Origin: a virus
Lineage: Duplodnaviria; Caudoviricetes
Strand: one strand, 5' to 3'
Length of the DNA: 41,800 nucleotides
IMG/VR virus record: IMGVR_UViG_3300030620_000015
Span: 1-41,800 of that record
Part shown: piece by piece, positions 1-41,800 of the stretch
Position numbering within the stretch: the stretch's first letter is position 1
Layout of the letters: the number at the start of each line of letters is the position of its first letter
Made by a program: the position numbers and the translations under genes
The notes under the pieces: generated by a model
What the model saw: only the letters and a program-made list of their open reading frames with translations
Databases searched by the model: none
What the model was told of the DNA's origin: nothing

Positions 1-31
1 ACCATAAATGTAGAAGCTGGTATCTTTAGCT

Positions 32-102
32 TGTTTAGTGTTTTGTTAGGGTGTTTGTTAGGGGTTGTTAGGTTTTTTTTTGGATCCTGTTAGTGACAGG
101 AT
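32..102. repeat. G/T-rich array of TGTTAG(G) motifs (44, 56, 66, 88) plus a small hairpin ATCCTGT-tagtg-ACAGGAT
   Basis: Motif copies read directly, about 10-12 bp or 22 bp apart. The segment is AT-rich compared with the rest of the window. Confidence 0.7.
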
Positions 103-151
103 GGCTGGTAGGGGTGAGGAGAGGGGTTGAAGTGGCGCCGCCACCCCTCCG

Positions 152-167
152 CATGCAGTATAGTGCA
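152..167. promoter_or_regulatory. Near-palindromic operator-like site CATGCAGTATAGTGCA (copy 1)
   Basis: 15/16 identical to 474-489. The core approximates the palindrome TGCACTATAGTGCA. Confidence 0.45.
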
Positions 168-263
168 GGATCGGGCTGGAGTGGGGGAGGGCTTCATCCT
201 TCCACCCAGCCCGCATGGGACCCGCCCCCTTCGCGTCTCGCAAGCCCTCCAGGCTGCGAGGCT

Positions 264-327
264 TGGCCGCCTGGCCGCCTGGCCGCCTGGCCGCCTGGCC
301 GCCTGGCCGCCTGGCCGCCTGGCCGCC
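264..327. repeat. Perfect tandem repeat (TGGCCGCC)x8
   Basis: Eight exact 8-bp copies read directly. Confidence 0.95.
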
Positions 328-384
328 ATGAAGCCCGGCCTGCGGCGAGGCTTGGGCGCCTGGCGCCGAGCTCGAGGCCAGCTG

Positions 385-425
385 TGTTAGGGGTTTGTGC
401 GCCCGATGTTAGGGGTTTGTGCGCC
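385..425. repeat. 19-bp direct repeat TGTTAGGGGTTTGTGCGCC x2, 22-bp period (iteron-like)
   Basis: Copies at 385-403 and 407-425. Shares the TGTTAGG core with the 44-72 array. Confidence 0.85.
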
Positions 426-460
426 GCAAACTTGAGGCGGTGTAAGGAATATGGACACTA

Positions 461-489
461 TGACACTTTGTCACATGCATTATAGTGCA
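461..489. promoter_or_regulatory. Inverted repeat TGACActtTGTCA adjoining the second copy of CATGCATTATAGTGCA
   Basis: Read directly. Lies upstream of the first early gene and contains a TATAGT -10-like hexamer. Confidence 0.4.
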
Positions 490-716
490 CACTCCACCCG
501 CTCTACCTCCGCCAGCCGCGCTCTCCCAAGCCATACCACGCTTACCGCGGCCGAAAGCTTCCGCTAGTTTCGCTCTAACTCCGCCAGCCAAGGGCTCTTG
601 CGACTTTCTGCGCCGCGCTCAAAAGTCCGCGAGGCGAAGGTAGAGCATGGTAGGATGGCCCGAAGCAACCACAGAATCAGCTAAAGTCCTGCCCGCCGCA
701 TGCCGATACCCCCGCC

Positions 717-908
717 ATGCTGACGCTGCCGCTCTTGGCCATCGCCTTCTGCTCCGCCCTCTGCGCCATCGCCCTCCACCGCCTCGCAAGGCACTTCGCC
801 TTGCGCCGCTGGCAGCGAGCCCGGGCGCGGGATTCATGGGCTCGCTTCCGCGAAGCTCAGAGCTTCACTTGCACGCGCTGGTCCTGCCGCCTCAGATTGC
901 CGCGCTGA
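717..908 (+). CDS. Small membrane protein, hypothetical (63 aa)
   Basis: N-terminal hydrophobic helix followed by a basic tail. Confidence 0.55.
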   Translation: MLTLPLLAIAFCSALCAIALHRLARHFALRRWQRARARDSWARFREAQSFTCTRWSCRLRLPR

Positions 909-956
909 CCTCCACGTGCTACACTTTGACACTCAAACCTTGCTCTTGGAGACCCA

Positions 957-1184
957 ATGAAACCGTCTCGCGACACCCGCCTGCAAACCATCCTCCGCAG
1001 GCTCGACGCCCGGGCAGCCCGGGCGGAAACGCACCCGAGCTACTACCGCCTGGCCGACGCCGTCTGGATCCTGGCGAGCCGCAACCACAAGGCGGCCATC
1101 CTCGGTATCCACCACCTGCGTCGCATGCTGCGCTTGTCGAGGCGCTGCCTCGACAGGCTGTCGCCCTCGGAGAGGGTGGTCTGA
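957..1184 (+). CDS. Hypothetical protein (75 aa)
   Basis: GGAG RBS upstream of the ATG. TGATG overlap with the next gene. Confidence 0.7.
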   Translation: MKPSRDTRLQTILRRLDARAARAETHPSYYRLADAVWILASRNHKAAILGIHHLRRMLRLSRRCLDRLSPSERVV

Positions 1185-1990
1185 TGGCCCGCTCGATCCA
1201 CGCGCCGTTCGCGCGTGCCGAGTTCTTCCGGATCCGCCTGACCCGCGACCCCGACGAAGCCTTCGCCGCCGTCGCCCGCATCCTGGCCGAGCACCTCGCC
1301 CGGCCGGACGTCGCCCTGGACCGTTGCTCCGAGTGGGTCGACGGGTTCGGGGTCGAGTCCCTGACCCTGGCCGACGACGCCGAACTGCTCTACGTCAACA
1401 AGGGCGACACCTACGACGCGACCCTGTGCTACGTGCCGGGCCGCGGGTTCTTCGTGTCGTCGTGGGGCGACGTCTACGAAGCGGCCGACCGCGACCACGA
1501 AGCCGAGTCCGGCGAGCGGCGCTGCTGCTACTGCTCGGAGTGGACCGAGGACCCGGGCGAGCCGTGCGGATCGTGCGGCCGCGACCCGGAGACGGGCGAG
1601 CCGTGGCCGGAGCCCCTGCGCCACGTGCGGCTCGAGACGGGCCATACCCTGCGGACCTGGAACACGGGCCGCACCCGCGGCGCTGGCATGATGACCCGGA
1701 CCCGGATCGGGTGCGAGCTCGCCGGCCCCGACGGCTCGGTGCTGTTCCGTGGCGACGACTTCGGTCCGGGCGCGGCAACCGCCGACGACTCCGACGAAGC
1801 GCTGCGGGCCCTGCTCGGGTTCCTGACCCTGCGGCCCGGCGACACGGACCGCGAGTACTTCGACGCCTACTCCCCCGAGCAACGGGCGTTCGCAGAATCC
1901 TCGGACTGCGAACTGCTGGCGTTGCTCTACTCGGAGGACGGGCCGGGCACCTTCGCCGACGTCGACGACGCGGAAGGGGGTGGCCGATGA
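1184..1990 (+). CDS. Hypothetical early protein with central Zn ribbon (268 aa)
   Basis: Start at coupled ATG 1184 (MARSIH). CCYC...CGSC motif and strong GC3 bias. Confidence 0.8.
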   Translation: MARSIHAPFARAEFFRIRLTRDPDEAFAAVARILAEHLARPDVALDRCSEWVDGFGVESLTLADDAELLYVNKGDTYDATLCYVPGRGFFVSSWGDVYEAADRDHEAESGERRCCYCSEWTEDPGEPCGSCGRDPETGEPWPEPLRHVRLETGHTLRTWNTGRTRGAGMMTRTRIGCELAGPDGSVLFRGDDFGPGAATADDSDEALRALLGFLTLRPGDTDREYFDAYSPEQRAFAESSDCELLALLYSEDGPGTFADVDDAEGGGR

Positions 1991-2367
1991 CCACCAAGAC
2001 GATCACGATGACCGGCCGCCCGCCGGTCTCCATCCGCAAGGAGGCGTGGCCGCGCATCGCGGGCGCCCGCTACAGCGACCACGATGGCGAAGTCGAGTGC
2101 CAGGCCTTCCGCAGGTGGTCGGCTCGGGTCGCGGTCCGCCGGCACGCGGACGGGAGGCACCTGGTGTTCGGGGTGGCCAGCTACACCACGGCCTGGCGTG
2201 GCGAGCGGGACGCAGGGGCGGCTGGTGGCGAGCTCCTGCCGCCCGGCTGCACGGCCGACGACGTCGTCGCCGCCATCAGTCGGGTGGCCGCCATCCTGAC
2301 CTCGGTCGCAGGTATCCCCGACCTGACCGACCAGTGCATCGCCGACCTGCCGGCGGAGCCCTTGTGA
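1987..2367 (+). CDS. Hypothetical protein (126 aa)
   Basis: ATGA overlap. MTTKTITMTGRPPVSIRKEAWP... with good codon bias. Confidence 0.75.
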   Translation: MTTKTITMTGRPPVSIRKEAWPRIAGARYSDHDGEVECQAFRRWSARVAVRRHADGRHLVFGVASYTTAWRGERDAGAAGGELLPPGCTADDVVAAISRVAAILTSVAGIPDLTDQCIADLPAEPL

Positions 2368-2561
2368 GCCTCCGCCGCGTGGACCTGCCGGCGGAGCGCC
2401 GGTTCGTGTGCGGCACACGCGCCGTGATCCGCGCTGGCCGTCGCTGGCTAGTCGTCTGCGCGACGTGTGGCGCTGGATCGGCTGGCTACAGCAGCCTCAC
2501 CGACGCCACGCGCGCCGCCGTCCGGCAATCGAACCGCCCGTGCTCTTGCGGGGCACGGTGA
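2364..2561 (+). CDS. Small Zn-finger protein (65 aa)
   Basis: GTGA overlap. CATC...CSC motifs. Confidence 0.6.
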   Translation: MSLRRVDLPAERRFVCGTRAVIRAGRRWLVVCATCGAGSAGYSSLTDATRAAVRQSNRPCSCGAR

Positions 2562-2761
2562 CCCGCCGGACCGTGGCCGACCGCGTCACTCGGGCCCTGG
2601 TGGGGCTCGGGCTGTTCGGCGGAGCGCTCGCCGCGTGCTGGCTGGTCGGACCTGCTGGCCTGCGGCTGCAGGGCTCTGGCGTGGCCGGCCCTGCAGCCGT
2701 GGTGGCCATCCCGTTGCTGATCGGCGTGGCCCTGGTCGCCAGGGCCGTCGTCGACAAGTAG
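2558..2761 (+). CDS. Small two-TM membrane protein (67 aa)
   Basis: GTGA overlap. Two hydrophobic segments. Confidence 0.6.
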   Translation: MTRRTVADRVTRALVGLGLFGGALAACWLVGPAGLRLQGSGVAGPAAVVAIPLLIGVALVARAVVDK

Positions 2762-2972
2762 CCGCCCTGCGGCTCGACAGGCGCCCCAGGCCCTGACCAC
2801 CCCCGCGCCTGCAGCGGGCGCGGACCGCCCCCAGTCCGGGCCACAGGGCGACGCGAGAGATCGCTTCCAACCAGGCCGCCCCCATGGTAGGCTTGCGACG
2901 CGAGCTCTCCTAGAGCAGGCAAGGTTTCGGCTCGGGCTTATTACAACGCCCGGGCCGTTTTTGTTCCAGGGC

Positions 2973-3002
2973 TTGACAACCGGCTTTGGATCCGTAAAGC
3001 AT
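2973..3002 (+). promoter_or_regulatory. Possible sigma70-type promoter for the helicase/replication operon
   Basis: Perfect TTGACA at 2973-2978 in an intergenic gap. The -10 element is weak (TAAAGC/AAGCAT). Confidence 0.35.
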
Positions 3003-3017
3003 GGATGAACCTTGCCC

Positions 3018-4847
3018 ATGGAAGTCTGCATCACTCACTGCGCAGGCCGATTCAGCATCAGGCCTCCGACGAAGAAGCCGATCCCGCAGGTCAGCGACTG
3101 GGTCGGATGGCGCAGGACGCCGGTGGGCGACTACACAGCGCCGGCCTACGTGAGCTCGGTCCTCGCCGTAGGCTCGTCACCAACGCTGCGCGTGACGTGG
3201 ACCATCGATGCCATGCAGGTCCGCGACGAGCTCCTCAAGAGCCTGCAGTCAGCAAAGGTCTGCCTGGCTGACCCCTCCCCTTCGGAGACGGGTCACAAGT
3301 GGCCGACGGAGAGGAGGCCGAGGAAGCACCAGCTGCAGGCGATCCATGCTTGCGTCTGGCTCGGCGACTCGATGCTGCTCGGCGACGACATGGGCATCGG
3401 CAAGACCAGCACCGTGCTGTGGTGCCTGCAGCAATCAGGGGCGACGCGAGCGCTGGTCGTCTGCCCGGTGTCCGTGAAGTTCAACTGGAAGTCAGAGTTC
3501 ACTCTGACCCTGGGTTCGAAGTGGGCGACGCACGTCATCGACGGAAGCTCGAATCAGCGAGCGCAGCAGTTCGTCGAAGCGATGAGCTTCGAGCCGATCA
3601 TCGGCCCTCCGGGCTACGACCAGGATCAGGACCCCCGCAGCCCCGAGTATCTGGCAATCATCATCAACTACGACCTGCTACGGCACCTGACTCCAAGGCA
3701 GCTGAACCAGCTGCAACGGTTCGTCGCGGGCCAGGCGTTGATCTGCGACGAAAGCCACTACCTCAAGAGCCGCAACGCAGAACGCACGAAGCTGGTGCGC
3801 GACCTGGCGCACGACGCCGGCCATCGGTTCCTGATGACCGGGACGCCGGTGCGCAACCTGGTGGATGACCTGTTCTCCCAGATCAGCCTGGTTCGCCCCC
3901 AGATCTGGTCGAGCTACAGGGACTTCGCTCGCCGCTACCTAGTGGAGCGACCCGTGACCTTCGGCAAGAAGACGGTGACCAGGGTCGTTGGCTCCCGCAA
4001 CGTTGAAGAGCTCAACGCCGTGCTCAACACGGTGATGATCCGGCGGAAGAAGTCGGAGGTCGACTCCCTTCCTCCGAAGGTCCACACCTACCCGGAGATC
4101 ACGCTCGATGCGACCACGCGCAAGATCTACAACGCGATGGCGGACTTCGCCCGGGTCGAGCTCAAGGCCTTGACCAGCGACGCTCCGGTCAGCGTGTTCG
4201 ACCCGCGCGCGAAGAGCGCGATCGAGGCAGCCATGCGCTGCGAGCAAATCGCTCAAGGGTTCATCGGCGGCATCCCTCAACCGGTCATGGACCGGTTGGA
4301 CGCGAAAGTCCTCCGGGAAGCGGAGAAGGTCAAAGGGCGCCCGCACGAGCTGATCTTCCCGCAGGCCCCCAAGCTGACATGGCTGCTAGAGGCGATCGAT
4401 TCAGTGCTCAAGCAGGGCGGGGCGCCGTTGGTGTTCACGCGCTTCAACGCCCCGATGGGCTGGCTACAAGGCGTGCTGAGCGCCAAGGGCATCAACGCAG
4501 CCTGCCTGCATGGCTCCCTGAGTGCTACCGAGAAGCACGAGGTCGTGACGGGGTTCAGGGATCGGCGGTTCGACGTGCTGATCGCCCAGGTGAAGATCGC
4601 GGAGGGCTGGAATGCCACCCGATCGCGCGACGTGCTGTTCCTCGGCAGGGACTGGAGTCACGCGATCAACAACCAGGCAGAGGATCGGACGCACCGCGAT
4701 GGTCAGACCGGCACGGTGAACGTGCAGATCCCTGTGGTCCGCCAGACGATCGAGGTAATGCACCACCGTCGGCTGCAGGCCAAGGCAGAGAACGCCGACC
4801 AGGCGTTGCGCGATCTGACGGCGCAGCAGATCATGGAGGGGCTGTGA
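3018..4847 (+). CDS. SNF2-family (SF2) helicase/translocase
   Basis: Motif I DDMGIGKT, motif II ICDESHYLK, motif III MTGTPVRN, C-terminal EGWN...QAEDRTHRDGQ. Confidence 0.93.
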   Translation: MEVCITHCAGRFSIRPPTKKPIPQVSDWVGWRRTPVGDYTAPAYVSSVLAVGSSPTLRVTWTIDAMQVRDELLKSLQSAKVCLADPSPSETGHKWPTERRPRKHQLQAIHACVWLGDSMLLGDDMGIGKTSTVLWCLQQSGATRALVVCPVSVKFNWKSEFTLTLGSKWATHVIDGSSNQRAQQFVEAMSFEPIIGPPGYDQDQDPRSPEYLAIIINYDLLRHLTPRQLNQLQRFVAGQALICDESHYLKSRNAERTKLVRDLAHDAGHRFLMTGTPVRNLVDDLFSQISLVRPQIWSSYRDFARRYLVERPVTFGKKTVTRVVGSRNVEELNAVLNTVMIRRKKSEVDSLPPKVHTYPEITLDATTRKIYNAMADFARVELKALTSDAPVSVFDPRAKSAIEAAMRCEQIAQGFIGGIPQPVMDRLDAKVLREAEKVKGRPHELIFPQAPKLTWLLEAIDSVLKQGGAPLVFTRFNAPMGWLQGVLSAKGINAACLHGSLSATEKHEVVTGFRDRRFDVLIAQVKIAEGWNATRSRDVLFLGRDWSHAINNQAEDRTHRDGQTGTVNVQIPVVRQTIEVMHHRRLQAKAENADQALRDLTAQQIMEGL

Positions 4848-5176
4848 GTCGCTACCGCAAGGAAGTGGCGGAGTTCTTCCGTAACGAGGTCCACCGATCC
4901 CAGTTTCGATTGAGCATGGGGGATCTACCGTTGCCTGCCGCTACCGTCAGGTCGATCATGTATCTGGCGGCTCAGGGGATTGCAGAGACCCCCTGTGACA
5001 ACGAGCGCTACCGAGACGCGGTGATGGATGTCTGGGAGCACGCTTGTGGATACGTCAAGGCGCTGCGTGACAAGGGGGTCAACGACGGTATGGAGTATCA
5101 CAACATCCTGATGCTGGGAACCCTCTTGGAGACTGCGATTGCGGCTTTTGTCGAGGTCACCAAAGATGAGCACTGA
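4844..5176 (+). CDS. Hypothetical protein (110 aa)
   Basis: GTGA coupling with GGAGG upstream. Confidence 0.7.
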   Translation: MSRYRKEVAEFFRNEVHRSQFRLSMGDLPLPAATVRSIMYLAAQGIAETPCDNERYRDAVMDVWEHACGYVKALRDKGVNDGMEYHNILMLGTLLETAIAAFVEVTKDEH

Positions 5177-5339
5177 GTGCTACTTCTGCGGCAAGGAAGT
5201 CGTTGAAGATGATTTCTGCTCGGGTTGCGACGCTCATGTCTGCGACGAGTGCGCGCTGATGGATCCAATCGGCCCACATAACCCCAGCGATCACCAGAAC
5301 GTCGAAGAGGAGCTGGAGGAGGTAGAAGATGACGGCTAA
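5166..5339 (+). CDS. Small Cys/His-rich Zn-finger protein with acidic tail (57 aa)
   Basis: MSTECYFC...FCSGC...VCDEC...H; GAGG RBS. Confidence 0.75.
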   Translation: MSTECYFCGKEVVEDDFCSGCDAHVCDECALMDPIGPHNPSDHQNVEEELEEVEDDG

Positions 5340-5670
5340 CCGGCCGACCGAGGCAGAGATTCAGGCCGCGATGTCGGCCAAGTGGTTCGAGTGCGACAGC
5401 TGGGGCGACGCGTGCACCGGATTCCTCTGACCGGCCGCGGAGGTGCTGCGGTCGCGGCACCCGGAGGTCCGGTTCGAGCGCGTCTGGGGGAGCGAGTTTC
5501 TGGAGCCGGAGACCGACGCAATGGAGGAGGCGGGGCAGGCTCTCGTGGATGTGGCGCACTGGCTTGGTTTCACCGAGGCCAGGATGGGCCCTTTGTTGTT
5601 CGGCCACTATCGCTACCTGGAGGCCCTGGAAGCGGAAGGGCCGAGTATCTTCGAACGGAGGACTTACTGA
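5329..5670 (+). CDS. Putative selenoprotein A (113 aa; in-frame TGA 5428-5430, context ACTGFL-U-PAAEV)
   Basis: Strong GGAGGAGG RBS before ATG 5329. The frame stays open after the TGA and ends in a TGATG overlap with the next gene. A SECIS-like hairpin starts 11 nt after the TGA. Confidence 0.75.
5442..5461 (+). promoter_or_regulatory. Bacterial SECIS-like hairpin GGUGCUGC-GGUC-GCGGCACC
   Basis: 8-bp stem with GGUC apical loop. First loop G is at +20 from the UGA. Resembles the E. coli fdhF minimal SECIS (GGUUGCAGGUCUGCACC, 11 nt from the UGA). Confidence 0.75.
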
Positions 5671-6467
5671 TGTTACCGAGACTCGTGCAAGGAATGGGGT
5701 CCCGCGACGACGGGACCGTGTGCTGGATGAGCGCAAACGCCTGGGTTGCGGGCGAGGGCTGGACCGACGAGCCCTCGTGCGTCTGCCCGGTGATCCGCGG
5801 GCTGTGCATTCCGGCCAACGACTGGCTGGAGACCTACGCCGACCGTGAGCGGGTGATCGGACCCATTCTGTTCGTGCCGATGGGCACGGTGGGCGGCGCC
5901 GACTTGATGAGCCGCCGTGCGTTCGCGTGCGCCGACGTGGCGGTGCGGGAGTGGACACCGATGGCGCTGCGGGCGGCCGGGATGCACGAGCAGGCCGACA
6001 GGCTGGCGGCGCTTCCGGAGATCGTCGACGAAGCCACGGCCGAGGCCGCCGGGGCCGCCGCCAAGTCCGCCTGGGCCGCCGAGACCGCCAGGGCCGCCGC
6101 CAAGTCCGCCAGGGCCGCCGCCACGGCCGCCGAGGCCGCCAGGGCCGCCGCCACGGCCGCCGAGGCCGCCGCCAAGTCCGCCAGGGCCGCCAGGGCCGCC
6201 GAGGCCGCCAGGGCCGCCGCCACGGCCGCCGGGGCCGCCGCCACGGCCGCCACGGCCGCCGAGGCCGCCGGGGCCGCCGCCAAGTCCGCCTGGGCCGCCG
6301 CCACGGCCGCCGAGGCCGCCTGGGCCGCCGCCACGGCCGCCGAGGCCGCCTGGGCCGCCGGGTCCGCCGCCGAGCACCTGTTGGTGCCACTCATCCTGCG
6401 GCTGTGCGCGATGGGGCGCGAGGAGCTGCCCGTGGTGCGGCGGCTGGAGGATCTGGTGCAGCCGTGA
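5670..6467 (+). CDS. Phage protein with Cys/Trp N-domain and Ala-rich tripeptide-repeat C-domain (265 aa)
   Basis: VCWMS...GEGWTDEPSCVCPVI...ND followed by xAA repeats. Coupled at both ends. Confidence 0.8.
   Translation: MLPRLVQGMGSRDDGTVCWMSANAWVAGEGWTDEPSCVCPVIRGLCIPANDWLETYADRERVIGPILFVPMGTVGGADLMSRRAFACADVAVREWTPMALRAAGMHEQADRLAALPEIVDEATAEAAGAAAKSAWAAETARAAAKSARAAATAAEAARAAATAAEAAAKSARAARAAEAARAAATAAGAAATAATAAEAAGAAAKSAWAAATAAEAAWAAATAAEAAWAAGSAAEHLLVPLILRLCAMGREELPVVRRLEDLVQP
6033..6373 (+). repeat. Coding array of 9-bp NNN-GCC-GCC units with higher-order 27-36 bp duplications
   Basis: Encodes AAK/SAW/AAE/AAR/AAT repeats. Confidence 0.9.
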
Positions 6468-6610
6468 ACGCCAACGACCTCAAGGCCAAGCTCCGCGGGC
6501 TCTGCAGCCAGATCCTGGTTCAGGTCCGGCATTACCCGCACAACCATGACGCGCTGCGGGAACTGGCTGTGGCGATCATCGAACTTCTGGACGGGACCGA
6601 GGCTGAGTGA
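6464..6610 (+). CDS. Hypothetical protein (48 aa)
   Basis: GTGA overlap with GGAGG upstream. Confidence 0.6.
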   Translation: MNANDLKAKLRGLCSQILVQVRHYPHNHDALRELAVAIIELLDGTEAE

Positions 6611-6987
6611 TGGACAAGAAGCTAGCCAAGAGAGTCGTCCGCGCCTGCGTGCGGGCTCTGACCGATACCCAGGCCGCTAGGCTGATGACCCACGCGGCGA
6701 ACGAGACGCCGATCATCCATGACGAGAGGATCTGGAGCACTTGGTTCGCGCTCGGCGCCGGTTGACCGGCTGGACTGGCGGGATCCGACCGTGTGTTGGA
6801 TCATTACGGCAGTCCCTTGTTTCGGAATGACTGCTGCCTCGACGCCTTGAAGCGAATGGTCAATGTCGTAGAGCGCATCCAACTCGATGCCTACCAGAAG
6901 GCACACATGCCCCTCACGACCGACGAGATCCGCCGCATCTGGCTGGCCGAGGGCCGACGGCGCGGCTACGAGTTGGTGAACGCATGA
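6610..6987 (+). CDS. Putative selenoprotein B (125 aa; in-frame TGA 6763-6765, context WFALGAG-U-PAGLAG)
   Basis: Coupled start (TGATG 6608-6612). Same frame as ORF 6793-6987, which ends in an ATGA overlap. A weaker hairpin (6774-6792, GGAUC loop) follows the TGA. Confidence 0.6.
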
Positions 6988-7328
6988 GTTGGGAGGACAG
7001 GATCAAGCAGGCTGCAGCCATAGCTGCCATCGAGGCAACCACGCGTGAGCGTGGGCGCTGCTTGTGGGTCATCGACCATCTTGTCGAGCAGGCTGCAGAT
7101 GCGGCGGACAGCAAGATCCTGCCCTCCGAGGGGGACTTGCACGTTCGCGAGATCAAGGTTAGGTTGATGCGTGCGATGGCCTACATGGTCAAGCAAGCCA
7201 TCGTCGCAGGACTGGAACCGGCAAAGCATGGAACGCCCGGTCACGGTGTTAGGGAAGGCGCTGCTCACTCTGGTGAGGGAGCGAGCGGCGCCATTTTTCC
7301 TTTCCCTCACCGAACGGAGGAGTCATGA
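6984..7328 (+). CDS. Hypothetical protein (114 aa)
   Basis: ATGA overlaps at both ends. Confidence 0.7.
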   Translation: MSWEDRIKQAAAIAAIEATTRERGRCLWVIDHLVEQAADAADSKILPSEGDLHVREIKVRLMRAMAYMVKQAIVAGLEPAKHGTPGHGVREGAAHSGEGASGAIFPFPHRTEES

Positions 7329-7732
7329 AGACCCTTCTTCTCGTGCTGGCTTTCGTGCTGGCGTCTCCGGCCAAGGCGCAGTTGGACACCGGGTTCGCGT
7401 TCGGGATCACTTCGACGCTCCTGGAGTGCAGCCACTCCGCCAACGGCTACCTGTGCACGTTCAACGACGGCCTCGTCCTGCTGATCGACGACGAGTTCAC
7501 CAGCTACAGCGAATACCGGATCCCCGGGAGCTCACCGCAGGGACCGGTGGGCCAGGGCCCTCTCCCGACGCTGACCACTGCCTGGAAGGACAAGCTGGGG
7601 GTGACCCACACCGTGTCGACGCCCATCCCTAGCACGACTCCGGCCGGGCTGGCCAAAGCTACCCAGTTGCACAACTCGCTGGTGACCCTGCTGCAGGGAC
7701 TCCACCCGCCAGCGCCTGTCCCGAACCCCTAG
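7325..7732 (+). CDS. Secreted/periplasmic protein (135 aa)
   Basis: GGAGGAG RBS. Signal peptide MKTLLLVLAFVLASPAKA|Q with an AxA cleavage site. Confidence 0.8.
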   Translation: MKTLLLVLAFVLASPAKAQLDTGFAFGITSTLLECSHSANGYLCTFNDGLVLLIDDEFTSYSEYRIPGSSPQGPVGQGPLPTLTTAWKDKLGVTHTVSTPIPSTTPAGLAKATQLHNSLVTLLQGLHPPAPVPNP

Positions 7733-7761
7733 AGCTACGGAGCTGCGGGGTGCACCCCGCC

Positions 7762-7799
7762 GGGGCCGCAGGAGGGTGAGACCTGCGGCCCCACTTTTC
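7762..7799 (+). terminator. Probable intrinsic terminator
   Basis: 11-bp perfect stem GGGGCCGCAGG/CCTGCGGCCCC followed by ACTTTTC. Confidence 0.65.
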
Positions 7800-7814
7800 A
7801 CCAAGGATCCACCG

Positions 7815-8057
7815 ATGAGCAAGTTCACCGACGACACCCTCATGCCTTGGGGCAAGCACCAAGGAGTGAAGATGAGCGACGTGCCGGCCAGCTACCTGCT
7901 GTGGCTCTACGAACAGCCATGGATCAAGGACTGGAAGGAACTGCACGCCTACCTCCGCGCGAACGAAGACCTGTTGCTCGCCGAGAAGCGGGATGACGCC
8001 GGCGGAGAGGAAGGCTTCACCAGCTTCCAGGACTACAAGGACTACCGGGGCTTCTGA
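7815..8057 (+). CDS. DUF3820-like / ExoX C-terminal-like small protein (80 aa)
   Basis: MPWGKHQG...DVPASYLLWL signature; AAGGA RBS. Confidence 0.75.
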   Translation: MSKFTDDTLMPWGKHQGVKMSDVPASYLLWLYEQPWIKDWKELHAYLRANEDLLLAEKRDDAGGEEGFTSFQDYKDYRGF

Positions 8058-8281
8058 TGAATCAGGTCGCGATGTTCCGCCGATGGTGGCTCAACAATCA
8101 TGAACGAAGCCTATGCACGCGGGAGCAAGCTGCGGCCGCCTACGTGCAGACATACCCTGGCCGCATGCTGCCCTTGCTGTTGGAGCTGCTCGATGGATGC
8201 AACCCTGATGACCCTGTTCACGGCCTACAAGCTGGCCAGGCAGACCTACGACGAAGCGAAGAGGAGAAGCGACGAGGCTGA
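8057..8281 (+). CDS. Hypothetical protein (74 aa)
   Basis: TGATG coupling. Overlaps the next gene by about 89 bp. Confidence 0.5.
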   Translation: MNQVAMFRRWWLNNHERSLCTREQAAAAYVQTYPGRMLPLLLELLDGCNPDDPVHGLQAGQADLRRSEEEKRRG

Positions 8282-8600
8282 CAAGTATCGGCGCGCCTGC
8301 GAACGAACGCTGGTCGACTACATGCTCGAGATCGGCGTGACGAAGTTCGGCACCGATGACGACATGCAGCCGATCATCGTCAAGCAGCAGTCGATCCAGG
8401 TGAACAAGGAGAACTCCGAGCAGATCAGGCAGTGGCTGCTCGACACGGTCGGGGACGACTCCGACTACATGAAGACCGAACTCAGCAAGAGCGCGGTCCT
8501 GGAGCTCGTGAAGGATCGCTCCGAGAGCGGAGACGAGATCCCCGAGTTCCTTGGGTTCAAGGAATCGCCCGGACTGCGGGTGTTGGGCTGGCAGAAGTGA
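8193..8600 (+). CDS. Conserved-type phage protein preceding the SSB-like gene (135 aa)
   Basis: GGAG RBS before ATG 8193. N-terminal coiled coil and a C-terminal E-I-P-E-F-L motif. Confidence 0.75.
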   Translation: MDATLMTLFTAYKLARQTYDEAKRRSDEADKYRRACERTLVDYMLEIGVTKFGTDDDMQPIIVKQQSIQVNKENSEQIRQWLLDTVGDDSDYMKTELSKSAVLELVKDRSESGDEIPEFLGFKESPGLRVLGWQK

Positions 8601-8704
8601 GCTGGCTCAGTTTTGTCGCCGGCCTTTGGGTCGGCTCCTGCGTCACGCTCATCTGGGCGTGCCACCAAGCGATGAAGCGAGAAAGGACGAACTACGATGG
8701 GTGA
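8597..8704 (+). CDS. Small single-TM protein (35 aa)
   Basis: GTGA overlap. SWLSFVAGLWVGSCVTLIWAC hydrophobic segment. Confidence 0.55.
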   Translation: MSWLSFVAGLWVGSCVTLIWACHQAMKRERTNYDG

Positions 8705-9467
8705 ACTCCAAGTGTGGGCTCCGAGCCCCTTCGACGGCGATGACCTGCTCCCCGTGGCCCTGGGGGCCAGGAAGGTCGACGACACCGGCCGGCAGAACAT
8801 CGAGCCCGGCGACCTGATCTTCCCGACCCTCAAGATGCTGCAGGGCAGCAGCGAGGAAGTGAAGCAGGGCGTCGATGGCGCCAAGGCTGGGCTCTTCTGG
8901 CTCACGGGGGTCAACGAGGTCTTCAAGCCCCCGATCCGCGTGCTGGCCTGCGCGCACACGAAGTCGCGGACCCTGTTTCCCAAGCCGGACCGTCCCGAGC
9001 ACGCCGGGCTCCAGGAGTGCTTGTCGCGAGACGGTCGGTGGGGCAGCAGCTACGGCGACTGCGTCTCTTGCAGCCACAAGGACTGGGACAGCGTGAACTC
9101 CCGACCGCCCGCATGCAGTGAGAGTCACAACTTCACGGTTCTCACCCCCATGGGGCCGGCGATCATCCGATTCGCGCGCACGAGCATCAAGAGTGCGCGG
9201 AACTTCCTGACAGCTTGGCGGATGTCGCCCGACACGCTGTGGTCGCACCCCATCGTCATCACGACGAAGATCCGGACGGACATGGTCAACGGGCGCCCGA
9301 GCACGACCCACGTGATGGAAATGCGCTGGCTGATGCGCGAGAATGTCCCTCCCGACGTGCAGGCGGCTGCACGCACGATCTACGACCAGGTGATGACCGC
9401 GAATGTCGAAGGACGATTCGACAACCAGCAGCAGAATGGCGTCGACACCGACGACGTTCCCTACTAG
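8697..9467 (+). CDS. Putative single-stranded DNA-binding/annealing protein (256 aa)
   Basis: SSB-type acidic tail DTDDVPY, four-Cys Zn module, and position directly before the primase-helicase. Confidence 0.7.
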   Translation: MGELQVWAPSPFDGDDLLPVALGARKVDDTGRQNIEPGDLIFPTLKMLQGSSEEVKQGVDGAKAGLFWLTGVNEVFKPPIRVLACAHTKSRTLFPKPDRPEHAGLQECLSRDGRWGSSYGDCVSCSHKDWDSVNSRPPACSESHNFTVLTPMGPAIIRFARTSIKSARNFLTAWRMSPDTLWSHPIVITTKIRTDMVNGRPSTTHVMEMRWLMRENVPPDVQAAARTIYDQVMTANVEGRFDNQQQNGVDTDDVPY

Positions 9468-9482
9468 CTCGCGGACAGAAGA

Positions 9483-9510
9483 ACGGGCCGCCCCGCTACA
9501 GGCGGCCCGT
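9483..9510 (+). promoter_or_regulatory. 10-bp GC hairpin immediately upstream of the primase-helicase RBS
   Basis: ACGGGCCGCC-8 nt-GGCGGCCCGT with no U-tract. GGAGGG follows at 9512. Confidence 0.5.
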
Positions 9511-9523
9511 CGGAGGGACTGCG

Positions 9524-12500
9524 ATGAACAGCGCGTTCAGGGCTGTCAAGGAAGCTGTCCGGAAGAGTCCGGAGGCCATCCTTGCCGAGTTCGGCGTCAA
9601 AGGCAAGAAAGAAGGGAAGAAGCTCACCGCCGAGTGGAACACCGGCTTCCTCTGCCCCCTCTGCAACGACCAGAGTGGCAGTGCCAGCTTCTCTCAAGGG
9701 CTGCACCTGATCTGCCATCAGTGCGGAGCTGGATCGCAGGGACACAAGGGGCTCGATGTCTTCGACTGGGCTTCACGGTTTCTCGGCAAGTCCCCCTGGG
9801 ACGTCTGCAAGCACATAGCTGATCGCCTCAACGTCTCGCTGCCGAAGGTCAAGCGGCCGGCTCAGGGAGTGAGGAGCATGCCGTCTCGAATGACGGCAGA
9901 CGTCCTGAACGCAGCGCAGATCGATCTGTGGGAGGACTACCATGCCAAGTCTGCGCGCGAGGAACTGCAGCGCCGTGGTTTCGGCGATCAGCTGCAGCTC
10001 GTGCGCCTTGGCATCGGCTGGATCCGCGGATGGATAATCTTCACCACGCGCGACGCTGGCGGCCGGCTGCACGAGCGATATCGGGGCTGGAACCCGTTGG
10101 CCTCCAGGGGTAACGCCAAGTGGCAGTGGTTCGGCCACGCCAAGGGGACTGGCGGCGTCGGGTTCTGGCCGTCCACCCCTCCGGAGGGGGAGGGCCCGGT
10201 GCTGTTGTGCGAGGGCGAGGGGGACACGCTCACGGCGATCGTGCGACTGCGCCTCCCCTACCACTGCGTGACCTGGACGGCCGGGGCCAGCAGCTTCCCG
10301 GCTCCCAACGAGCTGCCTACGTGGCTTCGCAACCGCGAGGTCCACGTCGCCTACGACAACGACGTCTTCCAGGGTCCTGACTACGCAAGCTATGCGGTGG
10401 TCACGGCGCCTGGCAAGCTGCCAGACCACGCCAGACAGGCGATGCAGAACCGGTTGCGGATACTCCTCGGCCGCCTCTGCCCCACCCTTGCCTCCGCCGG
10501 CAACAAGGTCGTCCTCCGCAAGTGCCCGATCGACCCCCACAAGAACTTCGGGGGCGACCTGCGGGACTGGGCGGACGCCGGCGGCAGGGACTTCGAAGGC
10601 GAGTGGACTCCGTTCCCGTTCGAGAACCTGCCGGACTACACGCGGCCCGTCAAGGACGTGGTGTTCGTCGACGTCTTCGAGCAGTTCGATGACACCCCGG
10701 TTCGAACTGCCATGCAGGTCGAGACTGTCGGGCACAACACGCTCACGATCCCGCAGGTGATGCAGATGGATTGCGCGATGGGACAGCATGCCAGCTGCGC
10801 TGTATGCCCCGGAGCTCGCCGCTTCCCCGACGGAGTCGTCGACCTGGACCCCTACCAGTCCGAGCTCGCGCAAGCCCTGAGCTCGAAGAACCCCAAGGAG
10901 GTCATCAAGGAGCTCGTCATCAAGGCGCCGCGCAGCTGCCCTGGGCTCGACCTAGCGACGGTCCAAGGTCGTCGAGGCGCTCACTGGACGGCCTACGATG
11001 CGGACGATCCGACGCATGCGTCGCTGACCGTGTTCAGCTCGGACCAGCCCAGCCTGAGCGGCGAACTGGAAGTAGAGGGCAGCGTCTTCAACAACCGGCT
11101 CGGCAGCGGTGTCGTCCTGATGGCCAGCAAGGTCCGCTCCCAGGACACGGCCGTCGACATGAGCGAGTTCCACAACGACTTCCTGCAGGAGACTCCGGCC
11201 TTCACGAACGACATCGACACGCTGTGGGAATACTTCGAGACTCGATGGCGCGACCTGAGCGCCAACGTCACGAAGATCTACGGGCGGCGCGACGTGCAGA
11301 TCGCTTTCGATCTGCTGCTGCACAGCACGTTACTCCTGCCGCTGAGCGGGAAGGCGCTGCGCGGATGGCTCGACATCTGCGTCCTCGGGGACACCAGGAC
11401 CGGGAAGTCGGAGACGTTCCGGCGCTGCATGCAGCACGTTCGCATGGGCGTCGTGCAGGCTTCGACCGGGAACGTCTCCCGTGCGGGGATGATGATGGGA
11501 GCCAGCCGCGACGGGCTGCTCAAGCCGGGAGCGTTCCCGCGCAACGACGGCAAACTGATGCTGTTCGACGAAGCGCATCACATGTTCCGGCACCTACGGA
11601 CGCCGGCAGACGGCCGGCCGATGGCGTGGATGCAGGACCCCAGGGACCAGGGCATCGCGCACGGCATGAAGATCTACGGTGACCGCTCGCTGCTCGCTCG
11701 AGTGCGGCTGGCCCTGATCTCGAACTGGATCGGCCGCAAGTCGAGCACGTTCATCTTCCCCTGCCAGCATCTCGCAGCCCTATACGAGACGCCGGAGTCG
11801 CTCGCTCGCCTGGATTTCGGCGTCGTCGTTCAGGGTCGGCCGACGGAAACGTCGCTGCCGGAGGCTGAGCACTTCTGGACGGCCCCTCGAGCCAGGGCGC
11901 TGGCCCAGCGGGCATGGTCCCAGGAGCCCCACCACGTGTTCATCGACGAACAGGCCGAGATCATGGCGAGGGAGCGGTGCGCGGCCTGGGCGACCGTCTA
12001 CGACGACGACAAGGTCCCCCTGTTCACGGTCGAGGAGAAGTGGGTCAGTGTCCTCCGGGTTGCTGCAGCAGCCGCCAACGTGTCCTACAGCCACAAGGGG
12101 AAGGACTTGCTGAGCGTCCACGTTCGCCCTGTGCACGTCGAGTTCGCTTGCCAGTGGCTGGAGCACACCTGGGAGCTCTCCAGCTATGGCGCCTACTCTG
12201 CTTCGGCGAGGAAGTCGCAGAACGTAGTGAACCCAAAGATGGCGGAACGCACGGTCCTCTGCGACACGAACACCAGGTCGCCGGAAGCTGCGCAGGTGTT
12301 GATCGAGCAGCTTTCCGAGCCCTTCACCGTTCAGGAGCTGCAGACAATCCTGGGCCTGGAGCAGAACGTTGCGAACGGATGGCTTCGGAGGATGCAGAAC
12401 TACCGCGTTTTCGAGCGGTCGCGTTGGGATGGGCGAACCACCTACTTGCCGACGGGGGGTGGCAAGGAGTTTCTGCGCGAGCTGCAGGACATCGCGCAGC

Positions 12501-12613
12501 AGCTGGACCAGGGAGAGTGGGATAGCTATTGGGGCGCACTGATGGCGAAGCAGGACATCGGCGGGCTCTTCCCGATGAACGGACGCCAGGAATCAGAAGC
12601 TACGCCGTTCTGA
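9524..12613 (+). CDS. Zn-finger/Toprim primase fused to MCM-like AAA+ helicase (1029 aa)
   Basis: CPLC..CHQC; Toprim LLCEGEGD and YDND; MCM-like DICVLGDTRTGKS, GNVSRAG, KPGAFPRNDGKLMLFDE, LARVRLALISN, ESLARLDF; acidic-aromatic tail. Confidence 0.85.
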   Translation: MNSAFRAVKEAVRKSPEAILAEFGVKGKKEGKKLTAEWNTGFLCPLCNDQSGSASFSQGLHLICHQCGAGSQGHKGLDVFDWASRFLGKSPWDVCKHIADRLNVSLPKVKRPAQGVRSMPSRMTADVLNAAQIDLWEDYHAKSAREELQRRGFGDQLQLVRLGIGWIRGWIIFTTRDAGGRLHERYRGWNPLASRGNAKWQWFGHAKGTGGVGFWPSTPPEGEGPVLLCEGEGDTLTAIVRLRLPYHCVTWTAGASSFPAPNELPTWLRNREVHVAYDNDVFQGPDYASYAVVTAPGKLPDHARQAMQNRLRILLGRLCPTLASAGNKVVLRKCPIDPHKNFGGDLRDWADAGGRDFEGEWTPFPFENLPDYTRPVKDVVFVDVFEQFDDTPVRTAMQVETVGHNTLTIPQVMQMDCAMGQHASCAVCPGARRFPDGVVDLDPYQSELAQALSSKNPKEVIKELVIKAPRSCPGLDLATVQGRRGAHWTAYDADDPTHASLTVFSSDQPSLSGELEVEGSVFNNRLGSGVVLMASKVRSQDTAVDMSEFHNDFLQETPAFTNDIDTLWEYFETRWRDLSANVTKIYGRRDVQIAFDLLLHSTLLLPLSGKALRGWLDICVLGDTRTGKSETFRRCMQHVRMGVVQASTGNVSRAGMMMGASRDGLLKPGAFPRNDGKLMLFDEAHHMFRHLRTPADGRPMAWMQDPRDQGIAHGMKIYGDRSLLARVRLALISNWIGRKSSTFIFPCQHLAALYETPESLARLDFGVVVQGRPTETSLPEAEHFWTAPRARALAQRAWSQEPHHVFIDEQAEIMARERCAAWATVYDDDKVPLFTVEEKWVSVLRVAAAAANVSYSHKGKDLLSVHVRPVHVEFACQWLEHTWELSSYGAYSASARKSQNVVNPKMAERTVLCDTNTRSPEAAQVLIEQLSEPFTVQELQTILGLEQNVANGWLRRMQNYRVFERSRWDGRTTYLPTGGGKEFLRELQDIAQQLDQGEWDSYWGALMAKQDIGGLFPMNGRQESEATPF

Positions 12614-13047
12614 TGAGCAACAAGCTGGAGATCTGCCTGCGCAAGGCTGGCCGTGAGCTCGCTGACTGGCAGATCGCGCGCTTCTTCAAGGTGCCCGAGG
12701 AGATGACGCAGACCCCATGCGACTTCTTCGGCTATACGGTCTACGGGCGCGCCATCCTGATCGAGGCGAAGCACGTCAACAGGCCGAGGCTGCCGATCGG
12801 CTGCAGCCCAGGAATCCAGCCCCACCAGTGGAATGAGCTCCTCAGCGCCAACAAGGCTGGAGCCCTGGCGCTCGTCGTGTGGGGTCGCGGCGGGCTATGC
12901 CGTGCCTTCACGATGGACATGGCCATCCGGTTGTCGGTCAAGTCGAAATCGATTGCCTGGGACGACCTGCCAGCCCACCTGGATCGAGAGATCCGACCTA
13001 CGAAGTGCCTGGAGATGCTGGACCACTGGCTGCCGCTAGGGACGTAG
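12613..13047 (+). CDS. recU: RecU-like Holliday junction resolvase (PD-(D/E)xK)
   Basis: FFKVP...TPCDFFG...ILIEAK...IQPHQ motifs; TGATG coupling. Confidence 0.8.
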   Translation: MSNKLEICLRKAGRELADWQIARFFKVPEEMTQTPCDFFGYTVYGRAILIEAKHVNRPRLPIGCSPGIQPHQWNELLSANKAGALALVVWGRGGLCRAFTMDMAIRLSVKSKSIAWDDLPAHLDREIRPTKCLEMLDHWLPLGT

Positions 13048-13248
13048 GTCAGCAGCCACTCCGGCAGCCAGCGCCTTGCTCAGGGCCGTGGATGCCGGCG
13101 TCGTGGTGTGCACGATCGCCGCGCCTCTCAGCACCAGCGACATGGTCGCCGGGCTGTTGGCCGTGTTGGCGAAGATCGAGATGATCTCAGAGATGTTGAC
13201 CATCTGCGGCAGCCCGCTGGTCTCCTCGATGACGACGATGAAGCTCAC
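13036..13248 (-). CDS. Hypothetical protein (70 aa)
   Basis: GTG start overlapping the upstream stop. Last gene of the late arm. Confidence 0.6.
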   Translation of the reverse strand: MSFIVVIEETSGLPQMVNISEIISIFANTANSPATMSLVLRGAAIVHTTTPASTALSKALAAGVAADLRP

Positions 13249-13667
13249 TTCTTCGCTCCGTTTCCGTTGTTGTTGCCCGGGATCAGCCTCCCGAGCTGCC
13301 GCCTGTAGACCCAACCCAGCCAGCACACGGCGACCAGCAATGCCAGCTTGGTTGTCCAGTCGAGAGCGTCGAACTCATGGACGTTCTCGGAGATGGTGTC
13401 CGGCGGAGGGATGAGCAGGTCAGGGCCTCGCTGCTGCGGGACCAACGACCCCACGTTCACGACCTCCGTCGGCTTGAGCTTGTAGCCGAACGATACCCCG
13501 ACGAAGTCGGAGTCCCCGGCTCCGAACGGGATCTCCGCGAAGTCGAAGCCAACGCCACCGTCTCCGGCGAACGTCCGCCCGTAGTGCAGCTCGACGTTAT
13601 CCGGGATCGGGGAGCAGCTAGCCAGCAGGAGGAGCAGGAGGCTTCTTGCCAAACAGCTTGGGCGCAT
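13245..13667 (-). CDS. Lipoprotein with C-terminal TM helix (u-spanin-like topology)
   Basis: Lipobox LLLASC; C-terminal LALLVAVCWLGWVY followed by RR. Confidence 0.65.
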   Translation of the reverse strand: MRPSCLARSLLLLLLASCSPIPDNVELHYGRTFAGDGGVGFDFAEIPFGAGDSDFVGVSFGYKLKPTEVVNVGSLVPQQRGPDLLIPPPDTISENVHEFDALDWTTKLALLVAVCWLGWVYRRQLGRLIPGNNNGNGAKK

Positions 13668-13905
13668 GCTTGATCCCGAAGTAGCCCAGCACGAGGGCTA
13701 CGGCTCCGTCGGCAACGTCGCCGAGGACCCCGCGCACCCCGCCGCCACCGTAGGCCGAACGCATGGCGTCAATGATGACCTGCTTGGTGTCCGACGGCAG
13801 GTCTGAGTTGTTCACGACGTCGATGGCCTTCTCCAACGAGAAGGAATCGAACATGCCGCAGCTCGTGAGCAGCATCAGGAGAGCGATCAGCAGCAACTTC
13901 TTCAT
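13618..13905 (-). CDS. Lipoprotein with C-terminal hydrophobic segment (spanin-like)
   Basis: MKKLLLIALLMLLTSC lipobox; GAVALVLGYFGI followed by a basic tail. Confidence 0.7.
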   Translation of the reverse strand: MKKLLLIALLMLLTSCGMFDSFSLEKAIDVVNNSDLPSDTKQVIIDAMRSAYGGGGVRGVLGDVADGAVALVLGYFGIKHAPKLFGKKPPAPPAG

Positions 13906-16900
13906 CAGTTCCTCTCGACGATTCTGCGCGCCAGTTCGTAGGAGCGCTTGTTGGCTTCTTCTTGGCTCATGCGCCCCTCGCGGGCGGCCTTGCGGAGATC
14001 GGACAGCTGGCGAACAGCCGTGTCCACCCGTCTCTTCAAGGACTTCTCGCGCACCGAGAGTTCGTCCTCGCGTTGCGTGATGTCAGTGCGCATCCCGTAG
14101 AGCTCGTCGACGTAGCGGCTCTGGCCGTGGACCTGCTGGCTGTAGAACCGGCGGAACATCGAGATCCCCGTCGGGGAGAAGGCTGGGTGGTCCTTCGCTC
14201 CAGTGACCTCGTCGAGGGTTCGGAGGACTGCCGTGCTCGTGCCCGCTGTGTAGCCGCCGAGCAGGTGCTCGATCTCGATGGGCGTCAGCACGCCGTTCAT
14301 CACCCTGCTCATCAGCTTGGCCGACTCCGACGTCATGAACGTCGCCTGTTCCTGCGGCTTCTGGCTGCGGAGGATCCAGTCAGGCGTGAGGTCGCGGCCG
14401 GTGAAGAAGCTGTAGTTCGTCCATACTTCGTAGAGCGGCTTCGCAAAAGCCGGCATCACGTCGAAGTAGGGGCCCATGACTGACGACGCGATTTCCCTCA
14501 ACCCGGCGGGGTCGTTGCCCACCATGCGATCGAGCATCATCTCCGGAAGCGACCCGAAGATCGTTCCGGCTTCGAACGGCTTGGGGATCGAGATGATCTG
14601 CCCCCCGATCTTCATGTTGAAGTAGTAGACCTTCCGCCAGTCGGGCAGGTCCTGATACCACTCTTCGTCTTTGTTCATCGCCCACAGGAAGACCGCTGGA
14701 ACGGTGATGTTCGCCATTCCATTCAGCCAGGCTGCACGCTGCACGCGAGCCTTGTTGGCTTCACCCTTGGTGTCCACGCCGCCTTGCAGCAGCTGGCCGA
14801 ACAGCTTGCGTTGCCCCTGCAGGCCGGCGTTGAAGTAGGGGATGATCTGGTTGAGGATGCGGCCGTAGACGCCGGCCCGCGCGAAGTTGACGGTGATCTC
14901 GCGGCCGGCTTCGAGCGCGAGCATCCTGGCTTCCGTCTCGCTCGACCCCCTGGCTCGAGCCTGATCGTAAGCCTCCTTGAAGGCGTCCATGCGCAGGTAG
15001 CTCTCCGGCGTTGCCAGGAACCTCTGCGCCTTGTCGGTCCACTCCTTGAGGCCATGCATGATGCCTGGATGCTGCCCTGCGAGCTGGCGAGCACGCCCCT
15101 CGTTCAGGAACGACGCCGTCTTAACTCCCAGCTCCTCGTAGAGATCCCGGATCGCGCCACCCTCGTGGTAGAGCTTCGCTCCTCGCCACAACCTGGCGAA
15201 CCCGCCGAACGGTCGGAAGCGACCTTGCGGGTCGAACATCGGCTGGCTCATCGCGTCGCGCACCAGGTTCGCCACGGTGAACGCCGGCTGGATGCCGGTC
15301 GCGAAGAAGCGGATGACGTCACGCGGAGCCTGCAGCCACTTCATCACCGGCTGCATCGACTCCGGCAACTGCGGCATCTTGTCGATGCCCATGAGCGCCT
15401 CGTAGACCTTGGTATCGACCTCCATCCAGACGACCTTGCCGTTCTGGCGGCGCAACGCAGCTGCTGCGGCTCCCTGGCTGGTCAGGCCATTGATCTCCCT
15501 CTCCGTCAGCCGTGGCGTGTAGGCGATCATGGCCTTCTGGTCGGTCGGCATCGTCTTTTGCGTGAACAGCGTGATGGTCTGCGGGTTCAGCGCGTCAGCA
15601 GCCTGCAGCGCTTCGAGCATCGGATCGAGCTCTGCATCGCCCAGCTTCTCCTGCAGCAGCTCCAGGACGCGCTTGACGCTGTGCTCGTGCGGGACGTTCT
15701 TCGGCTGGACCATCGTCGCCAGGCCGCCGACCTCGTGCCCTGCAGCCATCTTGTAGAGAGCCGTCATGACCTGATGCTGGTGAGCCTTCGCGATCAGGGA
15801 CCGGGCAGTGTCCTGCAACGCCCGCAGCGGGTCCTGGATCTCGAACTGGCTGCCCTTGGCTCGGTGAAGCCCAGTTCCTCGCTCCGCGATCCCTCGGCCT
15901 CGACCGTGCGCTGCAGGCCCCTCCATGACCCTGAACATCGGGACGTAGACGACGTAGGCGTCCTTGATCCGCGACGCGGTGTCCACGTCGATCGCCCCGG
16001 ACTGCTGCACGTAGTCGACGAGTGCGTCGGTCCACTTCTTGAGCGCGCGAGCTGCCGTGCGGATCTTCGGGGTGTTGGTCTGCCGGATCGTCTCGATGTA
16101 GTCGCTCGGTGGAAGCATCGCCTTCCGACCGCGCTTCATGCGCTGCATATTGATGACCGCCGTGACGTGATCCAGGAAGTCCGCGGTCTCTTCCGGCGTG
16201 AAGTCCTTGAGCACTTCGGCCATCCCGGGGATCTTCCCTCCGGAGGGAAGGCGGATGCCGTTGAGGATGTAGTGCTCGGCGGTCTTGGACGCAGTCATGC
16301 GCAGCGCGTCGTATAGGCGCGCTGGGTCGCTGGTGATGTCGACGTCCTCTGGCTTGCGGCCTACGGCTTCGAGCCACTTGTCCTGGCTCTTCTTCATCTC
16401 GGCCATGTCGTCGAGCCACGCCTTGTCCAGAACGGTCTTCAAGCGCTCGACGACGCCCGGCTTGTGCCGTTGCTCTTCCGCTGTCGGTTGGTCGGTCTGG
16501 TGCACGCGCTCCATGCGCACGCGACCCCTGGCTCCCTGCGCGTTGTAGCTCGCGATCAACTGCTGGATGCGTAGATACTGCGGACGCAGCGCCGCGTTCT
16601 CAGCGGCGGCCAGGAACCGGGTGTGCCACTGCGAGAGCGATGGATACTTCGCCGCCAGGTGAGGATCGCCGAGCAGGTTCCGGGCGTGCCACTCAGCCCA
16701 GCTCTCCGCCCACTTCATGCGCAGCGGCATCTTCGCCGGGCCTGATCCGTAGCGCTGCAACATCGCGTCCATCTCGTCGATGATCCGCGAGTCCTGCCGG
16801 ACCGCCTCGCGGGCTTGTTGCAGGCCAGCACGCAAGTAGCCATGACCGCTCTCTCCGATCATGTGGCGGTGCATCGCGTGCGACCACTCGTGTGCCGCGA

Positions 16901-19466
16901 CCACGATGTCTCGACCCTCCTTGGTGCGGATCAGATTCTCGTGGAACTTGAAGTGCCCGAGCTCCTTACCCTTGATGAAGCCTCCCCGGATCTTCGTGCG
17001 GACCCGATCAGGGTCGCTGCCTCCGATCCGCTTGGCGGTGAACGGGATGCGCAGACCCTTGCCACCGTGCTGTCCTTCCATCGCGAGGAAGATGTCGCTC
17101 TGGCGCACACCCGGCTCTCCGGCCGGACGTGTGCCGGCCACTTCGCGATAGGGCGGCCAATCCCCCGACTCCGGCATGCCCTTCCGGACGCCCACGTCCT
17201 CGGAAGGACGAACTTCGAGGGCCTCCCCCCTCAACTCCCGGGGCTCCAGTCCAGCCTTCTCCCACGCCCGCCTGGCAGCAGGCTGCAGGTCCTGCGCTGT
17301 CGCGCCGCCATCGGGGAACTTGGCGGCCATCCTCTTCATGACCTCCGAGAACAGGCCCTTGCCCTGGTGCTCCGGGACGATGTCGGCGCTGAACGAGACG
17401 AACTGCTTGCCCTTCGGAGTATAGAAGCCGCGGCCGATCACGGCGCCCTTCTGGTCCCTGATGGTCCATTCGTGCGTCCAGGGCTGGTCGGTGGCCTCGG
17501 ATTGCCGGAACTCCAGGCTGGCCTCCCCAGCCTTCCCGATGGCTTCGACCTCGCCTGCCTCCCTCCTGGACTGCTCTTCGATGGTCCTGATCTTCCTGGT
17601 CGCCTCCATGCGCTCGGCTGAACCACGCTGCGGGTCGCGGGCGATCATCCCGAGGGATTCGATCTCCTCGGTTGTTTCACGTGGGGTCTCTCTGGCGACA
17701 GCCTCTGCGGTGTCTTCGGCCGCAAGGATCCTGTCGACCTCCCCCTGTGGGCTGCGGCTACTGAGCTCCTGGACGTCCAGGGATGCCTCGAACTCGGTCA
17801 GCTCCTTCCTGGCCGCCTCCCGGCCCGCAGGCGTCCTGGCCCTCCTGTAGACCTTGGATAGGAAGTCCAGCTCGCTCAGCTGCTCAGGGGTCATCCCGGT
17901 CTTCGAGATCGCCTCTGGGTCAGCCTCGCCCCGGACGGCCCGCTCCGCGAACTCCTGCCTGGCCATGCTCCGGCGGACCTGCTGGGACGCGGCGTCGGCG
18001 ATCAGCTGGTTTTCGCTGCTCAGAAACGGCCGGCCGCCGGTTGCCGCCTTGAAGAGCATGAAGCCGACCGCGTTCTTGGCGTAGGTCTCCCAGGTCTCCT
18101 CGTTCGGGTTCTGGATGAAGCCCCAGGCGCTGGGCAGTAGGTCAGGAGCATGCGCCTCCAGGGCGCCGAAGCCGACGCCCTCCATCGCTCCACCGACAAG
18201 CTGGGCGACACGGCGCGGCATCTTCGCTCGGTGCTCGGCGAACCACTCGGTGCGCTTACCCATCGCTCCAAGGGCCATCAGCACCGGAGCCATCGTCATG
18301 CCGTGCACGAACGATGCTCCGTAGCCATCGATGCGGCCGTAGGCCATCGTCTCAGCGACACCGTTGCCCACCGCGGCGCCCATGGCTCCGCTGATCGTCC
18401 GGATGACTTTCCGGCCGCGCTCGGACATCCCGACTGCGCCGGTCAGCCGAAGCGTGGCGAGGTTGGTCATCCCTCGCTCGACCAGCTCGCCGAAAGTCTT
18501 CTGGCCGACCTTCATCGCTGCTCCTGCAGGAGCGCCGAAGCCGAACCCCATGCCGATGATCCGCGAGCCGCCTAGGATGATCGTGTCGATGCCGTCGCGC
18601 TGAGCGACTTCCCACTCGCGTGCCGCGCGGAACTCGGCGACCTTCTGCTCGATGTTGTCTCCGGTGATCGCGGCTCCCATCATGACGAGGGTGTCCATGA
18701 ACGCCGGCGCTCGACCGCCGTTGTCGTAGAGCTTGCCGTCCGGTCCCTGCACGTAGTTGTAGGGGAACGAAGGACCGACGTCCGGACCGCCGAGAGCGAG
18801 GATGCCAGCACGCCCTAACTCGTAGACCCCATGGATGGTGTTCGTCCCGAAGTCCATCACGCCTTCGGCGGCTTCTGCTACCGCCATCCAGACCGTCCCT
18901 ACTGCTCCGAGTTCCGCGCGCTGTTCTCCCTCACGTAGGAAGCCTGCGGTCCCCTGTCCAGACTCGCGGTTGATCCACTGGCCGATGTGCTTCGTGCGAG
19001 GGTCAGTGAAGAAGTCGAACGACGGGTCGATCGCCTTGCCTTGCGCCTGGATCTTCGCAGCGATGCCCCGCATGTTCGCCAGCACGTTCGGATCGACGGT
19101 GACGGGCTGGCTCTGCTGCGCTTGCTCCAACCACTGCTGCTCGTTCGCGGCTCGTTTGATCTGCACCGCGGCGTTTTGCGTCTTGTATTGCTCGATGACC
19201 CCTTGCCAGAACTGACTCAACTCGCTCCAGCCGCTTTGCTCGTTCAAGAAGATCTGCTGGTTCATCTGGCGCGTGGACTGCTCCATGCGCCACACCTGAT
19301 CGGTGATGAACGTGTCGTCGAACTGCGGGGGGCCGAGGGGGTTCGGCTCCGAGATGACGTTCTGTCCCTGCATCCCTTGCAGGATGCGGCCCATCACAAG
19401 CCGCTCTTCGTCCATGCCGACTTCGAGCGGGTCGGGCACGGCCCCCGGCACCTCGAAGTCGCTCAC
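13905..19466 (-). CDS. Large polyvalent / internal virion (ejection) protein, 1853 aa: GNAT-like, HExxH peptidase and LPD38-like domains
   Basis: IVPEHQGKGLFSEVM (GNAT motif A); AAHEWSHAMH...ESWAE; WYQDLPDWRKVYYF...IPKPFEAG (LPD38-like). Lies after the ejection genes. Confidence 0.8.
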   Translation of the reverse strand: MSDFEVPGAVPDPLEVGMDEERLVMGRILQGMQGQNVISEPNPLGPPQFDDTFITDQVWRMEQSTRQMNQQIFLNEQSGWSELSQFWQGVIEQYKTQNAAVQIKRAANEQQWLEQAQQSQPVTVDPNVLANMRGIAAKIQAQGKAIDPSFDFFTDPRTKHIGQWINRESGQGTAGFLREGEQRAELGAVGTVWMAVAEAAEGVMDFGTNTIHGVYELGRAGILALGGPDVGPSFPYNYVQGPDGKLYDNGGRAPAFMDTLVMMGAAITGDNIEQKVAEFRAAREWEVAQRDGIDTIILGGSRIIGMGFGFGAPAGAAMKVGQKTFGELVERGMTNLATLRLTGAVGMSERGRKVIRTISGAMGAAVGNGVAETMAYGRIDGYGASFVHGMTMAPVLMALGAMGKRTEWFAEHRAKMPRRVAQLVGGAMEGVGFGALEAHAPDLLPSAWGFIQNPNEETWETYAKNAVGFMLFKAATGGRPFLSSENQLIADAASQQVRRSMARQEFAERAVRGEADPEAISKTGMTPEQLSELDFLSKVYRRARTPAGREAARKELTEFEASLDVQELSSRSPQGEVDRILAAEDTAEAVARETPRETTEEIESLGMIARDPQRGSAERMEATRKIRTIEEQSRREAGEVEAIGKAGEASLEFRQSEATDQPWTHEWTIRDQKGAVIGRGFYTPKGKQFVSFSADIVPEHQGKGLFSEVMKRMAAKFPDGGATAQDLQPAARRAWEKAGLEPRELRGEALEVRPSEDVGVRKGMPESGDWPPYREVAGTRPAGEPGVRQSDIFLAMEGQHGGKGLRIPFTAKRIGGSDPDRVRTKIRGGFIKGKELGHFKFHENLIRTKEGRDIVVAAHEWSHAMHRHMIGESGHGYLRAGLQQAREAVRQDSRIIDEMDAMLQRYGSGPAKMPLRMKWAESWAEWHARNLLGDPHLAAKYPSLSQWHTRFLAAAENAALRPQYLRIQQLIASYNAQGARGRVRMERVHQTDQPTAEEQRHKPGVVERLKTVLDKAWLDDMAEMKKSQDKWLEAVGRKPEDVDITSDPARLYDALRMTASKTAEHYILNGIRLPSGGKIPGMAEVLKDFTPEETADFLDHVTAVINMQRMKRGRKAMLPPSDYIETIRQTNTPKIRTAARALKKWTDALVDYVQQSGAIDVDTASRIKDAYVVYVPMFRVMEGPAAHGRGRGIAERGTGLHRAKGSQFEIQDPLRALQDTARSLIAKAHQHQVMTALYKMAAGHEVGGLATMVQPKNVPHEHSVKRVLELLQEKLGDAELDPMLEALQAADALNPQTITLFTQKTMPTDQKAMIAYTPRLTEREINGLTSQGAAAAALRRQNGKVVWMEVDTKVYEALMGIDKMPQLPESMQPVMKWLQAPRDVIRFFATGIQPAFTVANLVRDAMSQPMFDPQGRFRPFGGFARLWRGAKLYHEGGAIRDLYEELGVKTASFLNEGRARQLAGQHPGIMHGLKEWTDKAQRFLATPESYLRMDAFKEAYDQARARGSSETEARMLALEAGREITVNFARAGVYGRILNQIIPYFNAGLQGQRKLFGQLLQGGVDTKGEANKARVQRAAWLNGMANITVPAVFLWAMNKDEEWYQDLPDWRKVYYFNMKIGGQIISIPKPFEAGTIFGSLPEMMLDRMVGNDPAGLREIASSVMGPYFDVMPAFAKPLYEVWTNYSFFTGRDLTPDWILRSQKPQEQATFMTSESAKLMSRVMNGVLTPIEIEHLLGGYTAGTSTAVLRTLDEVTGAKDHPAFSPTGISMFRRFYSQQVHGQSRYVDELYGMRTDITQREDELSVREKSLKRRVDTAVRQLSDLRKAAREGRMSQEEANKRSYELARRIVERN

Positions 19467-20782
19467 CGCCTACCGAACCTCTCGCGCCAGTCCGGAGTGT
19501 CCACCGGAGGATGTCCTTCCCTGCTCTGCGCCGGCGACGCCCCGGCCGCACGCCTCCGCTCGATCTCTCCGACGGCTCCCTGCGTCGCCTGCCCGCCGGC
19601 CCCCGGCTCGGCGAAGTCCTCAGCGAACCTGCGACCCAGGCCTCCGCCGAAGAGTTGGCCGGTGACCGTCTGGTCGTCGGCTGCCTGCTGTTCCTCCGGA
19701 GAAGGGGGTGGGGGTTCGGTCGAAGGAACGAGGTCCTGCTGGCCCGTTGGGCCGGCAGGGGCGTTCCCCATGCCCATGAGGATCGCGGTGGCTGCGAGGG
19801 AGTTCACGAGCCGCATCTTCTGCTGCGAGTTCGTGATGAACTTCGATGCCATCTGGCCGAACAGCGGGTTGCTGCGCAGGAACGAGTTGATCTCATCGCG
19901 CTTGCTGTAGAACTGCTGGAACGGAACCGAAGTCTCGTCGACTTCGAGATGCTGCATGCTGCCCTTGCTGCGCACGACGGACTTGAGGGCCTCGCGCGCC
20001 ACCTGCGCACGAAGGAACTGCTGCACCCGAGGCGTCATCTCCTGCGCCTCGATGGCGCTCTTGAGTTCTGGGTCAGCGCTGGGGTCGTTGAGGATGGCGT
20101 CATGCATCTCACGCCAGTCCTCCTGATCTCCGCCGCTCTTGATGATCCTGTCGTAGCGCTTCTGGAAGCCGTTGGCGTGGCTCGCCAGCGACTTGGCGAT
20201 CTCCTGGTATGCCTTCTCGTCGCCGGCGGCGAGCTGCTTCTGTGCCGTCAAGCCAACCTGGTCGCGGTAGGCCTCGGCCTTCACTCGCTCGGTGATAGCC
20301 TTGTGAGCCTCCAGTTCCTGCCTGGCCGCCGTCTGCTGCCGCCTCTCCGCGTTAGGCCTCCATCGACCGCTGCCGGGATCCTGCTCCATCGGCTGCGCTC
20401 CCTGCAGGCGCAGACGGTTCTGAGCTTCGGTCTCCAGCGGGCCGACCTGCGGCTGGTCGGCGCCACGCTGCATCTCCTGGTCGAGCCTCGCCAGGCGGTC
20501 GCCGCCTGGTGTGCGATCGCCACCGCCGCCTGGCGTGTTCGGCTCGAACCCGGCCTCCGCCGCCCGGAGCTCGGTCTCCGAGCGGCGCTGTTCCATCTGT
20601 TCGCCGAACTGCTCATGCTCCTGGACGATCCCGCCGACCATCCCCGCGCGCTGGTCGGCTTGCTGGGCGCCAGCGCGATGCTGCGCCAGCACCTGGCTCC
20701 TTGCGTCCTGAACTGCAGCGTGGCCGGACGATGCGGCTCGCATCATCAGCTCGCTCTGCCTTGCTTTGTCTCCTCGTGCCAT
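19463..20782 (-). CDS. Putative ejection/internal virion protein (439 aa)
   Basis: Gln/Ala-rich helical composition, coupled TGATG start, podovirus synteny. Confidence 0.65.
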   Translation of the reverse strand: MARGDKARQSELMMRAASSGHAAVQDARSQVLAQHRAGAQQADQRAGMVGGIVQEHEQFGEQMEQRRSETELRAAEAGFEPNTPGGGGDRTPGGDRLARLDQEMQRGADQPQVGPLETEAQNRLRLQGAQPMEQDPGSGRWRPNAERRQQTAARQELEAHKAITERVKAEAYRDQVGLTAQKQLAAGDEKAYQEIAKSLASHANGFQKRYDRIIKSGGDQEDWREMHDAILNDPSADPELKSAIEAQEMTPRVQQFLRAQVAREALKSVVRSKGSMQHLEVDETSVPFQQFYSKRDEINSFLRSNPLFGQMASKFITNSQQKMRLVNSLAATAILMGMGNAPAGPTGQQDLVPSTEPPPPSPEEQQAADDQTVTGQLFGGGLGRRFAEDFAEPGAGGQATQGAVGEIERRRAAGASPAQSREGHPPVDTPDWRERFGRR

Positions 20783-21579
20783 CAGAACCATCCAGTGCTT
20801 CCAGCACTGCCTCCGGCCATGGTCGCCCCAGCGCCGATCGCCGCAACGTTGCCGGTGAAGATGCCGGCAACAGTCAGCCCGACCCCTGACAGGAACTGGC
20901 CGCGAGCCTGCCTGCGGGCCAGACGCTCAGCCCGGCTTTGCAGCTCCTGGGCGATCTCAAGCTGCTCTCTCTGGATGTAGTAGGAGAAGTCCGTCGCTTC
21001 GTAGGCCTGGTTCGGGTCGGTGTAGAGCGCAGCCAGGTCCTGATAGTAGCCGCTCGTCAGCGATGCCAGCGAGCCGGCACCGCGCGACTGAACCTGCCCG
21101 AGCCCGGTCTGCAGCGCCGCGATGCCCTTGCTGCGCTGCTGCTCGTTCTGCTGGCGGGAAATCGCCTGCCCGATGTAGTTCATCTTGGCCGCAGCCTCGC
21201 CCATGGTGAGCGATCCGCCGCTGGCGTCGGCCAGCTGCTGCGGGTCCATCAGGAAGTTGCCCTGAGCGTCGACGATGCGGCCCTGCCCGATCGGCAGGCC
21301 GTAGCGCTGAGCCAGGTTCCGGGCCAGCTGATCGAGGGAGCTCGACCCCATGGGCATGTCGCCCTGCAGCTCGTTCGTGCCACCGGCCTGCGCCTGGGCG
21401 AACTGCTGCTGCCTCGGGTCGAACCCGATACCGCTCAGACCTTGCACCGAGCCGTAGAGCGCGTTCAGCGACGACATCTGCTGCTGCAGGCCCGTCGGAG
21501 GGAGGCCTTGTTGCTGCTGTTGGCTGGCAGTCGCGACCTGCCCTTGCCCGGTCATCGGTGGGAGTGTGGAGCTGCTCAT
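20782..21579 (-). CDS. Putative ejection/pilot protein (265 aa)
   Basis: Gln-rich, with a Gly/Ala hydrophobic C-terminus; synteny. Confidence 0.65.
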   Translation of the reverse strand: MSSSTLPPMTGQGQVATASQQQQQGLPPTGLQQQMSSLNALYGSVQGLSGIGFDPRQQQFAQAQAGGTNELQGDMPMGSSSLDQLARNLAQRYGLPIGQGRIVDAQGNFLMDPQQLADASGGSLTMGEAAAKMNYIGQAISRQQNEQQRSKGIAALQTGLGQVQSRGAGSLASLTSGYYQDLAALYTDPNQAYEATDFSYYIQREQLEIAQELQSRAERLARRQARGQFLSGVGLTVAGIFTGNVAAIGAGATMAGGSAGSTGWF

Positions 21580-21791
21580 GGCGATTCCAGTGCGGCGATT
21601 CTAGCATCCAGGGCTGCAATCTCCTCGTTCAAGGCCGTCAGGTCAGCGCAGAGGGCGGCCAGCAGACGGGAGAGGTAGTTCTCGATCGCCTGCTCGTTGA
21701 TCTGGCTGCCGCTCGCCCCCTGCTCGGCGATCGGCTGCGGGGTGGACTCGTAGCGGAAGGGCTCGACGTCGCAGGTCGTGATTTCAGCCAT
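21576..21791 (-). CDS. Small coiled-coil virion protein (71 aa)
   Basis: MAEITTCDVE...LNEEIAALDARIAALE; coupled start. Confidence 0.65.
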   Translation of the reverse strand: MAEITTCDVEPFRYESTPQPIAEQGASGSQINEQAIENYLSRLLAALCADLTALNEEIAALDARIAALESP

Positions 21792-22198
21792 CAGATCATC
21801 TCCCACTCCATGACCAGGTCTGCCGCAAAAGCCACCTTGCCGGGGCCGTCGGCGACGATGTGGTAGGTGTCGCCGGCCTGGAACAGCGCATCGGCAGACC
21901 ACCGCTTCGAGGTCTTGGTCAGCGTGGTCGTCACCCCGAAGGTCGCGGTCGCGGTGTCCGATCCGGACTCGTTCTTGCGGATCCGGAGCGTCCAGTCTCC
22001 GGGGTTCGTGTCGCCCGCGGTCAGCGAGCAGATGAAGAGCCTGCCCAGCTTCGCGGCCCTCGGCAGCCCCGGGTTCACCGCTCCTGCTGCGCCCATCACG
22101 TTGCCTCCCAGGCTGAAAACGACCGAGGTCGCCGGGTTGGCTCCACTGAGGACCCAGAAGGCTACCTGGACCGTCTTCGGCTTGTAGAGCTCGATCAC
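21791..22198 (-). CDS. Beta-rich tail-associated protein (135 aa)
   Basis: Coupled GTG start within the tail module. Confidence 0.65.
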   Translation of the reverse strand: MIELYKPKTVQVAFWVLSGANPATSVVFSLGGNVMGAAGAVNPGLPRAAKLGRLFICSLTAGDTNPGDWTLRIRKNESGSDTATATFGVTTTLTKTSKRWSADALFQAGDTYHIVADGPGKVAFAADLVMEWEMI

Positions 22199-23328
22199 GT
22201 CAGTCGCTCCACCCGCCCGAAGGCGTTGACCACACTGCCCGTGGTCGCGTAGGCGGTGACGGTGTCAGTCGCCGCGCCACCGAGCACGGCGCCATCGACC
22301 GCCATGACCGTCTCGTTGGCCGGGACGATCACGTCGATCTCGTTGCCCACCCCGGTCGTCCCGAACTCGATCGTTACGGTGACGGCGGCGCTGCCCGTGT
22401 TGGCCAGCCAGATGTAGATGCGATCGATGGATCCAGCCGTCGTGGTGGCCGTGTGGATCGTGGTGCCGGTCGATGCGGTGGCGGTGATCTGGATTGGACG
22501 GCCGCGAGTGCTGCCGCTTAGGGCGATGGTTTCCACTACGTCTCCTGGATTGGAGTCACGGATCCATAGCGCACCATCCTCATCGACGTGCATGAGGCCG
22601 TAGCTGCCGGGGCTCTCCTGGCTGGATCCGAGTGGATCGGTGCACTTCACGATCGCCGGGACGCCGAGAACACCGGTCAGGATCGTGTCGAGAGTGGAGA
22701 CGATATCCAGTATCTTGCTGATGTCATTTCCGCTCCTGACCAGGCCGCTAGTTCTGAGGTAACCAAACTCGTCCGTGATGGGTGGGATGTAGTCACCATT
22801 ACCAGCCAGCACGTTGACGAGGCTTGGGTTGTCGTGCCGGACAGCCAGCGCCATCACCCCGGTGGATCCGCTGTTGTGGACAGAGTCCTCCGACTTGCCG
22901 AGCTGGGTGTTTCCTGTCCCTGGGACCACTCCAGCCGTGATGGACGACACAGTGACAGTCCCGGCGACCGGAACTGAGAGGTTCGTGATGAGGATCGGAA
23001 CGGGGTTGAGGAAGGCAACATCAGCGTCGCCGACCTGGATGTTGGAGTTGCAGTTGAGGTTGTCGTGGGTTGCCTGTGCGGCCGTGACGGTTCCGCCCAC
23101 GACCCATGGAGACGTGCCCTGGTCTACCGTGATCGGATCGTTCTCGATCGACACCGGCAGCACGCCCGGCGTGCTGGCCGCGACCGCCACACCAGCGACC
23201 GCGGTAACGTCGACGCTTCCGCCGCCGCCGCCGCCAGTGCTGCTGACCAGCAGCCGCCCATTCACGACCCTGGCCAGCTCAGCCATGTCGTCCCGATCAG
23301 CGATCCTGACTTTTCCTCCGCCAGCCAT
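22195..23328 (-). CDS. Tail fibre/appendage-like protein (377 aa)
   Basis: Thr/Val/Gly-rich; poly-Gly linker; GKSEDSVHNSGSTGVMALAVR segment. Confidence 0.65.
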   Translation of the reverse strand: MAGGGKVRIADRDDMAELARVVNGRLLVSSTGGGGGGSVDVTAVAGVAVAASTPGVLPVSIENDPITVDQGTSPWVVGGTVTAAQATHDNLNCNSNIQVGDADVAFLNPVPILITNLSVPVAGTVTVSSITAGVVPGTGNTQLGKSEDSVHNSGSTGVMALAVRHDNPSLVNVLAGNGDYIPPITDEFGYLRTSGLVRSGNDISKILDIVSTLDTILTGVLGVPAIVKCTDPLGSSQESPGSYGLMHVDEDGALWIRDSNPGDVVETIALSGSTRGRPIQITATASTGTTIHTATTTAGSIDRIYIWLANTGSAAVTVTIEFGTTGVGNEIDVIVPANETVMAVDGAVLGGAATDTVTAYATTGSVVNAFGRVERLT

Positions 23329-26300
23329 TACTTGCTCGATCTCGGCGTCGTCGCCAAAAGGTGGTTGATGATCCGAACCGGTTCCTCCGGAGCGAAGTTT
23401 CGCATCCGGATCCCCTGGTAGAAGTGCACCAGTCTGCCGACCGGCTTCACCTGCCGGCCCTTCTCGTAGTCCATGCGGAAGATCCGGCCGTCGCCCGTCG
23501 ACCCAGTCACCGGGTCGACAACGGTGTCGGCCTCTGGGTCCTCCGAAGCGAAGTCGGGCAGCAGATCGATGCGGACCTTGCTCGCGAAGTCCTCGATCTC
23601 ATGCACGACGATCTGGCGCCAGTCGCGCTTCGAGAAGTCGTCCGACCCGTAGTTCTGCGGCTTGAACAGCAGATCCATCTCGATCGCGCCGAGCATGTAT
23701 TCGAACTCGATGCCGCCGCTGGCGTCGAACGGGGTGTCTGGCCCCCATTGCGGCGTCACGAAGAGTCGCGTGTTCGTTGCCGCGTAGACGGTTCGCACCG
23801 TCCACGGGTCGTCGTAGGCCGCATCCTTACGCCTCGTGTAGACGCAGCTGCCGCCAAGACCGACGTTCCCACCAGCCAGAGAACCGCTGAGGCCAGCAAC
23901 ACCCGAGAGGTTGGCGAGTCCTGGAATGCCGCCGGCGATGAAAGAAGCACTATCGTCGTCCAGGAAGCTAGCCCCGCTCTCCGACTCGACGCCCGCATTC
24001 GATACGTCTCCTCTGACTGTTCCGGTGGCGTTCGGGAATCCGACTCCGTCGGTATCCCCCACGTCGTAGATCCAGACGAACCCGTTGGTGTCGCCGAGAT
24101 AGACACGCTCGTTCCCTTCGCTGTCCTTGCCGACGACCATCGACAGGAACTCCTGGCAGAACTTGAGCAGGGTGATGTTCCTGAGCTTCACGTCCCACAC
24201 GATCATGAGGTTGCAGCCCCTGTTCGTGTTGACCGTCGGCACCAGAAGCAGATACTGCTCCCTCGAAGGGTAGAAGACACCGACTGCCTCGATCACACGC
24301 CCGTTGCGGTCCCTGCGGATGTAGTTCGGGTTCTCCGGATCGACGAAGATGTCATTCATCGCCTGGCTCTCCGGCACGTGTTGAACAGTGCGCCCGTCGT
24401 AGATCGCGAGTCCGCGGTCTGCGAGCCAGACGCTTCCCGACTCGACCTGAGCGAACGTCCTCGGACCGATGCAGCCGATGTCAGAGCTGATCCTCGACGG
24501 CACAATGACTTCCTGCCCTGGGTTCACACGGAAGCGCAGCACGTAGCTCTTGCGCCTCTTGCAGACCACCAGGCTATCGAAGTTGCTCACCGCCCCCATG
24601 AGGCGGTCGCCATCTCCAGGTTCGACGTCGAGGAAGTTCGCAGCCGGCCAGCACTCCGGCTCCAGCGGCTCCGAATACCAGATGCGATTCGGGTGCCCGC
24701 AGATGATGTAGTCGAGCCCCGTGTCGGTCTCTCCCTCATACTCCTCGGTGAGCTTGAGTCTGGCGATCCCCGGCGAGTTCCCTTCCTCCGGAGGAAGGAT
24801 GCGCAAGATTTCGTAGGAGCGGCAGTCGGCCCCGACCTGGATCTTCTTGCCTTCCAGGCATCGGCTCCACAGCACGTTCCCGTCGCCGGTGACGATGTCG
24901 CTACCGTTGACCACGCTGACGGTTCCTTCCGGCGCGAGGTTTGGAATGTCGCCCAGCATGAACAGGCGATTGCGGAAGTCGACGACCACCGGGGCGCATG
25001 GCGGCGGAGCGTTGAAGATCGACAGGCCGTCGTTGATGAAGTCCAGTGCGTCGTCGGACAGGTCGTCGACGAACGTGCCCGTCTCGTCGGGATCGAAGCA
25101 GCCGACCTTCGCCATGACCGGGAAGTCCCCCGCCTCGATGGTGCGGTAGAGGCAGATCTCGCAGATCTGCGCATCAGCCGGGATTCGGACCCCAGCGAAG
25201 CTGAACGTCACGCTCGCTGCCGGAGCTTGCCCTGTCGTATCGACGACGATGTCTTCCAGGTTCGGGTCGCTCTCCTTACCGGTGCAGCAGTTGCGGAACG
25301 TGTAGCGGTATCGGTATGTGCCCAGATCCAGTCCGCCATCCGGAGACGATGCAGCATCGTTGGCCTGGGTCGTCGGAACTTCCCCTTCGAACGGAGTCGG
25401 GACGCCAGCATCCTCCACTTCGCCAGCAGTGCCTTCCGCGGCCGGATTGAACTTCTGCGGGATCGTCGAGCCATTGGTGATGATGAGTAGTGGCGGGTCT
25501 CCAAGCCCCGCACTGGTTGCCGCGCACCCCTCCGCGTCGAACGACCCCAGGTCGAACACCGGGCCGAGAGGCAGGACCTCGGTGTTGGGGACGTCCAGAA
25601 CGAACGCCAGATTGATCCGCCCAGGGACGTCGTCCGTCCCGCCGAGCCACGACGCTCCACCGAACCGGCATGTCAGCTTCCGCCTGCCCGCCAGGTTCAG
25701 CGGGTTGTTGCTGAGGATCTCGGAGTCCACTCCCTTGAGCGCCACCACGGCATCGGGCGTGGACGACACGTCCGGAGTGATGATCGCGTTGAACGCCGAT
25801 CCGTCTACCGGGTCGCCAAGGATCGCGTTGATGTTGACGTTCTCCGACGTGTCGTTCGCGTCCGTCACGTGCAGCAGGGCACCTTGCACCCTGGCGGAGA
25901 TGACCCTGCTGCCAGGAAAGTCTTCGAACCAAATCGGATCGAACAGGCTGGACCCCTTATTGAATGCGTCCGGTGGCGGCGGCGCCGGCTGGATGCCGTT
26001 CGTTGTGACGCCGGCTGCCAGCAGTGGAACGGGGCCGCTGTCGAAGAACGCGGTGTGGCGATTGAATCCGCGATGAGTGATCTCCCACCAGCCCCACGGA
26101 ATGTCCTGGTTGGATCCAGTCTCGGACTGGAACTGCAAGTCGTATACGGCCCCGTCTTCGAGGAGAGTCGAAAGGTCTGGCGATCTGGTGTAGACGACAA
26201 CCGGGTTCGTGGTCTGCGCGTTGTATTGCTGGGTGAAGATCACGGTCTCTGCCGATCCATCGATCGTTCGCTTCACGACTCGAACGCTGTAGTTCGCCTT

Positions 26301-27152
26301 CGCCGCTCCACCGCTGGGATGCTGGCGAGTGACGAACCGCAGCTCGAAGCTGCCATCCCACTCATCGGCGTGGAAGAAGAAGAGCGCGTTCCTGGACGGG
26401 CCGAAGGATGTGCCGATGGCTCCCGGGTTGGTCAGCGAGTTCGTCGCCGACAGGTATACCCTGGTGTTGTTCACTGTCGTCGGCGCCTGGACAACAGCGA
26501 ACCCGCAAGCTGTGATGATCGGTCTCCTGTCCGGGTCGGCGTTTCCGGTCGCCGCCCACGTGTTCCCGTCGGTCCGCTCGATCCCGAGCGAGTAGGCCAG
26601 GTGTTCATTGAGGTCGTCGGTCGCAGCAACGATGTCGAAATCGTTGAAGAAGTCCGCGCTGTCCGGAGCGAACCTGTCGAACTCATAGAACAGCAGTTGT
26701 TCTCCGGAGGTAGCAAGGAGCCCGAACTTCTGCACGTCCGGCTGGTTTCCTTGCGAAGTCGCGTAGTCGTAGAACGCTCCTTCGGCAGTCGGTGCTTCGA
26801 TGTCCCATACGGCGGACACCGTGCCGCCAGTGTAGGTGATCGATCCGTCAGCAAACGCAGCCGACTGGATCGTCGCTCTGTCAGTCGAACTCTCGGAGGA
26901 TGGCGCGACCCTCAGCCGGATTGGCACGTCGACCAGAGCGGTTCCAGTGTGCTCCTGCCTCACCGACGCCCAGAACACCACCTTGCGGACCTGGCTGTAG
27001 GCTGCAGGGCAGACGTAGAGCCGGTGGGCTTCCCCGTAGGTGGCGATGCCGCCGAGAGTGGAGGCAAAGGGCACGAGATTCGTCCACGGGCAGTTGGCTA
27101 ACACGTCTGGGTCAGTGCCGTGCTGGAACCCGCTCCCGTAGCGAATCGCCAT
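23328..27152 (-). CDS. Large tail protein with C-terminal tail tubular B/nozzle-like beta-propeller (1274 aa)
   Basis: Start at coupled ATG 27152 (MAIRYG). FRNRLFML, NRIWYSEPLEPE and SDIGCIGPRT...VWLADRGLAIYDG blades. Confidence 0.75.
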   Translation of the reverse strand: MAIRYGSGFQHGTDPDVLANCPWTNLVPFASTLGGIATYGEAHRLYVCPAAYSQVRKVVFWASVRQEHTGTALVDVPIRLRVAPSSESSTDRATIQSAAFADGSITYTGGTVSAVWDIEAPTAEGAFYDYATSQGNQPDVQKFGLLATSGEQLLFYEFDRFAPDSADFFNDFDIVAATDDLNEHLAYSLGIERTDGNTWAATGNADPDRRPIITACGFAVVQAPTTVNNTRVYLSATNSLTNPGAIGTSFGPSRNALFFFHADEWDGSFELRFVTRQHPSGGAAKANYSVRVVKRTIDGSAETVIFTQQYNAQTTNPVVVYTRSPDLSTLLEDGAVYDLQFQSETGSNQDIPWGWWEITHRGFNRHTAFFDSGPVPLLAAGVTTNGIQPAPPPPDAFNKGSSLFDPIWFEDFPGSRVISARVQGALLHVTDANDTSENVNINAILGDPVDGSAFNAIITPDVSSTPDAVVALKGVDSEILSNNPLNLAGRRKLTCRFGGASWLGGTDDVPGRINLAFVLDVPNTEVLPLGPVFDLGSFDAEGCAATSAGLGDPPLLIITNGSTIPQKFNPAAEGTAGEVEDAGVPTPFEGEVPTTQANDAASSPDGGLDLGTYRYRYTFRNCCTGKESDPNLEDIVVDTTGQAPAASVTFSFAGVRIPADAQICEICLYRTIEAGDFPVMAKVGCFDPDETGTFVDDLSDDALDFINDGLSIFNAPPPCAPVVVDFRNRLFMLGDIPNLAPEGTVSVVNGSDIVTGDGNVLWSRCLEGKKIQVGADCRSYEILRILPPEEGNSPGIARLKLTEEYEGETDTGLDYIICGHPNRIWYSEPLEPECWPAANFLDVEPGDGDRLMGAVSNFDSLVVCKRRKSYVLRFRVNPGQEVIVPSRISSDIGCIGPRTFAQVESGSVWLADRGLAIYDGRTVQHVPESQAMNDIFVDPENPNYIRRDRNGRVIEAVGVFYPSREQYLLLVPTVNTNRGCNLMIVWDVKLRNITLLKFCQEFLSMVVGKDSEGNERVYLGDTNGFVWIYDVGDTDGVGFPNATGTVRGDVSNAGVESESGASFLDDDSASFIAGGIPGLANLSGVAGLSGSLAGGNVGLGGSCVYTRRKDAAYDDPWTVRTVYAATNTRLFVTPQWGPDTPFDASGGIEFEYMLGAIEMDLLFKPQNYGSDDFSKRDWRQIVVHEIEDFASKVRIDLLPDFASEDPEADTVVDPVTGSTGDGRIFRMDYEKGRQVKPVGRLVHFYQGIRMRNFAPEEPVRIINHLLATTPRSSK

Positions 27153-28039
27153 CAGAGGCCCCCCGCCGTGACCGACTCGATCTCCGGGTCGTCGTCTCCG
27201 GCGACGGCGATCCCGATGGCCGTGTTCTGCCCCAGGTTGTTCGCCTGCAGCTCGCTCAGGGTCGCCGACACCGTCACCTGAGCCCCTCCGGAGGGGATGA
27301 CGCGCATGGTCGCGGCGCGGGTGAGCGCGTTGAACTGGAGCCGGAGGAACCCCTCGGCCAACGCGGCTCCGCCGAGGGCTTCGCTGGCCAGTGACGTGCT
27401 GACGCCGGCCTGCACGATCAGCAGTTCGGCGACGTAGCTCGATCCGTCGATGGTGACGCGGGCCAGCAGGTAGGTCGATCCGGTTCGCTTGATGGCGATG
27501 GCTGCCTGCTGCCGGCTGCCGGCCGCCACGAGGTTGTAGGCGATCTCCGTGAAGTAGCTGGTCAGCGCCGATTCCTTGAACCACTGCATCAGGCGGGACT
27601 CGGCGACGTCGTCGGCCGTAGCGGCGACGTCTGTGAGGACGAGGGACCCGAGGAAGGTCGTGTAGTCGCCGGCGTTCTGCCATCGAGTCGTGTCGAGCCC
27701 CTCCGTGAAGCCGTCGTTAGGGAGCGAGTCACTCCCGAGGAACGTCGGGATCTCGAATGGCGTCCGAACGAAGATCCCGGCGCTGTCGGCCACGACCAGA
27801 TACTCGACTCCGCAATCGCTGGTGTAGCGGAACAGCCCGCAGACCGGCCCATCGAAGCGTTCGTCCAGTCCGCGGATCAGCCCCTTCCGCTTCTCCAGGA
27901 TGTCCGCCTCGTTGATAACCGCGTTGAAGCTGCCGTCCTCCAGGAAGCCTTGCCCTGGATCGAGGCGACCGCCGCGGGTGTTCAAGCCTCCCCATGGTTG
28001 GCCCTGCGGTCTCAATGGCATTTCATTCCAGCGACTCAC
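27152..28039 (-). CDS. Tail protein with nozzle-type N-terminus (WGGLN...KRKG) and lectin-like C-domain (295 aa)
   Basis: GGGAGG RBS and GTG start. The GGLN motif is typical of the start of podovirus tail-stabilisation proteins. Confidence 0.65.
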   Translation of the reverse strand: MSRWNEMPLRPQGQPWGGLNTRGGRLDPGQGFLEDGSFNAVINEADILEKRKGLIRGLDERFDGPVCGLFRYTSDCGVEYLVVADSAGIFVRTPFEIPTFLGSDSLPNDGFTEGLDTTRWQNAGDYTTFLGSLVLTDVAATADDVAESRLMQWFKESALTSYFTEIAYNLVAAGSRQQAAIAIKRTGSTYLLARVTIDGSSYVAELLIVQAGVSTSLASEALGGAALAEGFLRLQFNALTRAATMRVIPSGGAQVTVSATLSELQANNLGQNTAIGIAVAGDDDPEIESVTAGGL

Positions 28040-28095
28040 CTAAACCTCCCGTTGATTATTGAGCGGATATATCGGCGCAATCAGGTTGGCATGCA

Positions 28096-29772
28096 TCAGA
28101 ACGCCAGCAGCGATCCCAGGCTCGCCGCCCTCGTGAGTGGAATCTGATCGGAGATGTTGCCGCGGAACACGTCAGCGATGCTGCGCATGACGTCCTGGTT
28201 GGTGATGTTCCTGTTGTTCTTGCGTCGAAGGTCCTTGAGCTTGCTCTGGTAGATGCCGGCCATGTTCGCGGCGTTCTGCGAGTCGGTGTCCAGCATCAGA
28301 GCATGAGCCGCAGCGCCGTAGATCAGGACGTCGATGTCTTCCTGCGGAACGAACGGGATCTCGACGTCCGCCTCGTAGGGGAACAGCTGCCGAGCATAGT
28401 AGGACACAATCATGAAGGGATCGTCCGACTGCTGCTGCTCCGTCAACTGCTGAATCACCGGCTTGGGGTAGATCTGGACCTGCATCTGGTTGTTGGGTCC
28501 AGGATCGGTTCGAAGGAAGACCTTCGGTCTGCCTCCTGACTGGGTCACCCCCTGCAAGAGTCGGTAGAAGTCCACCGGCTCCATCTCGGTCAGCGGGCGG
28601 TCGTTCCAGTTGCCGGGTCGGATGTATTCCAGCTCTCCAAGGTTCGCCGGCATCTCGTAGGTGTCGACCCCGTCGCTCAGGTAGATCCGCTCCTCACGGC
28701 GCAGCCACTGCCAGTAGCCTTCCTTGCGGATCAGGTCAGCCTCGGCTTCGAGAACGAAGTTCAGGTAGGTCTCGACCTTCGTCGCCGCCCCCGTGGTCGC
28801 GTTGTATTTCGCGTCGCCGTCCTTCTCGACGAGCGTGATGACCCGGTTGACCACGCGCTGGTATGTCCACTCCGTCCCTGGAGCGATGCGCACCGGGCGC
28901 CTGATCTCCCGGAACGTCTCGACCTGGAAGATGCCGCACCGCAGCAGGGACAGCCCTGCAAGGCCGTAGGGGCTCACGCCGGCCGGCTGGTCCACGAGCT
29001 GCCCCGAGAGGAACTCGAATCCTGGGAAGCCGACCTCGCCCCACAGGGGGTCCTTCTTGTCGGTGTAGGTGAGCTTGGGCTGGTTCAGGCTCCGGTCGTT
29101 GAGGTAGACCTCGAGGATGACCTCGTTGTCGGTCCGGCGTATGCGTAGGCGCATGTCCTGCCAGAAGCCCTTGTAGGGCAGCACGTCGCCTTCGGAGTAG
29201 GAGCTGGAGTCGAACAAGGGGTCCAGGTTCAAGTCGTCGTGGTCCAGCGTGACCGACGTCAGGACCACCATCTGGTCGACCTCGGTCGAGCTCGGCCTGC
29301 TGAGGTTCGGCAGCCGCTTCACCGGCATGAACTTGACGATCTTCAACACGGGGGCCGTGCCGTCCCGCGGCATCGTCACCCTGGCTCCGTAGCCCTGGTC
29401 GTAGCAGCTGGGGTCTTCCGCACTCCCCAGATCGAAGAGCAGCGGGTCCTTCGACATGCGGGCCAGGATCGTGAAGCTGCTGGGCTGATCGACGGAGATG
29501 GGGTCAGCGGCGCTGGGATCCTCGCCGTCGTGAGCCCATGTCGTCCGAACCATGTAGTTCGGTCCGTCCATGAACTCCCCCGTGTAGAGCACCTGAGTCT
29601 TGAGAGACGTGACGCCGGCGGGGAACAGAGGGCTCGCACCGCTGACCACGAGTTCGGCGTCGATCGGGATGACGGCCTCGTCGCTGATGATGACGCCACC
29701 ACAGGCGACCGTGTAGTTCTGACCGATGCCTCCGTCGGCTCGAGTGAACTTGTCGATGAAGCGTGATGTCAT
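28096..29772 (-). CDS. Head-tail adaptor (tail tubular A-like C-domain) with N-terminal beta-sandwich extension (558 aa)
   Basis: DGVDTYEMP...GGRPKVF...IYPKP...DVLIYGAAAHA adaptor pattern. Start MTSRFIDKF at an ATGA overlap. Confidence 0.7.
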   Translation of the reverse strand: MTSRFIDKFTRADGGIGQNYTVACGGVIISDEAVIPIDAELVVSGASPLFPAGVTSLKTQVLYTGEFMDGPNYMVRTTWAHDGEDPSAADPISVDQPSSFTILARMSKDPLLFDLGSAEDPSCYDQGYGARVTMPRDGTAPVLKIVKFMPVKRLPNLSRPSSTEVDQMVVLTSVTLDHDDLNLDPLFDSSSYSEGDVLPYKGFWQDMRLRIRRTDNEVILEVYLNDRSLNQPKLTYTDKKDPLWGEVGFPGFEFLSGQLVDQPAGVSPYGLAGLSLLRCGIFQVETFREIRRPVRIAPGTEWTYQRVVNRVITLVEKDGDAKYNATTGAATKVETYLNFVLEAEADLIRKEGYWQWLRREERIYLSDGVDTYEMPANLGELEYIRPGNWNDRPLTEMEPVDFYRLLQGVTQSGGRPKVFLRTDPGPNNQMQVQIYPKPVIQQLTEQQQSDDPFMIVSYYARQLFPYEADVEIPFVPQEDIDVLIYGAAAHALMLDTDSQNAANMAGIYQSKLKDLRRKNNRNITNQDVMRSIADVFRGNISDQIPLTRAASLGSLLAF

Positions 29773-30212
29773 TCGACCTTGCACTCCTTGTGCCTGGCGA
29801 GGTTGCTCGGGTCGTCCCAATACGCCTTGTCGCCGGTCTCCCGGATCTTTCCGTGGTAGAGATGCGTTGGGACCGAATGCGTCTGCCTGATCGATCCGCG
29901 CTGACCGCCGGCATCGCGGATCTGCTTGCGCCTCGCCCTGACCTCCTCCTGGAACTCGCGTTCCACTCTGGCTCCGCTCTTCCCCCCATCATCCTGGCTG
30001 CGGACCTGGTGCTGCAGCGGGATGTCGCTCGCATCACGGCACTTGCTCGTGTCCAACATCGGTGCGTCTGCCTGCCAGTCTCGGAGCATGACCTTGCCGC
30101 AGCCCTGCCGGATGGAATCGGTCGCACAGAAGACGGTGGAGGGTGGACCTTCTGCCATGGACCTGTGCGTCTCGTATCGAGATCCGCAAGAGCACTTGAA
30201 CGAGTAGATCAC
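29769..30212 (-). CDS. FmdB-like Zn-ribbon protein (147 aa)
   Basis: IYSFKCSCG..YE...C....GCGKVM; GTG start with AGAGG RBS. Confidence 0.75.
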   Translation of the reverse strand: MIYSFKCSCGSRYETHRSMAEGPPSTVFCATDSIRQGCGKVMLRDWQADAPMLDTSKCRDASDIPLQHQVRSQDDGGKSGARVEREFQEEVRARRKQIRDAGGQRGSIRQTHSVPTHLYHGKIRETGDKAYWDDPSNLARHKECKVE

Positions 30213-30397
30213 CGCTTGAACCTCTTGGTCCCGCGACCGCAGGGACGCTTCTTGCCGCCTCAACCGTATCCTTTGGCGACCATGTTCTTCACTGCAACGT
30301 GGCCGCACTTCTGGTTTGTGCACCGAACGGTCAGCCGGATGGCTGACCGTTCGACGCGGACTGGCGAGCTGCACTTGCTGCAGACTCGCTCAGCCAT
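30209..30397 (-). CDS. Putative selenoprotein C (62 aa): CxxC...CxxxxC Zn ribbon + G-U-GGKKRPC basic tail
   Basis: ATG overlaps the capsid stop. In-frame TGA at 30262-30260. The read-through stop overlaps the next GTG (GTGA). SECIS-like hairpin follows. Absent from the ORF track. Confidence 0.8.
30228..30246 (-). promoter_or_regulatory. Bacterial SECIS-like hairpin GUCCC-U-GC-GGUC-GC-GGGAC
   Basis: Bulged U and GGUC loop as in the E. coli fdhF SECIS. First loop G is at +22 from the UGA. Confidence 0.8.
30324..30353. other. Perfect 13-bp inverted repeat inside the gene following the capsid gene
   Basis: CGAACGGTCAGCC-ggat-GGCTGACCGTTCG. Confidence 0.85.
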
Positions 30398-31425
30398 CAC
30401 GGACAGCCGCTGACGCCGGTGCACAGGCTGTCGATGAAGCCGATGCAGTTGGGGGCCAGGACCTCCAGGGTGCCTTCATACTCGACCATGCCCTTCGTCG
30501 AGCTGCCGATCTTCGCCAGCTCGACGGCCAGCACCGGGCGCAGCACCGCGATGCGGAGCTTGTTCTTCTCCGCGGTCGAGATGCGGTCCGTCCGCTGGTA
30601 GCGATGCAGGAAGATGCGCTGCGTGCCGAAGTCGGACTGGTAGAAGTCGACCGTGTTGATGACCGTCCGCTCGTTGACGGGGATGTTGTATCGAACGTTG
30701 GAGTTGGGGTTCAACGTGAGGTTGGACAGAGACCGCTTCTGCGCGGCGCCGCACCAAATCGTGTCCGTCATGGCGCCCTTGTTCCACATGGCCTCCAGGT
30801 GCGCGTTGAGCAGACACTCGTCGATGCAGTCGTCCGGCGAGCTGCCGGTGGCTTCGGTGACGGTCCCCATCTCGTCGGCGTTGAGGCCGAGCGTAGTTGC
30901 GCAGGTTGGGTCGGATGCCGCCGCGTAGGCGTAGAATCCGTCCATCTTGCGCGGCAGGACTCCGCCCGAGTTGCCCTGGGCGGTCTGCGACTGGCGGATC
31001 GAGTGCACGAGAGCGAACTCGATGAAGCGTGCGAGCTCCATCGTCGCCTTGCGCAGCTGGTAGACGTATTCGTCCCTGATGCCAGCCGTGTTGATGTCAC
31101 GCTGCGTGTCCGACACGTCGAACGTGCGTCGGAGGATGTGCGTGAGGTTGCAGAGACGCTTGCGCGGCGTCAGCGGATCGAAGGTGGCGTCCGAGCCTTC
31201 CGGGGTCGCCTGGACGTCAGCGTTGCCCACGTCCGGGTCGCCGAAGTCCGCCAGCGAGTCGATCAGCCATTCGTGGCTGATGTTGTTCGCCGGCACCTTC
31301 TCGAAGCCCGACAGGAACAGTGTGTCCATCGGGCTCGTCATGGTGATGATGTCGAGAAGATCCTCTCGGTTACCCGTTCCGACATCGAACGAGTTGAGGA
31401 CAGCCTGATTCAATACGAATACCAT
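30397..31425 (-). CDS. Major capsid protein (DUF5309/SU10-like, 342 aa)
   Basis: GNREDLLDII..SPMDT, HEWLIDSL, N.THI.R....VSDTQ, YQSDFG, LAKIGSS. Follows the scaffold gene. Confidence 0.9.
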   Translation of the reverse strand: MVFVLNQAVLNSFDVGTGNREDLLDIITMTSPMDTLFLSGFEKVPANNISHEWLIDSLADFGDPDVGNADVQATPEGSDATFDPLTPRKRLCNLTHILRRTFDVSDTQRDINTAGIRDEYVYQLRKATMELARFIEFALVHSIRQSQTAQGNSGGVLPRKMDGFYAYAAASDPTCATTLGLNADEMGTVTEATGSSPDDCIDECLLNAHLEAMWNKGAMTDTIWCGAAQKRSLSNLTLNPNSNVRYNIPVNERTVINTVDFYQSDFGTQRIFLHRYQRTDRISTAEKNKLRIAVLRPVLAVELAKIGSSTKGMVEYEGTLEVLAPNCIGFIDSLCTGVSGCP

Positions 31426-31466
31426 CAGTCGCTACCTGGGTTTGGAGTCCCCGGCAGCGCCGATTG

Positions 31467-32519
31467 CTAGCGACCGAGTCTGCGAGCCAGGTGACCGAGC
31501 TGCTGCTGCATCCCTTGCTGCCGCTCGTTCGGATCGTCCGAAGCCAGGAGCTTCTGGAGCCTCCTGGATTCCTCGACGAGCTCGTCCTGAGCCTGCTGCC
31601 TGGGCTGAGCCTGCTGTCCGGTTCCTGGTGCGTAGCGCGCGGCCGCCAACTCACCGCTCCCAGGGGGAACGATGATCGGCGCAGCCGGAGCACGCGCTGC
31701 CGTCTCTCGGGTGACGAGTTCCTCGGGCTCACAGACGGCTCGGAAGGCCTGCTCGATCGAACAGTGCGGGTTCTTCCCGCGGAAGTGGTCGATGAGCGGG
31801 CCGTGGATCACGTAGTCGAAGGCCGGATACTTGTCAGCCAGGTCTTGCATCTGGTTCCGCGCGGCCTGCGTCTGCAGGTCGTTGAGCGGCTTGCCGAACG
31901 TCCTCATCAGTTCACTGCGGAACTGCGAGCCCCATTCGTCCAGTTTCTGGCTCATCCTCGCATCCTGCATCACTTGCATCCGCGTCTCGGGGTCCAGGTG
32001 GTCCAGGTTGGCCTGGACCATCTGATCGTGCTGCTGCTGGAGAGCCGTGAGTCGCTGCTCGAACTGAGTGAGCGTCTCGCTGCTCTTCTTTCCAACATCC
32101 AGGGCTGCCTGGAGCTCGACGTCCTTCTGACGCAGCTGCTCGACCAGCTGCTGGATCCGCTGTTCTGCCCGTGGGGAGATCGCTTCCCCGTTCTGTCCCT
32201 GCGGAGGGGGGTTGGGTGGCGGTAGCTTGGGTGCCGGACTGCCGTCCAGAGCCTGCTCGGGGGTCCCTGCAGGCGGCTGATCGCCGATCGGCTGGTCTTG
32301 CGGCAGCTGTTGCTGACGCTTGCTCAACTCGATCGCTTGCCGCATGTAGCTGCCCTCGGGTGGCTGCGGAGCCGGTGGCTTACCATCCTCGCCGACCTCG
32401 ACCGGTGCCGTCTCCGGCATCTCGGCGCCCGCTCGTCTCAGGTTGCCCCGAAGCGCTCGAGCCGCATTGTCAGCGCGCGCATTGAAGTTGCTAGGAGTCT
32501 GTTCTCCTTGCTTGGTCAT
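31467..32519 (-). CDS. Capsid scaffolding protein (350 aa)
   Basis: Pro-rich N-terminus, RAEQRIQQL coiled coil, position before the major capsid gene. Confidence 0.8.
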   Translation of the reverse strand: MTKQGEQTPSNFNARADNAARALRGNLRRAGAEMPETAPVEVGEDGKPPAPQPPEGSYMRQAIELSKRQQQLPQDQPIGDQPPAGTPEQALDGSPAPKLPPPNPPPQGQNGEAISPRAEQRIQQLVEQLRQKDVELQAALDVGKKSSETLTQFEQRLTALQQQHDQMVQANLDHLDPETRMQVMQDARMSQKLDEWGSQFRSELMRTFGKPLNDLQTQAARNQMQDLADKYPAFDYVIHGPLIDHFRGKNPHCSIEQAFRAVCEPEELVTRETAARAPAAPIIVPPGSGELAAARYAPGTGQQAQPRQQAQDELVEESRRLQKLLASDDPNERQQGMQQQLGHLARRLGR

Positions 32520-32658
32520 CGGAGTTCTCGACGGTGCACGACTTCCGCCCGTTCAGTGCCTTCGTGTCCGGGCGCGACTCCGGGGCAGCGCATTGGCTCG
32601 GTCATGCTCGGGGCGCAGACCGACAAGCCCGTCAGCACCGCAGGACTCCGACGGTCGG

Positions 32659-32880
32659 TCACCCGCCGTATCCCTTGATGTTCTCGTTGTCGCCGAAGCC
32701 GGTCGGCGCGCCCTGCCACTTGTTGTTCGTGGACGACGCTGGGTGACGACTGCGGGTCTTGTTGCCCAAAGCTCCGCTGGTCGCCGACATGCCGGCGGCC
32801 CGGCTCAGGGCCTTCACGTTGTCGCCGGTCTTCGGCTGAGCCGCTCCGACGGTTTCGCAGCAGTTCGGGGTGTCCTTCAT
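32659..32880 (-). CDS. Small hypothetical head-module protein (73 aa)
   Basis: GAGGA RBS; ATGA overlap. Confidence 0.65.
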   Translation of the reverse strand: MKDTPNCCETVGAAQPKTGDNVKALSRAAGMSATSGALGNKTRSRHPASSTNNKWQGAPTGFGDNENIKGYGG

Positions 32881-33293
32881 GGGGTGTCCTCTCGCGGTTT
32901 TGGTCGACGCCTCAATGCGCCTTCCAGCGTATTCTGCCTCGACTGACGTTGCGCTTCAAGCAGGTCGACCATCTGTTCGCTGGTCAGCAGCGACAAGACA
33001 TCCTCCAACGCCTGGACGCAGCCGCGCTGCTCGCGCATGCCAGCGTCGGTCAACTTGTTGTCCCTGGCCAACTTACGGACTGCTACGTCCCGCAAGTCCG
33101 TAACCGCCTCGAGGAATCCCTGGAATCCTGGCGCGTTTCGGATCTGCAGGGCTCGGCGCCCGAGGTCGATGGCCGCCGACAGGCTGTCGATCTGCTTCTC
33201 GAGCTCGCGCTCCTCCGCAGCCTCGTGCTCCCGGACGTCCCAGAACGGGTCGCGCTCACTGAGCGCCTGCGTTGGACTGTCTGGCTGTTCCAT
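32877..33293 (-). CDS. Hypothetical post-portal protein (138 aa)
   Basis: GGAGG RBS; helical; typical position after the portal. Confidence 0.75.
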   Translation of the reverse strand: MEQPDSPTQALSERDPFWDVREHEAAEERELEKQIDSLSAAIDLGRRALQIRNAPGFQGFLEAVTDLRDVAVRKLARDNKLTDAGMREQRGCVQALEDVLSLLTSEQMVDLLEAQRQSRQNTLEGALRRRPKPREDTP

Positions 33294-35643
33294 TCGACTT
33301 TGCCTCCGACGCGCCCTCTCCGCGCTCGTTCTCGTTCGATCTCACCTTCGGGGATCCAGGCTCCTGCCCAGGCCCCGCAGCTCCCGCGATCGGTGACGCC
33401 CCGCCGCCCAGCAGCCCGGACTGCGCTCCCAGCTGGGCGAACTGCATCAGCATGTCCTCCTGACGCATCTGCTTGAGTTCGAGCGCCTCGTAGTGTTCCG
33501 CGATGTGGGCCCGAGCCTTCGCCGCGCACTGCGGCGAGGCCTCCTCCAACTGCTTGAACTGCGGCGTCGAGAGCTCCTCCATGTGGCTGAGGATGTGCCT
33601 CTGATCGTTGTCGTCCGGGCGTCTCGGCGGCACGTTGCCGTGATACCAGAGCTGGTGCTCCTGGGTCGGCGTCAGGATGTTCGCTTCGTCGGGGACCTTG
33701 ATGAGCTCGTCGACGTCTCGCATGTCGAATCCCTGCTCCAGGATCTTCGCGAGGATCTTCGGCGCGTTGAACGTCTGCGGGCCATACATCTGCGCGAGCA
33801 CCGGGATGCGATCCAGGATGTTCACCAGCTGCTGGACCTGCGTCATCTTCGTTGCGAGCCGATGGCTCGCAAGCGGCTGCACGAGGAACCTGCCGATCAC
33901 CTGGTGCGGCTCGATCATGTAGCGATCCTGGAACTTGATGCCGAGAGGTCCGATGTCACGCACCACCTGCGGGTAGGACATGAACTGCTGGTTGTTCCAA
34001 GCCATCTGATCCAGCATCGGCACCTGCACTTCTTGCTCGTAGGATTCGAGCATCGGATAGAGCCGCAGGTTGGCTTCGTCGATCTCCGACATGTGCTGAG
34101 TCGCGGTCTTGTCGGCCCCGAAGGGGTCCTTCGCCCCCATCGACGGTGACGTTGCTCCGTGGGTTTCGCGGATGTCGACGGTCAGCACGTTCTCAGCCTT
34201 GAGTGCTGCATCGCTGACTTGAGGCACGTGCAGCGGGGCGATCGACCTCTCGATGTCCGGGACCCTGATGCCGAGTCCCGGCTGCAACAGCAGCTGGCCG
34301 GCAGGGATGTTGGCCTCGTCTGAGATCAGCCACATGGGATTCGCTTCGAGCTGCGTGGCGGCCATGAGCAGGTTGCGCTTCATGTCCTTCTCCATCGACA
34401 GTCGGGCGATCATCTCCAGCATGCCGATCCCGTAGAGCTCGTCTTCCAGGCTGATCGGTCGCCAGACCTGGTAGGGCTTCTGCTTGTGCCAGAACGGGCA
34501 CTCGGTGACTCTGGCGATGATCTGCAGCCCGTCTGGATCGATCATCACCACGTTGCACAAGCGGGTCTTGAGGCTTCCCCGGTTGTCCTCGATGACCAGA
34601 TTGCCCCACCAGTCGATGACCTCGTAGTGCGGCGTCTGCGGAGCCCAGCTGGCCTGCCGAGGATCGAAGACGCCGTAGCTGTATGCCTTCCGTTCCTTGA
34701 ACTCATCGCCGAAGCTGGTGTCCGAACTTCCTGGATGGTCTCTCAATTGGTCCAGGTTCTTCCAGTGGCCGAGCTCCCCCATGGCCTTGACCTTGAAGTC
34801 AGGCCAACCACTGCGGTCCGCGCACCACTCTGCATCCTCGATGCTGCTTGCACTCGGCGACGTGAGGAAGTCGAAGATCGACACGTTCTCGCTGCAGTTG
34901 CCGTCGAAGACCAACTCCTCGCGCTTGACCTCACCCAGCTTGTATTTCTGCTCCGTCGGGTTGCTGGTCTTGACCTTCTCCGCAGTGCGGTAGGTCATCT
35001 CCCCAAGCTCCTGCTTCCACCACGTCTTCTGGATTGCGGTGCCGTAGATCAGGCCGTCGCGAATGAACCTCGCTTGCTTGGCCTTGTGCCTGCTCACCCG
35101 CAACTGGTGACGACACAGGATCTCCTGCAGCTTGGAAGCCGGCTCGTGATCCTCATGCAGGCCGTAGAACTTGAAGGTTCTGCTGTCCGCGAACAGCGAC
35201 CGCATCAACTTCGGAAGTGTCGACTCGACCGCCTTGAACGGCTCCGGGCTGTGCAGCTTCGTGCGACCGTAGCTGAAAGAGTCGAGCGTCTCCCCGCGAT
35301 AGAGGCGGTAGAGGATCAGGAACTTGTTGCGAAGGAACTCCATGACGTTGAACACGTCATTGAGCCCGCCCTTCACTGCCGACTTCGCCTGCTCGACTAC
35401 GAACGGGACGTTGGCCAGGTTCTTGTATCCGACCGACTCCTCGTAGAGCCGCGCCTTCTGCGCGACGTCGGTCCCGTCCGTGAAGGCTGACTCGGTCAGC
35501 TCGTAGGGAGCGCTGATCGGCTTGGTGCGATCGCGCTCCCTGTAGGTGCCCATGCCTCTCGATGGCAGGGCCGCGATTCCTCCGCGAGGGTTAGGAGGGC
35601 CGCCTGCGGTAGATGCGTTTCCGAGCTGCGTCCGGTCGCTCAC
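33256..35643 (-). CDS. Portal protein (795 aa)
   Basis: RDGLIYGTAIQK, VSIFDF, PF...PY...ELYGIG, KTAT motifs; position between terminase and scaffold. Confidence 0.9.
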   Translation of the reverse strand: MSDRTQLGNASTAGGPPNPRGGIAALPSRGMGTYRERDRTKPISAPYELTESAFTDGTDVAQKARLYEESVGYKNLANVPFVVEQAKSAVKGGLNDVFNVMEFLRNKFLILYRLYRGETLDSFSYGRTKLHSPEPFKAVESTLPKLMRSLFADSRTFKFYGLHEDHEPASKLQEILCRHQLRVSRHKAKQARFIRDGLIYGTAIQKTWWKQELGEMTYRTAEKVKTSNPTEQKYKLGEVKREELVFDGNCSENVSIFDFLTSPSASSIEDAEWCADRSGWPDFKVKAMGELGHWKNLDQLRDHPGSSDTSFGDEFKERKAYSYGVFDPRQASWAPQTPHYEVIDWWGNLVIEDNRGSLKTRLCNVVMIDPDGLQIIARVTECPFWHKQKPYQVWRPISLEDELYGIGMLEMIARLSMEKDMKRNLLMAATQLEANPMWLISDEANIPAGQLLLQPGLGIRVPDIERSIAPLHVPQVSDAALKAENVLTVDIRETHGATSPSMGAKDPFGADKTATQHMSEIDEANLRLYPMLESYEQEVQVPMLDQMAWNNQQFMSYPQVVRDIGPLGIKFQDRYMIEPHQVIGRFLVQPLASHRLATKMTQVQQLVNILDRIPVLAQMYGPQTFNAPKILAKILEQGFDMRDVDELIKVPDEANILTPTQEHQLWYHGNVPPRRPDDNDQRHILSHMEELSTPQFKQLEEASPQCAAKARAHIAEHYEALELKQMRQEDMLMQFAQLGAQSGLLGGGASPIAGAAGPGQEPGSPKVRSNENERGEGASEAKSNGTARQSNAGAQ

Positions 35644-36574
35644 GGATCACCGGCCCTTCCCGCTGCGACACGGGTTGTCCGCCATCTGCGTGAATGGGTT
35701 GATCCTGTCGGGGACCTTGTCGAAGTCGCTCGACCGAAGCGGCATCCCGACGGTCCTGGTCTGGTTGTTGTCTTCCTCCGAAGGGAGGCTTGGCTTCGGT
35801 GAGTCGTCTTGCTTCTTGGGCATCGAGAACCTCCAGCGCATCGTAGACGGGTCCGACCCAGCCAGGCCACAGCAACGCCCGGCCAGGATGCTGAGACCTA
35901 TACCACCGCAACCACTCCAAGGCACGCTCCGCATCGTAGATCGCCCGTTTTCTGGTCACCGGGTTGTCGGATCCGAAGAAGTAGCCGGTGCCCGTGGCCA
36001 GGGTGAACCCGAGGCAGTAGATCGGGCTGCAACCCATCAGGTGAGCCGTCTGGATCATGAAGCACAGCGAGTTGCCTGACGGGTGGTAGGGGTCGCGGAT
36101 CCTCTTCGGCAAGAACGGGGCGGTGTGGGGCGGCTTGAAGATTCCGGTTCTGGGGTCACGCTTGCCTCCGGGCTTGTGCCTCTCGATCGTGATGTCGCAG
36201 CTCGGCCACTTGCGCTGCCCAACCATGCGAAGCTGCGTGGCTCCAGCCACGGAGTATGGCCCGCCACCGAAGATGCTCTTGTTCGCTACGACAACCATGG
36301 AGTCGGGGCATCGAGCGAGATGGCTTCGCTCTTCCTTCCAGACTCCGAGATCGACGACATGCCAAACGCTGGGGACCAGCGCCCGCAGGGTCCAGTTGGA
36401 TCCGATGACAAGCTCGTCCTGCGCAGCCTGGAGTCCTGCTGACTCAACCAGACCTCCGGCTCCCCCAAGGAGGAAGGCAGCTCTCCCTTGGCCGATCCCT
36501 TCAAGCCAACCCGGATCAGGACTTCTGCCGCCCGGTGCGCGTAGCTGTGCCGCTTTGAAATGAGGGTAGAGCAT
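35591..36574 (-). CDS. DUF115/Maf-like (GT-related) protein
   Basis: AFLLGGAGGL...VIGSN...SGNSLCFMIQTAHLMGCSPIYCLGF pattern. Confidence 0.65.
   Translation of the reverse strand: MLYPHFKAAQLRAPGGRSPDPGWLEGIGQGRAAFLLGGAGGLVESAGLQAAQDELVIGSNWTLRALVPSVWHVVDLGVWKEERSHLARCPDSMVVVANKSIFGGGPYSVAGATQLRMVGQRKWPSCDITIERHKPGGKRDPRTGIFKPPHTAPFLPKRIRDPYHPSGNSLCFMIQTAHLMGCSPIYCLGFTLATGTGYFFGSDNPVTRKRAIYDAERALEWLRWYRSQHPGRALLWPGWVGPVYDALEVLDAQEARRLTEAKPPFGGRQQPDQDRRDAASVERLRQGPRQDQPIHADGGQPVSQREGPVIRERPDAARKRIYRRRPS
35647..35823 (-). CDS. Small hypothetical protein (58 aa), nested in the 3' end of the upstream ORF
   Basis: GGAGG RBS before MPKKQDD; ends 3 nt before the portal start. Confidence 0.55.
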   Translation of the reverse strand: MPKKQDDSPKPSLPSEEDNNQTRTVGMPLRSSDFDKVPDRINPFTQMADNPCRSGKGR

Positions 36575-37626
36575 GCTTTTCCGATCGCCTCCGCTTCGTC
36601 CCTGTGTCTCAGATAATAGAGGACCAGCTCCGCGAAGTGGTCTGGATCCTGAGCCTGCGGGGCCATCGGGAAGAGTCGCGCTAGCTCGCTGCGGTGGTTG
36701 TCGTTCACCACAAGCGTCCCGCACGAAGCCATCTCCAGAAACCTCGGGTTCAGATGCTCGGCATCCAGGTTGCCGTCGTTCCAGAACCCGGTTCCCCACT
36801 TTCTGGGTGGGCCGTCTGGCTTCTTGAGACCCTTCGGCCACGGCATCGCCTGATCGTTTCGGCCCCTTACCCGACGCTTCCAGCACAGCTCGTTCATCCA
36901 CGGGGACCTGTGAACGTTGAGTCCAACGATGCACCTGCTGTAGTGCGACGCGTGATCGCTTAGCGGGATCCACTCCTTCTTGCCCTTTGCCACGTTGGAT
37001 CTCAGGTAGCAGATCCTGGCGCCCTCGACTAGTCTCTCTACAGGCCGCAGCCAATCAGCCCTTGGGGTTAGGGTTCCGTTTCCAAGGAAGAACGCGGAGA
37101 CGTCGCGCTCGCTGTAGTCCCGGTAAGCGAATCGGTCGGTGTCTACTCCTGGAGGAAGGTAAAACACGTGTCTCCTATCCTCCCTGGATAGGCGGTGGAC
37201 ATCGACTGTCGATGGATCCATCGTGAACACGAATCCGAACCGCGGACTGTATCGCGCTGTCTCGCCAACCTCGTATGGCTCGTCGCACAGGTAGACCGCG
37301 GTCTTTGCTCCCACCTTGTGGATCTGACTGAGAAACTCGTTGTTGCTCGCCGCTCGGCCATGGTGGCAGAAGACCAGGTCCGGCCTCCACTGAGAGATGT
37401 TGCGACCAACATCCTTCGCCGTCCCTGGCATGCGACGGCTCCTGTAGGGTGAGAACGAACTGACCTGCGTCCCACGCAGGATCGAGATGTCGAAGACCTC
37501 GACACGGCATCCGATCTTGCGGAACCCCTCGACCCATCCGGACCGGTAGTCGTCGGAGAAGATCAGGCCCGAGTCGTCGGCGACCGCTACTCGAACCGGG
37601 TCAGAGGGACCGATCGAACGGGACAC
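36286..37626 (-). CDS. CgeB-like GT-B glycosyltransferase
   Basis: PDLVF, DEPY, LPPGVD, GLNVHR, NPRFLEMASCGTLVV, HSYAHRA motifs. Confidence 0.85.
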   Translation of the reverse strand: MSRSIGPSDPVRVAVADDSGLIFSDDYRSGWVEGFRKIGCRVEVFDISILRGTQVSSFSPYRSRRMPGTAKDVGRNISQWRPDLVFCHHGRAASNNEFLSQIHKVGAKTAVYLCDEPYEVGETARYSPRFGFVFTMDPSTVDVHRLSREDRRHVFYLPPGVDTDRFAYRDYSERDVSAFFLGNGTLTPRADWLRPVERLVEGARICYLRSNVAKGKKEWIPLSDHASHYSRCIVGLNVHRSPWMNELCWKRRVRGRNDQAMPWPKGLKKPDGPPRKWGTGFWNDGNLDAEHLNPRFLEMASCGTLVVNDNHRSELARLFPMAPQAQDPDHFAELVLYYLRHRDEAEAIGKACSTLISKRHSYAHRAAEVLIRVGLKGSAKGELPSSLGEPEVWLSQQDSRLRRTSLSSDPTGPCGRWSPAFGMSSISESGRKSEAISLDAPTPWLS

Positions 37627-38216
37627 AGCTGATGCTCCTTGGTCGCGATCATGGAGTAGTTCACCGCCTGCATGTGCCACGCAGTTCCTCCGCCTGAGAG
37701 GGCCAGCCTGCTCCAATGCTCGACGGGATCCACATTGCCTAGCGGCTGGACCAGTTTCGCAAACTTCGTCTGCACCATCGCGAACCTGCATCCGGCCTGA
37801 GCCGGCTTGTTGTGCTGCCGGCGAACCGGATGCATCGTCGTGCTCATCGTGTCGGGCAGCGTGTCCACGATTCCGCAGACCGGATCCTTCAAGAAGATCT
37901 GCTGCATCTTGCCGAACCACTGCCGGTCATCGATCCGGACCGCCGGCGAGATCAGGGTGAACAACGCCGTGTGGATGTCCTGCAGGGCTTCCCTGATCGA
38001 CTGATTCAGGCCCACCGGGTGCTGGTTGAACAGCACCTGCCACGGGACGTCGCCTGCGGAGAAGGAGTCGGAGACTGAGGCGGCCTCGTCTGGGGTCGTG
38101 CCGTCCAGGATGGCCACGATCCTGATGGGGACGTCGGTGTCGCGAGCGATCCGTTCGACGCACTCGCTGATGAGCTCGATGTCGCTAGCCTGGGCTGGGA
38201 TCAGCAAGTCGTGCAC
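37587..38216 (-). CDS. GT-A (GT2-like) fold protein, possibly degenerate (209 aa)
   Basis: DLLIP...ECVERI...IVAILDG...N..PVGLNQSI. The DxD position appears replaced (ISPAV). Confidence 0.65.
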   Translation of the reverse strand: MHDLLIPAQASDIELISECVERIARDTDVPIRIVAILDGTTPDEAASVSDSFSAGDVPWQVLFNQHPVGLNQSIREALQDIHTALFTLISPAVRIDDRQWFGKMQQIFLKDPVCGIVDTLPDTMSTTMHPVRRQHNKPAQAGCRFAMVQTKFAKLVQPLGNVDPVEHWSRLALSGGGTAWHMQAVNYSMIATKEHQLCPVRSVPLTRFE

Positions 38217-38439
38217 GCTGGTTCTCCTCTAGTTGTCTCGCCCCCTCGCGGGCGATGAATCGACGCTGGCAACGCTGGCTGCAGAAGACGACGTAGTCCT
38301 TGCATGCCCGGATCGATGACCTTGCCGGCCCTGACGGGACGATCACCAGGTTAGAGCAGCCACGGCATGGGATCTGCGCTTGCTCGTTTGCCATCTGCTC
38401 TTGGTTCCGGATCAGGACCTTCGTCGGGGTCGACAGCAT
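38185..38439 (-). CDS. Small Zn-binding protein (CxxC...FCSxxC)
   Basis: IPCRGC...VFCSQRC. The true start may be ATG 38394. Confidence 0.65.
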   Translation of the reverse strand: MLSTPTKVLIRNQEQMANEQAQIPCRGCSNLVIVPSGPARSSIRACKDYVVFCSQRCQRRFIAREGARQLEENQRARLADPSPG

Positions 38440-38866
38440 ACCCGGTCGGAAGGATCAGTCCATTGGGGGATCGCATCTGCTGGTTCACGGCGTCGTGCTC
38501 GATGTTACCGAACTGCTTGGCTGGATCCCGTAGTTGTCTGAACTGCAGACGCGGATCGATGCCTTCGGACTCCGCGGCCAGATGGGCTGACTCGAGCAGC
38601 TCCTCCCTGGTCCTCGGCCCGAATCGGTAGCTGTCTCCAGGCTGCGCGTTGTGGCCGACCTGCGTTCCGGACAGCTGCTCGATGCCGTTCTGGACGGCGT
38701 TCTGAATCGCCTCCATGACCTGCAGGATCCACTGCTGGCTGCCGTAGCGGCGAACCAGGATGTCCCCTACGGCTTGGGCGGCTTCGGTGGCCTGCGCCAG
38801 AAACTTTCGAGTTCGCCGGACGGTGTTGCGGGGCTTTGGCTGTCCCCGCCCTGCCTGTTGAGCCAT
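38351..38866 (-). CDS. Hypothetical protein (171 aa)
   Basis: MAQQAGRGQPK...; overlaps the terminase 3' end by 100 bp. Confidence 0.6.
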   Translation of the reverse strand: MAQQAGRGQPKPRNTVRRTRKFLAQATEAAQAVGDILVRRYGSQQWILQVMEAIQNAVQNGIEQLSGTQVGHNAQPGDSYRFGPRTREELLESAHLAAESEGIDPRLQFRQLRDPAKQFGNIEHDAVNQQMRSPNGLILPTGYAVDPDEGPDPEPRADGKRASADPMPWLL

Positions 38867-40500
38867 AGGTCTGCTTGTCCTTCTGACCGCTGATCTCGCA
38901 TCACCATCTCCCTCACCGGGTAGCCCCGGTCGGGGTTGAACGAGCCGTCGATCATGGTTGGTTTCTGCACGAAGCCAGACTGAGCGCGCCATCCCGACGG
39001 AGGGGCTGGGGCGATGTGCCTGCCTTCCTTGTCCTGCTTGTCGATGTCGCTGATCGCATCGGGAATGTCGTCATGGGCACTGTAGGGCCACTCGGTCATC
39101 TCACGATACATGGGCATCCACTTTCTCGATTGCTCTTTCAGGCTTCGGGCGAAGTAGATGTTGGCTTGCCGGAATCGGACCTCCGCAGACTCAATCCTGA
39201 TGTCCTTGATCTCCTGGCTCCTGCCAGGGACCGGGAGGATCTTCGGTCTGATGAACGTCTCCCGGCGCATCTCCTCGAACAAGGACTGCAGCAGTTCCTT
39301 GTGGGTGGTGTCCTCGACGACGATTCCGCGCATGTTCAAGGGCTGGTAGCGGTTCCACAGGTCGCAAGCGATCCGCACGCTGTCGCTGGGCTTCCATCGC
39401 CCAACGTAGAAGTCCCGAACGTAGGCCACCCTGTTGCAGTCGAGCGACACAACCCAGAAGCATGTGCGGTCTGCTCTTCCCTTCTTCTTCTCCTCCGCGA
39501 TGAACGCGAAATCCGTGAAGATGTAGGTCCACACGTGTAGAGGGACGTCCCGGTCTTCGATCACCCGGAAGTATTCCGGTCGGAAGATGCGCTCTTCGTC
39601 GAGCGTCGGCTTGTTCTCGTAGAAGCACGCGAACTTGCGCGAGGACATCAACGCCTTCTGCTGTGCGATGAAGGCGTTGGTCAGTCTGCCGGGGAAGAAC
39701 AGCGAGCCATCCTGGTTCTTCCATCCGTGGATCGACGTCTCGAATAGATCCCGCATCTCCTTCGTCTTGAGGATGCGGCAGTAGAGATCGGCGAAGTGGT
39801 GCAGCGTGCCGATCATCAAGATGCGGCACCCGGGATCGAGCTGAGCGAGGATCTCGCTGAACCACTCGAACATCGACTCCAGCGCTTCTGCGGTCCTGGT
39901 GTTTTCGCCGGACACGACGTCGTCCATGATGACCAGGTCCCAGTGGGATCCGGTCCATACCTCGCCGGCACCCGCAGCCAGCAGCGTCGGCTCCTTCGTG
40001 TGCTTGTCCGTCCGGAGGGCCGACGTGAACTCGCCAGAGCCGTCCTTCCAGTCCTTGCCCTTGTGGACCCCGAATCGCTCTCGGAACCATTCCGAGTCGA
40101 TGATCTTCATGGCCTGCTTGACGAACTTGCGGGCCTGCTTGCCCGTCTCGGAGCAGACGACAATCCGGATGTTCGGGTTGCGCGCGATCTCCCAACACGC
40201 CATGGCAACGTTGAACACCGCGGACTTGAAGGACCCTCGCGGCCACAGCTGCAGCTTGTAGGTGTAGATCCCCCGCTCGCTCTCAGGGTCTGAGCGCCAC
40301 TTCCAGTTCAGGATCTCGTGAGCTCCCTTGCCGTGCGGATACTGCTGGGCGTCCGGGGCGCCCCCACAGTCCCTCGCGAAGTCGAGGAAGCCCTCGACTG
40401 TCTTGTAGTAGTCCGTCTCCTGCTGCAGTCGATACTGCCGCAGCTCCTCGGGGCTGAGGTTCTTGACGAACTTAGGAAGGTCTACACCAGCCTTGTCCAA
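38767..40500 (-). CDS. terL: Terminase large subunit
   Basis: WPRGSFKS (Walker A), TGSHWDLVIMDD (Walker B), IGT, nuclease FTDFA...D and HDDIPDA. Confidence 0.93.
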   Translation of the reverse strand: MDKAGVDLPKFVKNLSPEELRQYRLQQETDYYKTVEGFLDFARDCGGAPDAQQYPHGKGAHEILNWKWRSDPESERGIYTYKLQLWPRGSFKSAVFNVAMACWEIARNPNIRIVVCSETGKQARKFVKQAMKIIDSEWFRERFGVHKGKDWKDGSGEFTSALRTDKHTKEPTLLAAGAGEVWTGSHWDLVIMDDVVSGENTRTAEALESMFEWFSEILAQLDPGCRILMIGTLHHFADLYCRILKTKEMRDLFETSIHGWKNQDGSLFFPGRLTNAFIAQQKALMSSRKFACFYENKPTLDEERIFRPEYFRVIEDRDVPLHVWTYIFTDFAFIAEEKKKGRADRTCFWVVSLDCNRVAYVRDFYVGRWKPSDSVRIACDLWNRYQPLNMRGIVVEDTTHKELLQSLFEEMRRETFIRPKILPVPGRSQEIKDIRIESAEVRFRQANIYFARSLKEQSRKWMPMYREMTEWPYSAHDDIPDAISDIDKQDKEGRHIAPAPPSGWRAQSGFVQKPTMIDGSFNPDRGYPVREMVMRDQRSEGQADLWLNRQGGDSQSPATPSGELESFWRRPPKPPKP

Positions 40501-41228
40501 CGGAACCTGATCCTATCGCCGCCGCGCTGCGCCCACCACTTCCATCCGTTCCTTACGGCTCCGATCTTCTTCACCTTGGACCGGAAGATCGCCGTGTTCC
40601 TGCGGAGACTCCGGTCGATCGTCGTGACGATCGCGTCCGGGACATCTTTCAGTCCATAGAAGTGCGCGAAGATGTCGTCTCGCCACACGGACTTGATCCC
40701 CACCGCCCGGAGGCACCGCATCAGCATCACGTCGCTGTAGCCCTTGGCTCCAGCGAAGTCTTCGTCATATCCACCAGCCTTCCAGAAGTCGTTGCGATGC
40801 AGGATATGCGTGTTCGGTGACGTGTTGTCCATCTCCCCGGTCCGCACGTGCTTCAACAGGAAGCGGAGATTCGATCCCTGCTTCATCTTCGATACCGCGG
40901 CGAGGATCTTCTGGATCACTTCCGAGTCAAGGACCATGTCCGGGTCCAGCATCGCGACCCAACCGCCTGCTTCCTGCATCGCCAGATTGCGTGCGCCGCC
41001 TTGGTTCCACTTGATGTCATCATCGACCCTGTAGAGGCGCGCCTCCTTGACGAGCAGTGCAAGCTCTTTGATCTGCGTCTCGTCGACCGGCGGCGCCCCA
41101 TGGTCATCGACGATGAAGACCCGCAGCCGTTCCAGGACGCCATCCGGGTAGCCACGGATCGTGTCGAGCTGCTTCGCCAGCATCATCGGCTGACCGAACA
41201 CCGCCATAGCTATCGTCAGATTGTTCAT
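40482..41228 (-). CDS. GT2/GT7-like glycosyltransferase (248 aa)
   Basis: IVDDHG, WNQGGARNL, LDPDMV (DxD), GGYDEDFAG..GYSD. Confidence 0.88.
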   Translation of the reverse strand: MNNLTIAMAVFGQPMMLAKQLDTIRGYPDGVLERLRVFIVDDHGAPPVDETQIKELALLVKEARLYRVDDDIKWNQGGARNLAMQEAGGWVAMLDPDMVLDSEVIQKILAAVSKMKQGSNLRFLLKHVRTGEMDNTSPNTHILHRNDFWKAGGYDEDFAGAKGYSDVMLMRCLRAVGIKSVWRDDIFAHFYGLKDVPDAIVTTIDRSLRRNTAIFRSKVKKIGAVRNGWKWWAQRGGDRIRFRWTRLV

Positions 41229-41755
41229 GGCTTGCGGAGAATCATCACCCGGCGAGCATGTCTGGTGCTCTGGTGAACTGGATCGAATCTCATCTCGGTG
41301 ACGTGCTTCCAGATCTCGTCCGGGTCATTCACTGCATGCTTGTCCTCTCGGTCAGGAAGCGCAACGGCCAGGATCTCCTTCCGCTCCAGCATCCCGGCGC
41401 CCACCTTGAGCGCGTCCTTCCAGTCGGTGATGTGCTCCAGGCTGTCCAGGAACAGCACGGCGTTGAAGTGGCTTCCGGCGAAGTCGTGAACCGTCCCAAG
41501 CCTGATGAGGTTCCCGTGCCACTTGCCAAGGTCCACGGCGTAGGGATCGGTATCGCACCCTACAGGGTAGCAGCCGGACTCCTTGAGCTTATTCATGATG
41601 AGGCCTTCCCCGCAGCCGACCTCAAGAATCACCGATCCAGGGCTCAAGACGCTCTGTAGAGCTTCGACGAGATCGATGACGTGCAGTCGGTAGGGATCGC
41701 GCTGCTTGTTGAATGCCGCGTAGTGGTAGGCTCCGCGATCCCTGTATTTACTCAC
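41225..41755 (-). CDS. Class I SAM-dependent methyltransferase (176 aa)
   Basis: ILEVGCGEG, GCD, DSLEHI motifs. GTG 41755 has AGGAGG upstream. Confidence 0.88.
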   Translation of the reverse strand: MSKYRDRGAYHYAAFNKQRDPYRLHVIDLVEALQSVLSPGSVILEVGCGEGLIMNKLKESGCYPVGCDTDPYAVDLGKWHGNLIRLGTVHDFAGSHFNAVLFLDSLEHITDWKDALKVGAGMLERKEILAVALPDREDKHAVNDPDEIWKHVTEMRFDPVHQSTRHARRVMILRKP

Positions 41756-41799
41756 CTCCCATGCCTCCTGAACGAGAACCACTCGTTGTCGAAGATATC
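41752..41799 (-). CDS. 3' end of a truncated upstream gene (...DIFDNEWFSFRRHGR)
   Basis: Open to the window edge; its stop overlaps the methyltransferase GTG. Confidence 0.5.
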   Translation of the reverse strand, partial: DIFDNEWFSFRRHGR

Positions 41800-41800
41800 T

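Follow-up and report, generated by a model that had tools for sequence, protein, structure and literature searches.

A phage gene family with a conserved in-frame TGA codon and SECIS-like hairpins, probably decoded by host selenocysteine machinery

Three small genes with an in-frame TGA codon

We analyzed a window of 41,800 nucleotides from an uncultured soil Caudoviricetes phage (IMG/VR record IMGVR_UViG_3300030620_000015), in which an initial annotation had reported three small genes that each contain one internal in-frame TGA. All three codons are present as described, and the genes lie with their hairpins and neighbors as follows:

5329..5670, + strand: gene 1, a 113-aa protein of no known family, with a predicted selenocysteine (Sec) at codon 34 (FL-U-PA)
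5428..5430, + strand: in-frame TGA of gene 1 (codon 34)
5442..5461, + strand: SECIS-like hairpin of gene 1, with an 8-bp upper stem and a GGUC loop, 19 nt after the TGA; a lower stem reaches 5429-5474
6610..6987, + strand: gene 2, a 125-aa protein of no known family, with a predicted Sec at codon 52 (GAG-U-PA)
6763..6765, + strand: in-frame TGA of gene 2 (codon 52)
6782..6802, + strand: SECIS-like hairpin of gene 2, with an 8-bp stem and a CGUGU loop, 24 nt after the TGA
29769..30212, - strand: gene downstream of gene 3, with a weak zinc-ribbon match (PF09723, E 0.0047, below cut-off)
30209..30397, - strand: gene 3, a 62-aa C4 zinc ribbon with a Gly/Lys/Arg-rich tail and a predicted Sec at codon 46
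30230..30243, - strand: SECIS-like hairpin of gene 3, with a 5-bp stem and a GGUC loop, 21 nt after the TGA, covarying in relatives
30260..30262, - strand: in-frame TGA of gene 3 (codon 46), invariant in all relative loci with enough flank
30397..31425, - strand: major capsid protein gene (phrog_1328, E 1e-60), whose stop overlaps the start of gene 3

The reported overlaps with neighboring genes are likewise found at both ends of each gene. The start of gene 1 lies within the preceding ORF, whose end is at 5339, and the read-through stop of gene 1 overlaps the ATG at 5670. Genes 2 and 3 both start in a TGATG; gene 2 ends in ATGA and gene 3 in GTGA, where the read-through stop overlaps the GTG start of the downstream gene. 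TGA serves as an ordinary stop elsewhere in the window, ending 10 of 17 long genes. Sequencing error was rejected as an explanation: Logan contigs from two runs of one sample carry the identical letter at all three TGAs with no variant (the sample may be the window's own source, so this agreement rules out an assembly slip and does not amount to independent occurrence), and the gene 3 TGA is found family-wide. As initially noted, no selA, selB, selC or selD is recognizable, with no tRNA-Sec gene found in the window (the record is 91% complete) or in any of five complete relatives, and with zero matches to Sel protein families among the window ORFs scanned.

Each TGA is followed by a hairpin. 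Those of genes 1 and 3 had been recognized from their GGUC loops, which begin 19 and 21 nt downstream, respectively; the gene 2 hairpin had been overlooked, and its loop is that of the second class of gene 3 hairpins in relatives (see below). A 12-mer, CTGCGGTCGCGG, occurs only twice in the window, at 5446 (+) and 30242 (-), and it is indeed read in different codon phases (LRSR vs. PCGRG). The likeness once drawn to the Escherichia coli fdhF SECIS holds for the GGUC loop and less so otherwise: the fdhF element has a bulged U, the 8-bp stems of genes 1 and 2 are without a bulge, and the spacing of the window hairpins resembles that in SECIS elements of bacteria other than E. coli. The hairpins of all three genes fit the published SECIS rule, which asks for a stem of 4-16 bp and a loop of 3-9 nt with a G among its first two positions, lying 16-37 nt downstream of the UGA and with an energy of at most -7.5 kcal/mol; the hairpin stretches are at -14.9, -10.6 and -10.2. 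The rule is permissive enough that 11 of 26 ordinary TGA stops pass it on stem and loop (16-37 nt, stem of at least 4). The five Rfam matches at E <= 10 included no SECIS family. In Markov simulations (60 at each of three orders), a TGA followed 18-30 nt on by a GGUC or CGUGY hairpin arises 1.2-1.4 times per simulated genome with a stem of at least 5 and 0.03-0.08 times with a stem of at least 8; the window holds two stem-8 cases, both in frame, in genes 1 and 2. A loop-agnostic scan for coding sequence on both sides of a stop, followed by a hairpin, returned only these two genes in the window, recovering gene 3 in only a few records because its basic tail scores low.

Genes 1 and 2 are each a single gene, with colinear, full-length homologues. 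That of gene 2 (P0004; E 2.8e-15, 43% identity over 98%) has Cys at the TGA, the residue that the initial annotation had suggested looking for. The only full-length homologue found for gene 1 (P0015; E 1.9e-4, 39% identity, a weak match) also spans both halves across the TGA, with Ser in place of the hoped-for Cys; P0015 is known as a protein only, and its Ser would be one base change from TGA if encoded by TCA. Trp, Arg or Gln, any of which had been named as a sign of nonsense mutation, was not seen at the TGA positions among the homologues. The in-frame coding score of gene 1 is unbroken at the TGA (0.37 and 0.36 bits per codon), and the first 30 codons after the gene 2 TGA score poorly (-3.5 bits). 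With a model built on gene 3 hairpins, the gene 1 hairpin is the best non-training match (E 0.014); the residues beneath its loop (S-R) also occur in P0015, so the loop may partly reflect protein constraint. A possible restart ATG lies at 5521 in gene 1, and database gene callers choose it (P0013, P0014). The structure model of gene 2 (pLDDT 53) was too poor for a structure search, and P0004 had no usable match in the ESM Atlas.

We found no DNA homologue of gene 1 or gene 2, and no second TGA-bearing copy, in viral contigs, 46 related records or GenBank phages, and a metagenome scan for their DNA returned only a record identical to the window. Two candidates were discarded: L141 is a short chance match to P0015, and P0016 is a repeat protein without a real alignment. 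The initial claim of several selenoproteins applies to this genome alone, as relatives showed only gene 3; no convincing further Sec gene emerged from them, a weak negative given that the all-against-all searches were flooded by off-frame matches.

Gene 3 and its hairpin in related phages

Throughout its family, gene 3 follows the major capsid gene immediately or almost immediately. The 45 residues before the TGA contain the whole zinc ribbon, and the predicted structure has an overall pLDDT of 75 with lower values in the tail (55-65); searching with this model brought up weak zinc ribbons and nothing at E <= 0.001. All 47 relative loci with sufficient flanking sequence keep the in-frame TGA, at capsid identities down to 68%; these loci comprise 38 distinct sequences, the window included, and stand for related sequences rather than independent events. 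By contrast, the capsid stop varies across 32 distinct loci (TAG in 18, TGA in 12, TAA in 2). Coding continues past the TGA with synonymous changes: in sequences with class-2 hairpins the next codon specifies Arg in 8 of 8, via CGA, AGA, CGG, AGG and CGC, and in those with class-1 hairpins it specifies Gly in 14 of 15, via GGC, GGT and GGG. A Cys follows within seven codons in 37 of 38 sequences, compared with 1 of 38 in each other frame, and the sole sequence without one has Cys at -3 instead. The spacing is UxxC in half of the family, with UC, longer spacings and one CxxU also present. The read-through stop overlaps the start of the next gene in 35 of 37. We found no Cys version of gene 3: TGC or TGT stands at the TGA in 0 of 38 distinct sequences, and all eight database homologues stop just before this position. 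Two further observations concern individual records, namely an extra TAG upstream within gene 3 in L186, and long gene 3 tails in L046, L177/L191 and L185 that do not end at the start of the next gene.

The hairpin, located 18-30 nt downstream of the TGA in relatives, is conserved as RNA, with covariation and frozen wobble positions. In the GGUC class (class 1; L026 dropped as a triloop), 97% of cells are paired and double changes occur at 3 of 5 pairs; in the CGUGY class (class 2; L040 and L046 dropped as misaligned by MAFFT, the window's gene 2 hairpin included), 94% of cells are paired and double changes occur at 4 of 4 pairs. The loop codon is GGT in 15 of 15 class-1 sequences and CGT in 8 of 8 class-2 sequences, vs. 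15% and 17% in capsid genes. Other loop sequences, namely AGUU, AGGU and GGA, appear in other phases, and the loop class switches two to three times on a capsid tree (alignment without L052, which has a run of N). All of these loop types are consistent with the bacterial SECIS consensus of PMC13188914. A hairpin with a stem of at least 4 is present in 35 of 38 gene 3 sequences, and a rule-fitting one at 18-25 nt in 32 of 38, vs. 5 of 26 ordinary TGA stops. The folding energy of the window's gene 3 hairpin is unremarkable alone (z 0.03 over 50 nt, -1.43 over 25 nt); for a hairpin so short and energetically ordinary, the weight comes from conservation.

Two metagenome-assembled genomes (MAGs) that hold a relative, G047 and G048, contain selB and a Sec-type selD, which is weak host evidence from co-binning, and we did not accept either as a host. 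In G047, the loop patterns show no excess over a reversed-pattern control (91 vs. 92 and 31 vs. 26); the other MAG has 41-44% GC, vs. 59% for the phage contig. Cultured phages reach a capsid identity of only about 30%.

Readings of the in-frame TGA codons

From these sequence comparisons, we consider it probable that the SelB and tRNA-Sec of the host read the gene 3 UGA as Sec, and likely that they do so at the UGAs of genes 2 and 1. Taken gene by gene, Sec is highly likely at the gene 3 UGA, quite likely at that of gene 2 and favored with less assurance at that of gene 1; since no tRNA-Sec gene was found in the phage, decoding by host SelB is the likely route in each. The initial proposal that the phage borrows host Sec insertion is supported at the level of sequence, most of the checks suggested with it having come out in its favor. 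Mechanistically, the hairpin 19-24 nt downstream would guide Sec insertion at the UGA, with SelB presumably binding its loop; insertion would compete with termination, and ordinary TGA stops would go on terminating. Gene 3 would encode a late protein with a zinc ribbon and a basic tail; the tail is likely to bind nucleic acid, and its Sec-Cys pair would serve as a redox or metal-binding switch. Read-through would also place ribosomes at the next late gene, whose start overlaps the read-through stop.

Gene 3 could be a selenoprotein gene while gene 1, perhaps also gene 2, has recently gained a nonsense mutation or been split and carries its hairpin by chance. Each of the two is a single sequence, and the Ser in the gene 1 homologue, the S-R shared beneath the loop and the possible restart used by gene callers would agree with this. 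We regard this as unlikely, given two 8-bp hairpins that carry the family's two loop types in frame where 0.03-0.08 are expected per genome, a coding score continuous over the gene 1 TGA, and the Cys homologue of gene 2. Decoding of UGA by a near-cognate tRNA, most likely Trp, helped by the 3' hairpin and yielding selenium-free short and long forms, would account for a TGA that never varies, for the coding sequence behind it and for the overlap of the read-through stop with the next start; it would also fit the missing Cys form of gene 3 and the Ser of P0015, and leaky UGA read-through is known from the Q-beta coat gene. A Trp homologue was not found, however, and the base 3' of the gene 3 TGA varies (G 19, C 9, A 8 and T 2; n = 38), and we judge this mechanism improbable.

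The hairpins might instead be true SECIS elements at which the host inserts Cys via SelC*/tRNA-ReC, a system that decodes UGA as Cys given a SECIS in Desulfobacterota, Armatimonadota and other bacteria (PMC13582414 and PMC5389517); one MAG holding a relative is labeled Deltaproteobacteria. The same texts describe tRNA-ReC as an add-on to an ordinary Sec system in a minority of genomes, and a Cys product would predict some TGC or TGT among the 38 sequences, which makes this route quite improbable. There is very little to recommend the TGA being a real stop in all three genes, with a hairpin that serves the next gene as an operator or processing site: the ribbon is complete before the gene 3 TGA and the tail is modeled with lower confidence, but a simple stop codon should be as variable as that of the capsid gene. 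The synonymous changes behind the TGA, AGA/CGN exchanges at Arg among them, and the frame-specific Cys there make sense only if this stretch is translated, and genes 1 and 2 have full-length homologues. Least credible is genome-wide reassignment of TGA (code 4 or 25) in phage or host, which would explain in-frame TGAs in three genes but not why TGA ends 10 of 17 long genes or why the capsid gene may end in TGA, TAG or TAA; all-against-all comparison of relatives also gave no convincing in-gene TGA opposite Trp or Gly, the rows being off-frame by eye.

On the Sec reading, a broader and rather doubtful conjecture is that this soil and sediment phage family gates a late gene on host Sec decoding, thereby sensing selenium or host state, such that only Sec-inserting ribosomes would reach the next morphogenesis gene. 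In this phage the gate would have been extended to two early genes whose homologues have Cys or Ser before Pro, with Sec acting as a checkpoint rather than a catalyst.

Selenoproteins are known from cells. Viral examples are known from two poxviruses, namely the glutathione peroxidases of molluscum contagiosum and fowlpox (PMC8310308). We found no report of a bacteriophage selenoprotein in the literature searched, and the main text of a 2026 review of the prokaryotic selenoproteome does not contain 'phage', 'virus' or 'viral'. If the Sec reading is true, this widespread family of phages retains, beside the capsid gene, a Sec codon without a Cys alternative, which would restrict it to Sec-using hosts and tie its output to selenium, and one of its genomes would carry three unrelated new selenoproteins. 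Viral catalogues would then conceal proteins of this kind, since gene callers truncate gene 3 at the TGA in all eight database entries. On a single gene, the family also provides about 38 natural SECIS variants, among them at least five types of loop, as a test set for SelB recognition outside E. coli.

Comparison with known systems

With the Ogr/Delta-like zinc-finger late activators (PF04606), gene 3 shares a small C4 zinc ribbon in a phage; this model weakly matches 3 of 29 gene 3 members (best E 0.0051), the window protein scores 13.9 bits vs. a cut-off of 26.3, and many other zinc-ribbon families match equally well. To our knowledge, no Sec tail is known in that family. NF041197 (dual CXXC motif small (seleno)protein, RxU motif) is likewise a small protein, with a similarly spaced CxxC-x-CxxC zinc ribbon and an Arg ahead of the second strand; it weakly matches 15 of 29 members (best E 7e-5), with the window protein at 13.8 bits vs. 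a cut-off of 40. Hairpin geometry is similar, the 10 TGA-type NF041197 genes parsed having loops at 22-23 nt and stems of 6-8. In NF041197, however, Sec lies between the two CxxC motifs and the tail is acidic, whereas the gene 3 TGA follows the second motif in a basic tail, and the window's gene 3 has R-S-A (Arg, no Sec) in place of the RxU motif.

The poxvirus selenoproteins (PMC8310308) provide a precedent for a virus with its own SECIS that depends on host Sec insertion; they involve eukaryotic machinery and captured host enzymes, whereas here the proteins are small and phage-specific and the hairpins of bacterial type. Relative to bacterial SelB/SECIS selenoprotein genes, the present genes differ in being phage-encoded with no Sec machinery found, in encoding proteins outside the listed selenoprotein families, in having no Rfam SECIS match and unbulged 8-bp stems, and, for gene 3, in lacking a Cys-type orthologue. 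What they share with those bacterial genes is an in-frame UGA, a hairpin within the ORF 16-37 nt downstream, a loop in which one of the first two bases is G and the next is G or U, and a Sec placed near Cys (UxxC, CxxU or UC).

Internal TGA and reading frame of gene 3

The initial annotation had described three read-through frames with internal TGAs, a common 12-mer and start/stop overlaps, all of which we recovered:

5329-5670 (+): gene 1, internal TGA at 5428-5430
6610-6987 (+): gene 2, internal TGA at 6763-6765
30397-30209 (-): gene 3, a zinc ribbon after the major capsid gene, internal TGA at 30262-30260 (codon 46)

At each of the three TGAs the contigs of two runs from a single sample read alike, which answers the concern over sequencing error, and TGA is elsewhere the normal stop it was taken to be (the commonest ordinary stop, 10/17 long genes).

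Capsid searches yielded 46 viral loci, 2 MAG contigs and 11 further contigs (59 in all), 12 of which stop within the capsid gene or no more than 305 nt from it. Gene 3 is present in all 47 remaining loci with the TGA at the identical place in every one, and together with the window these make 38 distinct sequences. Our search pattern required a stop after the zinc ribbon, and since every locus with flank returned TGA under it, none carries a sense codon at this place. Among the same loci the capsid stop varies (TAG 18, TGA 12 and TAA 2 in 32 distinct loci), so a plain stop in gene 3 would have drifted. No Cys form of gene 3 was found among database homologues and the 38 distinct sequences.

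Codons +1 to +5 past the TGA vary mainly at third positions, as do those upstream of it. Codon +1 encodes Arg in 8/8 sequences with a CGUGY hairpin loop (class 2), AGA and AGG being among the five codons used; of the 15 with a GGUC loop (class 1), 14 have Gly there, via three codons. A Cys lies within seven codons past the TGA in 37/38 sequences, compared with 1/38 for each other frame, at +3 in 19, at +7 in 12 and at +1, +4 or +6 in 6; the sole exception has a Cys at -3. Lys and Arg make up 41% of the tail. Its read-through stop overlaps the next start (ATGA, GTGA or TGATG) in 35/37 sequences, and tails with such an overlap span 10-33 codons; the overlaps of two long-tailed relatives, L046 and L177, were taken as chance, and the tail of L184 runs past its contig end.

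Directly behind the capsid stop, HNH-endonuclease-like genes (labelled by eye) have been inserted ahead of gene 3, on either strand, in relatives L007-L013, L029, L031, L034 and L046. In L051, about 2 kb of other genes after 11026, beginning with a Gly-rich fibre-like ORF, set the capsid gene apart from gene 3 (13204). Gene 3 of L186 has, upstream of 5167, an extra TAG where the near-identical L184 and L185 have a Glu codon, reflecting either an error or a broken copy.

The hairpin behind the gene 3 TGA

Hairpins in gene 3 present two main loops, GGUC (16) and CGUGY (16), at 18-30 nt past the TGA. In GGUC stems 97% of cells are paired and 3/5 pairs doubly changed (15 sequences), and in CGUGY stems 94% and 4/4 (12 distinct sequences), counts that represent related sequences rather than independent events and that leave out L040 and L046 (class 2, misaligned) and L026 (class 1, triloop). 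For both classes the paired share was reached by 0/500 shuffles, with slid controls lower. The loop wobble base is frozen (GGT 15/15, CGT 8/8), compared with GGT/CGT usage of 15%/17% in capsid genes and 32%/12% upstream within gene 3. In distant members the loops (AGUU, AGGU, GGA and GGUC) are read in other phases and overlie unrelated residues, and across a capsid tree of 28 rows the loop class switches 2-3 times.

The bacterial SECIS consensus of PMC13188914 places a G at loop position 1 or 2 with G or U next to it, at 16-37 nt, and every gene 3 loop variant satisfies it. The rule is loose, as 11/26 ordinary TGA stops satisfy it with a stem of at least 4; at 18-25 nt, a rule-fitting stem of at least 4 follows 32/38 gene 3 TGAs vs. 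5/26 ordinary TGA stops.

Genes 1 and 2 in the window genome

A scan of the window with loop words learned from gene 3 relatives recovered genes 1, 2 and 3. Wider limits added two matches, one at 23281 (-), out of frame in its own gene, and one at 16933 (-), inside a long stop-free gene and therefore unable to be in that gene's frame. A stem of 8 was reached in genes 1 and 2 only (0.03-0.08 expected per simulated genome), and the gene 2 loop, CGUGU, belongs to the second loop class of the gene 3 family. The gene 1 hairpin is the top non-training match of a covariance model built from gene 3 (E 0.014, rough). An Rfam search of the window returned no SECIS family.

The gene 2 homologue P0004, an unedited database protein, reads GAGCPA opposite GAG-TGA-PA, placing Cys at the TGA. 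The one weak homologue of gene 1 (P0015) aligns on either side of the TGA with L-S-P opposite L-TGA-P, placing Ser there. Pro-Ala follows the TGA in both genes with the same codons, CCG GC (U-P-A), and a Sec residue here may be structural, because homologues have Cys or Ser before Pro. From the TGA onward the two genes have 8 bases in common, TGACCGGC (5428-5435 and 6763-6770 (+)).

The record (G000) is linear, 41.8 kb and 91% complete, with a soil metagenome as source per its run label. The left arm (+) holds an SNF2-type helicase and small early genes, and the right arm (-) terminase, portal, major capsid and internal virion genes; identity of the capsid with that of cultured phages is only about 30%. 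Ala-rich repeats (units such as AARAAATAAEA) at 6030-6360 (+), within the gene at 5670-6467 between genes 1 and 2, draw a pile-up of many unrelated contigs. Four genes flank terminase (36286-37626, 37587-38216, 40482-41228 and 41225-41782 (-)), three of them glycosyltransferase-like and one a methyltransferase, possibly for capsid or DNA modification. An ORF of 1124 aa at 9239-12613 (+) weakly matches an MCM P-loop (E 4e-4) and is likely a primase-helicase; none of the window ORFs scanned was recognisable as a DNA polymerase. An internal virion-like protein of 1853 aa at 13905-19466 (-) has a C-terminal LPD38 domain (E 2e-31).

Decoding of the UGA and comparison with known systems

The UGA and hairpin in the window are a real feature. 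In gene 3 the UGA, translation behind it and hairpin are all conserved; gene 2 has one Cys homologue, and no phage tRNA-Sec was found. From what is established for bacterial Sec insertion, host SelB-GTP-Sec-tRNA would bind the hairpin loop, and the UGA would be decoded as Sec in competition with release factor 2. Recognition of a SECIS by SelB can differ from lineage to lineage. Borrowing of host machinery, as initially suggested, agrees with our finding no tRNA-Sec in the window nor in 5/5 complete relatives. Among genomes L053-L101, relatives of the MAG G047 that holds a relative contig but was not accepted as the host, selD was above cut-off in 21/21; its types were Sec, Cys and Gly-Gly-Cys-Gly, and two copies occurred in several genomes.

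Near-cognate read-through would also carry translation past the UGA, and we regard it as improbable. Less probable still is SECIS-guided insertion of Cys by tRNA-ReC. A more serious contender, though still unlikely, is that gene 1 or 2 is in decay, which is compatible with Sec in gene 3. Both genes have positive codon scores in frame before and after the TGA, though the 30 codons past that of gene 2 score poorly. The relatives searched yielded no copy of either gene, and the initial claim of several selenoproteins thus belongs to the window genome and does not extend beyond it.

Under Sec insertion, read-through of gene 3 may also drive the next late gene, as the conserved stop/start overlap suggests. 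The gene 3 model is a zinc ribbon (residues 1-40 pLDDT 81-87, tail 55-65) that weakly resembles several zinc-ribbon families and is a member of none; nucleic acid binding is likely for its basic tail. The constant presence of a Cys near the predicted Sec suggests a selenenyl-sulfide or metal site, redox motifs usually taking the form UxxC or CxxU (PMC13188914).

In the literature searched, mostly non-subscription and including PMC13188914, PMC13582414, PMC8310308, PMC5029168, PMC5389517 and bioRxiv 10.64898/2026.09.15.751765, we found no reported bacteriophage selenoprotein, nor a phage family in which a late gene looks Sec-only or a single genome with three candidates; entries from phages or prophages might exist in supplementary selenoprotein tables. 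Bacterial selenoprotein genes of NF041197 (10 TGA-type genes parsed out of 25 loci) share the geometry of gene 3, with loops at 22-23 nt. The decoding mechanism would be of an already known kind.

What the first reader, a model, noticed from the sequence alone, without database searches (positions are those of the whole stretch)
30209..30397. Hidden Zn-ribbon selenoprotein directly behind the major capsid gene
Seen: MAERVCSKC...RCTNQKC...KGYG-TGA-GGKKRPCGRGTKRFKR. The hairpin GUCCC-U-GC-GGUC-GC-GGGAC has both the bulged U and the loop of the fdhF SECIS. Only read-through restores the GTGA coupling to the FmdB-like gene. Inference: Sec supplies a metal ligand or redox residue (GUGG...C) plus a basic tail. 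Sec insertion may also tune translation of the downstream head-completion/tail genes.
Basis: partly seen in the sequence, partly recalled or inferred. Interest (0 to 1): 0.85.

Follow-up and report, generated by a model that had tools for sequence, protein, structure and literature searches.

The report
Phage selenoprotein family behind capsid gene
A tiny zinc-finger gene next to the capsid gene of a group of uncultured bacterial viruses keeps the same internal UGA 'stop' codon and RNA hairpin in every relative where the gene was found, so the stop is very likely read as the rare amino acid selenocysteine, which would make this a selenoprotein family made by phages.

Summary
Confirmed and strengthened. 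The minus-strand ORF 30397-30209 of this 41.8-kb SU10-type phage encodes a C4 zinc ribbon, an in-frame UGA (codon 46) and a 16-residue basic tail. All 65 distinct homologous loci keep TGA, while the neighbouring capsid stop switches about 14-15 times on the tree. The tail stays open and in frame, a cysteine lies within eight residues of the UGA in 65 of 65, and a covarying GU-loop hairpin sits about 22 nt after the UGA (58 of 65, against 19 in synonymous shuffles). New here: the genome has two more UGA-plus-hairpin genes (5428, 6763). The UGA at 6763 aligns to cysteine in a full-length homologue. Selenocysteine insertion by the host SelB system is the best reading (~0.88). A Sec-Cys redox pair and step-down of downstream translation are inferred only. 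Against: no Cys orthologue of this family, no expression data, host unknown, and the fdhF-like bulged U is not conserved. Eight of my literature searches ran, seven aimed at phage selenoproteins, and none found one. Earlier notes of this scan reported similar zinc-ribbon UGA candidates in other phages, none alike in sequence.

The parts
30209..30397 (-). Candidate selenoprotein ORF, 62 aa with read-through (45 aa if UGA terminates)
   Evidence: 65 distinct homologous loci
30305..30382 (-). C4 zinc ribbon (Cys6, 9, 26, 31)
   Evidence: invariant in 46 of 46 rows; AlphaFold three-strand ribbon, pLDDT 78-89 over residues 1-40; weak Rpb9/TFS/RPP21-type matches
30260..30262 (-). In-frame UGA, likely Sec46, after a K-G-x-G linker
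   Evidence: TGA in 64 of 64 non-redundant profile hits plus L127
30228..30246 (-). SECIS-type hairpin, GGUC loop at 30238-30235 (+22 to +25 from UGA)
30239..30241 (-). Cys53 codon, likely partner of Sec46; its first base is the bulged U
   Evidence: Cys within 8 residues after UGA in 64 of 65; the exception has C-G-G-U
30209..30259 (-). Basic tail (family mean 42% K/R) whose stop overlaps the next start (GTGA)
30397..31425 (-). SU10-type major capsid protein with conserved C-terminal C-x5-C; its stop overlaps the ORF's ATG
29769..30212 (-). FmdB-like zinc-ribbon gene, coupled downstream; followed by the gene with an SU10 adaptor domain (28096-29772)
6607..6987 (+). Second candidate selenoprotein (126 aa): UGA 6763-6765, hairpin 6782-6802 with CGUGU loop; UGA aligns to Cys of a full-length homologue
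5329..5670 (+). Third candidate selenoprotein (113 aa): UGA 5428-5430, hairpin 5442-5461 with GGUC loop; no homologue found
   Evidence: z -3.15

Best explanation
This is a core gene of an SU10-type phage clade whose invariant in-frame UGA is very likely decoded as selenocysteine by the host's SelB/tRNA-Sec machinery at the conserved GU-loop hairpin about 22 nt downstream, predicted to give a 62-residue zinc-ribbon protein with a basic tail that likely carries a Sec-Cys redox pair. SHOWN (sequence level): invariant TGA, selection on the tail as protein in the UGA frame, a UGA-anchored covarying hairpin, an obligate nearby Cys, overlap of the tail stop with the next start. INFERRED (~0.88): the residue is Sec, put in by host SelB; I found no tRNA in this genome. 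INFERRED (~0.4): the four invariant Cys bind zinc; Sec and the mobile tail Cys form a reversible selenenylsulfide on a flexible Gly/Lys/Arg arm that binds DNA or the head interior, and this acts in head assembly as a thiol-redox partner of the Cys-rich head proteins, such as the capsid's C-terminal C-x5-C. INFERRED (~0.35, compatible with the former): since Sec insertion competes with termination (textbook knowledge, recalled), only ribosomes that insert Sec would reach the coupled start. That would lower FmdB-like/adaptor synthesis relative to capsid and tie it to the host's selenium supply.
For: (1) TGA in 64 of 64 non-redundant loci, found with a profile built only from the part before the stop, plus L127 by eye. 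Patterns allowing TAA/TAG/TGG/TGY gave TGA 18 of 18 times, in contigs already held. (2) Controls: the capsid stop in 46 of these loci is TAG 22/TGA 18/TAA 6 with 15 changes on a quick tree, one row (L032) misparsed. The small gene before the scaffold, which also ends KGYGG-TGA here, ends at varied places with all three stops. (3) UGA-to-next-start distance is 2 mod 3 in 50 of 51 over 12 lengths from 32 to 101 nt. Frame 0 is open in 50 of 51, while the +1 and -1 frames are closed in 25 and 22 of 51. Tail codons 1-5 vary most at third positions (457/340/720, 239 non-independent pairs). (4) GU-loop hairpin in 58 of 65 against 19.4+/-3.5 (max 28) in 60 synonymous shuffles and 53 of 975 random positions. 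Stem pairs 2-4 are paired in 44, 44 and 39 of 46 cores with G-C/C-G/U-A swaps, and 0 of 2000 column shuffles reach this (kinship is not corrected for). The loop slides between reading-frame registers (+22/+25 against +21/+24) and is anchored to the UGA (sd 1.9 nt), not to the next start (sd 8.1). (5) Cys within 8 residues downstream in 64 of 65 at variable spacing; the one exception has C-G-G-U instead; +1-frame control 3 of 65, -1 frame 20 of 65. (6) In this genome a UGA with the family's second loop type (6763) aligns to Cys in a 125-aa homologue, 42% identical with similarity on both sides. (7) The two genome bins that hold related contigs both have SelA, SelB and SelD; G001 also has tRNA-Sec(UCA). 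One MvhD selenoprotein hairpin read from each bin has a GU-containing loop.
Against: No Cys-containing orthologue of this family was found: all 32 short family-like proteins among the hits end at the UGA position, whereas nearly all known selenoproteins have Cys homologues (PMC13188914, passage). No RNA, ribosome or protein evidence. The host is unknown: the bin links rest on one unintegrated phage contig in a fragmented 8.7-Mb bin with two selD copies and one 2.2-kb contig, so they may be binning errors. G001's SelD hairpin lacks the GU loop. Seven of 65 loci lack a GU-loop hairpin at the threshold. The generic bSECIS criteria are met by 63 of 65 loci but also by 92 of 120 random TGAs, so they do not discriminate. 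The genome-wide scan gives TAG hits at a similar rate to non-family TGA hits (8 of 6812 against 16 of 18317), so the hairpin alone proves nothing for the 5428 gene. The tail is poorly predicted (pLDDT 53-61), so there is no structural support for the redox pair. The window's FmdB-like gene has its own SD-like AAGAGG.
Confidence: 0.82

Rival explanations
1. The UGA is recoded through the same kind of hairpin but to cysteine, by a SelC*-type tRNA-Cys(UCA) with SelB*, as described for some anaerobic deltaproteobacteria.
For: Such tRNAs exist and suppress opal codons (PMC5389517, abstract and passages). The 6763 UGA aligns to Cys.
Against: The paper found the full Sec apparatus in the genomes with these tRNAs. 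If Cys sufficed, TGC/TGT versions should arise, and none was seen in 65 loci.
Confidence: 0.04
2. Leaky, SelB-independent stop read-through (Q-beta-like, near-cognate tRNA) makes a minor extended form; the hairpin is a generic stimulator.
For: The codon before UGA is GGT in 50 of 65, a possible leaky context. Read-through alone explains the open tail and the coupling.
Against: It does not explain the invariant loop GU at SelB-type spacing, the obligate Cys next to the UGA or the UGA/Cys alignment at 6763. The base after UGA is not fixed (G28/C17/A13/T7).
Confidence: 0.06
3. UGA is a true stop. The 45-aa zinc ribbon ends in a Gly-rich (ubiquitin-like) tail, and the hairpin controls initiation of the next gene.
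For: Databases list only the 41-46 aa forms, many ending in GG. An earlier scan note reached this verdict for another phage (e1-6308909).
Against: The stop never changes while the capsid stop changes about 14-15 times. Spacer length changes only by whole codons in 50 of 51. The hairpin is anchored to the UGA, not the start. The ends include GYG, GFR and GRS, so GG is not invariant.
Confidence: 0.04
4. Programmed frameshift at GGU-UGA (prfB-like +1, or -1 fusing the ribbon to the FmdB-like protein).
For: A purine-rich stretch lies 3 nt before the P-site codon, as in prfB (recalled), and the -1 frame is open in the window.
Against: The +1 frame has stops in 25 of 51 and the -1 frame in 22 of 51, while frame 0 is open in 50 of 51.
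Confidence: 0.02
5. Genome-wide UGA reassignment (code 4 or 25).
For: None beyond the in-frame TGA.
Against: 16 of 22 gene ends that I picked in this genome are TGA, and capsid stops alternate between TGA, TAG and TAA at one place.
Confidence: 0.005

Closest known systems
Bacterial SelB/SECIS-dependent selenoprotein genes (prototype E. coli fdhF)
   Same: In-frame UGA; in-ORF hairpin just downstream with GU in the loop; same GGUC loop as fdhF in 25 of the 58 hairpins; UxxC/CxxU-like neighbourhood as in many listed families (PMC13188914, passages).
   Different: Encoded by a phage in its head module. Loop at +22 rather than +19, bulge geometry differs and is not conserved. A second 5-nt loop class (CGUGU). 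No Cys orthologue found. No Rfam SECIS hit.
NF041197 dual CXXC motif small (seleno)protein
   Same: Small, two CxxC knuckles; weak match to the ribbon only (13.8-20.5 bits, cut-off 40).
   Different: Its Sec motif is RxU (PMC13188914, table passage); here Sec follows K-G-x-G about 15 residues after the ribbon; cellular, not phage.
FmdB-family selenoproteins (TIGR02605, UxxU)
   Same: Zinc ribbons with Sec; the downstream neighbour here is FmdB-like (14.4 bits, cut-off 31.3).
   Different: There Sec replaces ribbon cysteines (UxxU); here all four Cys are kept and Sec is extra.
Poxvirus glutathione peroxidase selenoproteins (molluscum contagiosum, fowlpox)
   Same: Viral genes decoded with host Sec machinery (PMC8310308, passages).
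   Different: Eukaryotic SECIS and captured host enzymes; here a phage-specific family with no cellular copy found.
Phage tRNA-Sec genes (Basilisk-like phages PMC6145125; huge phages PMC10747093)
   Same: Phage link to Sec biology.
   Different: In the passages seen, those papers report tRNAs and no selenoprotein gene; this genome has no tRNA.

Membership tests
Bacterial selenoprotein gene (SelB/bSECIS) | In-frame UGA conserved across homologues, with coding conservation beyond it | tested here: met
   65 of 65 TGA; tail open 50 of 51; third-position bias
Bacterial selenoprotein gene (SelB/bSECIS) | Hairpin with 3-9 nt loop, G in first two positions, 4-16 bp stem, 16-37 nt from UGA, MFE <= -7.5 (PMC13188914) | tested here: met
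   window: GGUC, 7 bp, spacing 21, -16.2; 63 of 65 loci. Permissive: 92 of 120 random TGAs also pass. The conserved GU loop with covariation is the discriminating part
Bacterial selenoprotein gene (SelB/bSECIS) | UGA aligns to Cys in orthologues (Sec/Cys pair), for the capsid-adjacent family | tested here: not met
   no Cys form among hits from 5.8 billion and 1.84 billion proteins or in 65 loci. A common criterion, not universal, and a small cluster could be missed
Bacterial selenoprotein gene (SelB/bSECIS) | Sec/Cys pair, for the second gene in this genome (UGA 6763) | tested here: met
   P0157, 42% identity over 125 columns, Cys at the UGA; one homologue only
Bacterial selenoprotein gene (SelB/bSECIS) | Host encodes SelA, SelB, SelC, SelD | tested here: inconclusive
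   present in bins G001 (all four) and G002 (A, B, D; tRNA-Sec not found) that hold related contigs; host link unproven
Bacterial selenoprotein gene (SelB/bSECIS) | Selenium incorporated at the UGA, SelB-dependent | not testable with these tools
   needs 75Se labelling, mass spectrometry or a reporter
E. coli fdhF-type SECIS (strict) | Bulged U with three base pairs up to a GGUC loop at +19 | tested here: not met
   two pairs and +22 in the window; bulge absent in most relatives
NF041197 dual CXXC (seleno)protein | Score above 40 bits and RxU motif | tested here: not met
   13.8 bits for the window, best 20.5 of five members tried
Ogr/Delta late activators (PF04606) | Pfam score above 26.3 bits | tested here: not met
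   13.9 bits; 3 of 46 members match weakly

The most novel reading that the evidence does not exclude
A widespread clade of podoviruses has an obligate selenoprotein as a core head-module gene, with no cysteine version. It builds a Sec-Cys redox switch into virion assembly and, through translational coupling, makes synthesis of its head-completion proteins depend on the host's selenium supply. This genome carries three selenoprotein genes, so the phage is restricted to Sec-utilising hosts and has evolved its own selenoproteins.
Probability: 0.35. Interest if true: 0.93.

Novelty: new variant of a known kind. Interest (0 to 1): 0.82.

Why it matters
My searches found no described selenoprotein in a virus of bacteria; a 2026 review of the prokaryotic selenoproteome does not use the words phage, virus or viral in its main text. 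This family has unusually strong comparative support, is hidden in databases as 41-46 aa truncations, and sits in the head module rather than among captured metabolic genes. If confirmed, phages can make their own selenoproteins, depend on a patchily distributed host pathway (a host-range predictor), and may couple morphogenesis to selenium. The 65 natural hairpin variants are also a ready test set for what SelB recognises. The claim can be tested with a short reporter.

Tried and rejected
Second KGYGG-TGA gene (32880-32659, minus): rejected as a selenoprotein, relatives end at varied stops with no conserved tail; used as negative control. Rfam: no family in the window at gathering level; one chance lncRNA match in the stretch. 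No tRNA in the window. Family assignment of the ribbon: Pfam, PHROGs, NCBIfam and Foldseek (PDB, BFVD) gave only weak generic zinc-ribbon matches; Foldseek had none at E <= 0.001, and the PDB sequence search reached E 5e-5 for RNA-polymerase ribbons. No relative of the ORF among 50,697 GenBank phage records; capsid matches there are all under 60% identical, the top 30 at 29-33%. Homologues of the 5428 gene: none in viral contigs, 28 related records or GenBank phages. UGA-bearing homologues of the 6763 gene: none. The ESM Atlas look-up for these two genes was not obtained, so look-alikes there remain open. Sequencing runs: no RNA holder listed. Fdh-alpha matches in bins G001/G002 carry no in-frame stop. 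Frameshift, code reassignment and true-stop readings: see rivals. No complex prediction was run, since no binding claim is made. The careful tree did not finish; the quick tree was used.

Full report
1. Observation. The window is a whole 41.8-kb virus record with SU10-type portal, major capsid and adaptor domains on the minus strand. Directly behind the capsid gene, whose stop overlaps its ATG, lies an ORF of 45 codons ending K-G-Y-G, then TGA (30262-30260), then 16 further codons rich in Lys/Arg with one Cys, then a TGA that overlaps the GTG of an FmdB-like gene. A hairpin with a GGUC loop lies 22 nt after the UGA. Alone it is unremarkable (z -1.1 to +0.35). The fdhF SECIS fetched from E. coli has the same loop at +19 with one more pair above the bulge, and is itself no more stable than shuffles.

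2. Relatives. Capsid- and FmdB-anchored scans gave 134 loci. A profile built only from the part before the stop found the gene in 116 of 135 sequences (window included), 64 after removing duplicates, and all 64 have TGA. Of the 19 misses, L127 has a diverged copy with TGA, tail Cys and hairpin. L090, L096 and L109 have other genes before the FmdB-like gene, so the gene is not adjacent there and absence is not shown. L009, L095 and L120 end too soon. The other 12 I did not inspect one by one; several had no capsid stop or ended just after it. All 65 loci have the capsid upstream at 70-93% identity to the window's, sometimes with inserted genes. The ORF itself diverges to about 26%. In protein collections the family appears only as forms ending at the UGA position (32 proteins picked by length and C-terminal pattern). 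No full-length Cys form was seen.

3. The stop is not an ordinary stop. The capsid stop, a few codons away, is TAG 22/TGA 18/TAA 6 in the 46 loci with a parsed capsid and needs 15 changes on a quick tree; one row, L032, was misparsed, so about 14-15. The UGA needs none. The distance from UGA to the next start is 2 mod 3 in 50 of 51 loci where that start was recognised, over 12 lengths. Frame 0 is open in 50 of 51; the other frames are closed in 25 and 22 of 51. By my reading, the tail stop overlaps a start codon in 59 of 63, also where another gene follows. Only 13 of 51 downstream genes have a GGAG/GAGG core, though the window's does.

4. The hairpin is selected as RNA. A GU-loop hairpin of -4 kcal/mol or better occurs in 58 of 65 loci, against 19.4+/-3.5 when codons are synonymously shuffled and 53 of 975 random positions. 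Loops are mainly GGUC (25) or CGUGU/C (22). After dropping four loci without a hairpin at -3 or better and setting L010 by hand to its +22 hairpin, 46 distinct cores remain. Pairs 2-4 are kept in 44, 44 and 39 of them with two-sided changes (pair 1 is paired by construction, and kinship is not corrected for). The loop keeps its distance to the UGA (22.7+/-1.9 nt), not to the next start (33.1+/-8.1; 48 loci), and it appears in more than one reading-frame register. Without selecting for GU, codon 8 after the UGA is GGT in 21 of 23 GGN and CGT in 16 of 28 CGN cases, against 16% and about 15% in long ORFs of these loci. The published bSECIS criteria (PMC13188914, passages) are met by 63 of 65, but also by 92 of 120 random TGAs.

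5. The residue looks like Sec. A Cys lies within eight residues after the UGA in 64 of 65 loci, most often as U-x-x-C (31) or seven residues on (18). The one exception has C-G-G-U. A scan of all 1082 TGA triplets of this genome put two more sense-strand UGAs with the family's two loop types near the top, at 5428 and 6763. Each joins two half-ORFs into a gene that fits between overlapping neighbours, and both are seen in Logan contigs of the same sample. The 6763 UGA aligns to Cys in a 125-aa database protein, with similarity on both sides. This is the classical Sec/Cys pair, though from one homologue. The 5428 hairpin has z -3.15 but no homologue, and the background rate of such hits is not negligible. 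In 13 related records the same scan recovered the family gene in 12 (G020's hairpin differs) and one further plausible gene in G021.

6. Host. Unknown. Two genome bins hold related contigs; both have SelA, SelB and SelD, and G001 has tRNA-Sec. One MvhD selenoprotein from each has a GU-containing loop; G001's SelD hairpin does not. The bins are fragmented and the contigs are not integrated, so this is weak.

7. Mechanism. AlphaFold gives a three-strand zinc ribbon and a low-confidence tail; matches are generic. With four invariant Cys, Sec is not needed for that site. The mobile but obligate partner Cys points to a selenenylsulfide or second metal site on a flexible basic arm (inference). The capsid ends in C-x5-C in most loci where my pattern matched. 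It has lost both Cys in L118/L127, one lineage, where the Sec gene is also most degraded: a single event, only a hint at a capsid-related thiol role. Partial Sec insertion plus coupling would lower downstream expression (inference from textbook knowledge).

8. What is known. Seven searches aimed at phage selenoproteins (an eighth was for the SECIS model) found none described. Seen as passages: PMC13188914 (no mention of phage or virus in the main text; table of families), PMC8310308 (poxvirus selenoproteins), PMC6145125 and PMC10747093 (phage tRNA-Sec only), PMC9402790 (few or no viral sequences in selenoprotein families), PMC5389517 (SelC*), PMC13449736 and bioRxiv 10.1101/2022.07.06.499078 (criteria). 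I read no supplements; large selenoprotein screens may list members there, and most subscription papers are not searchable. Earlier notes of this scan describe zinc-ribbon UGA candidates in other phages; none resembles this one by sequence or place. They are unchecked and are not counted as support.

9. Verdict. It works like a bacterial SelB/SECIS selenoprotein gene and meets the sequence criteria except a Cys orthologue of its own. It is not a member of any named selenoprotein family tested. Sec ~0.88; function inferred. New variant of a known kind; interest 0.82.

Noticed in passing
window 6607-6987 (+): Second likely selenoprotein: in-frame TGA at 6763 aligns to Cys in homologue P0157; CGUGU-loop hairpin at +25; read-through fills the gap between overlapping neighbours.
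   Followed up: yes
window 5329-5670 (+): Third candidate: in-frame TGA at 5428 with a strong GGUC-loop hairpin at +20 (z -3.15), Cys five residues upstream; no homologue found.
   Followed up: partly
L179 (G021) minus strand, TGA at 2222: CxxC ... UGA ... CxCxxC small gene with a CGUGC-loop hairpin in a related phage: another Sec candidate.
   Followed up: partly
window 32529-32583 (-): Conserved non-coding motif just upstream of the putative scaffold gene; its GGCACTGAA...GTCGTGC core was found in 24 of 42 capsid loci by a strict pattern. Possible cis-regulatory RNA or late promoter; no Rfam hit.
   Followed up: partly
window 30397-30425 (-), capsid C-terminus: Capsid ends in a conserved C-x5-C motif; both Cys lost in L118/L127, where the Sec gene is most diverged.
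   Followed up: partly
L008, L009, L025, L027, L030, L042 (after the capsid stop): HNH-type endonuclease genes (recognised by eye from their motif) inserted between capsid and the Sec gene; L003-L007 carry a different insert, and L133 has two inserted genes there.
   Followed up: no
codon before the UGA, window 30263-30265 (-): GGT in 50 of 65 loci although GGC is the commonest Gly codon: an unexplained synonymous constraint at the P-site codon.
   Followed up: no
window 32659-32880 (-): Conserved 73-aa Gly/Ser-rich gene between portal-side genes and scaffold; ends KGYGG-TGA here but is not recoded.
   Followed up: yes
window 36286-41782 (-): Cluster of glycosyltransferase and methyltransferase genes upstream of the portal, possibly for virion or DNA modification.
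   Followed up: no
window 13905-19466 (-): 1853-aa protein with an LPD38 domain, likely an ejected internal virion protein.
   Followed up: no
window 5670-6467 (+): Alanine-rich repeat protein between the two extra Sec candidates.
   Followed up: no
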